Position numbers and translations under genes: made by a program. The notes under the pieces are model-generated. The model was not told the origin of the DNA. It searched no databases and worked only from the letters and a program-made list of their open reading frames with translations. From a virus (taxonomy: Duplodnaviria > Heunggongvirae > Uroviricota > Caudoviricetes), in the IMG/VR virus record IMGVR_UViG_3300038345_000251, positions 311,248 through 375,247 of that record: 64,000 nucleotides of DNA. The stretch is one strand, 5' to 3'. Below, piece after piece: positions 1 through 64,000 of the stretch (the first letter of the stretch is position 1; the number at the start of each line of letters is the position of its first letter).

Positions 1-2
1 CA

Positions 3-620
3 GAAGAACATTGGTATGAAAATAAAGTAAAAGCATCTAATTCAATATTTAAATTTGAAAATATTTCTAAAAAAGAGGCAAGAGAATTAAATCTTTATGA
101 TTATCCAAATATAAACAATCTTGACCAAAACCCAATATTAAGTAGAAATTTATATGGTAATCCAGACGAAATTGAAGCAATAAAATATGTAAATGGATAT
201 TATGGTAAATTAAAACAATTTAGATGTTTCATATTGTTGTTCAATTCTTCTGATGGAATTAATAAAGCATATCAACAACAATCATATTGGCAAGGTGGTA
301 ACAAAAACGAACTTATTATTTGTTTCGGTTTAAAACCTGATAAAACAGTTGAATGGTGTTATGCTTTTTCTTGGGAAGATGACCAACGAATGGCAATTAC
401 TATAATGAACTTATATAGAAACAATGAAAAGTTAAATATTGTTACTTTATCCAATCAAATTATTGAAAATCTTAATAAGTGGAAGCGAAAAGAGTTTTCT
501 GATTTTAAATATATTAAAGTAGAATTAACAAAAACACAATATATTATTTTATTTATATTGACATTGTTAGTTAATATTGGGATGGCGTTGTTTATTATAA
601 TGAATGAGTATGAAAATTAA
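3..620 (+). CDS. hypothetical protein, 5'-partial (reading frame open to window edge; C-terminal hydrophobic helix)
   Basis: Frame is open from nt 3 with no stop until 620. The ORF-track start at 234 is an internal TTG. C-terminus LFILTLLVNIGMALFII is TM-like. Confidence 0.45.
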   Translation, partial: EEHWYENKVKASNSIFKFENISKKEARELNLYDYPNINNLDQNPILSRNLYGNPDEIEAIKYVNGYYGKLKQFRCFILLFNSSDGINKAYQQQSYWQGGNKNELIICFGLKPDKTVEWCYAFSWEDDQRMAITIMNLYRNNEKLNIVTLSNQIIENLNKWKRKEFSDFKYIKVELTKTQYIILFILTLLVNIGMALFIIMNEYEN

Positions 621-627
621 AAATAAA

Positions 628-648
628 TTTGTATATTTGTAAAAAAAA
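628..648 (+). promoter_or_regulatory. Bacteroidetes-type promoter, -7 box TATATTTG (632-639)
   Basis: tttgTATATTTGtaaaaaaaa lies 19 nt upstream of the pncA ATG. Confidence 0.5.
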
Positions 649-657
649 CAAAAGAAT

Positions 658-1218
658 ATGAAAGTTTTAGTTGTAATTGATTGCCAAAATGATTTTATTG
701 ATGGCAGTCTTAGAAATGAAGAAGCAATTAAGAAAGTTCCTAACATTGTTAAGAAAATTAAGGAAAACGAATGGGATGCAATTTATGTAACCCAAGATAC
801 TCATGGTGAAGATTATCTTACAACACGTGAGGGTAGAAATCTTCCAGTTGTACATTGTGTAAAATATACAGATGGATGGAAGATTAATGAAGACATTAAT
901 AAAGCAATTAAAGACGCTAAATTTAATCGTAATATTAATGTTGTCTATATTCATAAACCAACGTTTGGTTCTAAAACATTGAAGCAAATGATTGAAGAAG
1001 AATTTAAGTACACGAAACCTGAAGAGTTATATATTGAATTTTGCGGTTTTTGTACAGATATTTGTGTGATAAGTAATGTACTTCTTGTTAAAGAAGCACT
1101 TTATGAAAATGCAGATATTACTGTTGATGCTTCTTGTTGTGCAGGTGTAACACCTGAATCACATAATGCAGCACTTCTTACAATGAAGATGTGCCAAATA
1201 AAGGTAATTAATGAGTAA
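658..1218 (+). CDS. pncA: nicotinamidase (PncA), isochorismatase/cysteine-hydrolase family
   Basis: VLVVIDCQNDF, QDTHG, VVHCV (metal-binding D/H/H), IHK (catalytic Lys) and GFCTDICV (nucleophile Cys) align with E. coli PncA motifs. A promoter-like TATATTTG lies 19 nt upstream. Confidence 0.8.
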   Translation: MKVLVVIDCQNDFIDGSLRNEEAIKKVPNIVKKIKENEWDAIYVTQDTHGEDYLTTREGRNLPVVHCVKYTDGWKINEDINKAIKDAKFNRNINVVYIHKPTFGSKTLKQMIEEEFKYTKPEELYIEFCGFCTDICVISNVLLVKEALYENADITVDASCCAGVTPESHNAALLTMKMCQIKVINE

Positions 1219-1220
1219 AT

Positions 1221-1509
1221 ATGACTAAAGAAACATTAGATAAGGTTCTTGAAGAACTTGAAATAAGTGCTGTAGCATTTTGAATCACCGTCATATCTTA
1301 ATGCAATTATTGGTATATCACATGATGATAGATTGATTTATGATTATGATAAAATGATTGACTGTCTTGTTGAAGAAGATGGTATGTCATATGAAGAAGC
1401 AATGGAGTTTATTGATTATAATACAATAAGAGCACTTCCATATTATCCAAATGGACCAATTATTTTAATGCGACCAGCACCGTTGGAAGTAGAATTAGAT
1501 GAACAATGA
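1221..1509 (+). other. small gene in two frames: ORF A 1221..1283 (20 aa) ends at TTT TGA, and ORF B continues in the +1 frame to 1509. Candidate programmed +1 frameshift or a disrupted gene
   Basis: gca ttt tga atc at 1275-1286. The +1 frame is open from 1282 to the TGA at 1507-1509. The joined product would be about 96 aa. Confidence 0.25.
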
Positions 1510-1600
1510 AAGGAATAAATTTATTTTAACAATTTTTTCCTAATTAAATCAATCTTTTTTAGATTTCTTAAATATTTATTAACAGGTAAATATTTAAGAA

Positions 1601-2400
1601 ATGAAAAAAATCAATGTTAACAATTTAATAGAAGAATTAAAAAATGTTCATAATAACAAATATGATTATTCAGAGGTAGAATATAAAAATTGGAGAACCA
1701 AGGTTTGTATAATATGTCCAGAGCACGGAGAATTTTGGCAAACATTATACAATCATGCAAAAGGACAAGGTTGTCCTAAATGTGGAAAAATAAATTGTTC
1801 TAATAAATTGTCATTAACAACAGAAGAATTTATTAAACGTGCAAGAGAAGTTCATGGAGATAAATATGATTATTCTAAAGTTGAATATGTAAATAATCAT
1901 AGCAAAGTATGTATAATATGCCCAGAGCACGGAGAATTTTGGCAAATACCAGCAAACCATTTAAATGGTTGTGATTGCCCTAAATGTAAAAACAATTTTA
2001 AAAAGAATACAGAAGAATTTATTAAACGTGCAAGAGAAGTTCATGGAGATAAATATGATTATTCAAAAGTTAATTATATTAATAACCGAACAAAGGTATG
2101 TATAATATGTCCAGAGCACGGAGAATTTTGGCAAACGCCAAATAAACATTTGTCGGGTCAACATTGTCCTTATTGTACACTAAATAAAAAATTAGAAAAA
2201 ATAGAATTTATTGACAAAGCAAGAGGAATACATGGCAACAGATATGATTATTCAAAAGTTAATTATATTAATAACCGAACAAAAGTATGTATAATATGTC
2301 CAGAGCACGGAGAATTTTGGCAAACGCCAGCAAATCATTTAAGTAATCATGGATGTCCAAAGTGTAAAGAAAAACAAAGTAAACTTGAAAAAGAAATAAA
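1601..2400 (+). repeat. four tandem ~195-bp in-frame coding repeats (e.g. tgtccagagcacggagaattttggcaaac), near-identical to repeats in 44762..45720 and 47900..48800
   Basis: The 29-mer recurs at about 1715, 1916, 2110 and 2297. Stretches of more than 50 bp are identical between 1811-1870, 2011-2070 and 45171-45230. Confidence 0.8.
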
Positions 2401-2719
2401 AAAAATATTAGATGAAGAAAAAATAATATATATTTTTCAATATAAAAAAGAATGGTTAAAATTTAAAAACCAAATGTCTTTAGATTTTTATTTACCTGAT
2501 TATAATATAGCGATTGAATGTCAAGGTGAACAACATTTTAAACCAATATATTATTTTGGTGGAGAGAAAGAATTTAAAATTGTCCAAAAAAGAGATAAAT
2601 TAAAAAAAATGTTATGTGAAAAAAATAATATTAAACTTTTATATTATAGTGATAAAAAGTATGATAACGAAATAATAACAGAAATAAATGAATTATTAAA
2701 AAGGATAAAAAATGTGTAA
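1601..2719 (+). CDS. homing endonuclease paralog 1: four tandem ~65-aa zinc-ribbon modules ([23 protein letters not shown]) plus a C-terminal Vsr/DUF559-like PD-(D/E)XK nuclease domain ([20 protein letters not shown])
   Basis: Internal repeats are seen in both protein and DNA. The C-terminal motif matches the DUF559/Vsr-like endonuclease signature. Paralogs lie at 44762 and 47817. Confidence 0.7.
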
Positions 2720-3638
2720 AGGTATTGTTTTAGCTGGTGGCACAGGTAGTAGACTTTTTCCTATAACAAAAGGTATACCAAAATCTTTAATTCCATTATA
2801 TGACAAACCCATTGTATATTACCCACTATCAGTACTTATGCTTGCTGATATAAAGGATATACTTATTATAACTACACCCGAAGATGCAGATTCTTTCAAA
2901 CGTCTTTTAGGTGATGGTTCTAATTTTGGTGTTAATTTATCTTATGCTGAACAGCCAACACCAGGTGGTTTAGCACAAGCATTTATTATTGGTGAAGAAT
3001 TTATTGGTGATGATGCATCATGTATGATTCTTGGTGACAATATTTTTCAAGGACCTGGTTTAAGGGAAAAATTATTATTTGCAAAATCTATTGCTGAAGG
3101 TGAAGTAGTTCCAAGAGCAGTTGTTTTCGGTTATGAAGTTTCAGACCCAGAAAGATATGGAGTTGCTGAAATTTCAAGAGTGACTGAAGATGGTATGTTA
3201 TGGAGTGTTCATTCACTTGAAGAAAAACCATTAAAACCAAAATCAAATATTGCGGTTACTGGATTGTATTTTTATCCACCAGGTGTATCTGAAATTGCTA
3301 AAATAATTAAACCATCTGAGAGAGGTGAACTTGAAATAACAGAACTTAATAGGTTATATAACAATACTGTTGCAAATGATGGCTATACGATGTTAGATTT
3401 GATTCTACTTGGTAGAGGTTTTGCTTGGCTTGATACAGGAACATTTGACAGTTTATCTGAAGCATCTAATTATATTGAAACTATACAGAAAAGACAGGGT
3501 TTAAAAGTATCATGTCTTGAAGAGATTGCATATAATAATGGATGGATTACTAAAGATAAATTGTGGGAAATTGGAGAATCAATGCAAAAAAATGAATATG
3601 GTAAATATCTTATGAAACTTGCATACAAATCAGTTTAA
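2712..3638 (+). CDS. rmlA: glucose-1-phosphate thymidylyltransferase (RmlA/RfbA)
   Basis: N-terminus [43 protein letters not shown] closely matches the RmlA signature. Length is 308 aa. Confidence 0.85.
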
Positions 3639-3683
3639 TAAAATATTTATATATAAATAATTAGATAAAAAAAGTATTTATAT

Positions 3684-5156
3684 ATGGCTGGTTTTGTAAA
3701 AAGAAATTGGGGTGGAGCACCTGCTAAACCACAGCAAGCACAAGGAGCAGCAAATGGTCCAACTTCAACTAACCCTTGGAGTTTAAGTGTTAAATTTGCT
3801 GATTATACAGAGAAAGGAAATTTGGAATTTAAAGTTTCAGGATTTTATTTTAAAGATGTTTTCACATTAAACAATATAAGTCCTAATGTATTTAAATTTA
3901 GTCAAAACGGTAAAACTTTAATTGTAACTTCTAAAGTTGATGCATTTTTACAAGTATTACCTACGTTAGAAAGTGAGTTAAAAAAACTTAATCACTATAA
4001 AGATAGTTCTATTGACAATTTTTCTGATAACATCGAAAAAGCGTTACAATTAGCACCAACACAAGAAGAACTTAAAGCAAATAATACTGCTATTATAACT
4101 AACTGGAAACAGTTACTTCAGACATTAAATGACCCTGAAACTAAACAGAAATTCTTGTTATTCCAAACAACATACACTTGTCAAAGTGATTGGAAAAAAT
4201 GTGCATTGTCACCTGCAAATGTTGTAGAAGTTAGACTTGCTGACCCTTTGGCAAGTTTCGTTACTGATGCTAACACGTGGTTAACAGAATTTAACAGAAA
4301 AGTACAACCTGGTTCACCTTTTGTTATTATTACAAAACCTGATACTCCTTGGCCACCAAGAGATAAACTTGATGCTGAAGCAAAAAAACAAGGTTATAAA
4401 AACTATAGTGCAATGATGAATGATGAAAATGGTAGAAAATTAGCATTTGGTATCAGAAAAGACCTTGCACAACGTTTGAATTTAGCAACTAGTTTTTATA
4501 AAGCAAAAGTTTATGACGTTAGATTTACCGTTCCTATTGACCCAAGTAACGATAAATTCCTTAAAGTTGCTAACTTAGTTAATAACTTAACAGGTGAACT
4601 TAACCAAGCAGCAAAAGAATATCTTAGAGTAAAAGCATATAAAGAAGGTGCACCACAACCTGATGTTGATGCTAAAAAAGAAGGTATTCAAACACCTGAA
4701 GAATTATTAAAATATAAAGACTTCATTATTAAAAAGTGTGCTGCAAAGAAAATTACAATTCCTGATGTTGGTTCAACAGAAGATGTAATTGCAAATGCTA
4801 TTTATACATACGCATATAAGACAGCTGAAGCATATAATGTATTGTCACCTAAAGCTAAACAAGCTTTTGCATCAGCCGTTCTTTATAGTGTTGCTAAAAC
4901 AATTAACTTAAAAACTTCACAAGTATCACAAGCAGTAAAAATCTTTGATTCTTTAAGTACTGAAGAAGTTGAAGAAGTTGCACAAAAAACATTTGAAACA
5001 TTTAAACAATTGGCTAATTTCTCAGTTAGTGAAGCAGTTGGTGATGGTTTAATGTCATTTGATGATTATCGTAATTTACTTATGAGTTTGTTACCAAACA
5101 AAAATAGAATCAAGAAAAATTTCGATGATTTTAATGATAGAATGAACAATATTTAA
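3684..5156 (+). CDS. hypothetical protein (490 aa)
   Basis: Long ORF with phage-like codon usage. No motif recognised. Confidence 0.55.
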   Translation: MAGFVKRNWGGAPAKPQQAQGAANGPTSTNPWSLSVKFADYTEKGNLEFKVSGFYFKDVFTLNNISPNVFKFSQNGKTLIVTSKVDAFLQVLPTLESELKKLNHYKDSSIDNFSDNIEKALQLAPTQEELKANNTAIITNWKQLLQTLNDPETKQKFLLFQTTYTCQSDWKKCALSPANVVEVRLADPLASFVTDANTWLTEFNRKVQPGSPFVIITKPDTPWPPRDKLDAEAKKQGYKNYSAMMNDENGRKLAFGIRKDLAQRLNLATSFYKAKVYDVRFTVPIDPSNDKFLKVANLVNNLTGELNQAAKEYLRVKAYKEGAPQPDVDAKKEGIQTPEELLKYKDFIIKKCAAKKITIPDVGSTEDVIANAIYTYAYKTAEAYNVLSPKAKQAFASAVLYSVAKTINLKTSQVSQAVKIFDSLSTEEVEEVAQKTFETFKQLANFSVSEAVGDGLMSFDDYRNLLMSLLPNKNRIKKNFDDFNDRMNNI

Positions 5157-5158
5157 TT

Positions 5159-7147
5159 ATGTACACATATACAGTAGGTAAAAAAAGTCAAATTGATAGT
5201 GTTTTCACTAATGGTTATAGTAGACAGTTTGCAGGTGATGCAGAAGGTGTAGACTATGGTATTGGCGTGTATTGTAATATATCATATAATGATAAAGAAA
5301 CACCAAGAGAATCATTAGGAAGATATAGTAGAGACCCACAAAATAATTGTATATTTAGAAATGAATTAGAAGGTGGTCTTGACAGATTTTTGATTTTTGA
5401 TGAACGTTTTGCTAGAAAGGTATATGGGGAACATTATTTCATTAAAGACCAAGTGTATCGTCTTTTTCCTAAAGATGTTGCTGATGATTTGTGGAAAGAT
5501 ATAAAGTGGTATATGTCTTTAGATACTTCTTCACAAGGCAATGGAAACCATATGAATGGTAGAACCTCTGGCTTATTACAATTTATGATGTCAAAACATC
5601 TTAGAGGAAATGTTGCAAACCCTAAAAAATATGAAAACATTTTTGGAAAATATAACGTTAGAGGTGCAATATATAGAGGTAGAGGAGATGGTTTTTGTAT
5701 GGTTGTTTATAACTACGATGAAATTAAACCTGTTGCATATTCAGTTGATGGTGGTAGAACATATCTTAAGAAAAACGTAAAATATACATATCCTGATATT
5801 GTAAGAAGATTAAGACATTTATATAAAAAAATAGATTTTCCAATTGCGATACAAGGTGATGATAGGATATATTATTTTGCAAAAGTTCAGAAAAAGAATG
5901 GTAAATGGAACTATGTTGATGCTACAACACAAGAAGAAATATCTGTAGTAGATTTTGATTCTTGTACATCTATTAATCCTAATAATGGAATGTTTCAAAT
6001 TGAATATAATGGTAAATTCTATAATGCTTGTCCCGATGGGTTTTTTGATAGTGAAGATGAAGGACATACATGGGATGAATTACCATTATTTGATGAAGAC
6101 ATTGATAGTTTAGATGAAGATACAAAACGTTTTAATAAACTTTTGGTAGAAAGTTTTAAAAATGTTTTAAGTGATTATAATATGTTTTCAGAAATCTTGA
6201 ACGAAATTCGTGATGAGGAAAACGATGTAGATGAAGTTTCATATTATCATTATAATGTTCCTGATTTGTCTTATTTTGATTCTTCAGATGTTCCATCTAT
6301 CTATCACGTAACCAAAGAAGGAAATGTTGAAGATATTTTTAGAAATGGCTTTGATAGAGAATTCTTAAGTGTATATGCTTATGGGAAAGGTGTATATGCT
6401 GCCTATGATGTTGCAAATGGTAGAAATCAAATTCCTAGTTATGGAACAGCAATGTTACAGTTAAAACTTATTGGTGGTTATGATAGATTTTTAATTTTTC
6501 CTAATAGTGATAACACTAAAAGACTTGCAATTAAATATTATGGAAATAATTATGATATTTTAAGCCAATTGAAATCTTTTTTACCTGAAAGGATTGCAAT
6601 AGAAGTATATGGCGCATGTGGCAGTAGTATTGAAGGATATTCACATTACGCAAGTAAATATCATATACGTGGTGCTGTCTATCAATGGGGAAGAACAATC
6701 GCAGTATTACCATATGACTTTTCAACAGTTGTTCCATATGCTGTTTCATATGATGGTGGTAAAACATTTAAAAAGAAAATTAATAATAGAAGTTGGCAAC
6801 GTTTTTTAACAAATATTGATGTTGAATGGAGATATAGCAGACAATATAAAAAAATCGAAAAACCAATTTTAGGATATAATAGTGAAGGACAAGAAACTGG
6901 TTACGCAAAAGTTCAGAAAAAAAATGGTAAATGGAATTACATTGACATTCAGACAGGTAATGAAGAATTACCATTTGATTTTGATTCATTAACAAGTCTT
7001 AATCCAGAAACAGGTGATTTCCAAGCAGAATATAAAGGAAATATATTAAATGCTTGTTTTGACGGATTTTATGATAACGATGGTGATGGTCATACATGGA
7101 ATGAACTTGATTCATATCTTAATAATCAAAATGATTTAGATTTATAA
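5159..7147 (+). CDS. internally duplicated protein (two ~330-aa halves). Each half carries a PARP-like ADP-ribosyltransferase motif set and a C-terminal WG-like beta module
   Basis: The halves align (GGLDRFLIF / GGYDRFLIF; YAKVQKKNGKWNY in both). Second half: YHVTKEGNVEDIFRNGF resembles the PARP1 HGSRTTNFAGILSQGL motif with matching H/N/I/G spacing, and YGKGVYAAYD resembles FGKGIYFAD. First half: YNYDEI resembles the catalytic YNEYIV motif. Confidence 0.4.
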   Translation: MYTYTVGKKSQIDSVFTNGYSRQFAGDAEGVDYGIGVYCNISYNDKETPRESLGRYSRDPQNNCIFRNELEGGLDRFLIFDERFARKVYGEHYFIKDQVYRLFPKDVADDLWKDIKWYMSLDTSSQGNGNHMNGRTSGLLQFMMSKHLRGNVANPKKYENIFGKYNVRGAIYRGRGDGFCMVVYNYDEIKPVAYSVDGGRTYLKKNVKYTYPDIVRRLRHLYKKIDFPIAIQGDDRIYYFAKVQKKNGKWNYVDATTQEEISVVDFDSCTSINPNNGMFQIEYNGKFYNACPDGFFDSEDEGHTWDELPLFDEDIDSLDEDTKRFNKLLVESFKNVLSDYNMFSEILNEIRDEENDVDEVSYYHYNVPDLSYFDSSDVPSIYHVTKEGNVEDIFRNGFDREFLSVYAYGKGVYAAYDVANGRNQIPSYGTAMLQLKLIGGYDRFLIFPNSDNTKRLAIKYYGNNYDILSQLKSFLPERIAIEVYGACGSSIEGYSHYASKYHIRGAVYQWGRTIAVLPYDFSTVVPYAVSYDGGKTFKKKINNRSWQRFLTNIDVEWRYSRQYKKIEKPILGYNSEGQETGYAKVQKKNGKWNYIDIQTGNEELPFDFDSLTSLNPETGDFQAEYKGNILNACFDGFYDNDGDGHTWNELDSYLNNQNDLDL

Positions 7148-7149
7148 AC

Positions 7150-7263
7150 ACTAGGGAATGATATACTTGTTTACACTTTCTATCTCAGTGTTTCATAGGG
7201 TTTGTAACCTCTTCCCTTCACACCATACAGATGTTCCCTCACCTGTTTTTAATTCATTTATTA
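7150..7263 (-). ncRNA. putative TnpB omega-RNA (reRNA) / right-end region
   Basis: Non-coding, GC-richer segment immediately 3' of tnpB on the - strand. This is the canonical position of the omega-RNA scaffold. Confidence 0.3.
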
Positions 7264-8391
7264 TTAAGTACCTATGAGATTCTGTTTCTCTAAGGCTATT
7301 GTTTTTATATTAATGGCAGCATTAATATCTCTATCATGTACCTTTCCACATTCAGGACATATCCACTCTCTATCTGATAATTTCAAATCATTGTTGATAT
7401 ATCCACAATTGTGGCATAACTTGCTACTTGGTTCAAACCTGCCTATAAATACAATGTTATTCCCATACCATTCAGATTTATATTCCAACTCTCTAATAAA
7501 TTCACTCCAAGCAGCATCAGTAATTGCTTTTGCAAGATTATGATTTTGTTCCATTCCCTTTACATTCAAGTCCTCTAAACATATGGTATCAAATCTCTTA
7601 ACTAAATCTGTAGATAACTTCTGTATGAAATCAGTTCTTTGATTTGTTATTTTCCTATATGTTTTTGCTACTTTTATCCTTGCTTTTTCACGGTTTTTAC
7701 TACCTTGCTTGGTTCTTGCAAAGCATTTTTGCCAATGAGCAAGCATCTTTTGTAATTTATCCAAATGTTTTGGATTACTGTATTTAGTGCCATCAGATAA
7801 TATGGCATAATCCTTTATTCCTAAATCAATACCAACTGCTGTTTCTGTTGCAATTGGCTTCTTTTGTTGGTTAGGTTGTTGATTATCAATCAACACTGAT
7901 AACCAATAAGTACCACATTTATCTTTAGATACAGTTACAGTACCTTGTTTACAAGTATTTTGATTCCAAGTTCTGTTCTTACATAAATCAACCCAACCCA
8001 ATTTAGGCAACTTTACTTTCCAATTATCAAAATCAAAATGTACTGAATTAATAAACTTAATACTATCTTTAGATTTCTTTTTTGATTTAAAGTTAGGGTA
8101 TTTTGTTTTTTTTCTAAAGAAAGCAGTGAATGCTGATTCAAGATTTCTAAGTGACTGTTGTAGTCCTTCATTAGTACAGGTATTCAACCATTGATAATCT
8201 TGTTGTTGTTTAAGTTGTGTTAGTTGTTTAGCAAGATGCATATATGTCAATGAACTACCATTTTCTTTATAAGCATTTGTTTTTTGTTCCAATCCCCAGT
8301 TGTAAATGAATCTAGTACAGCCAAAGAATTGAGATAACAATGCTTGTTGTTTATCATTTGGTTTTATTTTGAACTTATATGCTTTAATCAT
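7264..8391 (-). CDS. tnpB: TnpB (OrfB) RNA-guided nuclease of the IS200/IS605 family
   Basis: N-terminus MIKAYKFKIKPNDKQ. C-terminal zinc finger CHNCGYINNDLKLSDREWICPECGKVHDRDINAAINIK. The true start is at 8391, since the ORF-track start at 8466 adds an unlikely leader. Confidence 0.85.
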   Translation of the reverse strand: MIKAYKFKIKPNDKQQALLSQFFGCTRFIYNWGLEQKTNAYKENGSSLTYMHLAKQLTQLKQQQDYQWLNTCTNEGLQQSLRNLESAFTAFFRKKTKYPNFKSKKKSKDSIKFINSVHFDFDNWKVKLPKLGWVDLCKNRTWNQNTCKQGTVTVSKDKCGTYWLSVLIDNQQPNQQKKPIATETAVGIDLGIKDYAILSDGTKYSNPKHLDKLQKMLAHWQKCFARTKQGSKNREKARIKVAKTYRKITNQRTDFIQKLSTDLVKRFDTICLEDLNVKGMEQNHNLAKAITDAAWSEFIRELEYKSEWYGNNIVFIGRFEPSSKLCHNCGYINNDLKLSDREWICPECGKVHDRDINAAINIKTIALEKQNLIGT

Positions 8392-8536
8392 AATGTATAT
8401 ATGTATTACTATATATAAATAGTAAATTAAAGTCGAAAAGTCAATATTTACTTTAATTATTTTCAAAAAATTAAGGTGGATTTAGTGTAAACATGTATAT
8501 TATTTCCATATTTAATTTATGTTAATGCAGGGAATG

Positions 8537-8568
8537 TTTGATTCTCTGCATTTTTTTTTGTACTTTTG
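8537..8568 (+). promoter_or_regulatory. promoter: TTTG (8537-8540), N20, TACTTTTG (8561-8568)
   Basis: Matches the Bacteroides sigma-A consensus TTTG-N19-21-TAnnTTTG, upstream of rmlC. Confidence 0.55.
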
Positions 8569-8579
8569 TAAAAAAAGTT

Positions 8580-9185
8580 ATGTTATCTTATAATCAAATA
8601 TGTGGTTTTAATGGTTTATATATCTTAGAACCAAAAAAGTTTCTTGATGATAGAGGGTATTTTCAAGAATTATTTAACAAAGACGAATTTGAAAACTATA
8701 CTAACATTAAATTTCAACCTGTTCAAGAAAATGAAAGTTCATCTAAGGCAGGTGTTGTTAGAGGATTACATTTTCAAAAAGGTGATTTTGAACAAGCAAA
8801 ACTTGTAAAATGTTTTAGAGGTGCAATTATTGATGTCGCACTTGATTTAAGAAAAGATTCTTTTTCTTATGGAAAATTGTTCAGTACAGTACTTTCAGAA
8901 AAGAACAATAAGCAATTGTTTATCCCTAGAGGCTATGCACATGGTTTCATAGCACTTGATGAAAATACTGATAATGTAATTAGATATTTAACTGATAATC
9001 CATATTCGCCTAATGATGAAGATGGTGTTTTATTTGATAGTGAATATCTTAATCTTGCTTTTAAAAATGCTATTTGTGATGAATTTCCAAAAGGAATAGC
9101 AGAAAAATTTTTGAATTATGATTTAACGTTTTCCGAAAAAGATTTAACATTCAAAGAATGGGATAGTTACTATGAGAAAGGATAA
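8580..9185 (+). CDS. rmlC: dTDP-4-dehydrorhamnose 3,5-epimerase (RmlC), cupin fold
   Basis: RGLHFQ and FIPRGYAHGF motifs. The start at 8580 lies just downstream of a TTTG-N20-TACTTTTG promoter at 8537-8568. The ORF-track start at 8538 would include the promoter. Confidence 0.8.
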   Translation: MLSYNQICGFNGLYILEPKKFLDDRGYFQELFNKDEFENYTNIKFQPVQENESSSKAGVVRGLHFQKGDFEQAKLVKCFRGAIIDVALDLRKDSFSYGKLFSTVLSEKNNKQLFIPRGYAHGFIALDENTDNVIRYLTDNPYSPNDEDGVLFDSEYLNLAFKNAICDEFPKGIAEKFLNYDLTFSEKDLTFKEWDSYYEKG

Positions 9186-9495
9186 TGTGGATTGGCAAAA
9201 GTTTGCTGAATCGCTGTTATGGCATATTATTGTATATGATAAGAACGCTGATAGTGGATATGATATGATGTCAAACGGAGAAATTGGATGTTTTCGTTTT
9301 TCTTCGATTATAGACCCGTTTAGTTATAGACATTTAACTTGGAAAGAACTTGCACTTGAACTTGGATTATTTAAAGAATATTTAACGCCTGACGGCATAA
9401 ATGTAAAGGTTGTCCTAAAGAAAACGATTGTACAGCATTCTTTAAATATGATGAAGACCATGAACGTTGTAATTGGTGGACAGAAAATATTTTAA
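9172..9495 (+). CDS. hypothetical protein
   Basis: ORF overlapping the rmlC stop, on the same strand. Confidence 0.45.
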   Translation: MRKDNVDWQKFAESLLWHIIVYDKNADSGYDMMSNGEIGCFRFSSIIDPFSYRHLTWKELALELGLFKEYLTPDGINVKVVLKKTIVQHSLNMMKTMNVVIGGQKIF

Positions 9496-9502
9496 AGAAA
9501 AT

Positions 9503-9534
9503 TTTGGATAATTAAAATATTTTTCATATCTTTG
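9503..9534 (+). promoter_or_regulatory. promoter: TTTG, N20, TATCTTTG
   Basis: Consensus match. Shares the extended atttggataattaaaa motif with the promoter at 44626. Confidence 0.5.
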
Positions 9535-9555
9535 CAGTGTAATTCTTTAAAAAAT

Positions 9556-9888
9556 ATGGAAAAAGGAAAACCAATTAATGTAGAAGAAATTGATTCACTA
9601 TTTAAAAAATCAATTCCTAATGTTATTATTGACGCATTTAACTCTTTGATTCTTAAACATTACTCAACCATTACTAAATCTAGTGTAGTTAAACAGGAAG
9701 AAGTATTGGAAATTGTTTGTGGTGATGAAGAAGGAAAGTTTAAACGAAGCGAAGTTTTTAACAATCATTGGCTTGATGTAGAAGAAATTTTTCATGAAGC
9801 AGGATGGGTTGTTGAATATGATAGGCCTTTCTATATGGCAGGTGAAAATTTTGAACCATATTTTTCGTTTAGTAAACCAAAGCAATAA
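9556..9888 (+). CDS. hypothetical protein
   Basis: ATG 21 nt downstream of the promoter -7 box TATCTTTG (9527-9534). Confidence 0.5.
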   Translation: MEKGKPINVEEIDSLFKKSIPNVIIDAFNSLILKHYSTITKSSVVKQEEVLEIVCGDEEGKFKRSEVFNNHWLDVEEIFHEAGWVVEYDRPFYMAGENFEPYFSFSKPKQ

Positions 9889-9889
9889 T

Positions 9890-10036
9890 ATGGCAGATAT
9901 TAATGTATATTATAAAAGAAGTGAAGGTGTAAGTGAATGGCTTGCGTCTTTCAATAAACTTACATATGCAGAAATCTTTGTTGAAGGACTTATTGACAAA
10001 GGTTATGATGAAAATAAAATAATTTATGAGTTTTAA
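9890..10036 (+). CDS. hypothetical small protein (49 aa)
   Basis: ATG immediately after the upstream stop. Tightly packed. Confidence 0.3.
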   Translation: MADINVYYKRSEGVSEWLASFNKLTYAEIFVEGLIDKGYDENKIIYEF

Positions 10037-10038
10037 TT

Positions 10039-10965
10039 ATGATTAGAATTTTAGGAGAAGAAATCAAGGTGAATCATTTTCCAGATGGTTCACAAATGCT
10101 GTTAAATTTTGAACAAATTGATAGAATTGTAGGATATGCTCGTGAAAATGAAACGATGTACTCAATATCTATTCATTGGAATTATGAAAATGATGAAGAA
10201 TTAGTTACTTTGTTTTATCTTGTAAAACATATTCGTCAATGTGTTAAAGATTGTGCATTAGACTTGCATATGAGTTATATACCAAATGCAAGACTTGATA
10301 GAATTAAGAAAAATAGCGAAGTGTTTACATTAAAATATTTTGCTGATTTTATTAATTCTTTGAACTTTAGATATGTATATGTTTTTGACCCGCATTCTGA
10401 TGTAAGTGCTGCATTAATTAATAATATTAATATAATGTCACCCGAAAATGCTATTGATAAAGCATTTGATGGTATATGCCGTGATTTGTTTGGATGCGCA
10501 TGGAATATAAAGGATAAATATGAAAACATAGTGTTATATTATCCTGATTACGGTGCAAAGAAACGTTATTCAAGTCTTAAAAAGTTTGAGAAATTTAAAC
10601 TTGTTTATGGTTGTAAAACCAGGGATTGGGAAACAGGTAAGATTACAGGTTTGAAAATCTGTGATAAAGACGGTATCGTAATTGATTATTCTGAAGATAA
10701 AGAGATACTTAAAGATAAAGTTGTCTTAATGATTGATGATATTGTTTCTTATGGTGGCACACTTGCTTATAGTGCTGACGCACTTAAAGAATATGGTACA
10801 AAAGATATTTATGCATATGCATCCCATACTGAAAACAGTATTCTTGATAAAGAAAAGAGTACACTTCTTAAGAGACTTGAAAATGGAACAGTTAAACGTT
10901 TGTTTACAACAAATAGTATTTATCGTGGTGAAAATGAACATATTGAAGTAAATAATATTTTCTAA
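10039..10965 (+). CDS. ribose-phosphate pyrophosphokinase (Prs)-like enzyme, candidate ADPR-PP synthetase (Adps) of a NARP1-like NAD reconstitution pathway
   Basis: FPDGS, IPNARLDR, FDPHS, YPDYGA and VVLMIDDIVSYGGTLAYSADALKEYGTKDIYAYASH are collinear with E. coli Prs motifs. Confidence 0.7.
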   Translation: MIRILGEEIKVNHFPDGSQMLLNFEQIDRIVGYARENETMYSISIHWNYENDEELVTLFYLVKHIRQCVKDCALDLHMSYIPNARLDRIKKNSEVFTLKYFADFINSLNFRYVYVFDPHSDVSAALINNINIMSPENAIDKAFDGICRDLFGCAWNIKDKYENIVLYYPDYGAKKRYSSLKKFEKFKLVYGCKTRDWETGKITGLKICDKDGIVIDYSEDKEILKDKVVLMIDDIVSYGGTLAYSADALKEYGTKDIYAYASHTENSILDKEKSTLLKRLENGTVKRLFTTNSIYRGENEHIEVNNIF

Positions 10966-11225
10966 TGAAAAAAGAAAAGATTTATATTTGTGACCGTTGT
11001 GGTAGTGAAATTGATACAGAGAAAGAACCTTATGGTGAATTAGATTATGCATACAATGTTAAAAACAAAAGAGGCTATAACTGCCGAATGTCTTTAACAG
11101 GTAGTTATGAGCATACACATCTTTGTAAAAAATGTGCTGATTTATTTCATACTGTTCTTGGACTGTATGGGTTTGAAACTATTAGAGATAAATGGTGGGA
11201 TGAAAGTATTAATTTAAAAAAATGA
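10965..11225 (+). CDS. zinc-ribbon protein (CxxC...CxxC)
   Basis: CDRCGSE...CKKCAD. Confidence 0.45.
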   Translation: MKKEKIYICDRCGSEIDTEKEPYGELDYAYNVKNKRGYNCRMSLTGSYEHTHLCKKCADLFHTVLGLYGFETIRDKWWDESINLKK

Positions 11226-11884
11226 AACTGTTAGAAAACGAAGAATACTATATTGCTTATGCAACTATTAGTGGAAAGAAAGAAATAAGTAATATAATTG
11301 TGCCAAGTAAAATTAAAATTGTTAAAATTGATTTTACTGGAACATATTATATGTGTTATAAAGACGAAGACAAAATTCCTTTTTTAACTATACCAAAAGA
11401 AGATTTTGATAAAGATGAAGAGAATTATTGTTGTGAAACATTAAAAGGAATTGTTTGTGTTTCTAAAGACAGTAATTGGGTAAATAACAAATATTTTACT
11501 TGGCTTAAAAAAGCACTTTGGTGGTTTGATGCATATGCTAATGAACAGGTTCGAAAATTAAAGGAAAAACTTGATGAAAAAAGAGAAAAATATAGTACTG
11601 TAATCAAAGATACAATAAGAATTGGTATTGACAATTGTCCTAAGTTATCAGAAGAAGAAATACAAGAATATTTTGAGAATCATAGTGAAAAATCTCACAG
11701 ATATTGTTGGAAATCATATAAGTCTGCAATTCTTAATTATTACGAAACCTATAGACATTTTTATTGGTGGGACACACCATCCAAGTTTTGGAAAGATTTT
11801 GATTTCTATACAGAAAGAAAAACACAGAAATGGTTGTTTAATCATGAACCGTTTCAACCTAATTATTCAGAAGATGATTCATAG
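11222..11884 (+). CDS. hypothetical protein
   Basis: ORF overlapping the upstream stop. Confidence 0.5.
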   Translation: MKLLENEEYYIAYATISGKKEISNIIVPSKIKIVKIDFTGTYYMCYKDEDKIPFLTIPKEDFDKDEENYCCETLKGIVCVSKDSNWVNNKYFTWLKKALWWFDAYANEQVRKLKEKLDEKREKYSTVIKDTIRIGIDNCPKLSEEEIQEYFENHSEKSHRYCWKSYKSAILNYYETYRHFYWWDTPSKFWKDFDFYTERKTQKWLFNHEPFQPNYSEDDS

Positions 11885-11927
11885 TTTGGTATAAAAATTG
11901 ATAATGTATTTTTAAAAATTAAAAAAT

Positions 11928-11978
11928 ATGGAAATTAATGCTTTATTACTTAAAGATTTTTACAAAGCAGTGCATTAA
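11928..11978 (+). pseudogene. 5' fragment (16 codons, MEINALLLKDFYKAVH*) homologous to the start of the NAMPT-family gene at 13013
   Basis: About 78% nt identity to 13013-13063. Ends in a stop codon. Lies directly upstream of the GIY-YIG endonuclease gene. Confidence 0.5.
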
Positions 11979-12038
11979 AAACAGATTTTTATAAACTTTT
12001 TCATTATTGTTAATATTTATTAATAAAGGATATACGAC

Positions 12039-13007
12039 ATGGAAAAGATTGTTTTAGAAGAGTTATTAAATGGTGCTACTGTAACGTTGCCTGAATTTAC
12101 AAGTCATAAAAACATTGTTTATTGTTGTGAAAATTGTTTAAATGGAAAAGTTTATATTGGAGAAACTAAAAGAAGTTTAAGAGAAAGGTGGATTGACCAT
12201 AAAAATTGTATGAATAAAACGTGTAAAAGGAATATAAAAGCCGCTATTTATGATGCAATAAGAAAATATGGTACAACAAACTTTTATGTTTACATATTAG
12301 AAGAAAATTTAGAAAACGATGATAAAAGAAAAGAAAGAGAAAAGTATTGGATTTCTAAATTTAATGCATTTATTGATGCTGAAAACAGTAATGGTTATAA
12401 CATGACCACAGGAGGCTATTGTGAATCCAAAATCTCAAAACAAAAAGTAAAGAGAGAAACAAAAACATGTATTGAAAAATATGGTGTGTTACCAATAAAC
12501 ACGAAAGAAAGTAGGAAAAAGGCTTTAGAAACAAATAGGAAAAATCACAACGGTATTCTTGCTTTTCAAGCAGACATTTATAGAAAAAAAGGTAAAAAAA
12601 CACAAATTGAAAAGTATGGTATGTTAGCTGTTCATTTGCCTGAAAACAAAGAAAAAGCAAAAAAGGCAATGAAAGAATATAAAGAAAAAAATGGTGTTTT
12701 ACCTTTTAATACAAAAGAAGCAATAGAAAAAGCACAAAAGGTTGCTCCTTTATATAGAATGATAAGTTGTATAAACAGACATTTGAAAATATTAAAGGAA
12801 AAAAGTTTGAAAATTAATGCAACAAACTATGTGTTTGAAACAAATGATGTTAAACATATGTGGCAACAACATGTTCCTCATGTGTTAAATAAACTTGATG
12901 AACTAAGAAAAATTGATAAATGGAGTAATGATATGGAGAATATATTTTCTAATATCATTTATGATAAAAAGGAAAAAGGAATTAAAAAAATTAAGTTTAA
13001 ATATTAA
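12039..13007 (+). CDS. GIY-YIG homing endonuclease (Seg-like) with repeated C-terminal DNA-binding motifs
   Basis: VYIGETKRSLRERWIDHKN is a GIY-YIG core with Arg and His. Repeats KYGVLPINTKESRKKA and KNGVLPFNTKEAIEKA. Confidence 0.7.
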   Translation: MEKIVLEELLNGATVTLPEFTSHKNIVYCCENCLNGKVYIGETKRSLRERWIDHKNCMNKTCKRNIKAAIYDAIRKYGTTNFYVYILEENLENDDKRKEREKYWISKFNAFIDAENSNGYNMTTGGYCESKISKQKVKRETKTCIEKYGVLPINTKESRKKALETNRKNHNGILAFQADIYRKKGKKTQIEKYGMLAVHLPENKEKAKKAMKEYKEKNGVLPFNTKEAIEKAQKVAPLYRMISCINRHLKILKEKSLKINATNYVFETNDVKHMWQQHVPHVLNKLDELRKIDKWSNDMENIFSNIIYDKKEKGIKKIKFKY

Positions 13008-13012
13008 AGCAT

Positions 13013-14638
13013 ATGAAAATAAATCCATTATTGTTATGTGATTTTTACAAAGCGGTTCATAACATGCAAATACCGCAGAACATGGTAAAATCTGTAAGTT
13101 ATTTTACACCTCGTAGTTCACGTATTAAAATTTGGGACCAGGTAGTTAATTTTGGTTTGCAAGCATTTTGTAAAACTTATCTTATTGATTATTTTAATAA
13201 GAATTTTTTTGAAAGACCAAAAAAAGAAGTTGTAAAAGAATATCGTAAATACATGGAAGATACTCTTGGTGTTGGCGTTTGTGATTTTACTAAGATTGAA
13301 AAACTCCATGATTTAGGTTATCTACCTATTGAAGTTGTTGCTCTTCCTGAAGGTATGTTGGTAGATATTCACGTACCTATGTTTGGTATCACTAATACTC
13401 ACCCTGACTTTGCTTGGCTTGGACAAGCTCTGGAATCCCTTATTTCCGCAGAACTCTGGTATCCTATGGTATGTGCTACTGTTGGTCACACATACCGTCA
13501 AATCGTGGATAAATGGTATTCAAAGACATGTGATGATAATGTACCTCGCAGACGTGCACTTGGTAATTTTGATTTTCGTGGAGACCAAGGACTTGATGCA
13601 GCACTTAAAGCAGGTTCTGCTTGGTGTTTGTCTTTTGTAAATACTGCAACTGTACCTGTAATTCCTTATCTTGAAAAGAATTATAACTGTAATTCTTCAA
13701 TAGAAGAAGTTGGATTTGGTGCTGTTTCTACTGAACATTTTGTAATGTGTTCTAACAGTGCTATTGATACCCTCAATAATCCAGATTATGAATATGCTGA
13801 CATCGACCCTTATCGTGAACGTATATTTTTGAAGAAACTTCTTACTGAACTTTATCCTAACACTTCATTCAGTTGTGTATGTGATAGTTATGATTATTGG
13901 AATGTTGTGGAAAATATTCTTCCAACATTGAAAGAAGAAATCCTTAACCATAATGGTTGTTTACTTGTACGTGGTGATAGTGGTGATTGTGTAAAGGTTG
14001 TTACTGAAACTGTATTCAAACTTTGGGATATTTTTGGTGGTACTGTTAATAGTAAAGGGTATAAAGTACTTAATCCACACGTTAAAGCACTTTATGGTGA
14101 TAGTATTACTATTCAACGTGCAGATAAGATTTATTCTATTCTTGAACAGAATGGTTTTGCTGCACAGAACGTAAGTCTTGGTGTTGGTTCTTTCAGTATG
14201 CATTGTATTGAAGAAGTTGCTGATGTAACAGTAAGAAACTATGTTCCTGCTACCGATGGTTGTACTTCTGTTGAGGTTACTACAGGTGAAGCAGTTATTC
14301 TTTCTCCTTTCACTAGAGACACGTTTGGAATGGCGATTAAAGCTGTCTATGGTGAGTTTTTGAATGAGGATGGCAGTGTTACTAAACTTTCAATATTTAA
14401 AGACCCTAAGACTGACAGAGAATCAGGTGGTGGTAATTTCAAGAAATCACAGAAAGGATGTTGTAAAGTATTTTGGCGTGATAAATGGAACAGACGTATT
14501 ACATTTGAAGATGGTCTAACGTGGGATGAGGCTTCAACACCTGATAATTTAATGCAACCTATTTTCAAAGATGGTAAAATGATAGAAGAGCAAACCCTAT
14601 CTGAAATTCGTTATAGATTGAATAATGGAAAGTTCTAA
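13013..14638 (+). CDS. NAMPT-family phosphoribosyltransferase (NadV-like), or Namat-like nicotinamide-ADPR transferase if paired with the Prs-like gene
   Basis: Extensive collinearity with human NAMPT: DFYKAVH, IEVVALPEG, FDFRG, CDSYD, VRGDSGD, NSKGYKVL and FKDP...KK. Confidence 0.85.
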   Translation: MKINPLLLCDFYKAVHNMQIPQNMVKSVSYFTPRSSRIKIWDQVVNFGLQAFCKTYLIDYFNKNFFERPKKEVVKEYRKYMEDTLGVGVCDFTKIEKLHDLGYLPIEVVALPEGMLVDIHVPMFGITNTHPDFAWLGQALESLISAELWYPMVCATVGHTYRQIVDKWYSKTCDDNVPRRRALGNFDFRGDQGLDAALKAGSAWCLSFVNTATVPVIPYLEKNYNCNSSIEEVGFGAVSTEHFVMCSNSAIDTLNNPDYEYADIDPYRERIFLKKLLTELYPNTSFSCVCDSYDYWNVVENILPTLKEEILNHNGCLLVRGDSGDCVKVVTETVFKLWDIFGGTVNSKGYKVLNPHVKALYGDSITIQRADKIYSILEQNGFAAQNVSLGVGSFSMHCIEEVADVTVRNYVPATDGCTSVEVTTGEAVILSPFTRDTFGMAIKAVYGEFLNEDGSVTKLSIFKDPKTDRESGGGNFKKSQKGCCKVFWRDKWNRRITFEDGLTWDEASTPDNLMQPIFKDGKMIEEQTLSEIRYRLNNGKF

Positions 14639-14668
14639 AGTTCGGAGTTTTCCTGAACTTTTTTTATG
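14639..14668 (+). terminator. hairpin + T-tract after the NAMPT-family gene
   Basis: agttcggagttttcctgaact, then ttttttt. Confidence 0.45.
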
Positions 14669-14683
14669 TGAAAAAAACTTGAT

Positions 14684-14709
14684 TTTGTAATATTTATTAT
14701 GTACATTTG
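14684..14709 (+). promoter_or_regulatory. promoter-like: TACATTTG (14702-14709) with a short-spaced TTTG
   Basis: Lies upstream of the OmpA-like gene. The -33 spacing is suboptimal. Confidence 0.3.
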
Positions 14710-14750
14710 TACAATGTAAACTTAATAATAACTTTAAAAAAAGAAAAATT

Positions 14751-15878
14751 ATGAAGAAATTAATGACGATGATTGCAATCGCAATCTTAACAATCGGTAC
14801 AGCTTTTGCACAGGAAAACGCTAATCGTAGCGACAGCAATACAGTTGTACGTGGACCTTATTTGACTAATAACAACTTTTTTGACAATACATTCATTGGT
14901 GTTGGTGGTGGAGTAAACACCTTTGTCGCAAAAGACATCAACTTTTTACCAATAACTCCTGGTATTAATGCAGAAGCATTCCTTGGTAAATGGTACACTC
15001 CTACTATTGGTACACGTATTGGTTACAAAGGTTTAACCAATGTCGTTGAACAGAATACTAAATATTGGCAGCATTATGTACACGGTGATTTTATGTGGAA
15101 TCTTTCAAATGCTCTTGGTGGATATAAAGAAACAAGATTTTGGGATGTTATTCCTTATGTTACCGCAGGTGCATATGACATTGTAAATCAAGCAAACGGT
15201 CACAACCTTGAATATGGTGCAGGTGCAGGTATCTATAATAAGATTAGACTTACTGATAGAGTTAACCTTTACCTTGACATCAATACTCTTGTTGTAAGAG
15301 CAAATGCTTATCTTAAAACCCCTCATCGTTTTGGTTTCACACCAAGTGCAAGTTTTGGTATTGTCATCAATCTTGGTAAGAACACTGGTTTCAAACGTTC
15401 ATCAACCGTTCTTGCAAACTATTGTACAGTAAGTGACTATAACGATGTTGTAGCAAAGAACAAAGAATACGAAAGCAAAGTAAACTGTCTTGAAAATCAG
15501 AACAAAGGACTTCAGGCAACTGTTGATTCACTTAATAAGGTAAAACCTGAAATTAAGGAAATTGTTAAAGAAGTTCCTGTAAATGAAGTTTCAGTTTATT
15601 TTGAAAAAGGTAAATATGTTGTATCAGAAAAAGAACTTTCACACCTTATTGACTATGCTAAATCAGTAGACAGTACAATCGTTGTTAAAGTTATTGGTTC
15701 AGCAGATTCTAAAGAAGGTAGTGTAGAAAGAAATCAATTCCTTTCAGAACAGAGAGCAAAAGTAGTTAAAGATATTCTTATCAATAAATTTGGTTTTGAT
15801 GAAAAGAACATTGTAGTTGAAACTGCTATTGATGTTGCTGATACTCCAGAAAGAAGTAGAGTTGCTATTGTAAAATAG
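14751..15878 (+). CDS. OmpA-family outer-membrane protein (signal peptide, predicted beta-barrel, OmpA C-terminal domain)
   Basis: Signal peptide MKKLMTMIAIAILTIGTAFAQE. C-terminal SEQRAKVVKDIL... in an OmpA_C-like domain. GC-richer than its neighbours. Confidence 0.7.
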   Translation: MKKLMTMIAIAILTIGTAFAQENANRSDSNTVVRGPYLTNNNFFDNTFIGVGGGVNTFVAKDINFLPITPGINAEAFLGKWYTPTIGTRIGYKGLTNVVEQNTKYWQHYVHGDFMWNLSNALGGYKETRFWDVIPYVTAGAYDIVNQANGHNLEYGAGAGIYNKIRLTDRVNLYLDINTLVVRANAYLKTPHRFGFTPSASFGIVINLGKNTGFKRSSTVLANYCTVSDYNDVVAKNKEYESKVNCLENQNKGLQATVDSLNKVKPEIKEIVKEVPVNEVSVYFEKGKYVVSEKELSHLIDYAKSVDSTIVVKVIGSADSKEGSVERNQFLSEQRAKVVKDILINKFGFDEKNIVVETAIDVADTPERSRVAIVK

Positions 15879-15905
15879 AGTTAATGAATTTAGTCAAATA
15901 AAGTT

Positions 15906-15938
15906 AAACCCCATTTTCTTACGAAAGTGGGGTTTTTT
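15906..15938 (+). terminator. rho-independent terminator (aaacccca...tggggttttttg), between convergent genes
   Basis: 7-bp GC-rich stem plus a U-tract. Confidence 0.7.
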
Positions 15939-15959
15939 GATTAACGCGATTTTGGATAA

Positions 15960-16388
15960 TTACTTGAAATTTGCTCTATAAAGATATTTATTTGCTTTTT
16001 CAAGTATATCGTCAATAACAGCACAGATTGCATTATCGTTATCATTCTTAACAGAAGTGGCTTTATCAATAAGTTCATTTAAGATAGATTTAACATCTTC
16101 TGATGATGAAGGACTTGTACCATTAATCTTTAATGTAATGTTTTTATTACTGATAAATGCTTCAGATAATGTATCTTCCCATTCAAATAAGTTATTAATA
16201 ATCTCATCTGTTAAAAGATGAAGTGCATTATTTCTTGTATTCCAATGAATTTCTCTTACAGGTAATTGTGCGTTATGAAGGAAAGAAATCAAATCAATAA
16301 CTTTATCGTTATTTTCTGCTTCTTCTTTAATTATTCGTTTAACACTTTCGGAAATTATTTGTTTTAAGTCTTGTTCAGTAAGTTTCAT
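15960..16388 (-). CDS. hypothetical protein
   Basis: ORF on the - strand, convergent with the OmpA-like gene. Shares the terminator at 15906-15938. Confidence 0.5.
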   Translation of the reverse strand: MKLTEQDLKQIISESVKRIIKEEAENNDKVIDLISFLHNAQLPVREIHWNTRNNALHLLTDEIINNLFEWEDTLSEAFISNKNITLKINGTSPSSSEDVKSILNELIDKATSVKNDNDNAICAVIDDILEKANKYLYRANFK

Positions 16389-16479
16389 AGTATATATATT
16401 TTTATATATAAATAGTTATGAAAATTGTTTTGGCATATTATTTGATAATGATGTTTATAAAAAATAAATGTGTTTTTAT

Positions 16480-16953
16480 ATGAAAAAAATGTATTATAAT
16501 TTAAAGGCAAATCTTCTTGTTAGGAAGATTATGTTTTTTGAGTTTCCTGAGATTCTTAACAAGTATTATCAGTATTGTGATGGTACTTTGTCTGACAGTG
16601 ATTTTTCAGCCTTTAAGTCTGAAAATGGTGTGATTGATATTTATTACAAAAACTTTCATGTTCTTATTGTTAATAATAGTAAGGACAAAATTGTTAGTGT
16701 TAACTTAAAGAAAGATGAAGATAATTGGGTTATTAATAAAAACGATTATTCTAATCCAATTACCAAAACCTTTGAAATTTATCGTTGGTATGATGTAACC
16801 GTTTATGGTGAGGATAGGCACTTTAGTGAACATTATATAGAAGGTACTTGGAATGAGTATTTCTATAAAACACTTAAGTCACTTAATGCTACTATTAGTA
16901 ATATGACTGATAAAAATAAAATGTTAGCAGAATATTCACATATTAAAAAATAA
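16480..16953 (+). CDS. hypothetical protein
   Basis: ORF followed by a bidirectional terminator. Confidence 0.45.
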   Translation: MKKMYYNLKANLLVRKIMFFEFPEILNKYYQYCDGTLSDSDFSAFKSENGVIDIYYKNFHVLIVNNSKDKIVSVNLKKDEDNWVINKNDYSNPITKTFEIYRWYDVTVYGEDRHFSEHYIEGTWNEYFYKTLKSLNATISNMTDKNKMLAEYSHIKK

Positions 16954-16954
16954 A

Positions 16955-16985
16955 GAAAGCCGTAGGTTTCTACGGCTTTTCTTTT
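16955..16985. terminator. bidirectional terminator (agccgtag gttt ctacggct + T-tracts on both strands)
   Basis: Perfect 8-bp stem. Lies between the convergent 16480 (+) and 16984 (-) genes. Confidence 0.7.
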
Positions 16986-17768
16986 ATTCTAATCCACATA
17001 TTTTCTTTATTGCATTTACATGTATTCTTGCAATCATTTCCCTACCCCAATCACTTCGTAAAAACTCACAATCTTCTTTATTATCCATAAATAGATTTTC
17101 TGTTAAAATTGCAGGACAAAGTGATTTATAAATAATTGTGAAGTTTTCTTCATAATCTGGGTCTCCATCTGACATATCTTTTCTGGTTGTCATATTAAAA
17201 CGAGGAAGAAGGTTTTCTGCTTCGTTATAAAAAATTGTTGCAATTGCATCTGATTTAGTTACACCTTTGGTTGTGTAAACACTCCATCCTCTTGCTTTAC
17301 ACCATCCACCATTAGCACCTGCATTTGCATGAACAGAAATAAGTAAACAATTAGATGTTCCATATTTCTTACAGAAATTATTTACTCTATTTACTCTAGT
17401 TGTAAGTTTAACATCAACATCAACTTCAGGAGTAATAATTTCATATTTAATTCCTAATTTTTTCAATTCTTTTGCAATTCTTGAAACAACGTCTCTGTTA
17501 AATTCATATTCAAAGAATTGATACCCATCATTCCAAACAGGACTTCTTTTACCTGGGGTTGTACTTGCATGGCCATTGTCTAATAGAATAACTGTACCAT
17601 TGTAATTTCCTTTTACTAACATTTCGTTATTGTTTTCTTCATTATTTATTGGTTGTGTGTTTCCACTTGTTTCAATATTAGTTGTTTCTTGTTCAACTGG
17701 TTTTTCTTCTTTTTTTGAAAACAATTGTTTTAAAAGGCTCAAAAGTAAATCAAATATTTTTCCCATAA
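16984..17768 (-). CDS. N-acetylmuramoyl-L-alanine amidase (Amidase_3) endolysin
   Basis: LLDNGHASTTPGKRSP and ISVHANAG motifs. The start at 17768 (MGKIFD) is preferred over the ORF-track start at 17931, which adds an implausible hydrophobic leader. Confidence 0.65.
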
Positions 17769-17886
17769 AACATATTATTTTATATATAAATAGTTTTTTA
17801 TAGTAAAATGAATTTTTTGTACTATTTATAATTAAAATAAAGATAATAATTGGTTTTTTAACCCTTAGTATAAAACATTTATATAA

Positions 17887-18273
17887 ATGAAACGAGTAAC
17901 GATACATAAAAGAAGTAGTGTAGCCGACCAAATGCCAGCAAGTTTGGAATATGGCGAGATTGCAGTTAACTATTCAGCAAATAAAGAGTTCCTTTCAATC
18001 AGAAATTCAAGTAATAATATGGTAATATTCCCATCATCAGGTATTATTACCACAGCTATCAATACAGCAGTAAATGCAGAAAAGACAAGAGCGCAGGATG
18101 CTGAATCAACATTACAAACGAATATTGATAATGAAGCAACTGCACGTGCAAATAAAGATACTGAATTAGAAAATGCAATCAACGAATATAAGACAACTGT
18201 TGCTGCTGCTTTAAATGAATTACAGAACAGAACAACAAGTCTTGAATCAAGAGTAACTGCACTTGAACCTTAA
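17887..18273 (+). CDS. coiled-coil protein, possibly a fibre or structural component
   Basis: C-terminal heptad-like TELENAINEYKTTVAAALNELQNRTTSLESRVTALEP. Terminator at 18297-18331. Confidence 0.4.
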   Translation: MKRVTIHKRSSVADQMPASLEYGEIAVNYSANKEFLSIRNSSNNMVIFPSSGIITTAINTAVNAEKTRAQDAESTLQTNIDNEATARANKDTELENAINEYKTTVAAALNELQNRTTSLESRVTALEP

Positions 18274-18296
18274 CTGCCATAATCAAAAACTAATAT

Positions 18297-18331
18297 AAGC
18301 AAGTCAATTTTTATTGGCTTGCTTTTTTTTT
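18297..18331 (+). terminator. terminator (aagcaag...cttgctt + T9)
   Basis: 7-bp stem with a long T-run. Confidence 0.5.
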
Positions 18332-18353
18332 ACAATATTTTTTTGTACTTTTG
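18322..18353 (+). promoter_or_regulatory. promoter -7 box TACTTTTG (18346-18353)
   Basis: tttgTACTTTTGtag lies upstream of 18376. Confidence 0.4.
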
Positions 18354-18375
18354 TAGCAGATAAAAAAGTATATGT

Positions 18376-18987
18376 ATGAAAATGACATTTGCAATTGATT
18401 GTGATGAAGTATTACGTTCATTATTGTCCAATATGATTTCATTATATAATAGAGAGTTTAATGAAAATATTGAATATGATGATGTAAAAGATTTTGTTGT
18501 TGATGTATCTTTTCCTAAGATACAGGAAACTACTGGTATAACAGCCTCACAGTGGTTTTTCCAAGACCATAGTACTGAATTATTTATGGAATCAGAAGCA
18601 TTACCTAAAGTAAAAGAAGCAATAGAAATACTTAAAGAATTTGGTGATGTCATTATTGTAACATATCAAAAGACATATAAAAATAAAATAGAAACTTTAA
18701 ATTGGTTAGAAAAACAGGGTATTTTTCCTGATGGTATCTGTTTTCTTAAAGATAAAACTTTGATTCATACTACTTTCTTCATTGATGATAATGATTGGAA
18801 TTTTAATGGATGTAATGCCCTTATGGGTATTCTTATTGATGCACCATATAATAAAGATATTGATATAAATGAATTAAAAGAAAAAAGTAATTGTAAAAAA
18901 ATGTATCGTTATCATTCATTATATGAATTTGCATGTAGTATTAAAAAAATAACAAACGTTATAAAACTTGCCGAAAATGGAATATAA
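18376..18987 (+). CDS. HAD-like hydrolase, possibly a 5'(3')-deoxyribonucleotidase family member
   Basis: N-terminal FAIDCDEVL resembles HAD motif I (DxDGVL). Confidence 0.35.
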   Translation: MKMTFAIDCDEVLRSLLSNMISLYNREFNENIEYDDVKDFVVDVSFPKIQETTGITASQWFFQDHSTELFMESEALPKVKEAIEILKEFGDVIIVTYQKTYKNKIETLNWLEKQGIFPDGICFLKDKTLIHTTFFIDDNDWNFNGCNALMGILIDAPYNKDIDINELKEKSNCKKMYRYHSLYEFACSIKKITNVIKLAENGI

Positions 18988-19750
18988 GAATTGGAAAGAA
19001 TTATATATAGAAAACAGAAGTTTAATTGACTTCGAATTCAAAAATCGTCTTTATGATGTTTTAAATAAACTTCTACAAAAGATTGATTACTTTCAAAATG
19101 AGGAACATAAAGAAATTGATGGTGGAGAACCTTATTCAGTAAATCAACCACATAGAGATAACATAGAGAAGTTAGAGAAATTCTACAGACCTTTGTATAA
19201 CTATATCAATACTGTTTCATTGCCATTAATGGAACAGCATAAGACTTATTTAGACAAAATAAGACATGAATTTGTTGATTTAGTTTTTCCTGAACTTACA
19301 GAAGACGGAATAAACAAAATGAGAGGTAAACCACATTGGTATGAGGATTATGTTAGAACCTGTAGAAGAGCATACGATTTATCTCAAATGTTAGAAGCAA
19401 TTTTCAGATATTCATATGAATTAGGTGCGACTAATATTGATGCAGAACCAGAAGATAAATACAATCAAAAAGAGTTTTCTTGGGATGAAGGAACATTCTA
19501 TGAAAAGGTCAGAAAATTACATCTTTCTCGTATGCAATCGTATGGAAAAAATACTATTTTTGGAAAAATGCTTGCTTCTATTGTTGATATGGGTACAAGA
19601 ATGGGTTATGACCAAGCAATTAAAGATGGATTAAGTGAAGAAGAAGCGCATAAAAAGAGTTATGATGTTGGTATGCAACAAGGAATAGATTTCTTAAAAC
19701 AATGTTTTAAAACCGAAGATAATGACAGCCAAAATGACAACCAAAAGTAA
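18968..19750 (+). CDS. hypothetical protein
   Basis: ORF. Confidence 0.5.
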   Translation: MPKMEYKNWKELYIENRSLIDFEFKNRLYDVLNKLLQKIDYFQNEEHKEIDGGEPYSVNQPHRDNIEKLEKFYRPLYNYINTVSLPLMEQHKTYLDKIRHEFVDLVFPELTEDGINKMRGKPHWYEDYVRTCRRAYDLSQMLEAIFRYSYELGATNIDAEPEDKYNQKEFSWDEGTFYEKVRKLHLSRMQSYGKNTIFGKMLASIVDMGTRMGYDQAIKDGLSEEEAHKKSYDVGMQQGIDFLKQCFKTEDNDSQNDNQK

Positions 19751-19937
19751 AACTTTAAAAGCATCAGAATTAATAGAAAAATTAGTTAAAATTATTTCTA
19801 TTTACGGAGATTTAGATGTATTTGTTGATGATTTCTCTTATATAACAGACGTTTACAAAAATGATGTTGATATAAACGAATGGGAAGAATCATCATGGAT
19901 TCAAATAGACACTGATTATGATTTAGGAGAAGAATAG
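19722..19937 (+). CDS. hypothetical small acidic protein
   Basis: ORF. Confidence 0.35.
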   Translation: MTAKMTTKSKTLKASELIEKLVKIISIYGDLDVFVDDFSYITDVYKNDVDINEWEESSWIQIDTDYDLGEE

Positions 19938-19939
19938 AT

Positions 19940-20410
19940 ATGACAATTATTTATAAAAGTGGTGATATTTTTGATAGCGAAGTAAACATTATCTGTCATC
20001 AGGTTAATGCACAAGGTGTAATGGGTAGTGGTGTTGCTAAACAGGTTAAAGATAAATATCCAAGAGTATTTGATAAATATAAGGAAGCCTGTGATAAAGA
20101 TTTGTTTAAGCTTGGTTCATGTCAGGTTGTTGCTGTAGACGATACAAAAACAAAATTTATTGCTAATCTTTGTGGACAATGGAACTTTGGTTATGATGGG
20201 AAACGTTATACCAGTTATGATGCTATTTACAGTGCTTTAGAAAAACTGAGCGATTATTGTAAAAAGAAAAACATTCAAAGTATTGGTTTTCCATATAAAA
20301 TGTCATGTGATAGGGGTGGTGCAAGTTGGCATATTATTTTCTCTATGATTGAAGATGTCTTTACTGATAACAATAACATAATAATTGAAATCTGGCAATA
20401 TAAAAAGTAA
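19940..20410 (+). CDS. macro domain protein, TARG1/OARD1/DarG-like subfamily (ADP-ribose hydrolase)
   Basis: GDIFDSEVNIICHQVNAQGVMGSGVAKQVKDKYP aligns with human TARG1 GDLF..[23 protein letters not shown]. Confidence 0.65.
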   Translation: MTIIYKSGDIFDSEVNIICHQVNAQGVMGSGVAKQVKDKYPRVFDKYKEACDKDLFKLGSCQVVAVDDTKTKFIANLCGQWNFGYDGKRYTSYDAIYSALEKLSDYCKKKNIQSIGFPYKMSCDRGGASWHIIFSMIEDVFTDNNNIIIEIWQYKK

Positions 20411-20434
20411 ATTTTTAAATATATTTAAAATACG

Positions 20435-20950
20435 ATGAAAAACATTGATGAAAAACTTAACAATTTAAAGAAATTTGACAAATCAGAAAGGTCAAGTTTT
20501 CCTTATTGGTTTAACCATTGGAAAGCCTATAATTTAATGGCAAAGAAACTTGGTGTATGGAAATTTAAATACATCTTTCACGATTGGTATAAACCTTGGT
20601 TGAGACTGTTTATGCCTTATGAAAAAGTACAAGCATTTCATAGGAAACATTCTAATCATCATCCAGAATGGCTTGAAAATAAGTTCAAAAAATGTCAAAA
20701 CTGTTTGTATACACATGGTTATAGTTATATAGATAAATATGACTATGAAGGTACTTTAATTGATTGGGAATGTAGTAGATTCACTAAAACAGCCAAAACA
20801 TTAGACGCTTGTGGCGAATATAAAAACTTATTTCAGAGAGAAAAGTTTAAAGTAAAATATCCTGAACTTTATCACCAAGGTTGTCTTATGATTTTACAAT
20901 CAAAATTTTTTAGTACTTTGGAAAAACTTGGATTATATTCAATTGACTAA
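20435..20950 (+). CDS. hypothetical protein (His/Cys-rich)
   Basis: ORF. Confidence 0.5.
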   Translation: MKNIDEKLNNLKKFDKSERSSFPYWFNHWKAYNLMAKKLGVWKFKYIFHDWYKPWLRLFMPYEKVQAFHRKHSNHHPEWLENKFKKCQNCLYTHGYSYIDKYDYEGTLIDWECSRFTKTAKTLDACGEYKNLFQREKFKVKYPELYHQGCLMILQSKFFSTLEKLGLYSID

Positions 20951-20955
20951 TTAAA

Positions 20956-21312
20956 ATGACAATTAATTTAGAACCTTCAATAATACCTTATACTGATGGA
21001 GTAATTGAGATACGCTTCAGTTTAGAATTTCAAAAGATATATGATGCGGAAGTTGATTATATAGATTATATAATAAATTGTTATTATGAAGACCCTAATC
21101 ATTGTAGAATATTTACTTTTAAAGATGTATATCAATTTAATAAAGAAATAGAAGATTTAAAAGATACATTTACATTTGAAATGATAGATTCATATACAAT
21201 TGAAGCATTTAAAGTTAAAGTAATGGATTTATGTAATAAATTTATAAATGGTAGTATGATTGCAAAATCCAGTGATTACTATTTTATGTGGGATAATCAA
21301 AAATTTAATTAA
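20956..21312 (+). CDS. hypothetical protein
   Basis: ORF. Confidence 0.5.
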   Translation: MTINLEPSIIPYTDGVIEIRFSLEFQKIYDAEVDYIDYIINCYYEDPNHCRIFTFKDVYQFNKEIEDLKDTFTFEMIDSYTIEAFKVKVMDLCNKFINGSMIAKSSDYYFMWDNQKFN

Positions 21313-21313
21313 T

Positions 21314-22195
21314 ATGGAAAGAATTAAAGATTATAATAAACTTAAAGACGAATGTGTTGAATGGCTTCGTAAATGGTTTGATGAAAACGGTAAAGGTTGT
21401 AATGCTGTTATCGGTATTTCAGGAGGTAAGGATTCAACTATAGTTGCTAAACTATGTGTGGAAGCACTTGGTAAAGATAGAGTTATTGGTGTGTTGATGC
21501 CTAATGGTGTACAAAAGGATATTAATGATTCTATTGATATTTGTAAGTTATTTGATATTAAATATTATATTATTGATATTGAAAATGCTTATAATTCAAT
21601 AATTAAACAAGTAGGTGATTTTATTAAGTTTAAGACTACAACTAAATTGTCAGAACCTTCGTTACAAACAAGACAAAATCTTCCACCAAGACTTAGAATG
21701 TCAACACTTTATGCTGTTTCACAATCATTTAATGGTAGAGTAGTAGGTACTTCTAATGCTTCTGAAAATTATATCGGTTATTGTACTGCTTGGGGAGACC
21801 AGGTAAGTGATGTAGAGCCGATTGCGAATCTTACTGTAACAGAAGTTAAGAAACTTGGACATGCACTTGATATTCCTTATAAGTATGTTGAGAAAACACC
21901 TGCTGATGGACTTCCTGAAAGTTGTTCAGATGAAGAAAAATTTGGTTTTTCATATACGATGCTTGATGATTTTATTTGTGGTAACTATGAAAATGTTCCT
22001 ACCGATATACAGGCAAAAATTAACGGAATGCATATGCGTAACTTGTTTAAAATAAATAGAGTTATGATTGATACCTTTATGCCTGATGATATTTTTGAAT
22101 GGCAATATGGTTCATTAAATAGTTATCAAGAATTTATAGATGATATTGAAGCACACGATTGGCTAAATGATAATCAGGAGAATGGTGGTTTTTAA
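21314..22195 (+). CDS. nadE: NH3-dependent NAD+ synthetase (NadE)
   Basis: PP-loop VIGISGGKDSTIVAKLC, LMPNGVQ, KTPADGL and FGFSYTMLDDFICG are collinear with E. coli NadE. The start at 21314 is preferred over 21260. Confidence 0.85.
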   Translation: MERIKDYNKLKDECVEWLRKWFDENGKGCNAVIGISGGKDSTIVAKLCVEALGKDRVIGVLMPNGVQKDINDSIDICKLFDIKYYIIDIENAYNSIIKQVGDFIKFKTTTKLSEPSLQTRQNLPPRLRMSTLYAVSQSFNGRVVGTSNASENYIGYCTAWGDQVSDVEPIANLTVTEVKKLGHALDIPYKYVEKTPADGLPESCSDEEKFGFSYTMLDDFICGNYENVPTDIQAKINGMHMRNLFKINRVMIDTFMPDDIFEWQYGSLNSYQEFIDDIEAHDWLNDNQENGGF

Positions 22196-22197
22196 TT

Positions 22198-22596
22198 ATG
22201 ATTCATGTATTAAATATATCTAAAGAAGAACACCCAACAAACAATTACTATTACATTGGAAGGAATAAATTTAATACAAATATATTAGGTAATCCTTACA
22301 CACATTTAGATTTGGAAAAAACAAAAGCAATCTATCAATGTAAAGACAGGGATGAAGCTGTTAGTAATTATGCAATTTACTTTGATGCAATGTATGGACA
22401 CAATATAGAGTTTACTAAAATAATAGATGAAATTTATGAGAAATATAAAAATGGTGAAGAAGTGTATCTTGGTTGTTGGTGTTCTCCGAAATCCTGTCAT
22501 GGGGATGTTATTAGACAAAAATTGCAACAAAGATTAATTAAAGAAAAAATAAAAGAAAAAAGTGACAATAGAGGAAAATATAAAAAAGAAACTTAA
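22198..22596 (+). CDS. DUF4326-like protein (conserved CWCxPxxCHGDV motif)
   Basis: LGCWCSPKSCHGDVIRQ. Family assignment is from memory of the motif, not from a search. Confidence 0.4.
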   Translation: MIHVLNISKEEHPTNNYYYIGRNKFNTNILGNPYTHLDLEKTKAIYQCKDRDEAVSNYAIYFDAMYGHNIEFTKIIDEIYEKYKNGEEVYLGCWCSPKSCHGDVIRQKLQQRLIKEKIKEKSDNRGKYKKET

Positions 22597-23431
22597 TAAT
22601 GCTATCAATGAAGAATTATCTGTTTCAAACGATGTATATAATACTTCATTAAATATTTTGTTAAAAATAAATGAGTATATTAAAAAAACAGAATATAAAC
22701 AAATTAAAAAAGGTATTAAAACACAAGAGTTTTCTTTTCATGAAACAATTTTAAATAAAAAAATATTAGTAGAAGTAATTCATTATAATTTTGGAAATAA
22801 CGAATATTTTGAACAATATGAGACAGAAATAACATATAGTGATGGTAGTTCTATAAGTGATGGAAATCGTTTAAATAATATCAAAATATCATGTTATAGT
22901 ATATCAAATAAATTCTATTCAGACAATGCAATGGATGTTATACAACATGAAGTAGAACATGTTTTTCAAGGAATTAAAGGTTCAAAAATAATAACTAATT
23001 TCAATAAATTATATGATACTGCTACTAATGGATTACAAAGTAATAATTTAAAATTAAAGATATTATCAAATATTGTTTATCTTTCTCATAAGTTTGAAAT
23101 AGATGCATATATTAATGGGTTATATGGTTATTTAATGCAAAAAGGAGGAATTCCGACATATGAAGATATAAAAAAAACACCTTTATATATAAACTTAAAA
23201 GTATTTAGAAGACAACTTAATATTATTTCTAAAGATAAAGAATATGAAAACATTTCTTCTACTTTTTTTGGTATTCCATTAAAAAAAATAATAAAAAATT
23301 CATTAAATGCTGAAAATTATTTAATAAATAAATTAGGTAAAATATTAATAAAAGTTCAGCAAGATAAAGAAAAACAAGGTTTAGGACACTTAACAACAAC
23401 AAAGGGAAATAAGCAAAAAATACAATTTTAA
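22562..23431 (+). CDS. hypothetical protein
   Basis: ORF with a GTG start overlapping the upstream gene. Confidence 0.45.
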   Translation: MTIEENIKKKLNNAINEELSVSNDVYNTSLNILLKINEYIKKTEYKQIKKGIKTQEFSFHETILNKKILVEVIHYNFGNNEYFEQYETEITYSDGSSISDGNRLNNIKISCYSISNKFYSDNAMDVIQHEVEHVFQGIKGSKIITNFNKLYDTATNGLQSNNLKLKILSNIVYLSHKFEIDAYINGLYGYLMQKGGIPTYEDIKKTPLYINLKVFRRQLNIISKDKEYENISSTFFGIPLKKIIKNSLNAENYLINKLGKILIKVQQDKEKQGLGHLTTTKGNKQKIQF

Positions 23432-23432
23432 T

Positions 23433-23678
23433 ATGCTTGACTGGGATGAAATAAGAGCACAGGCTGCTATTGGTGCTATGGAAGCATTACTTGAAAATGG
23501 TAAGATTGGTGAATTGTTTGAAACAGCACCATATATTGTTGCCAAACAATCTGTTAGAATGGCTAATTATTTAGTTGAAGAATTACAACGCAATAAAAGT
23601 AATGATGATTTAACTAAAGAAATAAAAGAAGACATTAAAAAGCAAATAAAAGAAATAACTTTTAGACCAAAAAAATAA
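23433..23678 (+). CDS. hypothetical protein
   Basis: ORF. Confidence 0.45.
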   Translation: MLDWDEIRAQAAIGAMEALLENGKIGELFETAPYIVAKQSVRMANYLVEELQRNKSNDDLTKEIKEDIKKQIKEITFRPKK

Positions 23679-23683
23679 ATAGT

Positions 23684-23902
23684 ATGGAAAAAGAACTTAA
23701 ATCTAGACAAGAAAGTAGAGAATATTATACTAAAAAGTTTCTTGAAAATATGAACGATAAAGCATCTTCAATGATTACATATTATATTGATGGTGGGTAT
23801 TGTGATGGATATAATACAGTTCTTCAAGCATATGAAAATTTATTTGGCCTTGATGAAAGGTATTGGGAATTAGTTAATTATTTAAATGAAAATATTATTT
23901 AA
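23684..23902 (+). CDS. hypothetical protein
   Basis: ORF. Confidence 0.4.
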   Translation: MEKELKSRQESREYYTKKFLENMNDKASSMITYYIDGGYCDGYNTVLQAYENLFGLDERYWELVNYLNENII

Positions 23903-23931
23903 ACGAAAATAATTGTTAAAACTTAAAATAT

Positions 23932-24318
23932 ATGGAAAAAGAAAATAAATTTGTTTGGTGGGTTGGCGATATGCCATTTAATGATAAATTTGATACTTTA
24001 GAAGAAGCAGTAGAAGACGCTAGAAAGAATAGTGATGATTTTGAAGGTAGTATAATTACTATTGGTATTCTTGAAGGTGGATTTGATTATAAAGATGCAT
24101 CAAAAGAATGTGTTAGTTTAGTAATGGATAGGTTTGATGAAATATATGATGATTGGCAGGGTAGTTTAGATGATGATATAGTATGGTGGGATGAAAGATT
24201 CAAAGAAGAACTTGAACCAATCGTAGAAAATCTTCTTAGAAAATACACAGACTTTTCAGTAAAAGAAAAAGCAATGCATTATTGTAATTATGATTTATTA
24301 AGAGATAAAATGATTTAG
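23932..24318 (+). CDS. hypothetical acidic protein
   Basis: ORF. Confidence 0.45.
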   Translation: MEKENKFVWWVGDMPFNDKFDTLEEAVEDARKNSDDFEGSIITIGILEGGFDYKDASKECVSLVMDRFDEIYDDWQGSLDDDIVWWDERFKEELEPIVENLLRKYTDFSVKEKAMHYCNYDLLRDKMI

Positions 24319-24319
24319 T

Positions 24320-26179
24320 ATGCCACTTAGAGACCAAGATAAATATAGAATATCTGTTAAAGGAGAACCCCAAGAAGTAAGTGACATAAGAAACAAGATT
24401 CTTGATACATTTGATGGCTTGGAGTTTGTTGAAGAAGGACATAAATATTTTTTACATGGCGAAGAATTATGTTCTGTTTCATCTATTGCTGGAAGGTACG
24501 AAAGTGAGTTTGATACTGTTACTAAAGCGAGAAATTATGCTATGAAAAACGGTGAAACACCTGAATATTGGATTGACCAATGGCGTTTTACTAATCTTAA
24601 GGCTACTGTAACAGGAACACAAGTACATGGGTATGCAGAAGGACTTGCTTGGATTAAAATAGGACATCCAGAAAACATACCTGAAGACCAAAAGTATAAG
24701 TACATTGAAGATAAAGGATGGTTAATACCAACAAGACACAAAGAAGAAGCAGCATTAAAATTTTGGAAAGAATTTCCAGATAATATGCACGTTGTATTAC
24801 CTGAAACAAGAGTGTTTAGTAGCGCAAATCCTGACTTACCAAGATTTAGAGAAAACTATGCAGGTACTTTTGACTTATTGGTATATTATAAACACCCTAC
24901 GGATGATACCAAAAGTGGTTTAATCGTTATGGATTGGAAGGGATTAGACATAAAAACACCAATTTTTACTAAAGATGGATGGAAAACAATGGGTAATATT
25001 CAAGTTAATGATGTTGTTTATGATAGTAATGGAAAAGAAACAAAAGTAATACATTGCTCAGACATACATTTTAAAAAATGCTATAAAATAAAATTTGACA
25101 ATAATACAGAAATTATTGCTGATAATGACCATCGTTGGTTAATAAGTTTTTTAAAATCTAAAAATTGTTATAAAGAAAAAATATTAACAACAGAAGAACT
25201 TTTTAATCTATTAGAAAAAATAAAAAATAAAAGAGAGAGTTTCAATATTCCAAAAATTAAAATTACTGAAGCAATTGATAATAATGTGTCTTTGCCAATT
25301 GACCCATATGTACTAGGTGTTTGGTTAGGTGACGGACATTCAGCAGATGGTAAAATAACTAATATGTATGATGAAATTTTTAAAGAAATAGAAAGGAGAG
25401 GTTTTATTTGTGGTAAAGATGTATCACAAGGTGGTACAGGTAAAGCAGTAACTAGAACTGTTTTTGGATTAGAAAAACTTTTAAGAGAAAATAATCTTAT
25501 TAAAAACAAACATGTTCCTGACATTTATTTAAAATCTTCTAAAAAACAAAAAATTGAATTACTACAAGGAATTATGGACACTGATGGTTATTACCATCCA
25601 ACAAGAAAAAGATACATATTGTCAACTTCAAGAGAAAAACAAGTTGATTTTTGTGTTAAATTATTATCATCACTTGGAATAAAAACTACTGTAATAAAAT
25701 ATTTTAAAAACATTAATAATAAAAAAATTCAATGTTATGATGTTTCATTTAAATGTGACTTTTATCCATTTAAAATTAGAAAAATAGAAACAAAAGTAGA
25801 AATGACACCTAGAAGTAAATATCTAACAATAAAAGAAGTTTTACCAGTTGATACTGTACCAACTAGATGTATTGAAGTTGATAGTGAAACACATACATTT
25901 TTATTTGGAAGAGAATTTATTGTAACACATAACACAAACGGTAATCTTTATAAAGATTTTGCACGTACCAATTTTAAAATGATGAAAGAACCATTTGATA
26001 ATTTGTTTGATGAAAGTTATGGCGGATATACCATACAATTAAGTTGTTATCAAATTCCATTAAACGATATTGGACTTAAAGTAATCGGAAGAAGAATCAT
26101 ATGGCTGAAAGATGATGGAACATATGAAATTGTTAAAGTAAATGATGTTACTGATAAAATAAGAAAAGTTTTATCATAA
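24320..26179 (+). CDS. YqaJ/lambda-exonuclease-like PD-(D/E)XK nuclease interrupted by an intein-like Hint + LAGLIDADG endonuclease element
   Basis: Extein FDLLVYY...IVMDWKG (PD-D/ExK). Insert with Hint-like start after DIK. LAGLIDADG motifs VLGVWLGDGHSADG and LLQGIMDTDGYY. Intein-like end ...IVTHN followed by T. Confidence 0.5.
   Translation: MPLRDQDKYRISVKGEPQEVSDIRNKILDTFDGLEFVEEGHKYFLHGEELCSVSSIAGRYESEFDTVTKARNYAMKNGETPEYWIDQWRFTNLKATVTGTQVHGYAEGLAWIKIGHPENIPEDQKYKYIEDKGWLIPTRHKEEAALKFWKEFPDNMHVVLPETRVFSSANPDLPRFRENYAGTFDLLVYYKHPTDDTKSGLIVMDWKGLDIKTPIFTKDGWKTMGNIQVNDVVYDSNGKETKVIHCSDIHFKKCYKIKFDNNTEIIADNDHRWLISFLKSKNCYKEKILTTEELFNLLEKIKNKRESFNIPKIKITEAIDNNVSLPIDPYVLGVWLGDGHSADGKITNMYDEIFKEIERRGFICGKDVSQGGTGKAVTRTVFGLEKLLRENNLIKNKHVPDIYLKSSKKQKIELLQGIMDTDGYYHPTRKRYILSTSREKQVDFCVKLLSSLGIKTTVIKYFKNINNKKIQCYDVSFKCDFYPFKIRKIETKVEMTPRSKYLTIKEVLPVDTVPTRCIEVDSETHTFLFGREFIVTHNTNGNLYKDFARTNFKMMKEPFDNLFDESYGGYTIQLSCYQIPLNDIGLKVIGRRIIWLKDDGTYEIVKVNDVTDKIRKVLS
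24950..25932 (+). mobile_element. intein-like insertion (approximate boundaries) within 24320..26179
   Basis: See the parent CDS. Boundaries are inferred from the Hint block and the terminal HN|T. Confidence 0.4.
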
Positions 26180-26233
26180 AATCTTGACTTTTAAATAATA
26201 AAATATTATTTTTATAGAAAAAATTAAAAAGTT

Positions 26234-27241
26234 ATGAGTGACAAAGAATTAATTGAAAAAATGAACAAAAAGTTAAATCCTGATAGTTCTGTTAAGAAAA
26301 TTCCTGTGAAAATAATAAACAAGGAATCTAATGAAAAAGATGATAAAGAATTGATTGATAAGTTAAATAAAACTAAATTTGTGGTTGATACACCAGAAGT
26401 TAAAGTTGAAGAAAAGGAAAATTGTTGCGGTAACTGCTGTGACTGTGGTTGTGATTGCGAATTTAAAGAAGACAATGAACCATGTGATAAAACTTGCAGT
26501 TATGACAAACTTAAGGATGAACTTAATATTGAGAAACCTCTTGTATATAATTTAAAATACGAAATTGGTAAAATTAAAGATGTATATAAGAAGTTTGAGA
26601 AAAGTCAATGGCAAGAAGAAATTCAGAAAATCATTGATAAGACACCACTTAAGAAAATTTTAGGCTGTAGTTCCAGATTTTTATGTACCCCTTTTGGACA
26701 AATGTTTATTGATGCACTTGCAACCAACCCAACATATAAATGGAATGATATTATAGATAAAAGAAAAGAATTTGATTCATTCCTTTCTTTTAAAAATGAT
26801 ATATCAAATGTTAAAAATGAAATAGATACTCTTTATAAGAATCCAATTGAAACTGAAACTGAAAAAATAGAAAAAGAAAATAAAACAAAAAATAATCCTT
26901 ACAAAGTTTTCGATTTTGAAAGAAGTAAAGAACTTATCAACAAACTTGATTGCATTGATAAAGGTGTTCCTTTAACAGCAAAGCCTAATAGTATTATTGA
27001 TGACCTTAGAAACAGTTGTGATACTGAAGAAATAATCAGTAAGATAAAAAACGAAATTGAAAAAAGGAAAAAAGAACGTAATAAAAAGGCAAACGAAGTA
27101 TGGTATTTCATTAAAGATAATGTAGAATCAATGGAAGACTATATGCATAAATACGATAATCAGTTAGTCACTATCAATGAATTAAATACTTTATTTGAAA
27201 AATACGTTGATATGTGGAATCTTTTAAAAGAAACAATTTAA
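26234..27241 (+). CDS. acidic, Cys-cluster protein (CCGNCCDCGCDC)
   Basis: ORF with a Cys-rich patch. Confidence 0.5.
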   Translation: MSDKELIEKMNKKLNPDSSVKKIPVKIINKESNEKDDKELIDKLNKTKFVVDTPEVKVEEKENCCGNCCDCGCDCEFKEDNEPCDKTCSYDKLKDELNIEKPLVYNLKYEIGKIKDVYKKFEKSQWQEEIQKIIDKTPLKKILGCSSRFLCTPFGQMFIDALATNPTYKWNDIIDKRKEFDSFLSFKNDISNVKNEIDTLYKNPIETETEKIEKENKTKNNPYKVFDFERSKELINKLDCIDKGVPLTAKPNSIIDDLRNSCDTEEIISKIKNEIEKRKKERNKKANEVWYFIKDNVESMEDYMHKYDNQLVTINELNTLFEKYVDMWNLLKETI

Positions 27242-27245
27242 TATT

Positions 27246-27491
27246 ATGAGAGACGGTCGTTATATTGTAGTTAAACCTATCCCCCTTGGTGGTGGAAACA
27301 GTATTAGAGTAAATACTGAAATAGACAGAGTTCACGGTAATTTTTACATGGATGGTGGTTTACTTCCACTTGATTTCCAACATGATTTTGAAACATTGCT
27401 TACACATGAACTTAAAACAGGTTGGAAATATCTGAAACCAAATAATCCTGTTGTCGGAAATTCAATTATCGGTAAACATATTAATAAATAA
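27246..27491 (+). CDS. hypothetical protein
   Basis: ORF followed by tandem hairpins at 27491-27549. Confidence 0.45.
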   Translation: MRDGRYIVVKPIPLGGGNSIRVNTEIDRVHGNFYMDGGLLPLDFQHDFETLLTHELKTGWKYLKPNNPVVGNSIIGKHINK

Positions 27492-27549
27492 GGTGAGTAA
27501 ATTTACTCACCTTATTTTTATAAAAAAAAGGAGTTGATTGCTCAACTCC
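27491..27549. terminator. two tandem hairpins (ggtgagtaa att ttactcacc; ggagttga ttgc tcaactcc)
   Basis: Perfect 9-bp and 8-bp stems. T-tract after the first, A-tract after the second. Confidence 0.55.
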
Positions 27550-27627
27550 CAAAAACTATATATAAGAACGGCACTCAGTAACTAAAAAATATATGCTCAA
27601 CTTCTTTATATGTTTTGTATATAATTA

Positions 27628-27658
27628 TTTGAAAAAAGTAAAAAAATCTGTACCTTTG
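27628..27658 (+). promoter_or_regulatory. promoter: TTTG, N19, TACCTTTG
   Basis: Lies upstream of the helicase gene. Confidence 0.55.
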
Positions 27659-27671
27659 TAAAAAAGTGTAT

Positions 27672-29312
27672 ATGATAGATAAAAACGATATTCGATTTAA
27701 AATTGTTTTAGGTGAAAAAGCAATTCCATCAGATGTGCAAATTGAACTTTGTGATTTCATTGCACATAAAGTTGGAAATGCAACAGTTGAATCAAGAGCT
27801 GGTAGTGGTAAATCTAAAACAATTGAATTAATGGTACATTTTGTACCGAAAGGTAAAAAAGTTCTTATTGTTTGTTTTAATACACATATTGCTGACCATC
27901 TTAAAAAAGAACTTAAAGAACAAAATGTTGAAGCAGATGTAATGACTTATCATAGTCTCGGATATAAGATTTTATTAGCAAAAAAACTTATTGATAAGAA
28001 AAATTGTTTTAAGGATGATAAGTATCGTTCATATGTAATTAATAACATTAATCAATTAAATCCAGAATATGAACAACTTAATTCTGTTGAGAAAAACTTT
28101 TATAAAAAAAATTTGTTAAAACTTATTGATTATTCACGCTATAATTTAATGCAATCAGTGAAAGAAATCAATAAGGTTGCACGTAAATATGGTGTTAACT
28201 GTGTTTCAAACGAATGCGAAGCAACAAATAAAGTTCTTAAATGGGGAAGTAATAACACCAACGAAGTTGACTATCAGGATATGTTATGGCTACCTTATGA
28301 ACTTGCTATTAAAGCAAATATTCCTTGGTTACAATATGATTTTATATTTGTTGACGAAGCACAAGATTCATCATTAGCACAACAAAACTTAATTGATATT
28401 TGTACTAAAAGAAATACAAGATTTGTTGCAGTTGGTGATTCTTTACAATGTATCAATAGTTGGGCTGGTTCAGATGAAGAAGCATTTTTTAAGTTTAATA
28501 AAAAAGATAATGTTAAACAATTTACTTTAAATACTTCATATAGATGTGCTAAAAAAATTGCTGAATTAGCACGAACAATTGTTCCAGATTTTAATACACC
28601 TGATTGGGCAGATGAAGGAGAAATAAAATATGCTGTTTCATTAGATGAAATACAACCAGGTGATATGGTACTATGTAGATTAACTTCACCATTAGTTGAT
28701 TTACATTTACAATTAATCAGTGCTAAACGTCCGTCCAAGATTAAAGGTCTTGAACTTGGAGAAGATTTAAAGACATTATTAAACAGTTTTTCAATTGACG
28801 ATGTTAATGAAATACGTTGTGAACTTGAAAAAAATTTAATTAGTAAATGGATGAATTTGGCTGAAGAAAACGAAATATCATTAAAAGATGCAGCATGTGA
28901 AAATGATATAATGATATTATATGATACTTTATTAACTTTAAATATTATTTCTAAAGGATTATTGACAAAAAAAGAAGTTATTGAAAGAATTGATGAAGTA
29001 ATAAGTAATAATAATGATAATGATGATATAGAAGATAATACTAATATTCATTTAACTACTATACATAAAGCAAAGGGTTTGGAAAATGATAGAGTATTTA
29101 TTCTTTGTCCATCACTAATGCCATCAAGGTTAGCACATAGGGATTGGGAAATTAAGGCAGAGCAAAATCTTATATATGTTGCATATACAAGAGCAAAGAA
29201 ATCGTTGAATTTTATCAGTGAAAAAGAATTTCCACCATCTGTCAGTTATTCTGGTATTGACAATATGTATAATACTTTGATGAAATTAAAAATGAAATAT
29301 GAAACGGTATAA
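27672..29312 (+). CDS. SF1 DNA helicase (UvrD/Rep/PcrA-like)
   Basis: Walker A AGSGKSKT. FIFVDEAQDSS. Motif VI TIHKAKGLENDRVFIL. Start is ATG 27672, 14 nt after the -7 box. Confidence 0.75.
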   Translation: MIDKNDIRFKIVLGEKAIPSDVQIELCDFIAHKVGNATVESRAGSGKSKTIELMVHFVPKGKKVLIVCFNTHIADHLKKELKEQNVEADVMTYHSLGYKILLAKKLIDKKNCFKDDKYRSYVINNINQLNPEYEQLNSVEKNFYKKNLLKLIDYSRYNLMQSVKEINKVARKYGVNCVSNECEATNKVLKWGSNNTNEVDYQDMLWLPYELAIKANIPWLQYDFIFVDEAQDSSLAQQNLIDICTKRNTRFVAVGDSLQCINSWAGSDEEAFFKFNKKDNVKQFTLNTSYRCAKKIAELARTIVPDFNTPDWADEGEIKYAVSLDEIQPGDMVLCRLTSPLVDLHLQLISAKRPSKIKGLELGEDLKTLLNSFSIDDVNEIRCELEKNLISKWMNLAEENEISLKDAACENDIMILYDTLLTLNIISKGLLTKKEVIERIDEVISNNNDNDDIEDNTNIHLTTIHKAKGLENDRVFILCPSLMPSRLAHRDWEIKAEQNLIYVAYTRAKKSLNFISEKEFPPSVSYSGIDNMYNTLMKLKMKYETV

Positions 29313-29574
29313 AGGAATTCGTTATTTTGATAAAGATAAAATAATGATGGAGAAAATTCATATTGAATGTTGTTTAACTAAAGTTAACGGAACAGATGAA
29401 TATGCTGAAGAAAATGCAATTGTTCCAACAGAAAGTGCATTTTATTTAAGAAATAAAAATAGATTTAAAAAAGATGATATTGCATTTAACTATTTGCCTG
29501 TTTGGAACGTATTAAAAATTACACCGTTTGTTGCAGATGATGTTGATTATATGAAAACCGAAAAAATTGTTTGA
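29299..29574 (+). CDS. hypothetical protein
   Basis: ORF overlapping the helicase stop. Confidence 0.35.
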   Translation: MKRYKGIRYFDKDKIMMEKIHIECCLTKVNGTDEYAEENAIVPTESAFYLRNKNRFKKDDIAFNYLPVWNVLKITPFVADDVDYMKTEKIV

Positions 29575-29593
29575 AACTTAAAAAATATTTTAG

Positions 29594-29601
29594 TATATTT
29601 G
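29594..29601 (+). promoter_or_regulatory. promoter -7 box TATATTTG
   Basis: tagTATATTTGtaaaaaata lies 21 nt upstream of the AAA+ ATPase ATG. Confidence 0.4.
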
Positions 29602-29622
29602 TAAAAAATAATAAAAACAAAA

Positions 29623-30819
29623 ATGGAAAATAAAATTTTTAAAAATCTGTCTTTACCAAAAGAAATGTCTTCAGTATATGCTGAAGTAGATGGTTTGTCC
29701 TTGCAAAATTTGTTCTATGCAAACAATGGATATTTCCCTTGTTGCTACATGTTTTCACGTTCTTCTCGTGAATATGACTATTATTTTGACGTAGAAAAAA
29801 TTTTAGAAGAACTTATTAGCGAAAATTCACCATTGTATGATGAAGAAAATGAGTACATTAAGTATGTCACTAGGGATATGGAAACCAAAGAAGAGAGTAT
29901 GGGTTTCTGTATTCTCTTGAAGAAAAAGAATATTTACGCACGTTTGGAAAAAAATGTGAGTGAATGTTATGTTCTTTATAGTAACGACAATGATGGTAGT
30001 TTAAGAGAGTTTCTTGAACTTCTTGAAAGGTATTATGTTGCACCTGAAGAAGAAAAGAATAACCTTTATAAGATTGCACAAGGTGTTTCAGGATTCAGTC
30101 TTCAAAAATCGCACATTAAAGATGTTCCTAACTTCTCTATTGAACGTCAGTATAATGATGATTTTGCACACGAAGATGAAAAAATTAGAAAGTTCATTGA
30201 GAGAGAAGATAAAAGTGGTTTGGTAATTCTTCACGGTGAAAAGGGTACAGGTAAAACAACTTATATCCGTAACATTATTTCATCTTATCCTAATAAGAAA
30301 TTTGTCTTTGTTACGCCTGATTTGGTTAGTTTACTTGGAAGTCCTTCTTTCACTTCATTTATCAATACTTTGAATAACCATATTATTATTCTTGAAGATT
30401 GTGAAACAGTTATCAGAGATAGAAAGAGTACTGGTTCATGGAACAATTCAGCAGTAGCAACGTTACTTAATATGACTGATGGACTTCTTGCAGATGACCT
30501 TGGTATTAAGTTTATTTGTACCTTTAATGAGGATATTAAGGATATTGACAGTGCATTGATGCGTAAAGGTAGACTTGTATGTAAATACGAATTTAAGCCT
30601 CTTACTGTAGAAAAAACCAATGCACTTCTTGAATTCATTTATACAGAGAAAGCAAAAGAAGAATCTACTGATGAAGATAATGTGGATGAAAACGGTATTC
30701 CTAATCTTCCAAAACTTGACAATGTTGAAATTCCTGTTGTCACAAAAGGCTTAACTCTTGCTGATATTTACAATTTTGAAGAAGATTCTTACGAAGTTGT
30801 TAGAAAAAAGATTATCTAA
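29623..30819 (+). CDS. AAA+ ATPase
   Basis: Walker A GEKGTGKTT. Walker B IIILEDCE. Confidence 0.65.
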   Translation: MENKIFKNLSLPKEMSSVYAEVDGLSLQNLFYANNGYFPCCYMFSRSSREYDYYFDVEKILEELISENSPLYDEENEYIKYVTRDMETKEESMGFCILLKKKNIYARLEKNVSECYVLYSNDNDGSLREFLELLERYYVAPEEEKNNLYKIAQGVSGFSLQKSHIKDVPNFSIERQYNDDFAHEDEKIRKFIEREDKSGLVILHGEKGTGKTTYIRNIISSYPNKKFVFVTPDLVSLLGSPSFTSFINTLNNHIIILEDCETVIRDRKSTGSWNNSAVATLLNMTDGLLADDLGIKFICTFNEDIKDIDSALMRKGRLVCKYEFKPLTVEKTNALLEFIYTEKAKEESTDEDNVDENGIPNLPKLDNVEIPVVTKGLTLADIYNFEEDSYEVVRKKII

Positions 30820-30822
30820 TTT

Positions 30823-31041
30823 ATGGCAAAAGAAAAACCAATAGTTGTTACAGGAACAGTTACTGAATCACTACCTAACGTAATGTTTAGAGTAGAACTT
30901 GATAATAATGGCGTTACAATTCTTTGTCAAGCATCGGGTAAACTTAGACAAAACTTTATTAAAATTCTTGTAGGTGATAGGGTGAAAATAGAAATGTCAC
31001 CCTATGACCTTACAAGAGGTAGAATTATAAGTAGATTATAA
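30823..31041 (+). CDS. infA: translation initiation factor IF-1 homolog
   Basis: Near-collinear with bacterial IF-1: [65 protein letters not shown]. Confidence 0.85.
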
Positions 31042-31195
31042 AACTTGGCATGGACTTTGATATATACGATTTAGATAAAAAAGAAGAGTGTATTGAGATT
31101 CTTGAAAGAATGGTTAATGATTATTATATTAAGAATTGGCCTGAAGATGAAATCGAAGCACTTCAATTTGCAATTTATTATTTAAAAAACATATA

Positions 31196-31582
31196 ATGAT
31201 TTATAAATTATTTATATTAATGCTTTTATGCCATGTGATTGATGATTTTGTACTTCAGCCTGTATGTTTGTCAAAACTTAAACAAAAGGATTGGTGGAAG
31301 AATAACGTATCAGAACAGGATTATTATAAGTATATGTATGATTATCAGATGGCTTTATGGATGCATTGTATGTCTTGGTCTGCAATGATACATTTACCAT
31401 TAATGATTTTTCTTGACTGTAGTGGAATGATTTTATTTATTTCATTTGCAATTAATGCTGTCATACATTATGTGATTGATGATTTGAAAGCAAATGAAAA
31501 GAAAATAAACCTTAAAACAGACCAATTAATTCATATTGTACAAATTTTTTTAACTTTAATAATTAACATTTCTTTAATTTAA
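31196..31582 (+). CDS. membrane protein
   Basis: Multiple hydrophobic segments. Confidence 0.45.
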   Translation: MIYKLFILMLLCHVIDDFVLQPVCLSKLKQKDWWKNNVSEQDYYKYMYDYQMALWMHCMSWSAMIHLPLMIFLDCSGMILFISFAINAVIHYVIDDLKANEKKINLKTDQLIHIVQIFLTLIINISLI

Positions 31583-31588
31583 AACATT

Positions 31589-32422
31589 ATGACAAAATTT
31601 AAAAGTGCGATTTTTCTCGCAATCAGCATTCTTGCTGTTTCGTTTTTCCTTAGTTCGTGCGCTTGTACGGTAATTGACAACTCAGAGGTTGGTATTAAGT
31701 TTAAGAAGTTCTCTTTGACAGACCAGGGTAAACTTGAAAGTGAGCCTGTTACTGGTTATGTGTGGTATAACCCTATCAGGACTTCTGTCTTTACCTATCC
31801 TGTATATGTACAGCGTGTTGATTACGACCCGTTTACTGTAACAACTAAAGACGCTGCGGTGTTCAGTATGGACCCTGTTCTTGCTTATTACATTTATCGT
31901 GAACGTGCGGTTGACATCTTTACCAAGTATCGTAAATCACTTAAAGAAATTGAACAGGGTTATATGCGAACTTGTATCTATGATGCTTACCGAATAGTTG
32001 CAAATAACTATACTGCTGATGAACTTATGTCTTCACGTGCAAAGTTTGAATCAGAGGTACGTTCAATGCTTGATAAGTCACTTGGTGAAGAAGGATTTAA
32101 GGTTGAGGAATTTACTTCACAGATTGACCCTCCTGAATCACTTCGTAGAACTATTGATGAAAAAAACGCTGCTATTCAGAAGTCTCTAAAGGCTGAAAAC
32201 GAGGTTAAAGAAGCAGAAGCAAATGCTAAAATTGCAATCGCAAAGGCACGTGGTGAAGCAGAGGCTACCAAGATTCAGGCAGATGGTGAGGCTTATTACA
32301 ACAGAGTTGTTGCTGCTTCCTTGAATGAGTTGCTTGTAAGGCAGTATGCTATTGAGAAGTGGGATGGTAAACTCTCTACTTATCAGGGTGGTGGTACAAT
32401 ACCATTTATTAATGTGAAGTAA
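31589..32422 (+). CDS. SPFH/band-7 (stomatin/prohibitin/HflKC-like) lipoprotein
   Basis: Lipoprotein signal ...FFLSSCAC. SPFH core followed by a coiled-coil AEANAKIAIAKARGEAEATKIQADGEAYY. GC-richer. Confidence 0.7.
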   Translation: MTKFKSAIFLAISILAVSFFLSSCACTVIDNSEVGIKFKKFSLTDQGKLESEPVTGYVWYNPIRTSVFTYPVYVQRVDYDPFTVTTKDAAVFSMDPVLAYYIYRERAVDIFTKYRKSLKEIEQGYMRTCIYDAYRIVANNYTADELMSSRAKFESEVRSMLDKSLGEEGFKVEEFTSQIDPPESLRRTIDEKNAAIQKSLKAENEVKEAEANAKIAIAKARGEAEATKIQADGEAYYNRVVAASLNELLVRQYAIEKWDGKLSTYQGGGTIPFINVK

Positions 32423-32423
32423 T

Positions 32424-32711
32424 ATGGGAACAGGTGCATTTTGGGGTTATATATTACCCATTATTTTCACGTTACTTCTTCTTGTTTTTTGGAGAATGTG
32501 TACTGAGCCATGTTCAGTATATTGCGAAGGTAATTTTCCCACAAAATTTCATATAGTTCTTTTTTTCTTGCTTAGTCTAATTCCAATTGTTGGTATTATT
32601 TCATTCTGTGTTTTGCTTATAGTTTATATTTTACATCGTATTACATATAATTTACGAATCAAGAAAAATAAGTTTACGAAATTTTGGTTTGATTTAAAAG
32701 ATGATGATTAA
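32424..32711 (+). CDS. small two-TM membrane protein (SPFH operon partner?)
   Basis: Two hydrophobic helices. Translationally coupled to the SPFH gene. Confidence 0.4.
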   Translation: MGTGAFWGYILPIIFTLLLLVFWRMCTEPCSVYCEGNFPTKFHIVLFFLLSLIPIVGIISFCVLLIVYILHRITYNLRIKKNKFTKFWFDLKDDD

Positions 32712-32740
32712 TAATAACAATTAAAAAAAATTTATTTATT

Positions 32741-33121
32741 ATGAGTGAGAACAAAAGTTTAACTAGACCTTCTAGTATTTTTGACAGTTTTTTGACACGA
32801 CCATTTGGTGTTGATTTGTTTGGAAATAGTTTCCGTGACTTTAGACTTTCAGAAGGATTTGTTGAATACGAAGACAAGTATGTGTTGAAAGTTCATATTC
32901 CTGTTGTTGGTAATAGTCTTGAAGTAACTGTTGAAGATGGAAATCTTAAAATCTCTTATAATGAGAAAACTGAAAATTCAGTAACACAGGGTAGCTATAG
33001 TTATAGTATTCCTGAAGATGCAGATGTTACAACCGTTGATGCACAAATTGACGAAAAGACACTTAAGGTTGAAGTTCTTAAGAAGAAACCAACGAAAAGA
33101 ATTGAAGTAAAGGTAAAGTAA
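32741..33121 (+). CDS. small heat-shock protein (Hsp20/alpha-crystallin family)
   Basis: The alpha-crystallin domain pattern ...DKYVLKVHIPVVGNSLEVTVEDGNLKISYNEK...TLKVEVLKKKP. Terminator at 33141-33176. Confidence 0.7.
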   Translation: MSENKSLTRPSSIFDSFLTRPFGVDLFGNSFRDFRLSEGFVEYEDKYVLKVHIPVVGNSLEVTVEDGNLKISYNEKTENSVTQGSYSYSIPEDADVTTVDAQIDEKTLKVEVLKKKPTKRIEVKVK

Positions 33122-33140
33122 ACTAATCTATTATTCATTA

Positions 33141-33176
33141 AACACCTCTAAATTTTAGGGGTGTTTTTTGTTTTTT
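33141..33176 (+). terminator. terminator after Hsp20 (acacctcta aatt ttaggggtgt + T-tract)
   Basis: Imperfect stem followed by ttttttgtttttt. Confidence 0.5.
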
Positions 33177-33198
33177 AATATTTTAATTTGTATATTTG
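33167..33198 (+). promoter_or_regulatory. promoter: TTTG, N20, TATATTTG
   Basis: Consensus match. Confidence 0.5.
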
Positions 33199-33214
33199 TA
33201 AAAAAATATTTAAT

Positions 33215-33526
33215 ATGGACTGGTTAGAATATACAAACACAATTAATGGAAGCGGATTAGAAGGTGATGAACTTTTTGACAAAGTATGTGATACGATGAT
33301 GAATGAATATTTAGTCAAATATAATCTTTCTAAATCAATGAAACTTATTAATAAGATTGAAGATAATCCTATATCTGAAGAAAAAATTGCTAATGCTGAA
33401 ATTAGACAAAATGTTATTGAAGGTAAAGTAAAACCATCTGATGCAAAGAAAATGGTTGAATGGAATAACGAACTTGGTGATGTATTGGCTAAAAATCCTA
33501 TGGTTATTGATAGTATTATATTATGA
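33215..33526 (+). CDS. hypothetical protein
   Basis: ATG 17 nt after the promoter -7 box (33191-33198). The ORF-track start at 33188 lies inside the promoter. Confidence 0.45.
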   Translation: MDWLEYTNTINGSGLEGDELFDKVCDTMMNEYLVKYNLSKSMKLINKIEDNPISEEKIANAEIRQNVIEGKVKPSDAKKMVEWNNELGDVLAKNPMVIDSIIL

Positions 33527-33840
33527 AACGAGATACCCCTATTACAGTTGAATGGCTTGAATTACACAATTTTATTAAACATACAGGAATGACACCTGTT
33601 GGTTGTGGGGAAATGTATTACTATAAACTTGGTAAAAATGAAACAATTAATATAAACACAACAGGTGGTAGTTTAGGCATAATTAAAATGTGTGTTTATC
33701 AAGGACATAAAAATCAAGTAGAAATAACTAAACCATACCAAGATATAGAAAATAGTAAGTTTAATTGTTTTTATGTAGAAGAATTACATTATTTGCTTGA
33801 ATTAAGTAATAATGACACATTAATTGAATATTTTAATTAA
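33523..33840 (+). CDS. hypothetical protein
   Basis: ORF. Confidence 0.45.
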   Translation: MKRDTPITVEWLELHNFIKHTGMTPVGCGEMYYYKLGKNETININTTGGSLGIIKMCVYQGHKNQVEITKPYQDIENSKFNCFYVEELHYLLELSNNDTLIEYFN

Positions 33841-33892
33841 GTTTGGCATGTTTATTGATATGTAAGAGATAAACATTAAAAACGAAGAAAAC

Positions 33893-34168
33893 ATGAAAAT
33901 AAATGTAGTAATTACACCTTATCACGCTTTGCCATGTGCCTTACAGCGTTTTACTATAAATGGTAAAAGTGCCGATGAAGATGATTTCGGTGAAAAAATT
34001 TGGAATGGTAAAAGTTGTATGGTTGGAGAATGTGGCTATGAGTTTGAGCCAAAATTACCAACCCAGGAGGTACTTGATAAATATGGTATAGACTTAACAG
34101 ACTATGCTGATATTTGTGATAAACTTAGAGATAAACTTTTTGTTTGTGGTTGTGGTTGGTGTTCGTAA
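33893..34168 (+). CDS. hypothetical Cys-rich protein
   Basis: ORF. Confidence 0.45.
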   Translation: MKINVVITPYHALPCALQRFTINGKSADEDDFGEKIWNGKSCMVGECGYEFEPKLPTQEVLDKYGIDLTDYADICDKLRDKLFVCGCGWCS

Positions 34169-34174
34169 AAAAAA

Positions 34175-34206
34175 TTTGTTTTATTAAAAATTAATTTGTA
34201 CATTTG
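34175..34206 (+). promoter_or_regulatory. promoter: TTTG, N20, TACATTTG
   Basis: Consensus match, upstream of 34251. Confidence 0.5.
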
Positions 34207-34250
34207 TATTGAAATTTGAAAAATTATTAACTTTTTAAAAATTAAATATT

Positions 34251-34640
34251 ATGAACTTGGATAGAAGTGACATCAAGATGTCAACAATTGAAACGAAGTA
34301 TTTTTACAATGGTGACAATGTTACCTGTGAACTGTTTGCTACCCTGAAGACACCTGATGTCTTCGATGCTCTGTTTGGACCTATTGTGAAGGTCGTTAAG
34401 GCTACTGCTAAGTGCCATCCTGACGATGGTTATAATAAGAAGTTGGGTGAACGTATTGCACTTGCACGTGCTGAATCTAAGGCTTATCGCCAGCTTGCTA
34501 ATGAAATGAATAGACGTTATGAGTACGTTGTTGAGGCTATCGAAACTCTCGCACCTTACCGTCTTGCATTCAACGAAAAGGCTGAAAAGAGTATTTCGCA
34601 CAATACGGAGTATATCAAGCAGCTTCCGTCAAAGTACTAA
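34251..34640 (+). CDS. hypothetical protein (GC-richer than surroundings)
   Basis: ORF with its own promoter (34175-34206) and terminator (34663-34700). Confidence 0.5.
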   Translation: MNLDRSDIKMSTIETKYFYNGDNVTCELFATLKTPDVFDALFGPIVKVVKATAKCHPDDGYNKKLGERIALARAESKAYRQLANEMNRRYEYVVEAIETLAPYRLAFNEKAEKSISHNTEYIKQLPSKY

Positions 34641-34662
34641 ACTTAAACTAAAAACCTAAACG

Positions 34663-34700
34663 AAAAAGTGCCTTGCTTTAACGAAGTTAAGGCACTTTTT
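34663..34700 (+). terminator. terminator (aaaaagtgcctt...aaggcacttttt)
   Basis: 8-bp stem flanked by A- and T-tracts. Confidence 0.6.
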
Positions 34701-34712
34701 AAATAAAATCTT

Positions 34713-34991
34713 ATGAACATTGCATTAGTAGCACACGATAGTAGAAAAAAAGAACTGATTGAATGGGTTGAATATAATTATGAAACCCTTATCAAACATA
34801 AACTTTTTGCTACAGGTACAACTGGTAAACTTATTGAAAATATAATGGTTAATGTAAGTGAATATGATGATAATCTTGATACTGAATATATTCACGCAAT
34901 TGAGCCATTTAAAAACAACATTACTGTTGATAACCATTTATTAGAAAAAAAACTGGAAGAAAAATATGACATATATGTCTATTTTTTATAA
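34713..34991 (+). CDS. hypothetical protein
   Basis: ORF. Confidence 0.4.
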
Positions 34992-35015
34992 AAAAACTAT
35001 TTATAATAGTATCCC

Positions 35016-35034
35016 CCTCAAATGGGGGTATGAT
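35016..35034 (+). promoter_or_regulatory. GC hairpin cccccTCAAATggggg immediately upstream of the GIY-YIG-like gene start
   Basis: Pure 5-bp G:C stem. Unusual in this AT-rich context. Confidence 0.3.
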
Positions 35035-35040
35035 TATAAA

Positions 35041-36171
35041 ATGGAAAAAATTAAATATGAAGTTTTAGACAAAATACCTGAGAAAAATAGTAATAAAAAA
35101 TATTATTATTTTTATAAAATAGTAAATTTAAAAAATGAAAAATATTATTATGGTGTTCATTCAGCAAAATATTTAGATGATAATTATAGAGGTTCATCTA
35201 AACAATTAATAAAAGATATTAAAGAACACGGTGTTTCATTTTTTAAAAAATATATATTAAAATTTTTTGAAACATCTGAAGATATGTATGAATATGAAAA
35301 AAAAATTGTTACTAAAGATGTTGTTTTAAACAAAAATTGTTATAATATGCATACAGGTGGTAATGGAAGTTGGGATTTTACTATAGGTAGAGTTTGTGTT
35401 AAGGATTGTAGTGGTAATACAATGATGGTCGATGTTGACAACGAAGATTATCTTTCTGGAAACCTTGTTAGTAACATGAAAGGATTGTTACATGTAAAAA
35501 CCAAAGATGGATGTTCAAAAACAATTACAACAGAAGAATATTATAAAAATAAAGATTTATATAATGTTTCTTTTACAAACTATGTAGTAACAAAAGACAA
35601 TAATAATAACATTCAATGGCTTAAAAAAGAAGAATTTGATAAATTAAAAAAAGACGGTAAATTTTTTGGCATTACAAAAAATAACGGTGTTTTTAAAGAT
35701 AAACAAGGAAATGTTTTAATGTGTGACATCACTGATGAAAGAATAAAGAATGGTGAATTAGTTGGTATAACTAAAGGTTTAGGCGTATATAAGTACAAAA
35801 ACGATTTTTCTAAAATTGTTGTAACAATAAAAAACGATGAAAGAGTAAAAAACGGTGAATTAGTTGGTATTAATTATGGTCTTGTACATTGTATAAATCC
35901 TTTAACTAAAGAAAAGATAACAGTATTTAAAAACGATGAACGTTTAAAGAATGGTGAAATAATGACTTGTACTAAATATTCACTTATTGGAAAAAAAATT
36001 CAAACAAGAAAACCATTAACTTTAGAAGATTATAAAGAAAAATATCCTCTTGTAATTAATTATATTGAAGAAGGTAAAACTAATAAAGAAATAATTGAAA
36101 TAACTGGTATAAAAAAAAAGAAAATTGAATATATTAGACAACGATATAAAAAAGTAAAAGAATTAAATTAA
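35041..36171 (+). CDS. GIY-YIG-like homing endonuclease with three NDERxKNGELVGI repeats
   Basis: N-terminus YYFYKIVNLKNEKYYYGVHS...R (GIY-(10)-YIG-R pattern). Repeated DNA-binding-like motifs. Confidence 0.45.
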   Translation: MEKIKYEVLDKIPEKNSNKKYYYFYKIVNLKNEKYYYGVHSAKYLDDNYRGSSKQLIKDIKEHGVSFFKKYILKFFETSEDMYEYEKKIVTKDVVLNKNCYNMHTGGNGSWDFTIGRVCVKDCSGNTMMVDVDNEDYLSGNLVSNMKGLLHVKTKDGCSKTITTEEYYKNKDLYNVSFTNYVVTKDNNNNIQWLKKEEFDKLKKDGKFFGITKNNGVFKDKQGNVLMCDITDERIKNGELVGITKGLGVYKYKNDFSKIVVTIKNDERVKNGELVGINYGLVHCINPLTKEKITVFKNDERLKNGEIMTCTKYSLIGKKIQTRKPLTLEDYKEKYPLVINYIEEGKTNKEIIEITGIKKKKIEYIRQRYKKVKELN

Positions 36172-36183
36172 TATATTTTTAAT

Positions 36184-36609
36184 ATGAATAAAGAATTAAA
36201 GAAACAGTTTTACGGAAGAGACGAAGAAGGTAACATCATTCAAGGTAACAAGTGTATCATTGATGGCGATAAATACTTCATCGTTACTGACGATGGTGTA
36301 GAGCACCCTATAAAGTCACATCGTTGGCATTGGTTGGGTTATCATGAATTAGATACGAAACCTTCTGAAATTACCACACACGAAAAGGTGAGGGAGTTAC
36401 AGAACCGTCTTGTACAGACTTGTATTGACTTTATCAATGAAAACAAGTTAACTGATATATGGGGTGTTTCATTTAATGCAGATGACTTAAATACTTCTGC
36501 TGCACATGGTGAATGGACACCTGCAACTGATTCTTATATCAGGGTAGAAGGTATTGAAAGTGAAACTTATGGTATTGCTTCAAGATATACCATTGATGAA
36601 TGTATGTAA
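36184..36609 (+). CDS. hypothetical protein
   Basis: ORF. Confidence 0.5.
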   Translation: MNKELKKQFYGRDEEGNIIQGNKCIIDGDKYFIVTDDGVEHPIKSHRWHWLGYHELDTKPSEITTHEKVRELQNRLVQTCIDFINENKLTDIWGVSFNADDLNTSAAHGEWTPATDSYIRVEGIESETYGIASRYTIDECM

Positions 36610-36622
36610 AAAATAGATAATT

Positions 36623-37714
36623 ATGGGATGTTTTAATTTACAGGGATTTTATTCTAATCTTCCTATTACTTGTGGCGCAAAAACAGTTGCACTTCTTTGT
36701 GCTAAATATAAGAAATCTGATTATGAAGCACCTATTTATGCGACTGACTATATGGAAGTAATCGCACTTCCTATCTTTGGTGAATACAATGATTATGGCA
36801 CAATTGAAAATATTGTTCCAAGTGAAACTACAAGACTAATTGAAGAAAAGTCTGGAATGAAAATTGAAGATTTTATTGAGAATCTTGCATCTGAATGTAA
36901 CGGCAAAACATATGATGAGCTTCTTGATGCAACACAAGAAAAAAATTCTTACCACTATACTGAACCTGGTATTTTGAAGTTCTTTGAATCTGTTTTATAT
37001 AAAAAATCAAAATATTTTTCAAAATATTTTGAAAAAAATGCTGATATTGAAAACGAAGAACTGTCAAAAACTATAAAATGGATAAAAAAATACGAAGAAA
37101 AAATACTAAACTCTATTTCTTTATGTGTTATATTTGAACTTCAGGAAGTTTACAATGCAATGATTGAAATTGCTAAAGAAAAGAAACATGGATATTTTTG
37201 GAATACATATGATGATTTGTCTGTAATTTGGGATAAGTACTATAACTTTTTCAATGTTATCAAAGAAAAGTTTGGTGTTAATATTAATTTAATTAGCCAA
37301 TATTCTGAAAACATTGGACTTCATCCAAAACTGTTAGAACATTATCAAGAACTTAAAGAACTTCAAAAAGAATATAATGTTGAAGAAAATTTTAGGAATT
37401 ACACTCCTTATCAATTTGTAAAATGTTGCGGTTTCGAAGATTATATAAATATTCTTTATGAAGGATATGAAGGTGATATGAAAATATTTAAGGAAGATTA
37501 TCTTAATTATTCTATGTTCTATGCCATGTTTATTAGAATGCGTGGAGTGTTTAACTTCTCACAGTATGGGGGTCAAGAATTCCCATATCTGTCAAAAATT
37601 AAATTACTGAAAAAAGAAATTAAGTATCTTGAAGAATATGTTGATAATTGGAAAGAACAATATACAGAAGATACTGGAAACGATGTAGAAAAAGCAGAAG
37701 AATGTCTTGATTAA
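36623..37714 (+). CDS. hypothetical protein
   Basis: ORF. Confidence 0.5.
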   Translation: MGCFNLQGFYSNLPITCGAKTVALLCAKYKKSDYEAPIYATDYMEVIALPIFGEYNDYGTIENIVPSETTRLIEEKSGMKIEDFIENLASECNGKTYDELLDATQEKNSYHYTEPGILKFFESVLYKKSKYFSKYFEKNADIENEELSKTIKWIKKYEEKILNSISLCVIFELQEVYNAMIEIAKEKKHGYFWNTYDDLSVIWDKYYNFFNVIKEKFGVNINLISQYSENIGLHPKLLEHYQELKELQKEYNVEENFRNYTPYQFVKCCGFEDYINILYEGYEGDMKIFKEDYLNYSMFYAMFIRMRGVFNFSQYGGQEFPYLSKIKLLKKEIKYLEEYVDNWKEQYTEDTGNDVEKAEECLD

Positions 37715-37716
37715 CT

Positions 37717-38271
37717 ATGCCACGAAAAAAAGAAAAATTATTTTATGTCGAAACACAAGAAGAAGATACTTTAAGAGAACATAACAATTATCTTCTAAAC
37801 TTTGTTTCGCCTGAAAAAATTCTTTATCAATCCTTTCATGCTTGTGAAAAACGTAATCTGTTTGATTCTGATGAAGCCAAAAAAGATTTGCAAGTACTGT
37901 TAAATGATAAAGAAAAGAAACCTTATTATCCTATTGACCAAGAAACGGTTTTTATAGGGGAAATTAGCCTTTCTGGGAAACTTAAGCCTTCAGATGAATA
38001 TCTTTATCATTTGATTGACACAAACGATAAAAAAGAGATTTTTATATCATTTAATGACGTTTTAACATATATTAAAAAGAAAATTAAAAACAAATATATT
38101 TTCCTTCATTATAACGGAATTAATGAAAAGGTTGAGTTTAGTGAAGAAAAGGTTAAAACAGTTATAAAGGAAATGACTGAAAACACTCATGTAATTTCAT
38201 TAAATCAAATTAATGGAAAAGGTGAAGAACAAGAACCAATAATAATTACACCATTAAAAATCATGAAGTAA
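37717..38271 (+). CDS. hypothetical protein
   Basis: ORF. Confidence 0.5.
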   Translation: MPRKKEKLFYVETQEEDTLREHNNYLLNFVSPEKILYQSFHACEKRNLFDSDEAKKDLQVLLNDKEKKPYYPIDQETVFIGEISLSGKLKPSDEYLYHLIDTNDKKEIFISFNDVLTYIKKKIKNKYIFLHYNGINEKVEFSEEKVKTVIKEMTENTHVISLNQINGKGEEQEPIIITPLKIMK

Positions 38272-38272
38272 G

Positions 38273-38488
38273 ATGCTTCCTATTGATATACCACATATAG
38301 GGGAAAAAAAATACCCGAAAATAGAATATGATGAAAATTCTTTTTCGGGTTATTTTAATATGCCATTTTTATATTCTGCAAAAAATGTTATAAATTTTGG
38401 AAGTTCTTTATTTGGAAATATAATTTCTCCCAAATCTTCTTTCAAAAAAGACTATAACAAGAAGGTTAAACGTCTGGTAATTTACTAG
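38273..38488 (+). CDS. hypothetical small protein
   Basis: ORF. Confidence 0.3.
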   Translation: MLPIDIPHIGEKKYPKIEYDENSFSGYFNMPFLYSAKNVINFGSSLFGNIISPKSSFKKDYNKKVKRLVIY

Positions 38489-39719
38489 AAATATTAATTG
38501 GATTATACTTATCCATTTCAAGAAGAATACCATTATCAATATAATAAATACCTTCGACATATCTAAGTCTTTTCCAATTTTTAATATCATTAAATAATTC
38601 TTCAAGATTATTTCTAATAAATTCTTTATAATCAAAAGAATTATTTAAATCGTATTCTTCAGGGTCAACATCATTTGGATTGGTAATTGAAATATTACCT
38701 TTAAGCATTAAGCCAGTATTGGTTAATTCATTACTGACATTTTCAATTGTAATACCATAGTGAGGTAAACCTTCAATTATTTCTTTTGCACAACTAAGAA
38801 GTTCATTGTTTGCTTCTTGTAATTTATAAGTTAATCTATTAAGTTTTTCAACACAATAAGTAAATTCACTTAAAGTAAGATTTGCTGTATTATTTTCTTT
38901 TAATAATCTTTTAATTGTTTCAGTAACCATTTTTCTAATATCTTGTTCTCCAATTTTCATTGTTTTTCCCTCCTGATAAAAAGTCATATGATATTGTGCT
39001 GGGTCCCAACCAGGATGTTTTTCATCCCATGACTTTTCTCCTTCTTTGAAATAGTTTATTCTTTCTTGGCGTTTTTCATCGTTATTTTTTAAGTATTCTG
39101 CTTTTTCCTGTGGTGACATTAAATGGAAAAGTCTTTGTTCACTATCATCTGCTTTATTTATTTGAATATTTGAATGCATTAATTCTGATACAGGTGCTCT
39201 GTATACATACTTTACATCTTCACCATTTTCATCTTCATAACCTTCCCAATAATATTGTAAATTATCAATATTAATGTAAATAGGTAATTCTTTTGTCTGT
39301 AATATATCATAATCATCTGAATAATACTGTTCTTCTGTTTCATATTTTCGGTTAAAACAAACATATGTTCCTTGTTTTAAACAATTTATTACGTCAGAAA
39401 GTATTTCTTTAGTATATTCATCATCACCCCATGAGGTAATTATATCAGCATTAGCAAAAATTCTCAAATAACAACAATCATCTTGAAATACATCAAGTTC
39501 TCTGTTTCCTATTATTGTAAGTGCATCTTGTTCAATGTCACTATGTGTTGAATGACAATCACCAATTAATAATGGTTCAAGTCCATATTGTGTAAAACGC
39601 TTACAATATATCATTGGTACAGCATCTTTATCAACATATTGTGTGTATAACCTCCATTTAGGGAGATATATTTCATCTGGCGAAACGTAGCCTACGTCTG
39701 TAACATTTATCTTTTCCAT
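38466..39719 (-). CDS. metallophosphoesterase-like N-terminal domain protein (degenerate GDxH/GNHE-like motifs)
   Basis: LLIGDCHSTH and TIIGNRELD. Confidence 0.35.
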   Translation of the reverse strand: MEKINVTDVGYVSPDEIYLPKWRLYTQYVDKDAVPMIYCKRFTQYGLEPLLIGDCHSTHSDIEQDALTIIGNRELDVFQDDCCYLRIFANADIITSWGDDEYTKEILSDVINCLKQGTYVCFNRKYETEEQYYSDDYDILQTKELPIYINIDNLQYYWEGYEDENGEDVKYVYRAPVSELMHSNIQINKADDSEQRLFHLMSPQEKAEYLKNNDEKRQERINYFKEGEKSWDEKHPGWDPAQYHMTFYQEGKTMKIGEQDIRKMVTETIKRLLKENNTANLTLSEFTYCVEKLNRLTYKLQEANNELLSCAKEIIEGLPHYGITIENVSNELTNTGLMLKGNISITNPNDVDPEEYDLNNSFDYKEFIRNNLEELFNDIKNWKRLRYVEGIYYIDNGILLEMDKYNPINISSKLPDV

Positions 39720-39736
39720 AATTCTTTAATTTAGTA

Positions 39737-40978
39737 TTATTCTACTTTCCAAAAATGTGATTTACTAATACTTCCATAACTAGAACTTCCGTTTGTTGTA
39801 CCATATCCAACAGCCTTGAATCTATGGAACGAAATTTCTTGTAAAACAGAACTGTCAATACCATACCATTCAACATCATCGGAAACGTCTTCTTGACTTT
39901 CAGTTTCCCAAGTTAAACCATTATCATATGATACTTGGTGAAGAAGAAAACCAACAGCATCACGTTCTTCATTCAAACTCCAAGTATAACTACCAATAGC
40001 AGAATCAAGAACGTCCCTATAAATCGGGTCAGGTATTTCACCACTTTGTTTCAAATTAAATACACCAACAGTTGTAGTACCATTTTTAATGTTAAATGTT
40101 GCAGTTCTTTCACTTAGTGAATTGGTTTGTGCTGTGACACTAAACGTACCATTACCATCAGGATTAGACAATGTTTTATTTGTAATCCAACTATATGACG
40201 CAGCAGATTCTACAGTTAAACTTGTTATATTGGTTGTATATGACGCACTAGAACCTGTTGTTGAACTTGCTATTGATTGTGTAATAGCGGTTGAACTATT
40301 ACTCCATAAGAAATATGCTTTTGCTTTTTGCGTAATTGTAATTGTTGCTACTATAGTACTACCAGATTTAATTTGTACAGTACTTGTTCTATCAGTTGTG
40401 TTAGGATTAGCACTAAAATAAGTACTAAAATTACCATTGCCCCATCTACATTCAGTAATCCAATTATCAGTTGCTGCCGTTGTAAAATCTGTATATGTAG
40501 TAACATAAGGAAGATTCATAAGTGATGTTATTGCTGATGTTACAGTTACAGCAGTTGTTGTTGCGCTATCACTACCATTTCCCCAATAAAAGTATTTATC
40601 AGCCTCTTTTTCTCTTTGGGTTAGTGTTATTGTTGCAACTTCTGTATTTCCTTTTTTGATTATAATAGTTGCTGTTCTTTCTAAATATGTATCATTTGCG
40701 TTACAATTAATTGTAACTGAATTACTACCTATTGTAGCATCTGTAACCCATGAACCATTTATCGTTGTGGTTAATGCGGTTGTATTATAATTTGTAGTAA
40801 AGGTAACAGATGTTGTAGTAACACCTGAGTTTATTGTCATAGCAGTTGTTGTTGCGCTATCACTACCATTTTCCCAATAAAAATACTTTTCTTCAGGTAC
40901 TTCTTGATTAACCGTGATTTTTGCAAGATTTGTGTTGCCAGATTTAACGTATATATATCCTGTTATAATTTCAGCCAT
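39737..40978 (-). CDS. BACON/Ig-like repeat protein (three ~95-aa modules), likely a virion surface or fibre protein
   Basis: Repeats KYFYWxNGSDSATTTA...ERTATIIIKKGNTEVATITLTQ. C-terminal globular region. Confidence 0.6.
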   Translation of the reverse strand: MAEIITGYIYVKSGNTNLAKITVNQEVPEEKYFYWENGSDSATTTAMTINSGVTTTSVTFTTNYNTTALTTTINGSWVTDATIGSNSVTINCNANDTYLERTATIIIKKGNTEVATITLTQREKEADKYFYWGNGSDSATTTAVTVTSAITSLMNLPYVTTYTDFTTAATDNWITECRWGNGNFSTYFSANPNTTDRTSTVQIKSGSTIVATITITQKAKAYFLWSNSSTAITQSIASSTTGSSASYTTNITSLTVESAASYSWITNKTLSNPDGNGTFSVTAQTNSLSERTATFNIKNGTTTVGVFNLKQSGEIPDPIYRDVLDSAIGSYTWSLNEERDAVGFLLHQVSYDNGLTWETESQEDVSDDVEWYGIDSSVLQEISFHRFKAVGYGTTNGSSSYGSISKSHFWKVE

Positions 40979-41090
40979 ATTTTATTTAATACAATTTATT
41001 ATAAATAGTTATAAAACATTGTTTATATACAAAAAAGTCATAGAAACATCTATGACTTTAAAAATAAACACACTAATAAAATATATGAAA

Positions 41091-41471
41091 CTATGATTTC
41101 ATCTTTCTATCAGTAATCATTGAGTGAAGTCTGTTAAATTCATCATCACTAAATGAATAAACATCACCATTATCATTTGTTTTCCCATCAAGACATTTAT
41201 AGAAATAACTTCTTGCACTATCTTCATCTTTATCAGGCCATAATTCATAAGCATATGGCGCAATATCAGTTTTTTCGTCTTTTAAATACTGAATAATTCT
41301 TTTTTTCTTTTTATCAGATACTTCTCTTTCTTCTGAACTTCTACGTTCTTTACTTGAATTTGATTCAGAATCCTCTGATTTTTCATACATTCCACCATTA
41401 ATATAATCAAATATACTTTCTTTTACCATTCTTTTAATGGATTCTCTAAGTATTTTTTCCTCTTTTGTCAT
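41091..41471 (-). CDS. hypothetical protein
   Basis: ORF. Confidence 0.45.
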   Translation of the reverse strand: MTKEEKILRESIKRMVKESIFDYINGGMYEKSEDSESNSSKERRSSEEREVSDKKKKRIIQYLKDEKTDIAPYAYELWPDKDEDSARSYFYKCLDGKTNDNGDVYSFSDDEFNRLHSMITDRKMKS

Positions 41472-41577
41472 AATAAAAACATTTATTTATAAATAAATAG
41501 TTCTTTTTTCCTAATTGTAAATACTTTGGCATTAAAATTGATAGGTAGAAAATAAACTAAAAAAAAACAAAAAAAAA

Positions 41578-41817
41578 ATGAAAAAAGAAAAAACTGATTG
41601 GTCTGAAGTATGCCTTGACATTAGTAGATTCATTCTATGCTTTGTATTTATTTTCTTTTCTATCTTTGGAGTAGTAAAAGGTATTCGTAATAATGCAACT
41701 GATTTTCAACTTACGTTGGATATATTTACTGTCGTTATTTGGTTTGGTGTTGCAATACTTTGGGGTGTTGATAAACGAATAAAATGGAATCTTGAAAATA
41801 AAGAAGAAGAAATTTAA
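41578..41817 (+). CDS. small two-TM membrane protein
   Basis: Hydrophobic helices. Confidence 0.45.
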   Translation: MKKEKTDWSEVCLDISRFILCFVFIFFSIFGVVKGIRNNATDFQLTLDIFTVVIWFGVAILWGVDKRIKWNLENKEEEI

Positions 41818-41823
41818 AAAAAA

Positions 41824-41855
41824 TTTGGTAAATTAAAAAAAGTTTACTATCTTTG
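41824..41855 (+). promoter_or_regulatory. promoter: TTTG, N20, TATCTTTG
   Basis: Consensus match, upstream of the small ORF at 41882. Confidence 0.5.
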
Positions 41856-41881
41856 CACTGTAATTAAAAAACAAAAAAATT

Positions 41882-42037
41882 ATGGATGTTAACGAAAAAA
41901 TCAATTTAAGAACTTGGATTAAATCTAACCTTATGAGTTTGGGGTTTTATATGGCTGATGACAGAAGCAAGGATGTTGCTGATGTATTGAGAAATCTTGC
42001 TGATTCTTGGGAAGACGGACATTACAAAGACTTTTAA
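41882..42037 (+). CDS. hypothetical small protein (51 aa)
   Basis: ATG 27 nt after a TTTG-N20-TATCTTTG promoter (41824-41855). Confidence 0.35.
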   Translation: MDVNEKINLRTWIKSNLMSLGFYMADDRSKDVADVLRNLADSWEDGHYKDF

Positions 42038-42048
42038 TTTTTAAGGAT

Positions 42049-42111
42049 ATGCTTACAAAAGAAGAACTGATTGTTATTATCCTGAATAAAAAATTAATAT
42101 TATGGAAATGA
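42049..42111 (+). pseudogene. fused 5'+3' stub of the gene at 42356..42739
   Basis: 42052-42073 is about 95% identical to 42360-42381. 42066-42089 is nearly identical to 42716-42739. Confidence 0.4.
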
Positions 42112-42353
42112 TTCTTGATTTTTGCCTTTCTCACTATTGGATGGGAGTTATTATCGGATTTGTAATGATTTTTTTGCATTTGAAAATTTATTATACAACC
42201 GATTTTGATTGTAAATTTACGAAGGGACATTATCTGTTTCTCATTCTTTCTTTCCTAAGTTGGATTGTACCTATTGGATATATTATTGGTCTGGTTGGTT
42301 TTGGCGTTTATTTTATCCTTTCTTTTATTTTTTCATTCTTTAAAACTTATTAA
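42102..42353 (+). CDS. small membrane protein
   Basis: Hydrophobic ORF. Confidence 0.45.
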   Translation: MEMILDFCLSHYWMGVIIGFVMIFLHLKIYYTTDFDCKFTKGHYLFLILSFLSWIVPIGYIIGLVGFGVYFILSFIFSFFKTY

Positions 42354-42355
42354 TT

Positions 42356-42739
42356 ATGAACAATAATCTTACAAGAGAAGAACTGATTGCCATTGGTGTT
42401 AATCCTGACAATATGACATATTTCTGTGGAGAAATGAATATCATTGTTCAATGTTTCGGCAGTGAGGATGGAACTACTTACGATGAAAAAACAGGTTCTC
42501 GTATTCCAATGACTAAAGTTTATCCAGACATTTATCATCCACGTAAAAGTAGTGTGTGGTCTTGTGGCTGTGAGGATGACCCCATTTCTATTGAATCTGA
42601 AGAAGATAAGGAAGATTATGTTGAACATCTTAGAGATTCTGCTGAACGTTTGAAAATCATGGCATATTATTTGTCTTGTCAAGCAGATGAAATTGAAAAA
42701 TTCGGTTATCCTAAAACTAATTGTTATTATCCTGAATAA
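42356..42739 (+). CDS. hypothetical protein
   Basis: ORF. Confidence 0.5.
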   Translation: MNNNLTREELIAIGVNPDNMTYFCGEMNIIVQCFGSEDGTTYDEKTGSRIPMTKVYPDIYHPRKSSVWSCGCEDDPISIESEEDKEDYVEHLRDSAERLKIMAYYLSCQADEIEKFGYPKTNCYYPE

Positions 42740-42740
42740 T

Positions 42741-42935
42741 ATGAAGACACTTTTTGAGACACATAAACAACTTAAAGAAAACTTTAAGGAATATCATAAT
42801 GAACATCGTAGTGTTAACTTTAGACGTTATTTAACTGAAGTGCTTCAGTATTCTGACGAAGAAGCCACTATGATTATGACTGAGAATGAACGTGTTCTCT
42901 ATCCAGTAAATAAGTCTAAGAAACCTAAAAGGTAA
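42741..42935 (+). CDS. hypothetical protein
   Basis: ATG immediately after the upstream stop. Confidence 0.4.
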   Translation: MKTLFETHKQLKENFKEYHNEHRSVNFRRYLTEVLQYSDEEATMIMTENERVLYPVNKSKKPKR

Positions 42936-42956
42936 ATCTATTTTAAATGTTTAAGT

Positions 42957-43451
42957 ATGAAGTTTTATAGCAAATACGCAAAGAACATTCATCATCATAA
43001 AGATAACGATAAGCCCAATTCTATGTACAAGGATAAGACTGAGGAAGTTTATCGCAAGTATGTAGAGGAACAAAACAAGACTATCAAGTGTTTTGAAGAC
43101 ATTGATGAAGATAATGAAGGGTATGGCCCAGAAGATGAATATACCTGGTTGGTGAAACCTATTAAAGAAAAACTTAAAGCACCTGATTCTGATTTTGTTA
43201 GTGACGGTTGTCATAAGTCTATGAACCCACTTCTAATCATGAACAGAGAAAATGCAGTTGCATGGTTTAATCGTGAACATAAAGGTAGTTGTTATGGTGC
43301 GTTCAGGGTAAGAATTCCTTCTTTGAAACGTGGAAAACAGGAATGGAGTAAGTTCTATAATGAATACCCTGATATTGCTGCTGAAGTAAGATTCGGTAAC
43401 AGAAGGTTTTATAATGGTGCTAAACTTAAATATATTTGGAAAATTAACTAA
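42957..43451 (+). CDS. hypothetical protein
   Basis: ORF. Confidence 0.5.
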   Translation: MKFYSKYAKNIHHHKDNDKPNSMYKDKTEEVYRKYVEEQNKTIKCFEDIDEDNEGYGPEDEYTWLVKPIKEKLKAPDSDFVSDGCHKSMNPLLIMNRENAVAWFNREHKGSCYGAFRVRIPSLKRGKQEWSKFYNEYPDIAAEVRFGNRRFYNGAKLKYIWKIN

Positions 43452-43458
43452 TAAAAAT

Positions 43459-43758
43459 ATGGAAGAAAAAAATTATAAACAAGGTAATTGTATGCGTGGT
43501 TGTAAACATGCATGTTATCGTGATTTGTATGAACACGTAAAAGATGATGATGGTAATATTATTGGTAAAATCCATAGAGGATATGAACATTACTGTAATA
43601 TTGATTCACCAAATTATAAGGCATGGCATGAACGTAATAGAGATAAATTCTATAATGAATATATCAAAGATACACTTGAATGTTATGAACCTAATGAACT
43701 TCAAGAAAATTTAAATAAAATGATTGAAATTGCAGATGATATTCTTGAAAAATTATAA
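43459..43758 (+). CDS. hypothetical Cys/His-rich protein
   Basis: ORF. Confidence 0.45.
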   Translation: MEEKNYKQGNCMRGCKHACYRDLYEHVKDDDGNIIGKIHRGYEHYCNIDSPNYKAWHERNRDKFYNEYIKDTLECYEPNELQENLNKMIEIADDILEKL

Positions 43759-43818
43759 ATAAAAATTTAAATTGGCACGATAATTGATTATCTTCTTTCG
43801 TACTAACAAATAAAGAAT

Positions 43819-44088
43819 ATGGAAGAAAAAAGAAACATTACTGTTGAACTTACCCACGAAGATGTGTTGCATCTTGTGTATGGTATTACTCCCAACGATA
43901 CCCTTGCAAATTATTTTTCAAGAAAAAATCTTGGTAACTACACAGGGAATCAATGGTCAGGAATTACTGGTTGGGAATGGAACGGTGATAAACTCAGAAA
44001 ATATTCGACTGAATACCTTTATAAAATTTATAAGGCAGTCAAGAATGATAACAAATATCATATTCTGAAGAATAAAGCAAAAGAATAA
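43819..44088 (+). CDS. hypothetical protein
   Basis: ORF. Confidence 0.45.
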   Translation: MEEKRNITVELTHEDVLHLVYGITPNDTLANYFSRKNLGNYTGNQWSGITGWEWNGDKLRKYSTEYLYKIYKAVKNDNKYHILKNKAKE

Positions 44089-44118
44089 TAAAAAAATAAT
44101 CCAAAAAAATTTAAAATT

Positions 44119-44340
44119 ATGAAAGAGAAAATTAACTTTGAAGAAGACTGGAACACCTTGAAGGGTTATGTTAAGGAAGCATCAGAAATGCCAGCAGGTG
44201 ATACAGGTTCAGGTATGAAGAAAGCATACCTTATGGTTCTCAAACTTATGGATATGATTGAGGAAGGTGAGGATGAAGGTGTAGTCTGTAGGTATGGTGT
44301 TTTCAAGAAAGAACAGAATATTTTATCTATTGCAATATGA
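44119..44340 (+). CDS. hypothetical protein
   Basis: ORF. Confidence 0.4.
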   Translation: MKEKINFEEDWNTLKGYVKEASEMPAGDTGSGMKKAYLMVLKLMDMIEEGEDEGVVCRYGVFKKEQNILSIAI

Positions 44341-44609
44341 AAAATCACATTCCTACCTATAGTGAAGAAGAAATTCTTCAAGCAATACAAGATGAAGGTC
44401 TTGCACGTGAAGCGTATGGTTACAAGTGTCCTGGTTGTATTTTCATCTTTAGTGAAGGAAAAGAAAAGAATGAAATTTGGGATAAGTACCCTACACCATT
44501 GCACGGTTATGAATTAGCACATTGGGATGCTAATACTATTGAGCCTGTAGATTACTATATAATTAGTGGTATGTACCAAGGAGAAAAACCTTATATTAAA
44601 AATAAATAA
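44337..44609 (+). CDS. hypothetical protein
   Basis: ORF. Confidence 0.45.
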   Translation: MKNHIPTYSEEEILQAIQDEGLAREAYGYKCPGCIFIFSEGKEKNEIWDKYPTPLHGYELAHWDANTIEPVDYYIISGMYQGEKPYIKNK

Positions 44610-44625
44610 AATTTTTTCAAAAATA

Positions 44626-44657
44626 TTTGGATAATTAAAAAATTATTTGTACCTTTG
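44626..44657 (+). promoter_or_regulatory. promoter: TTTG, N20, TACCTTTG, followed by a ~100-nt ATG-free leader
   Basis: Consensus match. The nearest downstream start is HE paralog 2 at 44762. Confidence 0.5.
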
Positions 44658-44761
44658 TATCGTTAAACGAACAACAAAGAAAATTAACAGCAAAAATTTT
44701 CAGTTAAAGCGTTTCCTTTTTAATTTTAATTTATATTTATAACATATAAAACATTTTAAAT

Positions 44762-46099
44762 ATGAAAAAATTAACTAAAAAGGAATTTATTGAAAAAGCA
44801 AAAAAGATACATGGAAACAAATACAGTTATGATAAAATTGAATACATTGATAGTCAAACCAAAGTATGCATTATCTGTCCAGAGCACGGAGAATTTTGGC
44901 AAACACCAAATACACATTTGAAAGGTTGTGGATGTAAAAAATGTAGTAATATAAAAAAATCACAAAAGAAAAGTGATACAAATAAAATTTTCATTGAAAA
45001 AGCATATAAAGTTCATGGTGACAAATATGATTATTCAAAAGTAAATTATATTAACAGTCAAACATTAGTGTCTATTATATGTCCTAAGCATGGAGAATTT
45101 TATCAAAAACCTAACAATCATATAAGTGGATGTGGGTGTCCTGAATGTAGCAAAAATAAAAAACTTACAACAGAAGAATTTATTAAACGTGCAAGAGAGG
45201 TTCATGGAGATAAATATGATTACTCAAAAGTTAAATATACTGATAGTAATACAAAAATTTGTATCATGTGCCCAGAGCACGGAGAATTTTGGCAAACACC
45301 AAAAGCACATTTAAATAAACATGGTTGTCCTAAATGTGTGAAAAAAAATACTAAATATACAACAGAAGAATTTATTAAACGTGCAAGAGAGGTTCATGGT
45401 GATAAATATGATTATTCTAAAGTTGAATATATAAATTCAAACACAAAGGTTTGTATTATATGTCCTGAGCACGGAGAATTTTGGCAAACACCAGGAAGTC
45501 ATTTATCAGGAAAAGGATGTGAAAAATGTGTAAGACCTTCATATGATACAAAATCGTTTGTTGATTGTGCAAAAAAAATATTTGGAGATAAATATGATTA
45601 TTCCAAGGTTGAATATGTAAATACTAAAACTAAAGTATGTATTATTTGTTCCAAACATGGAGAATTTTGGATGAAACCTAATGTTCATTTACAAGGTTGT
45701 GGATGTAATTTATGCTTTAAAAAAGAAGAAGAAAATTTATTTTTTGAATTATGTAATGAGTTTGGCACAGAAAACGTAGTAAGACAAAAAACATTTTCTT
45801 GGTTAAGAAATCCACAAAATAAATATCATCAATATTTAGATTTTTATTTACCTGAATATAATGTTGGTGTTGAACTACATGGTTCACAACATTTTGAAAT
45901 ACACAAATATTGGGATAAAAATGAAAAAAGTTTTTTAAAACGAAATAAACTTGATATAAATAAAAAAGAATTATGTGAAAAAAATGGTATAAAAATTGTA
46001 TATTTTACATATGATAATAGATGGGAAAATTTTCTTGAACAAAAAATATGTCATACAATAAATGATTTAAAAAAGAATTTAAACAGCAATTTAACTTAA
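44762..46099 (+). CDS. homing endonuclease paralog 2 (five Zn-ribbon modules + Vsr/DUF559-like nuclease domain)
   Basis: Same module architecture as 1601..2719. C-terminal LDFYLPEYNVGVELHGSQHF. Confidence 0.7.
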   Translation: MKKLTKKEFIEKAKKIHGNKYSYDKIEYIDSQTKVCIICPEHGEFWQTPNTHLKGCGCKKCSNIKKSQKKSDTNKIFIEKAYKVHGDKYDYSKVNYINSQTLVSIICPKHGEFYQKPNNHISGCGCPECSKNKKLTTEEFIKRAREVHGDKYDYSKVKYTDSNTKICIMCPEHGEFWQTPKAHLNKHGCPKCVKKNTKYTTEEFIKRAREVHGDKYDYSKVEYINSNTKVCIICPEHGEFWQTPGSHLSGKGCEKCVRPSYDTKSFVDCAKKIFGDKYDYSKVEYVNTKTKVCIICSKHGEFWMKPNVHLQGCGCNLCFKKEEENLFFELCNEFGTENVVRQKTFSWLRNPQNKYHQYLDFYLPEYNVGVELHGSQHFEIHKYWDKNEKSFLKRNKLDINKKELCEKNGIKIVYFTYDNRWENFLEQKICHTINDLKKNLNSNLT

Positions 46100-46119
46100 T
46101 TTTAAAAAGAATTCTGAAT

Positions 46120-55193: not shown

Positions 55194-56249
55194 ATGGAAA
55201 GTTTTACAAAAAAAGAAATTGAATTTTTAAAAGAAAACGCAAATAGTTTTGGGGCATATATTTGTTCTATAAAATTAAATAGAAAATTTAGTTCAGTTAT
55301 TTCAAAACTAAGAAGAGAAAAAATACCATATAAATATAAAAAAACAGACAAAACAAAGGAAGAAATAGAAAATCTTGAATTTAAAGAAGATGAAAATTTG
55401 TACATCAACTTTGATTTTAACACAACAAAAACCCCAAAAGAACTCGCATATTTTTTAGGTTTCTTTTGGGCTGATGGTACAATTAATCGTGAAAAATATA
55501 TTCATATTGAAATAACATCTGAAGACGGTAATGAACTGTTACCAATATTTTCAAAACTGTCTAACAATTTTTATATTAGTTATAGGAAAAGAGAAGGAAG
55601 AAAAGAACAAATGTCTTTCTTTTATAAAGATAAAATGTTTTCTGATTTTTTAAAATCAAAAGGTAAATATCCTAGAACCGTAGAATCTCATAAAAAAATA
55701 TTAGAATACATTCCAGAAAAATATAAAATATATTTTATTAGAGGACTTATTGACGGTGATGGTTGTTTTAGTAAATTGAACGAAACCAAAACATATTTTA
55801 ACATTGTATTGTGTTTTGAAATTGCAGGCAGATACGAACAAGATTGGGATTATTTAATAAAATTTTTTAAAGAAAAATATAACTTAGAATTATCTTTACA
55901 ATTATGTAAAACAGATATTACTACAAGTAGTAGAATAAGAACACATAACTCAGAAAAAATTATTAATTTTGTAAAAATACTTTATAATGATAAAGATGAA
56001 ATTTATCTAAAAAGAAAATATAACAAAATAAAAGAATATATAGAATATAGAGAAAAGAAAAATAAAGAACATTTAAAAGAAAATGGCGGTTATTATATAA
56101 CAATTAATGATGAACCACCTGTTTTTGTTAACAAAAGAAAACTAAGTCAATTTTGTCGTGAAAACAATTTATGTTATGAAAATATAAACAAACTGGCGAA
56201 CAAAAAAATTGATAAATACAAAAACATTAAAATAACAAAAACTTTTTAA
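55194..56249 (+). CDS. free-standing LAGLIDADG homing endonuclease
   Basis: Two motifs: LGFFWADGTI and IRGLIDGDGCF. Confidence 0.7.
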   Translation: MESFTKKEIEFLKENANSFGAYICSIKLNRKFSSVISKLRREKIPYKYKKTDKTKEEIENLEFKEDENLYINFDFNTTKTPKELAYFLGFFWADGTINREKYIHIEITSEDGNELLPIFSKLSNNFYISYRKREGRKEQMSFFYKDKMFSDFLKSKGKYPRTVESHKKILEYIPEKYKIYFIRGLIDGDGCFSKLNETKTYFNIVLCFEIAGRYEQDWDYLIKFFKEKYNLELSLQLCKTDITTSSRIRTHNSEKIINFVKILYNDKDEIYLKRKYNKIKEYIEYREKKNKEHLKENGGYYITINDEPPVFVNKRKLSQFCRENNLCYENINKLANKKIDKYKNIKITKTF

Positions 56250-56280
56250 AAGAACGTAACGGTATAAGAGGTTAAAAATT

Positions 56281-57084
56281 ATGAAAACATTAGATGAAGC
56301 ATTAATAGAAATTGAAACTATTGTCAGTGGACAATATAGAAAACCGTTTCCAAATTCTCTTTTAAGAACAGCAGTTAAAGATTATATTGAAATTGTTAGA
56401 CTGAATGCTGAAACATTATTTAATTTATTTTCAAGTAAATCACCAAATGAAAAACTTACTGAAAATGCTATCAGTATAATAGAAAATATTGTTATTGACA
56501 ATAATCAACCATTAAATGAACGTATAGCACTGTCATATACCGATGCGTTAGATTTTGCTAAACAACAATCTGCATTAAGAGTTAATAGAACCAAATATGT
56601 GGTTAAAACACTAGTTGATTGTTGCGATACTGTTATTGCAAGACTTGACGAAAACGATGGTGAAGGAATGACTGTTAAACAACTTAATGATAAATATAAA
56701 TGTTCATACCTTATTTTTAATGGTGATGAAGATGGTATGCAAATCATTCATGTTGATAACATTCATAAACTTAGAACAGGTGAAATTGCAGTTGATGGTA
56801 TAATGATTGACTTCTGTAATGTAAATCATCAAGATGGTGACGGTATATTGATTTACGAAGTTGAAGATATGTGTTTTAGCGAATTCTGGTATTTCCCTGA
56901 AGAAAACGATGATGGTGAACCACTTACTCCACAAGAAATTGATGAAGAACTTCAATCAACACCTGTTGACTTGGATAAAAAAGAATATCCAACTCATGTC
57001 GTTACCCAAGAAAAAGTCGCTGAAGAAATTAGATATATGATTAATTGGATTTTAGATGATAAAGGACTTAATATAACAATTTAA
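56281..57084 (+). CDS. hypothetical acidic protein
   Basis: ORF. Confidence 0.5.
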   Translation: MKTLDEALIEIETIVSGQYRKPFPNSLLRTAVKDYIEIVRLNAETLFNLFSSKSPNEKLTENAISIIENIVIDNNQPLNERIALSYTDALDFAKQQSALRVNRTKYVVKTLVDCCDTVIARLDENDGEGMTVKQLNDKYKCSYLIFNGDEDGMQIIHVDNIHKLRTGEIAVDGIMIDFCNVNHQDGDGILIYEVEDMCFSEFWYFPEENDDGEPLTPQEIDEELQSTPVDLDKKEYPTHVVTQEKVAEEIRYMINWILDDKGLNITI

Positions 57085-57086
57085 TT

Positions 57087-57614
57087 ATGGGAGCAGCAAT
57101 ATTTAAACAGCCAAATGGATTATATGGTAGATATTCATATACTTCTGATGATTTCACTAATTACAATATGACAAAAGAAGAGTATATTGTAAGTTGTGCA
57201 GTTGCAGATAAAATTAATACTGAAGAATGGGATTTTAAACATAATCAACATTTCACTGATTATGAACGTGTTAAGGAAGATGCAATTGAATATTGTGATA
57301 CTTTTGACGAATGGATAAAGGATGCATCTAAAAAGGAAAAAGAAGAATTACGAAAAGAAAAAGAAGAAGAACTTAAAAATAGAAATGAACTTATTTCTAT
57401 AATGGAAAAAAAATGCGAAAATATTTCTGAACACGAATATTGGAAACAGGTTTATGAACTTCTTCAACGTCTTGTAATGTTTTACGATAATGATTGGAAT
57501 AGAAAAGATTATATCATTGTTGAACATGAAGAAGATATGAAAATGATAACGCAAAAGGTTAAAGAAATAAACGAATCTTTTGATGCATATAAGAATTTAA
57601 GTAAAAAGAAATGA
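57087..57614 (+). CDS. hypothetical protein
   Basis: ORF. Confidence 0.5.
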   Translation: MGAAIFKQPNGLYGRYSYTSDDFTNYNMTKEEYIVSCAVADKINTEEWDFKHNQHFTDYERVKEDAIEYCDTFDEWIKDASKKEKEELRKEKEEELKNRNELISIMEKKCENISEHEYWKQVYELLQRLVMFYDNDWNRKDYIIVEHEEDMKMITQKVKEINESFDAYKNLSKKK

Positions 57615-57790
57615 GTAGAAGATTTAGTAGTTGTGAACAGATAATTAGACCTAAAGGTATATTTGCTTGTCCTTCTAAAATTAATAACTGTCTTGAATGT
57701 AAATATCGTTTAAGAATGGGAAAGATTGGGGATGATATTTGGGTTGATTGTGCATATTATGATATGATTAATGACGAAGAAGATGAATAA
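57611..57790 (+). CDS. small Cys-rich protein (59 aa; CxxC..CxxC..C)
   Basis: ATGA overlap with the upstream stop. ATGAATAA overlap with the next start. Falls below the 60-aa ORF-track cutoff. Confidence 0.3.
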   Translation: MSRRFSSCEQIIRPKGIFACPSKINNCLECKYRLRMGKIGDDIWVDCAYYDMINDEEDE

Positions 57791-58220
57791 TAGACAAAAA
57801 GAATTATTAGAGAAACATAACATATTAGTAATAGTTGATTATGACTATGAATTTACTAATAAGTCTTATTACTATAAGATTTATGTTTTAGGTGAACATG
57901 GTAAACCTGAACGTGTAGAAGTAAAAAGTGAAAGATATGATAAGGATGGCAAGGCTATTGTAACAACTCATTATAGGGATTATAAACATAGTTATAAAGA
58001 TTATGCCACTTATGATGAAGCACTTGAAGATGGAATAAAAGAAGCCACTTCGATGATTCCAAAAGAAGAAAAACCAACAGAAAAAAAACCTGTTGAAAAA
58101 TTAATTAAATGTAGAATGGGTATTCCTGGAATTGACTGTTGGGGTAATATAATGGATGATTGTATGTATTGTGACGCATATACTAAATTTTTAGAAGAAA
58201 AAGATGAAAAGAAAAATTAA
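57783..58220 (+). CDS. hypothetical protein
   Basis: ORF. The start is chosen to couple with the upstream small ORF. Confidence 0.45.
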   Translation: MNNRQKELLEKHNILVIVDYDYEFTNKSYYYKIYVLGEHGKPERVEVKSERYDKDGKAIVTTHYRDYKHSYKDYATYDEALEDGIKEATSMIPKEEKPTEKKPVEKLIKCRMGIPGIDCWGNIMDDCMYCDAYTKFLEEKDEKKN

Positions 58221-59019
58221 ATTAATGTTTGTTCCAGATGTTCATGCTAGAGATTTCTGGGTAGAACCTGTTAAAAAAACATTGGAAGAAACTGATGCTA
58301 AAATTGTTTTTTTAGGCGATTATATTGATGGTTATACAGAAGAATGGGATAATAAAGAAGAAGGTTTTAACCTTGGGGAACATACTATTAATGTTCTTAA
58401 TAATATTATTGATTTAAAGTATAAATATCCTGATAGAATCATACTTCTTATAGGTAATCATGATGGTGGTTACTGTATTGGTAGAGATATTTGTGAATCA
58501 AGAAGAGATTGGATGAATGCAGGTATTTTTACTGAAATATTCAGAGAGAATTGGAATATGTTTCAGTTAGTATATGAAGAAACAATTAATGATATTCATT
58601 TTGTTTTTTCTCATGCAGGAATTTCAACTGACTTCATGAACACCTATTATGGAGAAGATTTGGAAAAAGATAAAATGATTGACTATCTTAATAACATATG
58701 GTTAGCAAAAGATTGGCTAAAGTTATATCAACTTGGTGTATATGATAGATTTCGTGGAAGTTTTGGTGCTGTATGGGCATCCCCTATATGGGCAGATATT
58801 AGACAAATGTCACACTTAACCAAAGAAAATACTATAGGTGATTATCAAATTGTTGGGCATACACAATTATCTGCTGATGGACAGCCATTTATTTCTAGTT
58901 ATATTGGTGATTTTGATTGTAGAGAATGTTTCTATATTGATGATGAAGGTAATATTAGAAACTATAATACAACAATGAAATGTATTGAAGGTAAAACAAT
59001 TAAAATTGGAAAAGAATAG
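58204..59019 (+). CDS. calcineurin-like metallophosphoesterase
   Basis: PDVHARD, VFLGDYIDG and LIGNHDGG. Confidence 0.6.
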   Translation: MKRKIKLMFVPDVHARDFWVEPVKKTLEETDAKIVFLGDYIDGYTEEWDNKEEGFNLGEHTINVLNNIIDLKYKYPDRIILLIGNHDGGYCIGRDICESRRDWMNAGIFTEIFRENWNMFQLVYEETINDIHFVFSHAGISTDFMNTYYGEDLEKDKMIDYLNNIWLAKDWLKLYQLGVYDRFRGSFGAVWASPIWADIRQMSHLTKENTIGDYQIVGHTQLSADGQPFISSYIGDFDCRECFYIDDEGNIRNYNTTMKCIEGKTIKIGKE

Positions 59020-59022
59020 TTT

Positions 59023-59361
59023 ATGATTAGTTATGAATTTGAAAAATGGTTAGATGAACACGGATGGAGTTATCAATATTCCAGAGGAAAATCTTATATA
59101 GGATATTATAAATATGATGGTTATAATATTGATTATATAGGATTATTCGAAGGTAAATTTACATTCTCATGTAAAAGTAAAACCTATAATATACTTGATG
59201 ATATTAATATTAAATTTGATGTTCCGTTTAACAAAGAATCGTGTGACTATATTCATAAAGAATTATTCAGACAGTTGGATGAATTTGTTGAAAAAAGAAA
59301 AATAGAAAAGAAAGAAAGTATTGAAAAAATAAATAAATTGTTTAATCTATTTGATAAATGA
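59023..59361 (+). CDS. hypothetical protein
   Basis: ORF. Confidence 0.45.
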   Translation: MISYEFEKWLDEHGWSYQYSRGKSYIGYYKYDGYNIDYIGLFEGKFTFSCKSKTYNILDDINIKFDVPFNKESCDYIHKELFRQLDEFVEKRKIEKKESIEKINKLFNLFDK

Positions 59362-59581
59362 AACAATTATGACAATTACAGAAATATTACCTTGGTTCTT
59401 AAAAGGTGAAAAAATAAGAAGGAAATCATGGGATAAAAATGCATATATGTACAAAGATGGAATTACTATCCATAGTGTGTACAATAATAATGGGACAAGT
59501 GGTGATTACACAACATATCTTTCAGAACAGACATTTGCCCTTGATGATATAATGGCTAATGATTGGACAACATGTATATAA
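59351..59581 (+). CDS. hypothetical protein
   Basis: ORF. Confidence 0.4.
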   Translation: MINETIMTITEILPWFLKGEKIRRKSWDKNAYMYKDGITIHSVYNNNGTSGDYTTYLSEQTFALDDIMANDWTTCI

Positions 59582-59604
59582 TTTCCTAAAAACTACTTTA
59601 AAAT

Positions 59605-60018
59605 ATGATTACAGAAGATTACGTCTCTTTTGAGACAGCCAAACTTCTTAAAGAAAAGGGGTTTAATGAGATTTGCGAAATGTTTTATTGCAAACCACAT
59701 GAAGGTTACATGAGAAATAGAAAACGCAATGAATGGTGGAATAGTGATTTAAGAGAAGACATGACATGTACATGTCCAACTCTTCAGATGGCTATGAAGT
59801 GGCTGAGAGAAGAGCATAATAAGACAATTATTATTGGGATTAGAGTGACAGACCCAATTACAGGTATAATAGACTGTTATTACAATGGTATATACTATGT
59901 ACCTAAAAACAATGTTAGTGCATTGTGTTTTACATCACCAACACCTGAGAATGGTTATTCTACTTATGAAAAAGCCTGTGAAGAGGCTATTAGGTATTGT
60001 CTTGAAAATTTGATTTAG
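59605..60018 (+). CDS. hypothetical protein
   Basis: ORF. Confidence 0.45.
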   Translation: MITEDYVSFETAKLLKEKGFNEICEMFYCKPHEGYMRNRKRNEWWNSDLREDMTCTCPTLQMAMKWLREEHNKTIIIGIRVTDPITGIIDCYYNGIYYVPKNNVSALCFTSPTPENGYSTYEKACEEAIRYCLENLI

Positions 60019-60126
60019 ATATGAAAAAGAAACAAACATTTTGGAATATATTATCATTCTTAATTGGGTTTATAGGTTTCCAGATAATATGGTACTTTGT
60101 AATTTTAAAATATTGTATTTAAGTGC

Positions 60127-60415
60127 AATGAATAAACTTGATGAATATATTGAATATTTAAGTGCCTGGTGTAAAACCAGAAACAACACTTATCGCCCAC
60201 TAGTAACATCTGATATTCCTAAAATCTTGGGAGATATTATTAAGTCTGGAAACACAACACCAATAAAGACATTTAAAGAGAAATTTTTAAATGGTAGTAT
60301 TTCTTTACCTACGTTTTGTATTGGATTAAGCGATGAACAAGAATGTTTTTATTTTGATAAATGTATGGAAATTGTTGGCACATTTGAGAAAAACCATTCA
60401 ATGGATAAAGAATAA
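60127..60415 (+). CDS. hypothetical protein
   Basis: ORF with an internal ATG start preferred. Confidence 0.35.
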
Positions 60416-60426
60416 ATAACAATAAA

Positions 60427-60714
60427 ATGAATATTATGGAAAATATTATAAGAAGAAAAGAAGGAATGGATTATTATGATTCACTTTCTAAAGAACAAAA
60501 AAAATTAGTTGATAACGTATTTTTTGCAACTATTGATATGTGTTCACAATTAGTAACAGAAAGTGAAGGAAAACCATTTCCAATTTTCTTTTATGAAGAT
60601 GTAGCATATAAAGTTTTTAGAGGTGAAATGCTTGGGCATATGCTTGCCGATGAAATGTATAATGCTAAAGTGAATGAATGGCAGAAATCTGAAGAGTTTA
60701 ATCCTAAATATTAA
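60427..60714 (+). CDS. hypothetical protein
   Basis: ORF. Confidence 0.4.
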   Translation: MNIMENIIRRKEGMDYYDSLSKEQKKLVDNVFFATIDMCSQLVTESEGKPFPIFFYEDVAYKVFRGEMLGHMLADEMYNAKVNEWQKSEEFNPKY

Positions 60715-60769
60715 TATATATGAAAGTAGCAAAAGCTGAAAAAGAAGAATTTGATAATGATAATTTAGT

Positions 60770-61129
60770 ATGGAAAACGTAGAAGTTATTACAAAATACG
60801 ACAAAACAGACTTTGGTGAAGTATGGTATGTCAACGCAGTAGATAAATCATTTAGATTTGCTTTGTATAAATATGATGACGATGCAGATACAATTTATTT
60901 ATCTAACGTTTTTGTAAAGAAAGATAAACGTGGACAAGGATATGGAAATGTAATATTGAATTCCGCAGAAAAGGCATCCAAAAAAATGGGTGCAAGCACT
61001 ATCTGTTTAAAAGTAAAAAACGGTTCTTTTGCACACCAATGGTATGCAAGACATGGATATGCTGATTTTACAAATGATGATGAAGAGCCAAGTTATATAT
61101 GGATGAAAAAAAAAAATAATGTAGATTAA
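60770..61129 (+). CDS. GNAT N-acetyltransferase
   Basis: Motif A KDKRGQGYGNVILNSAEKASKKMG. Confidence 0.65.
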   Translation: MENVEVITKYDKTDFGEVWYVNAVDKSFRFALYKYDDDADTIYLSNVFVKKDKRGQGYGNVILNSAEKASKKMGASTICLKVKNGSFAHQWYARHGYADFTNDDEEPSYIWMKKKNNVD

Positions 61130-61141
61130 CTAGAATAGATT

Positions 61142-61297
61142 ATGGGAATATTTAATAATGATTTTGAACCTTGGGGTGATGACCCCAAGAATGGTGACAG
61201 ACATCTTCATTGGAGTGATGAGGATGAAGAAAGATACCAAAAAGAATTAAAAAGAAAAAGAGAAGAAGCAGAAGAAGGACTACATTTTAATAGTTAA
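61142..61297 (+). CDS. small acidic protein (51 aa)
   Basis: ORF below the track cutoff. Low-complexity acidic tail. Confidence 0.2.
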   Translation: MGIFNNDFEPWGDDPKNGDRHLHWSDEDEERYQKELKRKREEAEEGLHFNS

Positions 61298-61427
61298 TTA
61301 TGAGTAAATGTATAATTAAGTGTCCTTATTGTGGACAACAGGTATATAGTTCCCTAAAGAAAAAACTATTTACTATTTAAACATAAAACTAATAATAATC
61401 AAAAATAACATTAAAACAAGTAGTTAT

Positions 61428-61907
61428 ATGAAAAATCCAAAATTTTATACAGGTAACATAGTTCCAGAAGAAAATACTATTTTTGTCTTCGGTTCTAATC
61501 CACAAGGCATTCATGGTGCTGGTTCAGCGAAAATAGCACAAATTTATTTCGGTGCTATATATGGACAAGGCGAAGGTTTGCAGGGCGAATCTTATGGACT
61601 CCCAACAACAAACCTTAATTTCAACGATAGCCGTTTACCACCACACAAGAGAGGAATGCCACAAAAAGAAATTATCAATTACATTAAAAATATGTACAAG
61701 TGCGCTAATGAAAACCCCGATAAAAACTTCAAAGTGGCATACAGAAACCAACCTTATGAAGCAACAATTTGCGGTTATACAGGTGCAGAAATGATTTATA
61801 TGTTCAAAGCAGCAGCAGAAGATTTCGGTGGAGAAATACCAGAGAACGTGTGGTTTTCAAAAGAATGGGTCAGTACTGGGCTATTTGAGGAATCTTTCCT
61901 TTGTTAA
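61428..61907 (+). CDS. possible second macro-like / ADP-ribose-binding protein
   Basis: IFVFGSNPQGIHGAGSAKIAQ parallels the VNAQGVMGSGVAKQV block of the macro protein at 19940. Confidence 0.3.
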   Translation: MKNPKFYTGNIVPEENTIFVFGSNPQGIHGAGSAKIAQIYFGAIYGQGEGLQGESYGLPTTNLNFNDSRLPPHKRGMPQKEIINYIKNMYKCANENPDKNFKVAYRNQPYEATICGYTGAEMIYMFKAAAEDFGGEIPENVWFSKEWVSTGLFEESFLC

Positions 61908-61952
61908 AGTTGCAGCAAATATAATCAACTATATCAATAAAGAATAATAAAA

Positions 61953-61980
61953 AAGTCGTAGATTTTTTCTACGGCTTTTA
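61953..61980. terminator. bidirectional terminator (agtcgtag attttt ctacggct + T-tract)
   Basis: Stem with one G:U pair. Lies between convergent genes. Sequence is related to the terminator at 16955. Confidence 0.6.
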
Positions 61981-61997
61981 TTATAAATAATGATTTG

Positions 61998-64000
61998 TTA
62001 ATATTCATATACCATTGAAGGATTACCATCAGCATTTAAGTAAATTGTTGTATCAGATGCATTAGCACTAACATTTAATGTTATTGTATCATCACCAGAC
62101 CAAGAAGTACCTCCACCACCAACATTAACATTTATACTATTGAAACTACCACTAGTGCCATAAAATTTTCCACCTCTTTCAAATTGCATTGAATTCAATT
62201 GTAATGTTACTGTTGTTGGACCTGTTGGTACATCATAAAACGTTATTGAACCAGTGCTAGAATATGTAGATTGTGTTCCAATATGTACATTTCCACAAGC
62301 ATATTCTATAACACCACTATCAGTAGTTCCAACGCCAGCGAAAGAGAAGTATACATCATCACCTTCTGCCGCTGCAAAATTACTATGTTCAACATACATT
62401 GTACCTGATGGATATACAGTTACATTTCTTGTTGGTTCTACATATGTTTGGGTAAGAACAAATGTGCATGTGGTAGTTATACTACCACTATTTCTAAACG
62501 TATAAGTTACACTTCTACTTCCAGAAGTAAGTGCATTATATGTTATAACACAAGTACCTGCTCCTGTATTTGTCGTATATGTATTCCAACTACCTGTGGT
62601 TTTAGTTGCACTAAATCCTGTTTGTACAGGGTCAAGATATGTTCTTGTTACAGAAGTTGTACCACATTGAATTGTTGTTCCTGTTATTACTGTACTACCT
62701 GCTTGTTGACCAGTACACAATGTCTGTGTGACTGAACTTGTTAAGTACCAAGTATCATATGTAATTGTAGATGTAGGAACATTTTTATATGATGAAACAT
62801 CTACAGTAACATTACCACTACTTCCGTCAACGCTTTCGGTCGTTGGGCTACATGAAATTGTGTATGTAGGTGTTCCACCTGATTTATCAAAGGTTACAGG
62901 TACATGTGTTGTAGTACCTGTACTTGTTACTGTGGTAGACACAACAGGATTAGCATCTTGTTGTATTGTTACACTAGTATTATCACTCTTTCCTCCGTAA
63001 CTTGCTGAAACGCTAAATGAACCAGCAGTTCTTGGGTCATCTGAAGGTGTAGAACCCCAACTACTTGCCGTAACATTGTTAGGTGAAACAGTAACATTTG
63101 CAGAAGATGTTACATCTTCATCTTGACAATTAGAATAATGTGCAATAACAGTATATGAAACACTACTCTTATTTATACTACCGCCAGTACAAGGAATAGT
63201 AGAACTACAACTTGCTTCAACAGTTATACCTGTTAAGTTACAAACTACTGTATGTTCACGTTGTACAACAGTTATCTCACCAACCTTAGTTGCAGAAGTA
63301 TTACCAGTTCTAATGTCAATTGTCACAGAACGTTCACCACTATCATTTGTTTGTATTGTTGCAGTAAATCTTGATGTTGATATACCTGAAGCACTCATCC
63401 AACTTGGTTTAGTACCATATAAGTTCAATGTACCATAATTTGTTGAACAATCAACAGATACACTAGTATCATCATCGTCATAAGTTACAGTAATTGCTGT
63501 TTCATGATTATCATCCCAATAGAAGTATTTAGCTACAGCACCTGCTTCTTGTTCTATTGTAATTTCACCAACGTCTACCCATGCACCACCATCACCATCA
63601 CATTTTTTACCTTGAATAGTTACTGTATCACTTCTTGACGAAGCACCTGCACTTTGTGTATCAGCAGTAAAATAGAAGCCAAGAGTACTACAATTATAAT
63701 TGTTAATCCATGATGGTATAGTGCTTGTTTTTGCACTAATTGATACATAGCCTGATGTAGTATAGAATTTATGTGTTCCTGTTCCAGCTGAATCTAACGT
63801 TGCTGTAATTGCACTGGAATTACTATTGTCCCAAAAGAAATCATAACTACAAACTGAACCTCCACCTCCACCAGCATCTTGTTTAATTGTTATACTACCG
63901 ATATTGTTATAACTTGTTGCTGTAATAGTAATAGTTGCTTGTCTTGCTGAAGCATCTGCACTTTGTGTTGACGCTGTATAAGAAAATGTTCCACTACCCA
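61998..64000 (-). CDS. large BACON/Ig-like repeat protein, 5'-partial (frame stays open to the window edge)
   Basis: The ORF-track start at 63428 is an internal TTG. There is no in-frame stop between 63429 and 64000. Repeats RSVTIDIRTGNTSATKVGEITVVQ are homologous to the modules in 39737..40978. Confidence 0.6.
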   Translation of the reverse strand, partial: GSGTFSYTASTQSADASARQATITITATSYNNIGSITIKQDAGGGGGSVCSYDFFWDNSNSSAITATLDSAGTGTHKFYTTSGYVSISAKTSTIPSWINNYNCSTLGFYFTADTQSAGASSRSDTVTIQGKKCDGDGGAWVDVGEITIEQEAGAVAKYFYWDDNHETAITVTYDDDDTSVSVDCSTNYGTLNLYGTKPSWMSASGISTSRFTATIQTNDSGERSVTIDIRTGNTSATKVGEITVVQREHTVVCNLTGITVEASCSSTIPCTGGSINKSSVSYTVIAHYSNCQDEDVTSSANVTVSPNNVTASSWGSTPSDDPRTAGSFSVSASYGGKSDNTSVTIQQDANPVVSTTVTSTGTTTHVPVTFDKSGGTPTYTISCSPTTESVDGSSGNVTVDVSSYKNVPTSTITYDTWYLTSSVTQTLCTGQQAGSTVITGTTIQCGTTSVTRTYLDPVQTGFSATKTTGSWNTYTTNTGAGTCVITYNALTSGSRSVTYTFRNSGSITTTCTFVLTQTYVEPTRNVTVYPSGTMYVEHSNFAAAEGDDVYFSFAGVGTTDSGVIEYACGNVHIGTQSTYSSTGSITFYDVPTGPTTVTLQLNSMQFERGGKFYGTSGSFNSINVNVGGGGTSWSGDDTITLNVSANASDTTIYLNADGNPSMVYEY

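Follow-up and report, generated by a model that had tools for sequence, protein, structure and literature searches.

The closest described counterpart of the locus analysed here is NARP1, in which a Prs homolog, Adps, is paired with a transferase of the Namat family (Osterman et al. 2024; PMC12774641). An Adps of this type has been characterised as an enzyme that pyrophosphorylates ADP-ribose (ADPR), a Prs identity being rejected for it (Osterman 2024 preprint), and Namat keeps activity with PRPP in vitro (PMC12774641). A Poa1p-like Macro gene accompanies the Adps and Namat genes in NARP1-AP (Adps-Adpp-Namat; bioRxiv 10.64898/2026.01.28.702374), and phage-encoded restoration of NAD+ is also the business of NARP2 (NAMPT plus NMNAT) and NARP3 (PnuC plus NadR; PMC13464706). 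Three further systems bear comparison. The Preiss-Handler, or salvage I, pathway (PncA-PncB-NadD-NadE) deamidates nicotinamide first and restores the amide last, through NadE. In gamma-proteobacteria and Cytophaga, NrtR regulates prs-nadV operons (PMC2330246), which place a dedicated Prs paralog and a NadV-family gene next to an ADPR-sensing regulator, a pairing likewise found in bacterial NARP1 (PMC12774641). Finally, the Francisella NMN synthetase route (NadE* plus NadM; cited in PMC3376133) employs a short single-domain NadE of the kind found here, for which the nearest solved structure is 3FIU.

The whole stretch of DNA that we analysed, 64,000 nt of a large gut or rumen phage, is referred to below as the window; the set examined spans positions 658-22195, with all named genes on the + strand. 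An earlier note on this DNA had described an unusually broad NAD+/ADPR gene set, and Pfam and NCBIfam searches confirm PncA, Prs-like, NAMPT-like, Macro and NadE genes in it. The claim fared less well for a 'PARP-like' gene (5159-7147, +), the matches of which are marginal (Pfam E=0.004; PARP14 in the PDB, E=0.024). The reported lack of a NadD/NadM-type adenylyltransferase and of PncB was borne out, given that Pfam scans of ~60 ORFs found no NadD, NadM, NadR or PncB in the 64 kb and a six-frame scan of the window found no (T/H)xGH nucleotidyltransferase motif.

These absences set the locus apart from most of the systems above. Unlike NARP2 and NARP3, the 64-kb window has no NMNAT, NadR or PnuC; no NMN adenylyltransferase partner, the NARP2 feature, was found in the 64 kb, only a lone NUDIX protein of 151 aa (50011-50466). 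Unlike the Preiss-Handler pathway, it has neither PncB nor NadD in window or operon, but Adps and a Namat-type transferase in their place, which would need a single coupling on an ADPR scaffold to arrive at nicotinic acid adenine dinucleotide (NaAD). The window also differs from the Francisella route in having no NadM, and the genes that accompany NadE in the operon suggest a dinucleotide substrate built on ADPR. The prs-nadV operons, in contrast, are listed (PMC2330246) without pncA and mostly without nadE, the Cytophaga nadE being separately regulated; this comparison is one of gene listings, and the canonical enzymes that we checked were viral ones, all of which keep Asp or Glu at the specificity position discussed below.

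The genes of the window and their families

The PncA-like protein (658..1218, +, 186 aa) matches Pfam Isochorismatase (PF00857) at 67.4 bits, and its closest solved relative in the PDB is the P. horikoshii pyrazinamidase/nicotinamidase (1ILW/1IM5). The metal triad and Cys nucleophile that had been ascribed to it are in place: D8/K100/C136 form the catalytic triad, D47/H49/H66 make up the metal site, and DxQxDF is present as DCQNDF. All of these are kept in 156-163 of 163 operon-linked homologs, the triad and the metal site in 160-163. Against the NCBIfam nicotinamidase equivalog NF008623 the protein scores 23.7 bits, below the cut-off of 174. Its motifs and best PDB matches suggest a divergent member of the nicotinamidase family.

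The Prs-like protein (10039..10965, +, 308 aa; Pribosyltran 30.3 bits) scores far below the cut-off of every Prs model and reaches only 42.6 bits against B. subtilis Prs. By BLASTP it matches the Prs-like members of canonical NARP1 pairs in the phages PBC2 (E=8e-44) and G15 (E=7e-31), with which it has a DDxxSYGGT loop in common. On these pairwise scores it appears to group with the canonical NARP1 partners and not with Prs.

NadE (21314..22195, +) comprises 293 aa from a probable ATG at 21314, the ORF opening with a TTG at 21260. It matches Pfam NAD_synthase (PF02540) at 180 bits and TIGR00552 at 176 bits (cut-off 63.65); with the PP-loop SGGKDS present and the glutaminase domain absent from its single domain, its earlier designation as NH3-dependent holds. 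The PP-loop is kept across 152 homologs, the Lys of SGGKDS in 146 of them. The nearest solved structure, 3FIU (125.5 bits), which we take to be the Francisella NMN synthetase acting on NaMN, is tied with 2E18, an archaeal-type NadE (124.3 bits), and the sequence does not decide between NaAD and NaMN as the substrate. Directly downstream of NadE lies a gene for a DUF4326 protein (22198..22596, +, 132 aa; Pfam DUF4326 48 bits; phrog_464), possibly an accessory gene of the module, and the same adjacency is seen in two relatives, L019 and L275.

Homologs of the Poa1p/Adpp-like Macro-domain protein (19940..20410, +, 156 aa; Pfam Macro, PF01661, 44.9 bits) occur across 1,693 phage records, those of the NARP1 phages FADO, PBC2 and Izhevsk among them, and some are annotated as Poa1p-like or as Appr-1''-p processing. 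Its probable role, the conversion of ADPR-1''-phosphate to ADPR, is assigned by analogy with Adpp of NARP1-AP (bioRxiv 10.64898/2026.01.28.702374). Its gene is flanked by Namat and NadE within the operon in 35 or more of the related viral loci. The arrangement differs from that of NARP1-AP in that PncA and NadE are also in the operon and that in the window the gene for Macro, a putative phosphatase, lies ~5 kb and several genes downstream of the Namat gene, not within two genes of the pair.

A conserved operon in phages and Clostridia

In the window itself the module is dispersed by other genes and does not form an operon: with its members occupying 21.5 kb and minus-strand genes intervening, co-expression is not evident there. 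Even the Adps-like and Namat genes are 2 kb apart, separated by an 86-aa ORF, a 220-aa ORF and a GIY-YIG endonuclease gene. In most relatives the Adps-like gene is directly upstream of the Namat homolog, and the two are contiguous in most of ~190 related loci. A tight same-strand operon, PncA-Adps-Namat-(Macro)-NadE, is found in ~100 viral contigs, and the full four-gene operon in 60 of 80 bacterial loci examined; PncA adjoins Adps/Namat in ~100 viral and 72 bacterial loci, and 97 viral loci and 60 bacterial ones have NadE in the operon. There are at least three gene orders, the others being Adps-Namat-Macro-NadE-PncA and NadE-PncA-Adps-Namat. With this gene set recurring as a conserved operon across hundreds of related loci, its co-occurrence in the window is not a matter of chance.

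The bacterial hosts of the operon are rumen and gut Clostridia, in which it is chromosomal; the module is not phage-specific and is common in gut bacteria too. The regulator NrtR, whose effector is reportedly ADPR, flanks 53 of the 80 bacterial operons and none of 195 viral loci. Binding of ADPR by NrtR is proposed in PMC2330246, and in their link to NrtR the bacterial versions of the module resemble the NrtR-regulated pncA-pncB-nadD-nadE operons described there. No second NAPRTase-family ORF, which would be a PncB candidate, was found near any operon, nor, by the (T/H)xGH motif scan of the window, was a NadD-like gene seen travelling with the module in phages.

The transferase pocket and its genomic partners

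The Namat/NAMPT-family transferase (13013..14638, +, 541 aa) matches NAPRTase and NAMPT_N and scores 400.7 bits with NF006629. Its top PDB matches are chains 9w5x/9w5w at 358 bits, with NAMPTs at ~130 bits. These chains are deposited as nicotinamide phosphoribosyltransferase, and their numbering agrees with that of the SpβL1 Namat of PMC12774641. The catalytic core of SpβL1 Namat (the phospho-His, Arg306, Asp308, Phe189, Arg192, Asp13' and Tyr15') is aligned throughout in the window, where H242, R320, D322, F186, R189, D10 and Y12 are kept. The resemblance to NARP1 thus covers the catalytic His/Arg/Asp, the dimer-interface Asp/Tyr and, as described below, part of the adenine clamp.

It does not extend to the pyridine pocket. 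In the alignment to 9w5x, D215 of SpβL1 is replaced by A212 in the window (FTGTDTIP against FVNTATVP), and A242, the second pocket residue, by S239; both are nicotinamide-contact residues of SpβL1 Namat (PMC12774641). Relatives have Ala, Ser or Val as the D215 equivalent, and the pocket is Ala/Ser in all 80 bacterial loci examined. Activity of SpβL1 Namat with nicotinamide falls 8.1-fold in the D215A mutant (PMC12774641), and in human NAMPT the corresponding D219 sets substrate specificity, D219S switching the substrate and D219A losing activity (PMC4919578, PMC7096376). By this alignment, the window's transferase no longer has the acidic residue on which specificity for nicotinamide depends, and its pocket is non-acidic. 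The pocket change alone is no proof of nicotinate use, given that the hydroxyl of the Ser could also hydrogen-bond the amide.

Loss of the acidic residue tracks the presence of PncA/NadE essentially perfectly. PncA and/or NadE occur in 108 of 111 viral loci in which the D215 position is non-acidic (the window counted), compared with 0 of 84 viral Asp/Glu loci, though Adps is present in 81 of these 84; the Asp/Glu control set takes in contigs of the same metagenome collection, 3300045988. PncA, the Adps-like gene and NadE are found jointly in 97 of the 111 viral loci with Ala at this position. Among 150 family representatives (50% identity clusters), 33 are Ala/Ser, 17 Ser/Ser and one Val/Ser, these non-acidic states spanning clusters ~40-50% identical to the window enzyme. 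PncA is present in four of five Ser/Ser contexts examined and in the Val/Ser context, with NadE as well in four of those five, and neither gene is present in Asp/Ser, Asp/Asn or Asp/Ala contexts. All of these counts are of sequences and not of independent events, and a single ancestor, or a few, may have given rise to the non-acidic enzymes. It is in this obligate partnership with PncA and NadE, as well as in the pocket and the clamp, that the module departs from NARP1.

The selectivity clamp of Namat is recognised by the motif GSXΦXΦXΦTRD, in which positions 3 and 7 are aromatic, together with the SCL arginine. In the window the motif is interrupted, reading GSFSM-(37 aa)-FTRD, by a variable insertion (aa 397-432) that measures 11-37 residues across the window's clade; the window enzyme still has TRD, Arg37 and the Phe of position 3, as well as Phe394 of the adenine clamp. 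The deep-branching Phass-1 lineage has a near-complete clamp, GAYTYQYVTRD, with Ala replacing the Ser of the motif, and combines the clamp signature with an Ala/Ser pocket, PncA and NadE in 12 of 12 loci. Because of the interruption, a preference for ADPR-PP is less secure in the window's clade than in the Phass-1 lineage.

A predicted deamidated route and its alternatives

Our reading of these results, held with somewhat better than even confidence, is that the module is probably a 'deamidated NARP1', which would rebuild NAD+ from both products of NAD+ cleavage through deamidated intermediates. In the scheme that we infer, PncA would convert nicotinamide to nicotinate and NH3, and the Adps-like protein would convert ADPR and ATP to ADPR-PP. 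The Namat homolog would then join nicotinate to ADPR-PP, releasing PPi, with NaAD as the predicted product instead of the NAD+ of NARP1, and NadE would form NAD+ from NaAD, ATP and NH3. The Macro protein would feed the pathway with ADPR derived from ADPR-1''-phosphate. A NaMN/NMN adenylyltransferase (NadD/NadM) would not be needed, because the AMP moiety arrives with ADPR and the ADPR-PP donor leads to NaAD directly; that neither an adenylyltransferase nor PncB accompanies the operon counts in favour of deamidated NARP1. The route would cost one ATP more than NARP1, which we counted against it. Use of nicotinate is favoured by the consideration that a nicotinamide-using Namat would compete with PncA and leave NadE without substrate, and an ADPR basis by the Adps-type partner, the retained clamp residues and Phass-1 signature, the Macro gene in the operon and the NrtR linkage. 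A route from PncA through a nicotinate-accepting transferase to NadE had been put forward in the earlier note, and comparison of module, pocket and association lends support to each of its links.

It could instead be that the locus encodes an ordinary NARP1 acting on nicotinamide, with PncA and NadE boosting the Preiss-Handler pathway of the host through its PncB and NadD, and with Ala/Ser as a neutral lineage marker. For gut jumbo phages, pncA, nadE and NAMPT have indeed been listed together as separate salvage genes (PMC11662467), Ser239 could take the place of Asp in bonding the amide, and shared ancestry could produce the association. However, PncA would then destroy Namat's own substrate, nicotinamide is a poor substrate for the D215A and D219A mutants, and no PncB or NadD is linked. 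Moreover, non-acidic pockets go with PncA/NadE across divergent clusters and through three gene orders, whereas enzymes with Asp or Glu never do, even when their second site is Ser, and we regard this explanation as improbable. Less improbable, though still unlikely, is a route at the mononucleotide level, in which the Prs-like protein makes PRPP and the transferase, as a non-orthologous replacement of PncB, makes NaMN; host NadD would then supply NaAD to NadE, or NadE would be an NMN synthetase as in Francisella, followed by host NMNAT. Such a route would suit 3FIU, presumably the Francisella enzyme, as the best solved relative of NadE, the interruption in the window's clade of the motif that enforces ADPR-PP use, and a locus (L022) with only PncA and the transferase within 10 kb. 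It would also suit the PRPP activity of Namat in vitro (PMC12774641) and the NrtR-linked pncA-pncB-(nadD)-nadE operons of Clostridium and Pseudomonas (PMC2330246), the pncB place of which is here occupied by prs-nadV'. Against it stand the closer relation of the Prs-like protein to NARP1 partners than to Prs, the action of characterised Adps on ADPR, the near-complete clamp signature of the Phass-1 lineage, the ADPR-1''-P-type Macro gene embedded in the operon, and the lack of an accompanying NadD-like gene in phages.

The same chemistry might also serve another purpose: a cassette acquired from Clostridia could recycle NAD+ as a housekeeping function and supply phage NAD+ consumers, such as the NAD-dependent DNA ligase of close relatives and possible ADP-ribosyltransferases, rather than act in counter-defence. 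The bacterial operon is chromosomal and adjoins NrtR, in the syntenic relative L275 a gene for an NAD-dependent DNA ligase lies between Macro and NadE, and no defence phenotype is known. On the other hand, canonical NARP1 and NARP1-AP, with the same core enzymes, are demonstrated counter-defences, NrtR is missing from the viral loci, and phage copies often add a Macro gene of the aRES-countering type. We consider this a serious possibility that is nonetheless on the unlikely side, and the two purposes are not mutually exclusive.

The literature searched holds no description of a deamidated NARP1 route, as the earlier note had said of phages, with the qualification that the module is also chromosomal and NrtR-linked in rumen and gut Clostridia. 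What is new is most likely a variant of known phage NAD+ repair that proceeds through nicotinic-acid intermediates. In a phage, the module would restore NAD+ after NADase-type defence and feed the phage's own NAD+-using enzymes.

NAD genes of the window and of related phages

The window has a G+C content of ∼28% and almost all of its genes lie on the + strand, among them those for an isochorismatase-family protein with the full nicotinamidase motifs (PncA-like; 658-1218), a divergent Prs homolog (Adps-like; 10039-10965), a NAMPT/Namat-family transferase (13013-14638), a Macro-domain protein (19940-20410), a single-domain NH3-type NAD synthetase (NadE; start at 21260 or 21314, end at 22195) and a DUF4326 protein (22198-22596), DUF4326 being the only match when ten large window proteins lacking an assignment were scanned against PHROGs. 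The PncA-like, Prs-like, NAMPT-like and NadE genes that an earlier note had read in the window are thus all located, and its remark that no NadD, NadM or PncB is visible there also held: Pfam scans of ∼60 ORFs in the 64-kb window found no NadD, NadM, NadR or PncB, and a six-frame search found no (T/H)xGH nucleotidyltransferase motif. The broad NAD+/ADPR gene set described in that note stands overall, except for a 'PARP-like' member, the 662-aa protein encoded at 5159-7147, which gave marginal matches only and which we left out of the system.

The NAD genes (658-22596) are interspersed with unrelated or mobile genes. These encode a DUF4379 protein with a treble-clef zinc-finger domain, which may be endonuclease-like; two large proteins (490 and 662 aa) that have no family assignment and are bracketed by rmlA-like (NTP_transferase; 2712-3638) and rmlC-like (dTDP_sugar_isom; 8538-9185) sugar-nucleotide genes; an IS605-type TnpB (7264-8466, – strand; OrfB_IS605, Cas12f1-like TNB and HTH); a GIY-YIG homing endonuclease, an OmpA-like protein and an NT5C nucleotidase; and, on the – strand, an amidase. 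The rmlA-like/490-aa/662-aa/rmlC-like arrangement (2712-9185) is conserved in L275, a syntenic relative (86% identical; record labelled SHIW14 / SRR873603). TnpB, which lies between the 662-aa and rmlC-like genes, looks like a recent insertion, given that L275 has no gene there. Also absent from L275 are a 220-aa ORF and the GIY-YIG gene (11222-13007), inserted between Adps and Namat. Between Macro and NadE, L275 carries an NAD-dependent DNA ligase (DNA_ligase_aden plus OB; 17985-19883), with an RNA ligase upstream; the matching slot of the window (20435-21312) holds two small unassigned ORFs only, of 171 and 118 aa, and no LigA was found in the 64 kb.

Three possibly paralogous DUF4379/DUF723 treble-clef zinc-finger proteins (1601-2719, 44762-46099 and 47817-48812) and LAGLIDADG proteins at 24320-26179 and 55194-56249 are also encoded, and selfish endonuclease genes abound in the phage genome. 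A lone NUDIX protein (50011-50466) belongs to a cluster of nucleotide- or RNA-handling genes (50011-59019), with an RlaP/pol-beta-type nucleotidyltransferase (51273-52043), a DUF1848 protein (52994-53761) and calcineurin-like phosphoesterases (54273-55139 and 58204-59019). In three differing phage contexts a DUF2828/DUF7788 protein is encoded no more than a few kb from a Namat-family gene (window 46120-47787; locus L022, 7463-8959; locus L287, 10810-12372). A tRNA scan found none.

No near-identical DNA to the Adps-Namat region was matched in the phage collection. The closest Namat-like proteins are 86-89% identical to the window transferase, and similar proteins occur on metagenomic contigs of up to 356 kb and IMG/VR viral contigs of 217-355 kb. 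Ruminant gut MAG sets are the source of many bacterial relatives. We infer that the window comes from a jumbo phage of a rumen or gut community.

Surveying viral loci by tblastn and with HMMs built from the window's clade, we found that the genes scattered in the window form a tight operon in related phages. PncA, a Prs-like gene and NadE accompany the transferase in 97 of 111 viral loci, the window included, the remainder being mostly truncated loci. Gene order runs Adps-Namat-Macro-NadE-PncA in MT835544 and PncA-Adps-Namat-139 aa ORF-NadE, with overlapping genes, in phage Phass-1; since at least three orders occur among the related viral loci, the linkage has been maintained through rearrangement. 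About one viral locus in three has a Macro gene lying between Namat and NadE. In 18 others the slot holds a ∼250-aa protein with a HAD-like DxDxT motif (FCVDFDDTLYDF; for example L040, 11479-12237), which may be an alternative phosphatase; Pfam gave no match for this protein, for small in-operon ORFs or for the Phass-1 139-aa ORF.

The NAD operon of Phass-1 (L002 / L277, OQ749652.1), a phage filed under 'Caudoviricetes code 15 clade', is adjoined by a large array of tRNAs and a suppressor tRNA (Sup-CTA). Over the 45 kb covered, the annotation of this code-15 phage is fragmented, nearly all 'hypothetical' and uninformative as to nadD or pncB; the many tiny ORFs annotated in its late region fit TAG recoding, and its NAD operon reads through in the standard code.

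The pyridine pocket and its genomic partners

The best solved relatives of the window transferase are the 9w5x/9w5w chains (358 bits, versus ∼130 bits for NAMPTs), deposited as nicotinamide phosphoribosyltransferase, whose numbering fits the SpβL1 Namat of PMC12774641. In that enzyme nicotinamide is contacted by Phe189, Arg192, Asp215, Ala242, Arg306 and Asp13'/Tyr15'; the amide is hydrogen-bonded by Asp215, whose replacement in D215A cuts NAD+ formation 8.1-fold (PMC12774641). The window transferase retains the Phe, both Arg, the catalytic His and the Asp/Tyr pair, and substitutes Ala212 for Asp215 and Ser239 for Ala242, with further clade-specific changes near the pocket (G210N, H184G, H204W, R313H, P321G and G358K). 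The equivalent residue of human NAMPT, Asp219, is the established determinant of nicotinamide versus nicotinate specificity: according to PMC7096376 and PMC4919578, which summarise Khan et al. 2006, D219S switches substrate affinity, and with D219A the activity is lost.

Loss of the acidic residue tracks the accessory genes. With Ala at the D215 position, PncA and/or NadE are found in 108 of 111 viral loci, the window included, and neither in three; with Asp (74 loci) or Glu (10 loci), in viral controls retrieved with a canonical Namat alignment, they are found in 0/84, although all these counts are of sequences and not of independent events. An Adps partner is present in 81 of the 84 controls. 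Habitat alone does not explain the difference, because the controls include contigs from the same collection (3300045988). Three Ala/Ser enzymes that have no visible partners (L020, L021 and L024) have short flanks with unrelated genes only, and we treat them provisionally as exceptions.

Searched exhaustively with HMMER, 1.84 billion cluster representatives yielded 3118 family members. The pocket, read in the best 150 of these at the D215 and A242 positions, was Asp/Ala in 83, Ala/Ser in 33, Ser/Ser in 17, Asp/Asn in 4 and Asp/Ser in 2, with Val/Ser and other states once each. Among Ser/Ser representatives we found PncA-Adps-transferase at a contig end (P0139), NadE-PncA-Adps-transferase (P0145), terminase-PncA-Adps-transferase-NadE (P0153) and PncA-289 aa ORF-transferase-NadE (P0223), a short contig (P0195) being uninformative; the Val/Ser representative lies in Macro-PncA-Adps-transferase-NadE (P0130). 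PncA and NadE were not found around Asp/Ser (P0162), Asp/Asn (P0173) or Asp/Ala (P0150) representatives. Given that the informative Ser/Ser contexts and the Val/Ser context have PncA or NadE and the Asp contexts neither, loss of the acidic residue is the decisive feature, and the change to Ser is the same one that re-targets human NAMPT. In a neighbour-joining tree the main Ala/Ser clade is monophyletic. The Phass-1 lineage, which shares 37% identity with the window enzyme, forms a separate deep branch with Ala/Ser, PncA and NadE in 12/12 loci; the midpoint-rooted tree is compatible with either a shared or an independent origin of its Ala/Ser state.

A hypervariable insertion (transferase residues 397-432) interrupts the adenine-clamp motif; it is ∼11 residues long in most relatives and 37 in the window, and differs from one close relative to the next. 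Split alignments and lengths of 800-1100 aa in many family representatives suggest that larger insertions, perhaps inteins or endonucleases, occur elsewhere in the Namat family.

Bacterial copies of the operon

Scanning one genome per GTDB species, we obtained 326 bacterial relatives. The best 80, which include Ruminococcus albus isolates and many Lachnospiraceae, Oscillospiraceae and Mogibacterium genomes, are all Ala/Ser, and 60 of these 80 have the complete operon. In one isolate it lies among the housekeeping genes DnaE, phosphofructokinase and a SpoU methylase; in a second, its housekeeping neighbours are DUF711, an MFS transporter and a glycoside hydrolase. NrtR (Nudix plus winged helix), a regulator of NAD metabolism whose effector is reportedly ADPR, flanks the operon on the same strand in 53 of these 80 loci, and in 0/195 viral loci. 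PMC2330246 proposes ADPR binding by NrtR, and the operons it presents are prs-nadV and pncA-pncB-nadD-nadE, not the PncA-Adps-Namat-NadE combination. In a later reconstruction from gut genomes, NadV figures solely as an enzyme that turns nicotinamide into NMN.

Given chromosomal, NrtR-flanked operons in bacteria and no NrtR in the viral loci, the phage copies are regulator-free versions of a cellular recycling operon. Four operon contigs binned into Saccharibacteria and Methanobrevibacter MAGs (L197-L199 and L266) have no NrtR-like gene and may be mis-binned phage contigs.

A proposed route through nicotinate and ADPR-PP

We propose that PncA would convert nicotinamide to nicotinate and NH3, the Adps-like enzyme would make ADPR-PP from ADPR and ATP, the non-acidic Namat would join nicotinate and ADPR-PP to give NaAD and PPi, and NadE would convert NaAD, ATP and NH3 to NAD+, with Macro returning ADPR-1''-P to ADPR. 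Since the transferase would yield NaAD directly, the scheme accounts for the lack of an adenylyltransferase or PncB travelling with the module; since the scheme runs through nicotinate and NaAD, PncA would not conflict with the transferase and NadE would have a role.

The same enzymes could instead act at the mononucleotide level, PRPP yielding NaMN, which host NadD or an NMN-synthetase-type NadE would then take up. The nearest solved structure to the window NadE, 3FIU, which we take to be Francisella NMN synthetase, favours such a reading, but it is tied with an archaeal-type NadE and these structures do not decide the substrate. The window Prs-like protein matches the Prs-like NARP1 partners of PBC2 (E=8e-44) and G15 (7e-31), with a DDxxSYGGT loop in common, far better than bona fide Prs (42.6 bits), and the Osterman 2024 preprint describes an Adps of this kind that pyrophosphorylated ADPR and that its authors concluded was not a Prs. 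The Macro protein encoded within the operon is a member of the Poa1p-like family, as is Adpp of Vibrio phage Gary, which converts ADPR-1''-phosphate to ADPR in NARP1-AP (bioRxiv 10.64898/2026.01.28.702374). In the transferase, the Phass-1 lineage has a near-intact Namat signature (GSXΦXΦXΦTRD, as GAYTYQYVTRD, Ala replacing the motif's Ser); the window's clade retains Phe at motif position 3, TRD and the SCL arginine (Arg37), with an 11-37-residue insertion splitting the motif, and a preference for ADPR-PP appears less certain there than in the Phass-1 lineage.

The module could also be ordinary NARP1 plus unrelated helpers, a reading against which stands the absence of PncA and NadE from the mostly Adps-bearing Asp/Glu controls, or the chemistry could be right and the purpose housekeeping, to which the NAD-dependent DNA ligase within the L275 cluster lends some support. 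On balance, conserved synteny supports the deamidated route suggested in the earlier note, as does the co-variation of an active-site switch with the accessory genes; the sequence comparisons sharpen it to an ADPR-based route with NaAD as the probable transferase product, and widen it to bacteria as well as phages. We consider the chances evenly balanced that non-acidic Namat makes NaAD from nicotinate and ADPR-PP and, with PncA, Adps and NadE, constitutes a fourth NAD+ reconstitution route, native and ADPR-induced (NrtR-linked) in many rumen and gut Clostridia and repeatedly taken up by their phages, probably against NAD+-depleting immunity. Why such a detour should exist is a matter for speculation: it may be inherited from hosts whose salvage centres on nicotinate and whose own PncA would drain nicotinamide in any case, charged nicotinate may be retained whereas nicotinamide can diffuse away, or the benefit may lie in an ATP-driven, irreversible last step.

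The literature that we found covers NARP1, NARP1-AP, RyDEP-NARP1, NARP2, NARP3 and a catalogue of gut jumbo phage NAD genes, in which pncA, nadE and NAMPT are entered separately. NARP3, considered as a prior description, is PnuC plus NadR and unrelated. A full-text search of incomplete coverage found neither a link of PncA/NadE to Namat nor nicotinate plus ADPR-PP chemistry, which agrees, within that coverage, with the earlier note's statement that the route has not been described for phages.

NAD+ depletion is among the commonest bacterial antiviral strategies, and the phage pathways that answer it (NARP1, 1-AP, 2 and 3) are being catalogued. If the proposal is true, a pathway with a new enzyme specificity, directly testable, would be added to them, the presence of pncA and nadE beside 'NAMPT' in phage genomes would be explained, and nature would provide a counterpart to the engineered D219S specificity switch of human NAMPT. 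Detection rules based on Adps and Namat adjacency would then be merging two chemically different systems. Clostridia from gut and rumen, like their phages, carry many 'NadV/NAMPT' annotations, of a kind that feed models of vitamin B3 auxotrophy and cross-feeding, and these would be reassigned.

Follow-up and report, generated by a model that had tools for sequence, protein, structure and literature searches.

A tandemly duplicated phage protein with a PARP-like ADP-ribosyltransferase fold and its conserved upstream partner

Does a phage protein built of two related halves with the fold of an ADP-ribosyltransferase (ART) act as an enzyme and, if so, through which half and with which partner? 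This question is raised by gene Y, an ATG-initiated open reading frame of 662 codons (positions 5159..7147, plus strand) in a 64,000-nt stretch of tailed-phage DNA, hereafter the window. It encodes a tandem-duplicated PARP-like ART-fold protein of 662 residues and is preceded on the same strand by gene X (3684..5156, 490 aa), which ends 3 nt before the Y start. The window has a GC content of about 29% and encodes a helicase, an amidase, homing endonucleases and an intein; several homologues of Y lie on contigs of 300-390 kb, with an identical protein on a contig of 392,823 bp, and a tblastn search with Y of 50,697 deposited cultured-phage records returned no relative. The large contigs, the phage-type genes and the lack of a deposited relative together indicate that the window comes from an uncultured jumbo phage.

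Architecture and fold of the duplicated protein

Residues 1-329 and 330-662 of Y align end to end, over about 330 residues, with 34% identity (E=2e-45), which bears out the internal duplication that had been predicted from the sequence. Each half comprises four parts, namely a short lead-in (Y-x-x-Y-D-I-P-T...L-D), an ART core split after its third strand by a helical insert, a closing Asp-box hairpin and a beta module. In the first half, the half-half and family alignments delimit a degenerate ART-like domain, unit 1, at residues 1-205 (5159..5773, plus strand), with its helical insert at residues 82-164, followed by a WG-repeat-like beta module at residues 226-300 (5834..6058, plus strand; YFAKVQKKNGKWNYVD...). 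An acidic, helical linker (residues 301-375; 6059..6283, plus strand) is modelled with low confidence, the pLDDT of the AlphaFold2 model falling below 50 at residues 313-320 and 339-359, and ends in a Y-x-x-Y-[DN]-[IV]-P lead-in to the second half; the N-terminal extension seen in the clade of homologue P0048 is homologous to this lead-in. The ART-like domain of the second half, unit 2, is placed by Pfam, PDB profile, hhalign and conservation at residues 376-540 (6284..6778, plus strand), with its insert at residues 449-501, and the second WG-repeat-like beta module, at residues 567-646 (6857..7096, plus strand; YAKVQKKNGKWNYID...), by the half alignment, the AlphaFold2 model and the Pfam matches of relatives.

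The WG-like module that had been proposed to end each half thus stands in part: a beta-rich module is found there, and the WG repeat model (PF14903) matches homologues, weakly in the equivalent region of P0052 (E=0.0037, 17.7 bits against a cutoff of 25.6) and in four single-unit relatives at up to E=5.9e-28, whereas Y of the window itself gives no Pfam WG match at E<=1. The hairpin that closes each ART domain is an additional feature, absent from the original prediction. It consists of a single S-x-D-x-G-x-T-[WFY] motif, SVDGGRTY at residues 195-202 and SYDGGKTF at residues 530-537, with no sialidase propeller around it; weak Pfam BNR matches and a segment profile place the two BNR/Asp-box motifs at 5741..5767 (SVDGGRTYL) and 6746..6772 (SYDGGKTFK), both on the plus strand. 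When the segment profile was compared with the PDB, sialidase Asp-boxes were the sole matches (best E=4.8e-6). This search, which covered the C-terminal 40 residues, had been meant to recover the C-terminal strands of PARPs.

Several comparisons relate the core to the PARPs. The Pfam PARP model (PF00644) matches residues 379-420 of the window protein at E=0.004 and 17.1-18.5 bits, below the gathering threshold of 26.7 bits, which homologues P0034, P0042 and P0052 pass (29.6-30.0 bits); the first half of P0027 matches as well (E=1.1e-5). The end coordinates of this model proved useless as a guide, as even PARP14 covers only model positions 3-119. Against the PDB, a profile of 30 full-length homologues matched PARP10 only, and a profile of the unit-2 domain gave 20 matches, all to PARP10, 14, 15, 12 or 13 (best E=2.6e-5). 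With hhalign, unit 2 aligned with the PARP14 catalytic domain (a sequence 100% identical to 4py4_A) at 91.5% probability, limited to the His and Tyr blocks (S-I-Y-H-V-T...G-F-D-R-E-F...Y-G-K-G-V-Y), with H383 on H1682 and Y413 on Y1714. The AlphaFold2 model of Y, built on a 30-sequence alignment, has a mean pLDDT of 83.9, a pTM of 0.47 and a disordered linker; Foldseek assigns it probabilities of 0.97-1.0 for PARP10, 13, 14, 15 and 12, and the inactive PARP domains of PARP13, RCD1 and TASOR are among the closest structural matches. As modelled, Y has the split beta-sheet ART fold, and the structural check set beforehand, AlphaFold followed by Foldseek, came out in favour of the predicted fold. 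PHROGs, NCBIfam and PADLOC gave no meaningful match for Y, for either of its halves or for X. The Tox-ART-HYD1 model (PF15633, 25-bit threshold) does not match Y of the window; it matches relatives weakly (P0053, E=0.022, 15.8 bits; one single-unit member, E=0.0018).

Y nonetheless differs from the mono-PARPs (PARP10/14/15/12; PF00644, the "PART" family of the H-Y-[EDQ] clade). The two share only some 16-22% identity, with a sequence-level match confined to the N-terminal 45 residues, a helical insert of 55-85 residues replaces the acceptor-loop region, and Y has the Asp-box closure, the WG-like module and a tandem copy, one of the two copies being degenerate. It also differs from the pseudo-PARPs (PARP13/ZAP, PARP9, TASOR and plant RCD1), which are eukaryotic single domains, whereas Y fuses a degenerate copy to a motif-intact one. 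The motifs of the R-S-E clade (Arg in strand 1, S-T-S in strand 2, [QE]-x-E in strand 5) were not found in Y.

Active-site residues across the family

In unit 2, the block S-I-Y-H383-V-T ... F-D-R-E-F ... Y408-G-K-G-V-Y413-A-A aligns with PARP10/14/15 over their His and Tyr blocks, and the H-x-T and Y-G-K-G-V-Y-A-A motifs originally noted in the second half are indeed present. The key residues are encoded on the plus strand at 6305-6307 (H383), 6380-6382 (Y408), 6395-6397 (Y413), 6698-6700 (I514) and 6716-6718 (D520). Across 30 full-length homologues, Y382, T385, R400 and Y408 are kept, H383 is His in 29 of 30 (Lys in the other) down to 38% identity, and Y413 and D520 are invariant. Unit 1, as expected, has no such His: T5 stands at that position, which is T, R or S in the 30 homologues. 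It retains Y33 and Y38, which like Y408 and Y413 are invariant or nearly so, and the invariant D177-G178, and carries N185 at the position homologous to D520, where the homologues have N or D.

The original prediction further held that the first half keeps a Glu at the catalytic position, in Y-N-Y-D-E-I, and thereby complements the second. This did not survive the alignments: D520 pairs with N185 and not with E188, and position 188 is A, D, E, K, R or T among the 30 homologues, so that E188 is not conserved and lies off the candidate catalytic position. The residues point instead to an uneven division of labour, in which unit 2 would be a mono-ADP-ribosyltransferase with H383 in strand 1, Y408 and Y413 around strand 2 and the invariant D520, while unit 1, with T5 and N185, would be a pseudo-ART that serves substrate binding or scaffolding.

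The wider family places this division in context. Y has 63 homologues, mostly of 640-690 aa and from 100% down to 32% identical, and the unit-2 profile, used in an exhaustive HMMER search, retrieved 536 representative clusters (defined at 50% identity) at E<=1e-3, 133 of them at E<=1e-10. Many members have one unit only, measure 330-390 aa and share the core VY[HQR]xT...GF.R...YG.GVY...FLIFD...I.G.I[FY].G..DG.[VC]....DF....P.AYS.D.GKTW, which makes Y of the window a fusion, in tandem, of two copies of a unit that is widespread in phages. The ancestral unit likely combined the His and the Tyr pair with "DG" and "DF"; in the window, unit 1 retains DG, has lost the His and has Asn for the Asp of "DF", and unit 2 retains both the His and the Asp of "DF", with "RT" replacing DG. 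In ten long relatives (469-1180 aa) scanned with Pfam, no MuF, portal or effector fusion came to light.

The main competing reading is that Y is a non-catalytic pseudo-enzyme, either a binding or structural virion protein (of the head, neck or ejection apparatus) or a ligand binder, in which the His-bearing units are leftovers; we regard this as a minority possibility, but a serious one. In a clade with swapped unit order (P0055-P0063, about 740 aa), I or K stands at the His position of both units (as in P0055, P0057, P0060 and P0062), and the single-unit orthologue P0107 has R there. Since these proteins keep the X-Y synteny without the His, the conserved role of the family may not require canonical NAD binding; whole clades that are His-less in every unit keep their length, their X partner and their position between the terminase gene and the gp13 and portal genes. 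The inactive PARPs among the closest structural matches, the sub-threshold Pfam score of the window protein and the nature of WG and Asp-box modules, which are typical binding or structural elements, point the same way. Against it stand the retention of H383 in the window lineage, the invariance of Y413 and D520, and the Tyr found at the Y413-equivalent position in 345 of 347 units, which suggests that the pocket still matters. It is also countered by the coupling of His and Asp: in 268 units paired from 173 family proteins, a comparison not corrected for phylogeny and in which 39 Thr/Asn units form one lineage, Asp is present in 104 of 115 His units versus 74 of 153 His-less units, a group in which Asn replaces it (odds ratio 10). 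Asp gives way to Asn chiefly in units that have lost the His, as would be expected if the His units hold a functional active site.

If unit 2 is active, as we favour, two assignments of the third catalytic residue compete. In the first (register A), an ungapped match of TIAVLPYDFSTVVPYAVSY with SLFVAFYDYQAYPEYLITF of PARP14 pairs I514 with L1782 and D520 with D1788, in agreement with the modelled strands at residues 513-518 and 524-530; judged from this alignment, the site would be H-Y-hydrophobic and PARP10-like. In the second (register B), which the original prediction had adopted, D520 is the third residue and the site would be H-Y-D. The placing of Asp at the catalytic Glu position is favoured by the invariance of D520 and its covariation with the His, but an equally good ungapped match places I514 there. 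Neither candidate position (514, 520), nor position 188, has a conserved Glu in the 30 homologues, position 514 being I, V, T or P and position 520 D. In PARPs, the Glu of the triad is needed for elongation of the ADP-ribose chain. Without a conserved Glu in either register, unit 2 would transfer a single ADP-ribose at most and make no polymer.

Register A underlies a further reading, in which unit 2 is a mono-ART of the PARP10/14/15 type with I514 as third residue, D520 is the structural Asp of a C-terminal "Y-D-x-Q" turn, and the substrate may be phosphorylated ends of nucleic acids, with the DNA held by the ArdC-like partner. We consider this less likely than not. Alignment of the unit-2 profile with PARP14 by hhalign, in global and greedy modes, has zero confidence past the His/Tyr block and so places the C-terminal part with none; the 514-equivalent residue is variable (I, V, T, N or K), whereas D520 never varies and is coupled to the His. 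Together with the weak Tox-ART-HYD1 matches and the H/Y/D ARTs of polyvalent proteins (PMC5512222), this leads us to lean towards register B, the evidence in favour of D520 over I514 being indirect.

The upstream partner and the genomic surroundings

Gene X, unannotated and 490-660 aa long, lies directly upstream of Y and on the same strand in the window and at all nine of the other loci whose contig includes an upstream gene. It often abuts or overlaps Y, and the adjacency holds at one single-unit Y locus too. The X proteins compared are homologous to that of the window (E=1e-84, 1e-14 and 3.5e-62); a third, diverged copy of Y was ruled out as the identity of X, which shows no BLASTP similarity to Y. 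As modelled, X consists largely of helices, plus a small beta domain; the fold predicted for it resembles that of ArdC. The ArdC protein of plasmid R388/pSa binds single-stranded DNA, counteracts restriction and travels with transferred DNA.

The surroundings of the pair differ between clades. In five T4-like jumbo phage loci (L003/L004, L008, L009 and L010) it lies within the block of head and neck genes, between the terminase and gp13/portal genes, in the order prohead protease, gp23, ..., terminase (minus strand), X, Y, gp13-like, portal; locus L011 reads terminase (minus strand), X, single-unit Y. In the clade of the window (the window, L001 and L005) it sits among auxiliary genes, in the order PncA-like isochorismatase, homing endonuclease, RmlA, X, Y, TnpB (opposite strand), RmlC, then Prs-like and NAMPT-like genes. 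No homologue of gp23, portal, gp13 or a T4-like terminase was found in the 64-kb window; an open reading frame at 24320..26179, considered as a large terminase near the pair, was set aside because its PHROG matches cover a LAGLIDADG intein region and it has no T4-like terminase match. Promoters and terminators predicted around X-Y were fewer than those predicted in shuffled sequence.

The gene order of the window clade bears on the model first proposed for Y, that of a cytoplasmic NAD+-consuming ART coupled to NAD-salvage genes (PncA-like, Prs-like, NAMPT-like and NadE), with the halves complementing each other's catalytic residues. X-Y does have a PncA-like isochorismatase gene and a NAMPT-like gene no more than a few kb away in the window and in L005, and the isochorismatase gene likewise in L001, but NAD genes are absent around X-Y in L003/4, L007, L008, L009, L010 and L011; the NAD-gene neighbourhood is specific to the window clade and the only invariant neighbour of Y is the ArdC-like X, E188 is variable and not aligned with D520, and the literature explains phage genes for NAD salvage or reconstitution as a counter to host NAD+ depletion rather than as supply for a phage ART (bioRxiv 10.1101/2024.02.11.579819; PMC12774641), so that we consider this model improbable and no longer tie Y functionally to NAD supply.

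A possible role at the start of infection

The reading that we prefer, with about even confidence, is that X and Y form an early, possibly capsid-delivered mono-ART effector pair in which unit 2 is active and unit 1 is a pseudo-ART. Each unit consists of a PARP-clade ART domain with a large helical insert and an Asp-box hairpin, followed by a WG-like beta module, and Y would work with the product of the abutting gene X. Of this picture, the analysis demonstrates the duplication, the fold, the pattern of motifs and the synteny, and infers the catalysis, the target and the packaging. By analogy with T4 Alt and with polyvalent proteins that have ART and ArdC-N domains, the two proteins would most probably be late products that are packaged into the capsid and enter the host along with the DNA, and would then modify a host protein or nucleic-acid target as infection begins.

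Published surveys give this proposal its frame. ARTs are the commonest protein-modifying domain of virion-delivered polyvalent proteins, with 1-12 copies per protein and with His in strand 1, Tyr in strand 2 and Asp in strand 5, and ArdC-N, which is transferred with DNA, is the second most common domain of polyvalent proteins (Iyer, Aravind and colleagues, PMC5512222). About 44% of phage ARTs occur in head-packaging contexts, those encoded beside terminase or portal genes being predicted to be head-packaged, and PART/PARP is among the commonest viral ART families (PMC9503650); PARP-like enzymes have already been noted in a few jumbo phages (PMC7824862). X-Y can be read as a two-gene version of the polyvalent-protein theme (PMC5512222, PMC9503650). 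Y resembles the H-Y-D ARTs of those proteins (Tox-ART-HYD1/HYD2; PMC5512222) in its phage origin, its candidate H/Y/D residues, its occurrence in more than one copy, its association with an ArdC-like protein and its possible delivery with DNA. It differs from them in that the ART and the ArdC-like protein are encoded by separate adjacent genes and are not parts of one giant polypeptide, in that Y has no MuF, peptidase or other effector domain, and in that profiles favour PARP over HYD models.

[quoted passage not shown] Alt too is a phage ART, and its packaging in the head and injection serve as the working model for Y, which may likewise be virion-delivered; but the T4 enzymes belong to the R-S-E clade (Arg, Ser-Thr-Ser, Glu-x-Glu), whose motifs Y lacks, they have no detectable sequence similarity to Y, and their genomic context is another. 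Two observations weigh against packaging, namely that the pair of the window clade is not adjacent to head genes and that Y has no N-terminal extension able to act as a capsid-targeting peptide.

A more specific version of capsid delivery, which we rate as a long shot, would have the pair act on nucleic acids: X would hold the incoming or packaged phage DNA, the PARP10/15-like unit of Y would shield the genome by ADP-ribosylating phosphorylated DNA or RNA ends or a host nuclease bound to them, and the degenerate copy would act as a substrate clamp. In the His-less clades the scaffold would have turned into a purely structural or binding component of the virion, which, if true, would mean that an ART fold has been recruited into the build of the phage particle.

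ARTs are among the first means by which phages take over the host, and the PARP- and H-Y-D-type enzymes among them have been catalogued, almost none with a known target. The Y family is absent from PHROGs, NCBIfam, PADLOC and cultured-phage genomes, yet comprises 536 clusters, and its architecture is unusual, in that a PARP-like core with its helical insert is joined to an Asp-box and a WG-like module, once or twice per protein; its ArdC-like partner is obligate. It is thus unannotated and architecturally distinctive, yet falls within the known phage H-Y-[EDQ] ARTs, which are multi-copy and tied to DNA-delivery modules. Its units, which occupy one and the same genomic slot, have His, Arg, Lys, Thr or Ile at the position in strand 1, a natural series for the question of when an ART becomes a pseudo-enzyme. 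If X and Y are packaged and injected, they would be a PARP-clade counterpart of T4 Alt in uncultured jumbo phages.

dTDP-sugar genes and a TnpB gene around the pair

In the window, the pair formed by the ArdC-like gene X and the gene for the two-unit PARP-like protein Y is flanked by an RmlA-like gene (2712..3638) and an RmlC-like gene (8538..9185), and the same holds for the related locus L005. With dTDP-sugar genes on both sides, the pair thus splits genes of a sugar pathway. Of note, Y is separated from the RmlC gene in the window by a TnpB/IS605 OrfB gene on the minus strand (7264..8466), whose product carries OrfB_IS605, Cas12f1-like TNB and HTH domains. Since RmlC directly follows Y in L005 and L006, the TnpB gene seems to have entered the genome of the window's phage recently.

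Homing-endonuclease-like genes and an intein-like insert

Three paralogous, homing-endonuclease-like genes with DUF4379/DUF723 zinc-finger repeats are present in the window (1601..2719 and 44762..46099, plus strand; 47817..48812, minus strand); a DUF723 gene also adjoins the terminase gene in three T4-like loci (L003, L008, L009). An inserted GIY-YIG endonuclease gene (12039..13007, plus strand) separates the Prs-like gene from the NAMPT-like gene, and the matching position in L005 holds a 323-aa gene without a recorded Pfam match. In addition, the 619-aa product of 24320..26179 (plus strand) contains a LAGLIDADG intein-like insert. Its PHROG matches to "terminase large subunit" fall on the intein region, whereas an exonuclease PHROG is matched at its N-terminus. 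Because this protein has no match to the terminases of the T4-like loci, its annotation as a terminase is probably spurious.

Additional domains and WG repeats

Several Y homologues, namely P0034, P0036 and P0039 (883-884 aa) and the single-unit P0122 and P0147, have an additional domain of about 230 aa at the C-terminus. This domain has no Pfam match; in P0034 it includes the motifs DVDVP and TPSGGLHIILP. In L007, a gene for a giant protein of at least 2535 aa (15396..20022) lies roughly 4 kb downstream of the pair and shows WG_beta_rep matches, and the repeat type to which Y's WG-like beta modules probably belong therefore recurs elsewhere in such phages.

ADP-ribose, NAD and RNA-repair genes

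Some loci encode further ADP-ribose, NAD or RNA-repair functions no more than about 10 kb away from the pair: Macro with an RNA ligase (L005, 21134..22007), Thg1 with an RNA ligase (L001, 1..331 and 3195..3872), InPase/Tad6 (L007, 5723..6529) and NUDIX (L010, 17631..18395). The NAD-related genes of the window itself encode a PncA-like isochorismatase (658..1218), a Prs-like protein (10039..10965; phrog_619), a NAMPT-like protein (13013..14638; phrog_448) and NadE (21260..22195). NARP1 is a phage NAD+ reconstitution pathway comprising Adps and Namat (PMC12774641, PMC13586617), and the Prs-like and NAMPT-like genes of the window could constitute a candidate NARP1 pathway rather than classical salvage.

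Follow-up and report, generated by a model that had tools for sequence, protein, structure and literature searches.

The 64,000-nucleotide stretch of DNA analyzed here (the window), from a large phage of the gut or rumen, probably contains a NARP1-type counterdefense operon that is a deamidated version of NARP1 and has been invaded by a homing-endonuclease cassette. Its transferase falls in an apparently undescribed subfamily of the Namat clade, and the window holds the same pathway parts as other loci of this variant type, intact but dispersed over 21.5 kb. In an ORF check of the window, all features listed in a preliminary description of this DNA were recovered with the same coordinates. The features relevant here are the following.

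658..1218, + strand: PncA-like protein (isochorismatase family, nicotinamidase-like; PF00857 at 2e-18)
9993..10020, + strand: weak sigma-70-like promoter match just upstream of adps (TTGACA-16-TAAAAT, 11/12)
10039..10965, + strand: adps, ADP-ribose pyrophosphokinase-like (Prs family), 308 aa (phrog_619 at 2e-58)
10965..11225, + strand: orf86, small CxxC...CxxC protein of 86 aa with two CxxC pairs
11222..11884, + strand: orf220, orphan protein of 220 aa (open reading frame, no family match)
11928..11978, + strand: stub, the original codons 1 to 16 of the resident namat plus a stop made by the junction (from comparison with L027)
11977..13092, + strand: homing-endonuclease cassette and co-conversion tract, missing from L027
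12039..13007, + strand: free-standing GIY-YIG homing endonuclease gene, 322 aa (PF01541, TIGR01453, PHROG)
13013..14638, + strand: Namat-clade transferase (namat), variant (Ala-type) subfamily, 541 aa (phrog_448 at 2.5e-149)
13646..13648, + strand: Ala212 codon, replacing the nicotinamide-specifying Asp (motif VNTATVP)
14201..14311, + strand: 37-aa insert (aa 397-433), tip of the SCH element of the selectivity clamp (alignment break, AF2)
14627..14661, + strand: terminator-like hairpin directly 3' of namat
19940..20410, + strand: Macro-domain protein, Poa1p/TARG1-like (PF01661)
21260..22195, + strand: NadE, NH3-dependent NAD synthetase (PF02540 at 4e-53)

The namat start lies 2,047 nt and three ORFs downstream of adps on the same strand, within the 10 genes that the Adps criterion allows for a Namat homolog. 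The start of orf86 overlaps the adps stop (ATGA), and the start of orf220 overlaps the orf86 stop. The promoter match is the best in the region, where matches in total are no more numerous than in shuffled sequence; the scan used a sigma-70-like consensus, with Bacteroidota-type promoters outside its coverage. TnpB, several homing endonucleases, and orphan ORFs lie between the dispersed genes.

NARP1 is composed of Adps and Namat (Osterman et al., bioRxiv 10.1101/2024.02.11.579819; Namat structures 9W5X/9W5W, PMC12774641). The window resembles it in that, in a phage context, an Adps-clade gene of the Prs family precedes a same-strand NAMPT-family gene from the Adps-associated clade. The published criterion for Adps is membership of a phage clade apart from cellular Prs (Osterman et al.). 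In our neighbor-joining tree, with gammaproteobacterial cellular Prs only as the outgroup, the window protein was nested among phage Adps, between the Bas63-type (Felixounavirus) lineage and the SPbetaL1-type one, and the split from Prs had a bootstrap of 0.92. It is 36% identical to the characterized SPbetaL1 Adps, versus 23% to E. coli Prs, and scored below the cutoff of every curated NCBIfam Prs model (67.9 bits versus 113 for TIGR01251; at most 66 bits versus 296 to 536 for the equivalog models). Pfam Pribosyltran gave only a weak match. The catalytic and ATP motifs are kept and all aligned (K193-T-R, ARLDR, DPH, PDYG, DDIVSYGGT), the catalytic Lys being the equivalent of SPbetaL1 K162 and B. 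subtilis Prs K197; the PDB contains no structure of an Adps. Like SPbetaL1 Adps, the window protein lacks the N- and C-terminal segments of Prs, its Arg-rich loop, and Thr225, the Prs-invariant residue of the 5-phosphate loop. The preliminary description had suggested Adps rather than Prs and had proposed a look at the ribose-5-phosphate residues; the tree, the motifs, the failed Prs cutoffs, and the missing Thr225 agree in identifying an Adps-clade pyrophosphokinase that does not group with cellular Prs. A Namat-like gene stood beside the Prs-like gene in every phage sampled.

The NAMPT-family protein had likewise been suggested to be Namat rather than NadV, and here too the evidence concurs. 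Its best solved relatives are the SPbetaL1 Namat structures 9W5X/9W5W, both by sequence (7.5e-106) and by fold (Foldseek 3e-47, TM 0.90), and a neighbor-joining tree placed its clade among Adps-associated Namats, separated from T4-like NadV with a bootstrap of 1.0. The clamp residues R40 and F392, joint mutation of which abolishes activity of SPbetaL1 Namat (PMC12774641), are retained as R37 and F394, and R37, the equivalent of the SCL stacking residue Arg40, is invariant in 57 homologs. The clamp keeps G-S-F, where NadV has G-G-G. Together, fold, tree, and clamp assign the transferase to the Adps-associated Namat clade and not to NadV.

These assignments bear on the alternative raised in the preliminary description, conventional nicotinamide salvage in which Prs supplies PRPP and NadV makes NMN. 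Public annotations do read ribose-phosphate pyrophosphokinase and nicotinamide phosphoribosyltransferase, and the overall score of H. ducreyi NadV is close to that of Namat. Against this, the Prs-like protein fails every curated Prs model, trees group both proteins with validated NARP1 enzymes rather than with cellular Prs or T4-like NadV, the clamp is of the G-S-F type, and the nicotinamide-specifying Asp is missing. We regard conventional salvage as very improbable.

The suggestion that the pair is NARP1-like thus held for the clades of both enzymes, as judged from trees and motifs, but the transferase deviates from the canonical Namat form. It shares with NARP1 the catalytic core, the R40/F392 clamp, and the G-S-F...T-R-D frame. 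Of the SPbetaL1 reference set for the nicotinamide pocket (F189, R192, D215, A242, R306, D13', and Y15'), however, it departs at two positions, D215 (A212) and A242 (S239), while F186, R189, R320, D10, and Y12 are kept and the equivalents of the catalytic His, R192, R306, D308, D13', and Y15' are all conserved. The nicotinamide-specifying Asp (D215 in SPbetaL1, D219 in human NAMPT) is Ala, or in one branch Ser, throughout the subfamily. Whereas canonical Namats and NadVs all have G[ST]D[TS], the window protein has VNTATVP, with an Ala212 that is invariant in 57 close homologs. Three further replacements relative to SPbetaL1 (H187 by Gly, G213 by Asn, and H207 by Trp) accompany A242S, and these changes hold across the whole variant clade; the replaced His and Gly are hydrogen-bond partners of the lost Asp in the same network. 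In SPbetaL1 Namat, D215A lowers nicotinamide use about 8-fold (PMC12774641), and the published human NAMPT mutant D219A loses activity.

The clamp differs as well. In the variant subfamily, a hairpin of 9 to 45 aa breaks into the SCH consensus GSXphiXphiXphiTRD, lengthening the segment to 22 to 47 residues versus 13 in canonical Namats. The window protein keeps G-S-F and T-R-D, but positions 4 to 8 read S-M-H-C-IEE...[hairpin]...PF; the position-3 aromatic (F394) is retained, and no residue clearly corresponds to the position-7 Tyr. In the HMMER alignment to 9W5X, the break falls exactly at the 37-aa insert, which is predicted to form a long beta-hairpin, with strands at 398-411 and 419-432 in the AF2 model. 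The same type of insert occurs in at least 10 homolog clusters, and other clade members carry unrelated inserts or none. Relative to L027, a close relative of the window, positions 14218-14335 of namat are a swapped segment. This hypervariable hairpin, swapped between genes otherwise 99% identical, may mark a continuing conflict between host and phage.

Three further genes complete the set. The closest solved relative of the PncA-like protein is the P. horikoshii pyrazinamidase/nicotinamidase 1ILW (1e-8), and the catalytic and metal-binding residues are conserved as equivalents of D10, D52, H54, H71, K94, and C133. Its gene lies 8.8 kb upstream of adps and 11.8 kb upstream of namat; in relatives it is directly upstream of adps, and homologs 46 to 63% identical adjoin adps in L004-L019. 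The best PDB matches of NadE, 3FIU and 2E18, are both NH3-dependent NAD synthetases and identify it as such; because the best of them, Francisella NadE 3FIU, is an NMN synthetase that prefers NaMN, the substrate of the window enzyme is not readable from sequence. NadE follows namat by 0 to 1.4 kb in most subfamily members and occurs in just 46 of 50,697 phage records, versus 1,370 with Adps. The PDB matches of the Macro-domain protein include the Poa1p structures 6LFQ/6LFT, and its phage homologs are annotated as Poa1p-like or phosphatase, making it a candidate ADPR-1''-phosphate phosphatase (Adpp-like).

These genes go with the variant pocket. After removal of duplicates, a nicotinamidase-like gene and NadE both lay within 8 kb at 21 of 26 variant loci versus 0 of 33 canonical loci (Fisher p = 1.3e-11, without phylogenetic correction). 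At L008, L009, and L016 the order is PncA-like-adps-namat-[macro]-nadE with gaps of 0 to 20 nt, and the linkage survives changed gene order in L002, L167, and L172. Because the variant loci all derive from related phages of the gut or rumen, lineage or host effects could contribute. Neither the PncA-like gene nor NadE was found within 8 kb in L003 and L029, the closest relatives of the window; given this and the dispersal in the window itself, tight operonic coupling is not universal. In three Ala-type loci (L020, L021, and L024), no Adps was detectable in the DNA examined. Judged by these gene neighborhoods, a nicotinamidase-like gene and NadE, often with a Macro phosphatase, accompany the variant subfamily and only it.

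Because the Asp and its partners are lost, the clamp is interrupted, and a nicotinamidase-like gene and NadE are linked, the simple nicotinamide reading is probably wrong, and formation of NAD+ from ADPR-PP and nicotinamide is probably not the reaction of this transferase. In a rival, canonical NARP1 reading, the transferase would still make NAD+ directly from ADPR-PP and nicotinamide, with the PncA-like protein and NadE acting as a separate, parallel boost to Preiss-Handler salvage in the host or as unrelated auxiliaries that are merely frequent in this lineage of phages. Such a reading accommodates the clade membership of both enzymes, the kept clamp and catalytic residues, and the nonadjacency of the extra genes in the window, L003, and L029, and Ser239 could in principle hydrogen-bond the amide; indeed, A242S or another of the changes in the pocket might give back the ability to bind nicotinamide. 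We nevertheless consider it rather unlikely: both enzymes in which it was tested are impaired in nicotinamide use when the Asp is lost (SPbetaL1 D215A and human D219A), a phage nicotinamidase would destroy the transferase's own substrate, and the covariation of pocket and linkage, which persists through changes of gene order, is left unexplained.

A deamidated route would account for these genes as follows. Host NADase immunity would cut NAD+ into ADP-ribose and nicotinamide, and the phage operon would rebuild it. The nicotinamidase would convert nicotinamide to nicotinic acid, Adps would convert ADPR to ADPR-PP, and the variant transferase would join ADPR-PP and nicotinic acid to give deamido-NAD (NaAD), which NadE would amidate to NAD+, possibly reusing the ammonia released by the nicotinamidase. 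To our knowledge, formation of deamido-NAD from ADPR-PP and nicotinic acid has not been described in any organism. That the transferase uses nicotinic acid is inferred because of one specificity residue and the gene context. Whether it is a nicotinate ADP-ribosyltransferase that, with nicotinamidase, Adps, NadE, and an optional Macro phosphatase, forms a fourth closed NAD+-reconstitution pathway we judge to be evenly balanced.

A second use of nicotinic acid would be a Francisella-like salvage, in which the Prs-like protein makes PRPP, the transferase works as a nicotinate phosphoribosyltransferase that forms NaMN from nicotinic acid and PRPP, NadE amidates this to NMN, and a host adenylyltransferase completes NAD+. 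The Francisella relative of NadE, the lost Asp, and the PRPP activity that SPbetaL1 Namat keeps in vitro (PMC12774641) fit this scheme; the grouping of the Prs-like protein with Adps, its lack of Prs-invariant features including Thr225, and the kept adenine-stacking clamp do not, nor was an NMN/NaMN adenylyltransferase found among the scanned window ORFs or in the compact modules. We consider it improbable.

Other known systems share parts of the proposed deamidated pathway. Canonical NARP1 loci examined had neither the nicotinamidase-like gene nor NadE, and in the window, unlike in NARP1, two orphan ORFs and a homing-endonuclease gene lie between the paired genes. NARP1-AP has the order Adps-Adpp-Namat, with a Macro-domain ADPR-1''-P phosphatase (bioRxiv 10.64898/2026.01.28.702374), and is recognized by a Macro-domain gene (PF01661/PF14519/PF20016) within two genes of the NARP1 pair. 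A Poa1p-like Macro-domain gene also accompanies the pair here; it directly follows namat in L002, L010, L016, L167, and L172, within the two-gene distance, but lies 5.3 kb and about eight genes downstream in the window, and characterized NARP1-AP lacks NadE and nicotinamidase. NARP2 (NadV and NatV, KVP40 type) and NARP3 (PnuC and NadR; PMC13464706) are likewise phage-encoded means of NAD+ restoration, and the NARP2 enzyme is a homologous NAMPT-family protein. NadV, however, branches separately (bootstrap 1.0), has the motif GGGLLQ..DRD, and keeps the Asp, and the window ORFs that were scanned included no NMN adenylyltransferase, PnuC, or NadR. The Preiss-Handler pathway (PncA, PncB, NadD, NadE) similarly begins with a nicotinamidase and ends, via deamido-NAD, with an NH3-dependent NAD synthetase; in the proposed route PncB and NadD would be replaced by Adps and a nicotinate-accepting ADPR transferase, which would recycle ADPR and spare PRPP and the ATP for adenylylation.

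The endonuclease gene was described as an insertion that left a gene-start stub, and comparison with L027, a 98% identical relative without the endonuclease, bears this out with an empty site and exact boundaries. The ORF matches PF01541, TIGR01453 (68.8 bits versus a cutoff of 56), and PHROG homing endonucleases, and an Rfam scan around it found no group I intron or other Rfam family. Identity to L027 is 98.2% to the left of the cassette, in a block that stops at 11976, and 99.2% to the right. The cassette comprises a 62-nt leader, the endonuclease ORF, and, after a 5-nt spacer, a second version of namat codons 1-27 that replaces the original; positions 13016-13092 carry 33 substitutions relative to L027, a co-conversion tract, and the first 27 codons of the live namat are thus the foreign part. 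The stub had been called decayed, but its sequence (MEINALLLKDFYKAVH, then a stop) matches the intact L027 namat start (MEINALLLKDFYKAVH...) at 48 of 49 nt and is the undecayed original. Its agreement with the live namat start (MKINPLLLCDFYKAVH) is 36/48 nt and 13/16 aa; no other 48-mer of the window does better than 29/48. In IMG/VR, the endonuclease has a single full-length relative, which occupies the same site on the L003 contig within the same cassette (90 to 94% identical), and identity falls with distance from the cassette. Domain, lack of an intron, presence/absence polymorphism, and flank co-conversion, the criteria for free-standing GIY-YIG genes, thus all apply, and these comparisons identify a genuine, recent homing insertion.

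The cassette landed after codon 16 of namat. It cut the old 5' end down to the stub and came with a recoded version of codons 1-27, which keeps namat intact and alters the putative endonuclease target site. Free-standing GIY-YIG endonucleases of large phages (Seg-like, from the T4 literature) home without introns and sit beside their presumed targets. The window gene is like them in its position, its patchy presence among close relatives, and its co-conversion with decaying identity, but unlike them it lies inside the target 5' end with a recoded duplicate of codons 1-27, and it left a 16-codon stub rather than a split gene, intron, or intein.

The same comparison does not support the proposed adjacency of adps and namat prior to the insertion. 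L027, without the endonuclease, already reads adps-orf84-orf220-namat; adps and namat adjoin only in more distant relatives (e.g., L006-L009 and L016). By this gene order, the lineage operon before endonuclease arrival was adps-orf86-orf220-namat, including two lineage-specific ORFs. Homologs of orf86 were confined to L027 (92%), to L029/L030 (42%), where they occupy the same position, and to three clusters in a search of 5.8 billion proteins. For orf220, searches of 5.8 billion and 1.84 billion proteins found no homolog beyond its own 97% cluster, and Pfam, PHROG, and NCBIfam gave no match; the chance of 220 open codons at the window's base composition is about 1e-9, and its AF2 model (pLDDT 37.5) was unusable.

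Insertions such as these (the endonuclease, orphan ORFs, and TnpB) might have scattered and disabled the pathway, and the 21.5-kb spread of the module, interspersed with TnpB, orphan ORFs, and several homing endonucleases, would suit such decay. Yet each of the five genes is an intact ORF that keeps its catalytic residues, adps through orf220 and most of namat are 98.2% and 99.2% identical, respectively, to an independent relative, and the cassette restores the full namat reading frame, so decay is highly doubtful. Taken together, the nicotinamidase, NadE, and the loss of the Asp point to an undescribed route through nicotinic acid. If this is true, both fragments released by NADase immunity would be recycled via the deamidated branch.

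Every feature named in the preliminary description (both enzyme ORFs, the two ORFs between them, the endonuclease and the gene-start stub) was found in the window. They are listed here with its other NAD-related genes.

Features of the adps-namat locus and other NAD-related genes of the window
658-1218: PncA-like (nicotinamidase-like) gene; nearest solved relative a Pyrococcus nicotinamidase; catalytic and metal residues kept 6/6
10039-10965: adps, Prs-like, 308 aa; phrog_619 2e-58; weak match to Pfam Pribosyltran
10965-11225: orf86, 86 aa, two CxxC pairs; sub-threshold zinc-finger Pfam matches
11222-11884: orf220, 220 aa; without family match
11928-11978: stub, reading MEINALLLKDFYKAVH*, against MKINPLLLCDFYKAVH at the live namat start
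12039-13007: GIY-YIG endonuclease, 322 aa; PF01541; TIGR01453 over cut-off
13013-14638: namat, NAMPT-family transferase, 541 aa; phrog_448 2.5e-149
19940-20410: Macro gene, one of the dispersed NAD-related parts
21260-22195: NadE, NH3-dependent, another of the dispersed NAD-related parts

An ATGA overlap joins the stop of adps to the start of orf86, and another joins the stop of orf86 to the start of orf220. Together with the region's top promoter-like match just 5' of adps, where match counts do not exceed those in shuffled sequence, and a terminator-like hairpin 3' of namat, these overlaps hint that adps to namat might form one transcription unit. Homology searches found a handful of orf86 relatives, confined to the nearest lineages, while orf220, searched against 5.8 billion and 1.84 billion proteins, returned only its own cluster; the AlphaFold2 model of orf220 was unusable (pLDDT 37.5). 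Because published precedents exist, we considered a RyR-domain (RyDEP) or Macro accessory for this interval; orf86 and orf220 match neither PF02026 nor any Macro family.

NARP1, in which Adps makes ADPR-PP from ADPR and Namat joins it to nicotinamide, is defined by a phage-specific Adps clade of the Prs family with Namat at most 10 genes away, and is present in about 4% of phages (bioRxiv 10.1101/2024.02.11.579819). The window Adps matched 1,370 phage records, among them the characterised SPbetaL1 Adps. All curated NCBIfam Prs models failed on it (TIGR01251, 67.9 bits versus 113; equivalogs, at most 66 versus 296-536), and SPbetaL1 Adps likewise falls below their cut-offs. A tree built from 22 phage proteins and 7 cellular Prs splits the two groups with 92% bootstrap support. 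It places the window protein between the Felixounavirus (Bas63-type) lineage and the lineage of SPbetaL1 type; the protein shares 36% identity with SPbetaL1 Adps and 23% with E. coli Prs. Catalytic motifs are kept (FxDGE, ARxDR, DxH, PDxG, K193-x-R, DD..GGT). Three parts of Prs are missing from both the window and SPbetaL1 proteins: the first 14 residues at the N terminus, the 17-residue tail at the C terminus and the Arg-rich RVRSARVPI loop. In the DTGGT 5-phosphate loop, Thr225 is Tyr in the window protein and Phe in that of SPbetaL1. The proposal that the Prs-like protein is Adps therefore withstood comparison, since the failed Prs models, the phage-side tree position and the missing Prs features all speak against a cellular Prs with its full set of ribose-5-phosphate residues. 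On these comparisons, we assign it to the Adps clade. In 5/5 sampled cultured phages, a NAMPT-like gene follows the Prs-like gene.

The nearest solved relatives of the window Namat are SPbetaL1 Namat structures 9W5X and 9W5W (sequence, 7.5e-106; Foldseek, 3e-47; TM 0.90). Because Haemophilus ducreyi NadV (9KE8), a genuine NMN-forming enzyme, scores close behind, overall similarity is not decisive between Namat and NadV, and we dropped it in favor of clade, motif and context tests. In a tree, T4-like and KVP40-like NadV stand apart from every Adps-associated enzyme (bootstrap 100%), with the window clade on the Adps-associated side, and the window protein is 44% identical to SPbetaL1 Namat versus 24-28% to NadV. 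The earlier candidate assignment to Namat rather than NadV is borne out by these values, which place the protein in the Namat clade as far as sequence can tell. Conventional Prs/NadV salvage, for which the near-equal score of the H. ducreyi enzyme might speak, is very improbable against this split.

The adenine selectivity clamp reads GGGLLQ..DRD in NadV, GS[FY]TYQ[YF]xTRD in canonical Namat and GSFSMHCIEE...PFTRD in the window clade. SPbetaL1 Namat loses its function when R40 and F392 are mutated together (PMC12774641), and both residues are kept in the window as R37 and F394. The published clamp (SCH) consensus is broken, with at least 9 extra residues clade-wide. An insert at the clamp tip is absent in 19/57 homologues and otherwise adds 4 to 31 residues; the window's +25 type is kept in at least 10 clusters and is predicted to form a long two-stranded hairpin (strands 398-411 and 419-432; AlphaFold2, pLDDT 85.5).

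An endonuclease insertion leaving a gene-start stub had also been proposed, and this reading is upheld by an empty allele with sharp boundaries on a 5.6-kb contig, L027, which carries adps-orf84-orf220-namat and no endonuclease. The L027-type namat 5' region contains TTTTACAAAGCAGTGCATTCTGAAATGATTCCTAAG. The stub equals the first 16 codons of L027 namat (48/49 nt); it matches the live namat start at 36/48 nt, against 29/48 for the runner-up 48-mer in the whole window. Positions 8508-11976, spanning adps, orf86, orf220, a 43-nt spacer and 16 namat codons, are 98.2% identical to L027. Positions 11977-13092 are foreign relative to L027: here the endonuclease ORF is preceded by a 62-nt leader and followed, after a 5-nt spacer, by a new copy of namat codons 1-27 that carries 33 substitutions. 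From 13093 to 14217, identity is 99.2%. From these boundaries, the cassette landed after namat codon 16. Insertion there created a stop codon, and the cassette supplied a recoded 5' end of its own, keeping namat intact and altering the presumed target site. As read from the aligned alleles, the homing event and its boundaries are well defined. The suggestion that adps and namat were originally adjacent fails for the immediate ancestor, since L027 has orf84 and orf220 between them without the endonuclease; adjacency (2-15 nt) occurs in more distant relatives.

The endonuclease is rare: its sole other full-length copy in IMG/VR is on the contig of the nearest IMG/VR relative, L003, at the same junction (92% amino acid identity) with a shorter remnant, FYKIVH*. 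L003 Namat is 79% and Adps 50% identical to those of the window, and nucleotide identity falls with distance from the endonuclease. A group I intron around the endonuclease was excluded, with no Rfam match at E <= 1. Two more segments are mosaic relative to L027. One is the clamp insert (14218-14335); the other is the 3' end from 14465, which takes in the last ~58 codons and the DNA beyond them (14465-14700). Given these segments within an otherwise 99%-identical namat, the clamp tip seems to be swapped between close relatives as a cassette. The matched alleles, one occupied and one empty, are an unusually clean case of endonuclease homing in nature, with the co-conversion tract mapped. They also show how a homing element can occupy the 5' end of a gene with no intron, by bringing along a recoded start as replacement.

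Mobile genes are dense in the window, above all homing endonucleases. Four further homing-endonuclease genes lie at 1601-2719, 34966-36171, 44762-46099 and 55194-56249 (two paralogous HNH, phrog_681/559; a second GIY-YIG/SegE-like; one LAGLIDADG). A TnpB/IS605 OrfB-type gene (7264-8466, minus strand; HTH_OrfB_IS605, OrfB_IS605, Cas12f1-like TNB) sits between a large ORF of unknown function and an RmlC-like gene; because relative L029 has the same flanking genes without TnpB, it looks like a separate recent insertion.

We aligned all ligand-contacting residues listed for SPbetaL1 Namat. Asp215, which hydrogen-bonds the nicotinamide amide in that enzyme, is Ala212 in the window; the residue is Ala throughout the clade, Ser in one branch, and Asp or Glu in every canonical Namat and NadV examined. 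The surrounding motif is GTDT in canonical enzymes versus [NKL][TS][AS]T in the variant clade. Four changes co-vary perfectly with this loss: QGHDFSMR becomes ALGxF[SD]FR, with loss of His187; AGHLL becomes [AS][GA]WCL; PATEH becomes VSTEH; and the clamp goes from compact to expanded. In human NAMPT, Asp219, His191 and Gly217 form a single hydrogen-bond network (PMC4186856), and D219A loses activity while D219S switches substrate affinity, as a passage of PMC4919578 relates from Khan et al. 2006. In SPbetaL1 Namat, D215A lowers NAD+ output ~8-fold (PMC12774641). The pattern of residues shows a remodelled nicotinamide pocket in the variant subfamily.

The pocket varies further within the subfamily. 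The Ser-type branch (L177-L182; motif KTST, clamp GAFCFSA..VVVTRDM) has PncA-like, NadE and Macro genes nearby, and its Ser is the residue reported to switch human NAMPT substrate affinity. Positions 13571-13573 code for Asp187 of the transferase, whose SPbetaL1 equivalent, Ser190, contacts the NMN phosphate; the window and its nearer relatives have Asp at this position, other variant members Ser or Gly. Three relatives (L020, L021 and L024) are Ala-type (KTAT) with a long clamp insert, and no Adps, PncA-like gene or NadE was detected in their available sequence; their transferases may work differently, or the partner genes may lie further off.

We mapped the window's other NAD-related genes onto the collected relative loci. 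A compact module recurs in the variant subfamily, in the order nicotinamidase-like, adps, namat, an optional macro gene and nadE, as in L016 (IMG/VR 3300045988_150286; 6667-7179, 7187-7984, 7986-9476, 9476-9976 and 10008-10727). In L008 and L009 (2547132519_000001), nadE starts 0-6 nt past namat, and in L002, L167 and L172 the order is adps-namat-macro-nadE-pncA, the linkage being kept despite rearrangement. PncA-like and NadE genes both lie within 8 kb in 21/26 Ala/Ser-type loci versus 0/33 Asp/Glu-type loci (Fisher p = 1.3e-11, with duplicates removed and phylogeny ignored). NadE occurs in 46/50,697 phage records, versus 1,370 for Adps, and is essentially absent from the large canonical-NARP1 phage groups. 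By gene context, the variant subfamily is characterised by this linkage. In the window, the module parts are intact but dispersed, with the TnpB element, endonucleases, sugar-nucleotide genes and orphan ORFs between them; a decaying locus would fit the dispersal but not the intact parts, and we consider it highly unlikely.

The cultured Bacteroides crAss-like phages DAC15 and Kolpuevirus 'frurule' are Glu-type (GSET); their clamp is compact, and no PncA-like gene or NadE was found in them. Since these two, the ones checked, are Glu-type, we know here of no cultured carrier of the variant. Both have the NAMPT-like gene before the Prs-like gene (DAC15, 4957-7698, a small ORF between; frurule, 5989-8535, 15 nt apart).

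These observations suggest a deamido scheme. The nicotinamidase would convert nicotinamide freed by host NADases to nicotinic acid, Adps would make ADPR-PP, the variant transferase would join ADPR-PP and nicotinic acid into deamido-NAD, and NadE would amidate this to NAD+. The scheme uses every linked gene, explains the Asp loss and balances ammonia, and we give it slightly better than an even chance. Canonical NARP1, with NadE and PncA unrelated to it, would agree with the clade placement of both enzymes but would leave the linkage and the Asp loss unexplained; it is an unlikely reading. A Francisella-like NaMN route draws on the nearest solved relative of the window NadE, the Francisella NMN synthetase 3FIU. 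No NMN/NaMN adenylyltransferase was matched by Pfam among the window ORFs scanned, which took in part of the small ORFs, and we regard this route as improbable. For the KVP40-like 'NatV' probe, the D485 neighbouring gene has no recognisable domain. Returning to the deamido scheme, the window locus belongs to an apparently undescribed subfamily, defined by its gene context, which probably rebuilds NAD+ via nicotinic acid; the explanation as a whole, its well-supported parts included, we judge moderately probable.

Further nucleotide-handling genes occur near the NAD genes of the window. They are an NT5C 5'-nucleotidase (18376-18987), a DUF4326 gene (22198-22596) that is directly 3' of nadE and nadE-adjacent in L019 too, a NUDIX hydrolase (50011-50466) and a calcineurin-like phosphoesterase (54273-55139).

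The window comes from a large phage, encoding a terminase, a helicase and several HNH, GIY-YIG and LAGLIDADG endonucleases. The same sequence is present, identical, in one public sequencing run, and its Namat protein was found also on a 0.2-1 Mb contig. A Bacteroidota host is indicated by a BACON-domain protein (39737-40978, minus strand) and by an OmpA-family protein (14751-15878) whose N terminus carries an apparent hydrophobic leader. The window has a GC content of ~28%, rising to 38% at 46001-48000, which coincides with a 555-aa ORF (46120-47787; phrog_850, 'RNA-binding protein'), and related contigs reach 355 kb. No tRNA genes and no Rfam families at the gathering threshold were found across positions 1-64000.

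Depleting NAD+ is one of the means that bacterial antiviral immunity uses most often, and of the known phage answers NARP1 is the main one. Taken alone, a NARP1 pair with a homing endonuclease would be an ordinary finding. Already described are NARP1, NARP1-AP (with a Macro phosphatase), RyDEP, NARP2 and NARP3; the last, a PnuC/NadR route, is unrelated and does not anticipate the present scheme. Among the searchable papers, none of them subscription-only, no link of Namat or NARP1 to NadE, nicotinamidase or nicotinic acid was found, and the three core NARP1 papers name none of these. If true, the route through nicotinic acid and deamido-NAD would add an enzymatic reaction and a counter-defence pathway to those known, would give a reason for NadE and nicotinamidase genes in some phages, and would mean that annotation tools lump two biochemically different systems as NARP1. 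Gut and rumen phage metagenomes seem rich in the variant subfamily, many of its close homologues lying on 100-360 kb contigs, so that it bears on phage-Bacteroidota ecology.

Follow-up and report, generated by a model that had tools for sequence, protein, structure and literature searches.

A DarG-like macro-domain protein encoded near NadE in a jumbo phage is probably part of an NAD+ reconstitution module

Among the ways in which antiviral immunity of bacteria ends, NAD+ depletion is one of the commonest; the reconstitution of NAD+ by phages (NARP1, NARP2 and NARP1-AP) was discovered very recently. The closest described system is NARP1-AP of Vibrio phage Gary (Osterman et al., bioRxiv 10.64898/2026.01.28.702374), a three-gene operon of Adps, the first enzyme of NARP1, the macro protein Adpp and the transferase Namat. 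Adpp macros are ADP-ribose-1''-phosphate phosphatases which counter RES-type NAD+ depletion, providing ADP-ribose for NAD+ rebuilding. The mutation H24A in Gary Adpp (Table S4 of that preprint) abolishes its anti-aRES function, and by HHpred the nearest characterised homolog of the NARP1-associated macros was Poa1p, the yeast ADP-ribose-1''-phosphate phosphatase (same preprint). In the SpbetaL1 Namat (crystal structures 9W5X/9W5W; PMC12774641), which uses nicotinamide, the base is bound by Asp215 (Asp219 in human NAMPT), which determines specificity; D215A causes an 8.1-fold loss of activity with nicotinamide. Namat accepts PRPP too in vitro.

The window, that is the whole stretch of 64,000 nucleotides analysed here, has the Adps, Adpp macro and Namat families in common with NARP1-AP, with the macro expected to act in the same way. 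It differs from NARP1-AP by the addition of NadE and a PncA-like nicotinamidase, by a Namat without the nicotinamide-binding Asp, and by the spread of these genes over 22 kb. The relevant features are as follows:

658..1218, + strand: PncA-like nicotinamidase of the isochorismatase family; best PDB match 1ilw, E = 1.3e-8
10039..10965, + strand: Adps-like ADP-ribose pyrophosphokinase; Pfam Pribosyltran, E = 3e-7
12039..13007, + strand: GIY-YIG homing-endonuclease-like gene between Adps and Namat; Pfam GIY-YIG, E = 5e-7
13013..14638, + strand: variant Namat-type ADP-ribose transferase; PDB 9W5X/9W5W, E = 7.5e-106
19940..20410, + strand: macro-domain protein of the NARP1-associated (Adpp-like) type, 156 aa; predicted ADPR-1''-phosphate phosphatase
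20435..20950, + strand: 171-aa ORF between macro and NadE, no family match
20956..21312, + strand: 118-aa ORF between macro and NadE, no family match
21311..22195, + strand: NadE, NAD+ synthetase of the NH3-dependent type; PF02540, E = 3.6e-53; phrog_11189, E = 8e-56; SGGKDS
22198..22596, + strand: DUF4326 protein, 132 aa; PF14216, E = 2.1e-12, 48 bits (cutoff 25)
61428..61907, + strand: phrog_2072 protein with a glycine-rich N-terminal motif, not a macro protein

The macro protein matched Pfam Macro PF01661 (E = 1.3e-11; 44.9 bits, cutoff 22) and phrog_335, annotated 'phosphatase' (E = 9.5e-45). Its top PDB matches by sequence were DarG macrodomains (5m3i, 3e-10; 7omu, 9e-9; 5m31, 3.5e-7), followed by BT1257, Poa1p, SCO6735 and TARG1 (1.2e-4). 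A Foldseek search with an AF2 model (pLDDT 94.8) led to the same clade, with TM 0.84-0.86 for DarG, 0.86 for BT1257 and 0.77 for TARG1. By sequence and by fold, the protein belongs to the TARG1/DarG/Poa1p (ALC1-like) clade and the MacroD type is ruled out, in agreement with the initial annotation. The fold search was useless for telling a phosphatase from a glycohydrolase, as DarG, BT1257, TARG1 and Poa1p scored alike (TM 0.77-0.86). Megablast of positions 18000-24000 against phage genomes gave zero matches, no identical copy of the protein is on record, and the nearest relatives are metagenomic contigs of up to 394 kb. The family is found in about 1,000 records of phages, most of which bear the label "phosphatase" or "hypothetical". 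A second macro-like signature had been suggested at 61428..61907 and was not borne out. The Pfam search with this ORF was empty and the PDB sequence search gave no hit (best E = 0.14), hhalign aligned it to the macro alignment over 33 N-terminal residues only (20% probability), and a Pfam macro annotation was carried by 0 of the best 120 of its 527 homologs. Its glycine-rich motif resembles the macro GxG loop only superficially.

The HxxN motif of the phage macro (H20-Q-V-N23) has His in 117/120 homologs and Asn in 120/120, with N23 corresponding to N22 of DarG and N23 of AdfM. At the position of the catalytic Lys (TARG1 K84, DarG K80, AdfM K78) there is Gln80, Gln in all 120 homologs, followed by a 4-aa insertion that gives G84-x-D-G-x-R-Y-T-x-Y93. 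The equivalent of TARG1 D125, an Asp that DarG also does not have, is G126 (Gly in 119/120). The initial annotation had staked its reading on the clade and on the catalytic Lys and Asp; the protein lies inside the TARG1/DarG clade, and these two residues are replaced by Gln and Gly. With DarG (T. aquaticus, M. tuberculosis) and AdfM (PhiKZ gp104) it shares the sub-clade, the Asn, glycine-rich phosphate loops and the fold (TM 0.84-0.86). Human TARG1/OARD1 (C6orf130) is similar in fold class and in the His ending strand 2, with weak sequence similarity (E = 1e-4). HxxN is found also in Poa1p, whose chemistry is the one predicted for the phage protein, and in BT1257 of B. thetaiotaomicron (2fg1), together with a 'GQ' motif. 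Both are cellular proteins, unlike the phage macro; Poa1p works in tRNA splicing, and BT1257 has no DRGG loop, whereas the phage protein carries an S-C-D-R-G-G-A loop.

BLASTP placed the macros that Table S1 of the preprint (bioRxiv 10.64898/2026.01.28.702374) gives as NARP1-associated nearer to the window macro (RYC, 2e-27; PPSC2, 8e-26; 1.063.O, 3e-24; phiPsa374, 5e-23; JG004, 2e-17) than DarG of M. tuberculosis (6e-12), AdfM (3e-10) or TARG1 (1e-4), and the PPSC2 and PN09 macros also came up directly by tblastn. Judged by these family members, the Adpp macros appear to be its closest characterised relatives. In the alignment, HxxN and Gln at the Lys position were common to all NARP1-associated macros and the window macro, and H24 of Gary Adpp, the His essential for its function, aligned with H20; the window macro falls into a separate subfamily with the 'S/C-D-R-G-G-A' loop. 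Gary Adpp, the one biochemically tested Adpp, matches the window macro at 25% identity with E = 5.5e-7 and 43.5 bits, below the 56.6 bits of M. tuberculosis DarG, so the link to Adpp runs through intermediate, untested family members and through genomic context. The preprint counted macros as associated within two genes of NARP1; the window macro is farther away, at 5.3 kb from Namat and 9 kb from Adps, both of which precede it on its own strand.

The role originally proposed for the macro was reversal of ADP-ribosylation, in particular against DarT-type defences. Such a factor would strip ADP-ribose off thymidine, or off a different base, of DarT-modified phage DNA, as AdfM and DarG do. The DarG macrodomains lead both the sequence and the fold matches, the Asn of DarG N22 is invariant as N23, and AdfM, a DarG2-like macro from a phage, has been proven to counteract DarT2 (PMC13309987). 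Against this stand the invariant Gln in place of the catalytic Lys, the restriction of the AdfM match to 62 N-terminal residues, and a single-domain protein of 156 aa in which the DarT-binding C-terminal domain is absent. DarG K80A is inactive, and the missing Lys was at one stage taken as decisive against a DNA glycohydrolase. This argument was withdrawn, as SCO6735, an ALC1-like protein of Streptomyces coelicolor, has a functional Gln at the same position, cleaves thymidine-linked ADP-ribose from DNA and protects against DarT, with Q85A dead (PMC9411070). A Gln-type macro can thus be active and sequence alone cannot decide the matter, even though SCO6735 resembles the window macro weakly (E = 7e-5) and occurs in an unrelated context. 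ICP1 AdfB acts by direct binding of DarT and not as a macro hydrolase, and it was set aside as an irrelevant precedent. DarG and AdfM are found in the context of toxin-antitoxin pairs or phage-nucleus import, whereas the window macro stands among NAD+-salvage genes without a DarT partner; none of the scanned ORFs of the window looked like DarT or another ADP-ribosyltransferase. A DNA-directed role would leave the salvage operons, seen in about 86% of loci, unexplained. Taking Gln80, the nearer NARP1 macros and these operons together, the clade of the initial annotation stands, its function is not the best supported, and we regard an anti-DarT factor as very unlikely.

NadE (180.6 bits to PF02540, cutoff 21) is a single domain without a glutaminase domain, and its SGGKDS P-loop corresponds to the SGGxDS PP-loop. 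It is the third gene after the macro. Of the two intervening ORFs, both empty in Pfam and PHROG searches, 20435-20950 had homologs among the fetched loci only in syntenic relatives of the window phage (L001, L004, L005 and L014) and is specific to that lineage; 20956-21312 had none in any fetched locus. The DUF4326 protein carries LGCWCSPKSCHGDV, has the conserved Cys/His loop between strand and helix, and matches PF14216 above threshold; DUF4326 belongs to the rhodanese-phosphatase superfamily (RapZ-C-like), with a predicted role in ribose-phosphate processing. The family had been named correctly in the initial annotation, and the gene lies not two genes downstream of NadE but directly after it, with a gap of 2 bp. 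Its suggested partnership with macro and NadE was not upheld. DUF4326 occurred in 1/80 macro-seeded loci, that one from a phage closely related to that of the window, and in 1/80 Namat-seeded loci, and in unrelated phages (L009-L011) it had neither NadE nor macro as neighbour. It was dropped from the module and is only a lineage-specific tight downstream neighbour of NadE.

Three further genes upstream of the macro most likely belong together with it and NadE. The product of 658-1218 had as its top PDB match the pyrazinamidase/nicotinamidase of P. horikoshii (1ilw), and the aligned stretch retains the PncA-like D..D.H..HCV and ..CV motifs; the comparison used what we take to be the numbering of the catalytic Asp/Lys/Cys and D-x-H...H metal site of archaeal PncA. 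Adps matched the NARP1 Adps of RYC and PPSC2 over nearly its full length (BLASTP, 4e-24 and 6e-24), and ordinary Prs structures at best with 3.7e-10. Namat matched the SpbetaL1 structures far better than canonical NAMPTs (about 1e-37). A promoter scan was at chance (48 found, 47.9 expected). Host hints clashed (MAG bins of Clostridia, Alistipes and Treponema; a BACON domain in the window pointing to Bacteroidota) and no host is claimed.

The association of these genes was seen in other phages. The gut phage contig MT835544, otherwise unrelated, shares just 5 of the 81 window ORFs, and these five are contiguous in a compact operon (Adps, Namat, macro, NadE and isochorismatase); the last gene, itself a Pfam Isochorismatase (E = 2e-22), is 47.6% identical to 658-1218. 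Among 80 macro-seeded IMG/VR loci, 71 had NadE, 69 Namat, 69 Adps and 67 PncA at no more than 10 kb from the macro. Of the 80 independent viral loci, 67-71 (about 86%) thus have this macro subfamily inside Adps-Namat-NadE-PncA operons; about half of the surveyed loci are closely related to one another, as members of one gut-phage group, and a single IMG sample contributed many. Only 1/80 was syntenic with the window phage, the gene order varied between several arrangements, and in most of the 71 loci with NadE this gene followed the macro directly, at about +0.5 kb. A NadE-seeded scan, which used narrow N-terminal patterns, gave mainly the MT835544-like clade again and is weak as an independent sample. 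The neighbourhood of macro and NadE pointed out initially is genuine, and is explained by the membership of both in what is most likely one conserved module of five genes (PncA-like, Adps, Namat, macro and NadE). Other phages have the module in compact form; in the jumbo-phage window, insertions, homing endonucleases among them, most likely spread it over 22 kb. The GIY-YIG gene, inserted between Adps and Namat and missing from the compact operons of two loci (L012 and L016), helps to account for this scatter and is outside the pathway.

The same neighbourhoods bear on another possible role of the macro, as an RNA-repair housekeeping enzyme that would clear, like Poa1p, the ADP-ribose-1''-phosphate left by a Tpt1/KptA-type enzyme on removal of 2'-phosphates in phage tRNA/RNA repair, with no connection to NAD+ rebuilding. 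The chemistry would be identical to that of Adpp, and Poa1p is the nearest characterised homolog of the NARP1-associated macros (bioRxiv 10.64898/2026.01.28.702374). An RNA-ligase gene lies directly upstream of Adps in MT835544, an 'RNA ligase' annotation adjoins the PPSC2 NARP1 operon, and at 51273-52043 an RlaP-like nucleotidyltransferase is encoded in the window. Neither the window nor the compact operons yielded a Tpt1/KptA or 2H phosphoesterase gene, and the macro stays tightly linked through rearrangements with Adps, Namat, NadE and PncA, not with RNA-repair genes, which makes this role improbable.

The Namat of the window is homologous to the SpbetaL1 enzyme over its full length. The equivalents of R40, F189, R192, the catalytic His243, F392 and T398-D400 are kept (R37, F186, R189, H242, F394 and T434-R435-D436), as is that of R306. 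In the base pocket, Ala212 replaces the nicotinamide-binding Asp215, and Ser239 replaces Ala242. Of the selectivity clamp of SpbetaL1 (R40, F392 and Y396) the Tyr is not conserved, and the clamp helix carries a 46-aa insertion; with this remodelling, the use of ADPR-pyrophosphate by such Namats is itself inferential. Among 222 fetched loci, 138 Namats were of the Ala/Ser type, all with Asp215 changed to Ala/Ser and Ala242 to Ser, and 84 of the Asp/Glu type. NadE was nearby in 135/138 of the former and 0/84 of the latter, which also had PncA in 0/84. After de-replication at 70% identity the ratio was 10/10 against 0/53 (p = 7.8e-12), and the rule was seen in MAG contigs as well. All Ala/Ser Namats may belong to one clade, in which case the correlation could stem from a single ancestral event. 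In one lineage (L001-L003) an Ala-type Namat occurs with NadE absent within 10 kb, and an NAD-dependent DNA ligase adjoins the macro.

The Preiss-Handler pathway leads from nicotinamide to nicotinic acid (PncA), through host PncB and NadD, and from NaAD to NAD+ (NadE). As PncA and NadE are its first and last enzymes, they might simply add these steps to the host pathway and raise NAD+ flux in parallel, with Namat still working on nicotinamide as in ordinary NARP1-AP. The in vitro use of PRPP by Namat and the L001-L003 lineage would fit such an arrangement. It does not explain why both pocket residues are changed precisely in the Namats linked to NadE and PncA (138/138 against 0/84), nor why there should be a phage nicotinamidase competing with the phage's own nicotinamide-using Namat, and in SpbetaL1 D215A costs 8-fold activity with nicotinamide. 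We consider this arrangement unlikely.

The preferred reading, which we hold to be probable, is that macro and NadE are parts of an NAD+ reconstitution module of the NARP1-AP type, in a variant that would work by way of nicotinic acid and NaAD, and do not serve DNA de-ADP-ribosylation. From the homologies, the residue substitutions and the linkage of NadE with Namat type, all of which are observed, we infer the enzymatic activities, the use of nicotinic acid and the role against host defence. The macro, as an Adpp-type enzyme, would remove the 1''-phosphate from ADP-ribose-1''-phosphate, which arises from NAD+ phosphorolysis by RES domains and also as a by-product of RNA repair. The resulting ADP-ribose would be converted by Adps to ADPR-pyrophosphate, which Namat would join to a pyridine base. 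The absence of the amide-recognising Asp suggests that this base is nicotinic acid, which PncA would produce from the nicotinamide released by immune NADases. An NMN/NaMN adenylyltransferase was not found in the compact operon (MT835544) or in the window, so a product made from nicotinic acid would have to be deamido-NAD (NaAD) directly, formed from ADPR-pyrophosphate and nicotinic acid, and NadE would amidate it to NAD+. An Adpp-type macro was found in every operon of this survey that combines an Ala/Ser Namat with NadE and PncA. Tentatively, and with somewhat less than an even chance of being right, we propose that PncA, the Namat variant and NadE, fed by the macro, make up a third phage route of NAD+ reconstitution, a 'deamidated NARP1'; no description of a nicotinic-acid variant was found in the searchable literature.

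With this, a "DarG-like" phage macro is re-assigned to an NAD+ reconstitution pathway, a point of importance for annotation given the number of phage records with this family (about 1,000), and NadE, a nicotinamidase and a base-pocket-mutated Namat are recognised as travelling together in a recurrent five-gene version of the module. If the proposed route is true, ADPR-PP + nicotinate -> NaAD would be a new reaction and the first ADP-ribose-based synthesis of NaAD, carried out by an enzyme of new specificity, a nicotinate ADP-ribose transferase. The motif "NTAT…STEH" of the Ala/Ser Namats, as opposed to "GTDT…ATEH", would then serve as a sequence marker predicting which pathway a phage uses. 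Phages with this module would be able to rebuild NAD+ when nicotinamide is not available, for example when the PncA of the host deamidates it rapidly.

Five closely spaced ORFs, all on the + strand, make up the segment 19940-22596:

19940-20410, + strand: macro-domain protein, 156 aa (Pfam Macro, E = 1.3e-11; PHROGs phrog_335 "phosphatase", 9.5e-45)
20435-20950, + strand: ORF of 171 aa, no Pfam match
20956-21312, + strand: ORF of 118 aa, no Pfam match
21311-22195, + strand: NadE, 294 aa (Pfam NAD_synthase, E = 3.6e-53; PHROGs NAD synthetase, 8e-56)
22198-22596, + strand: DUF4326 protein, 132 aa (Pfam DUF4326, E = 2.1e-12; PHROGs phrog_464 "unknown")

The window is phage-like in character, with a GC content of about 28% and nearly every gene on the + strand. 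The observation in the initial annotation of a TARG1/DarG-like macro domain near NadE and a DUF4326-like protein was largely borne out. The CWCxPxxCHGDV motif was found in the DUF4326 protein as claimed, and its gene is the one directly after NadE, not two genes downstream as had been stated. A hairpin resembling a terminator was located at 18297-18324, and no terminator-like site was found from 18832 to 24000, so that this interval is one whose genes could be co-transcribed. The promoter scan gave a yield no better than chance. Among the loci compared, adjacency of DUF4326 and NadE was confined to the lineage of the window phage. DUF4326 might plausibly trim one or other form of phospho-ADPR, but this idea lacks support. 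In the close relative L005 a Nuc_deoxyri_tr2 (nucleoside 2-deoxyribosyltransferase-like) protein is encoded two genes past DUF4326 (11911-12366); no counterpart was present at the equivalent position of the window.

The closest PDB sequence matches of the macro protein were the DarG macrodomains 5m3i, 7omu and 5m31, followed by BT1257, Poa1p, SCO6735 and TARG1, with no MacroD-type entry among them. Foldseek with an AF2 model (pLDDT 94.8) repeated this ranking with TM scores of 0.77-0.86, and the earlier assignment to the TARG1/DarG clade and not to MacroD is therefore correct. The catalytic residues of this clade are changed, as seen when the protein and 120 homologs were aligned with TARG1 (reference sequence confirmed against PDB), PhiKZ AdfM (sequence from PMC13309987), Taq DarG and Mtb DarG. 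The catalytic Lys (TARG1 K84, DarG K80, AdfM K78) is Gln80 in the window protein and Gln in 120/120 homologs, and the position of TARG1 Asp125 is Gly in the family. The invariant set specific to the family comprises H20-Q-x-N23, MGSGVAK, an S/C-D-R-G-G-A loop, and N76…Q80…G84-x-D-G-x-R-Y-T-x-Y93 carrying a 4-residue insertion. The DarG K80A mutant has no activity (PMC5179494). In SCO6735 the equivalent residue is likewise Gln and is functional, and the enzyme cleaves thymidine-linked ADP-ribose (PMC9411070); therefore, the change of Lys to Gln only weakens a DarG-like reading.

A closer precedent comes from a January 2026 preprint (bioRxiv 10.64898/2026.01.28.702374). There, a RES-domain defence, "aRES", converts NAD+ to nicotinamide and ADPR-1''-phosphate, which the phage NAD+ reconstitution pathway NARP1 (Adps and Namat) cannot use, and a Poa1p-like macro, "Adpp", present in 15% of NARP1 phages, dephosphorylates ADPR-1''-phosphate. 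In BLASTP comparisons with sequences from Table S1 of this preprint, the window macro matched eight NARP1-associated macros at E = 2e-27 to 2e-17, against 6e-12 for Mtb DarG, 1e-4 for TARG1 and 3e-10 for AdfM, the last over the N-terminal 62 residues only. The HxxN motif and the Gln are common to all the NARP1-associated macros, as in the window protein, and the inactivating Adpp mutation H24A aligns with its H20. Only the Adpp of Vibrio phage Gary has been assayed biochemically, and the window macro is distantly related to it (25% identity, E = 5.5e-7). Phages are already known to carry DarG-like macros active against DarT, namely AdfM (Cell Rep 2026), and the initial annotation had proposed the window macro as a candidate of this kind. 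The relationship to DarG stands, but an anti-DarT function is the less likely reading, given the closer BLASTP matches to NARP1-associated macros and the Gln80 substitution.

The "second macro-like signature" proposed at 61428-61907 is not a macro domain: the protein had no Pfam and no PDB sequence match, its hhalign comparison with the macro alignment gave 20% probability over 33 residues, and macro annotation was absent from the best 120 of its 527 homologs. It belongs to phrog_2072, with many homologs on contigs of 250-370 kb, and has a conserved N-terminal motif, FVFGSNPQGIHGAGSAK, which imitates the glycine loop of macro domains; Pfam PF21825 is present in two homologs of greater length.

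Further genes of NAD+ metabolism, with a homing-endonuclease gene among them, are scattered upstream of the macro:

658-1218: PncA-like nicotinamidase (closest to archaeal nicotinamidase 1ilw; PncA-like motifs align)
10039-10965: Adps (Adps of phages RYC, 4e-24, and PPSC2, 6e-24, vs 3.7e-10 for Prs structures)
12039-13007: GIY-YIG homing-endonuclease gene between Adps and Namat
13013-14638: Namat (SpbetaL1 Namat crystal structures 9W5X/9W5W, E = 7.5e-106, vs about 1e-37 for canonical NAMPTs; Namats of RYC, 2e-55, and PPSC2, 4e-53)

The close relatives L004 and L005 have the order Namat … NT5C, x, Macro, x, NadE, DUF4326, which by itself could be plain synteny with the window phage. The 35-kb human-gut phage contig MT835544 has homologs for only five of the 81 window ORFs, and these lie side by side on a single strand: Adps (38% identity), Namat (54.5%), macro (39%), NadE (48%) and an isochorismatase-family gene 47.6% identical to ORF 658-1218. 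An IMG/VR scan seeded by the macro alignment gave 80 loci (37-57% identity), in which neighbours were counted within 10 kb of the macro. NadE was present in 71/80, usually starting about 0.5 kb past the macro start, Namat and Adps in 69/80 each, and a PncA-like gene in 67/80. DUF4326 was found in 1/80, the sole locus with synteny markers of the window phage. Several gene orders occurred among the 80 loci, and therefore the linkage of macro, NadE and module has outlived rearrangement. The proximity of macro and NadE is thus a real link and belongs to a five-gene module of Adps, Namat, macro, NadE and PncA-like protein.

Homing-endonuclease-like genes of GIY-YIG, SegE-like, DUF723/DUF4379 zinc-finger and LAGLIDADG types are unusually many in the window (12039-13007, 1601-2719, 34966-36171, 44762-46099, 47817-48812 and 55194-56249), a load which may account for the module being scattered here and compact elsewhere. 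A TnpB/IS605 OrfB-type gene (7264-8466, - strand; OrfB_IS605 6.5e-26, Cas12f1-like TNB 3.5e-23, HTH_OrfB_IS605) lies between the PncA-like gene and Adps. The 619-aa protein of 24320-26179 has an internal LAGLIDADG_3/Hom_end segment at about aa 410-478 and is matched in L001, L004 and L005 over its first ~207 residues only, so it looks like the product of an intein-containing gene. An RNA-ligase-family gene is directly upstream of Adps in the MT835544 operon (L012 1825-2574), and an 'RNA ligase' annotation adjoins the NARP1 operon of PPSC2 (L007 ~913-1812), where product names seem one row off; NARP1 operons may connect to RNA repair. Enzymes at 51273-52043, 52994-53761, 54273-55139 and 58204-59019 comprise an RlaP-like nucleotidyltransferase, of an RNA-repair-associated type, a DUF1848 protein and two calcineurin-like phosphoesterases. 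The window gave no match to Tpt1/KptA, NADAR, ART or NMNAT. The dTDP-sugar genes at 2712-3638 and 8538-9185, RmlA-like nucleotidyltransferase (5e-62) and RmlC-like dTDP-4-dehydrorhamnose epimerase (1.6e-51), are both kept in L001 and L005. The GC content peaks at 38% at 46-48 kb, vs about 28%, over a DUF7788/DUF2828 gene (46120-47787) that may be a recent acquisition. A BACON-domain protein (39737-40978, - strand, 1.1e-8) hints at a Bacteroidota host, at odds with related modules in MAG bins, which are mostly from Clostridia. Contigs with the nearest relatives of the DUF4326 protein (P0121, 99% identity) and of the macro (P0010, P0013 and P0037) measure 356-399 kb, which makes a jumbo phage of about 0.4 Mb and about 28% GC the probable source of the window.

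The Namat of the window is of a distinct type. Asp215 contacts nicotinamide in SpbetaL1 Namat, corresponds to human NAMPT Asp219 and is reportedly specificity-defining; D215A causes an 8.1-fold loss of activity with nicotinamide. In the window Namat this position is Ala212 ("NTAT" vs "GTDT"), and Ser239 occupies the Ala242 pocket position. With all loci pooled, NadE was in the flank of 135/138 Ala/Ser-type Namats, all of which (138/138) have Ser at the Ala242 position. The 84 Asp/Glu-type Namats, a group which takes in an 80-locus control scan seeded with RYC Namat, had NadE in 0/84 and a PncA-like gene in 0/84, and retain Ala in 83/84. In the control scan the macro was present in 16/80 loci, near the frequency in the preprint. 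After de-replication at 70% Namat identity, NadE accompanied 10/10 Ala/Ser vs 0/53 Asp/Glu types (Fisher p = 7.8e-12, uncorrected for phylogeny) and the macro 10/10 vs 9/53; MAG contigs also obeyed the rule linking Namat residue and NadE. Two of the three Ala/Ser loci lacking NadE are one and the same truncated contig and the third is the L001 lineage. In L001-L003, the carriers of P0010, no NadE was found within 10 kb of the macro, yet Namat is Ala-type; a LigA-type NAD+-dependent DNA ligase after the macro (L001 10475-12352) occupies the place of the window's two small ORFs and NadE. Ala/Ser-type Namats retain R40, F392, R306, the catalytic His and T398-D400. Tyr396 is not kept, and the selectivity-clamp helix carries an insertion of 46 aa in the window Namat (aa 397-433) and of 9-50 aa in the others, absent from Asp/Glu types.

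In the literature searched, most subscription journals being outside its scope, no paper mentioned NARP1 and NadE together, and the NARP1, NARP1-AP, Namat-structure and RyDEP papers mention neither NadE nor nicotinamidase nor nicotinic acid. The recurrent variant with NadE, PncA and Ala/Ser-type Namat is apparently not described there. In the main alternative, Namat would still act on nicotinamide, and PncA and NadE would just reinforce the Preiss-Handler pathway of the host, but this leaves the paired substitutions in the Namat pocket without explanation. Neither the compact operon nor the window yielded an NMN/NaMN adenylyltransferase, which favours direct formation of NaAD over a PRPP/NaMN route. 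From the homologies, substitutions and gene linkage observed, we infer the chemistry of every step of such a direct route: the macro would convert ADPR-1''P to ADPR and Adps would convert ADPR to ADPR-PP, PncA would supply nicotinic acid from nicotinamide, the Ala/Ser-type Namat would join ADPR-PP and nicotinic acid to NaAD, and NadE would complete NAD+. Judged by its sequence, the window most likely carries a dispersed NAD+ reconstitution module of the NARP1-AP type, that is, NARP1 with an Adpp macro.
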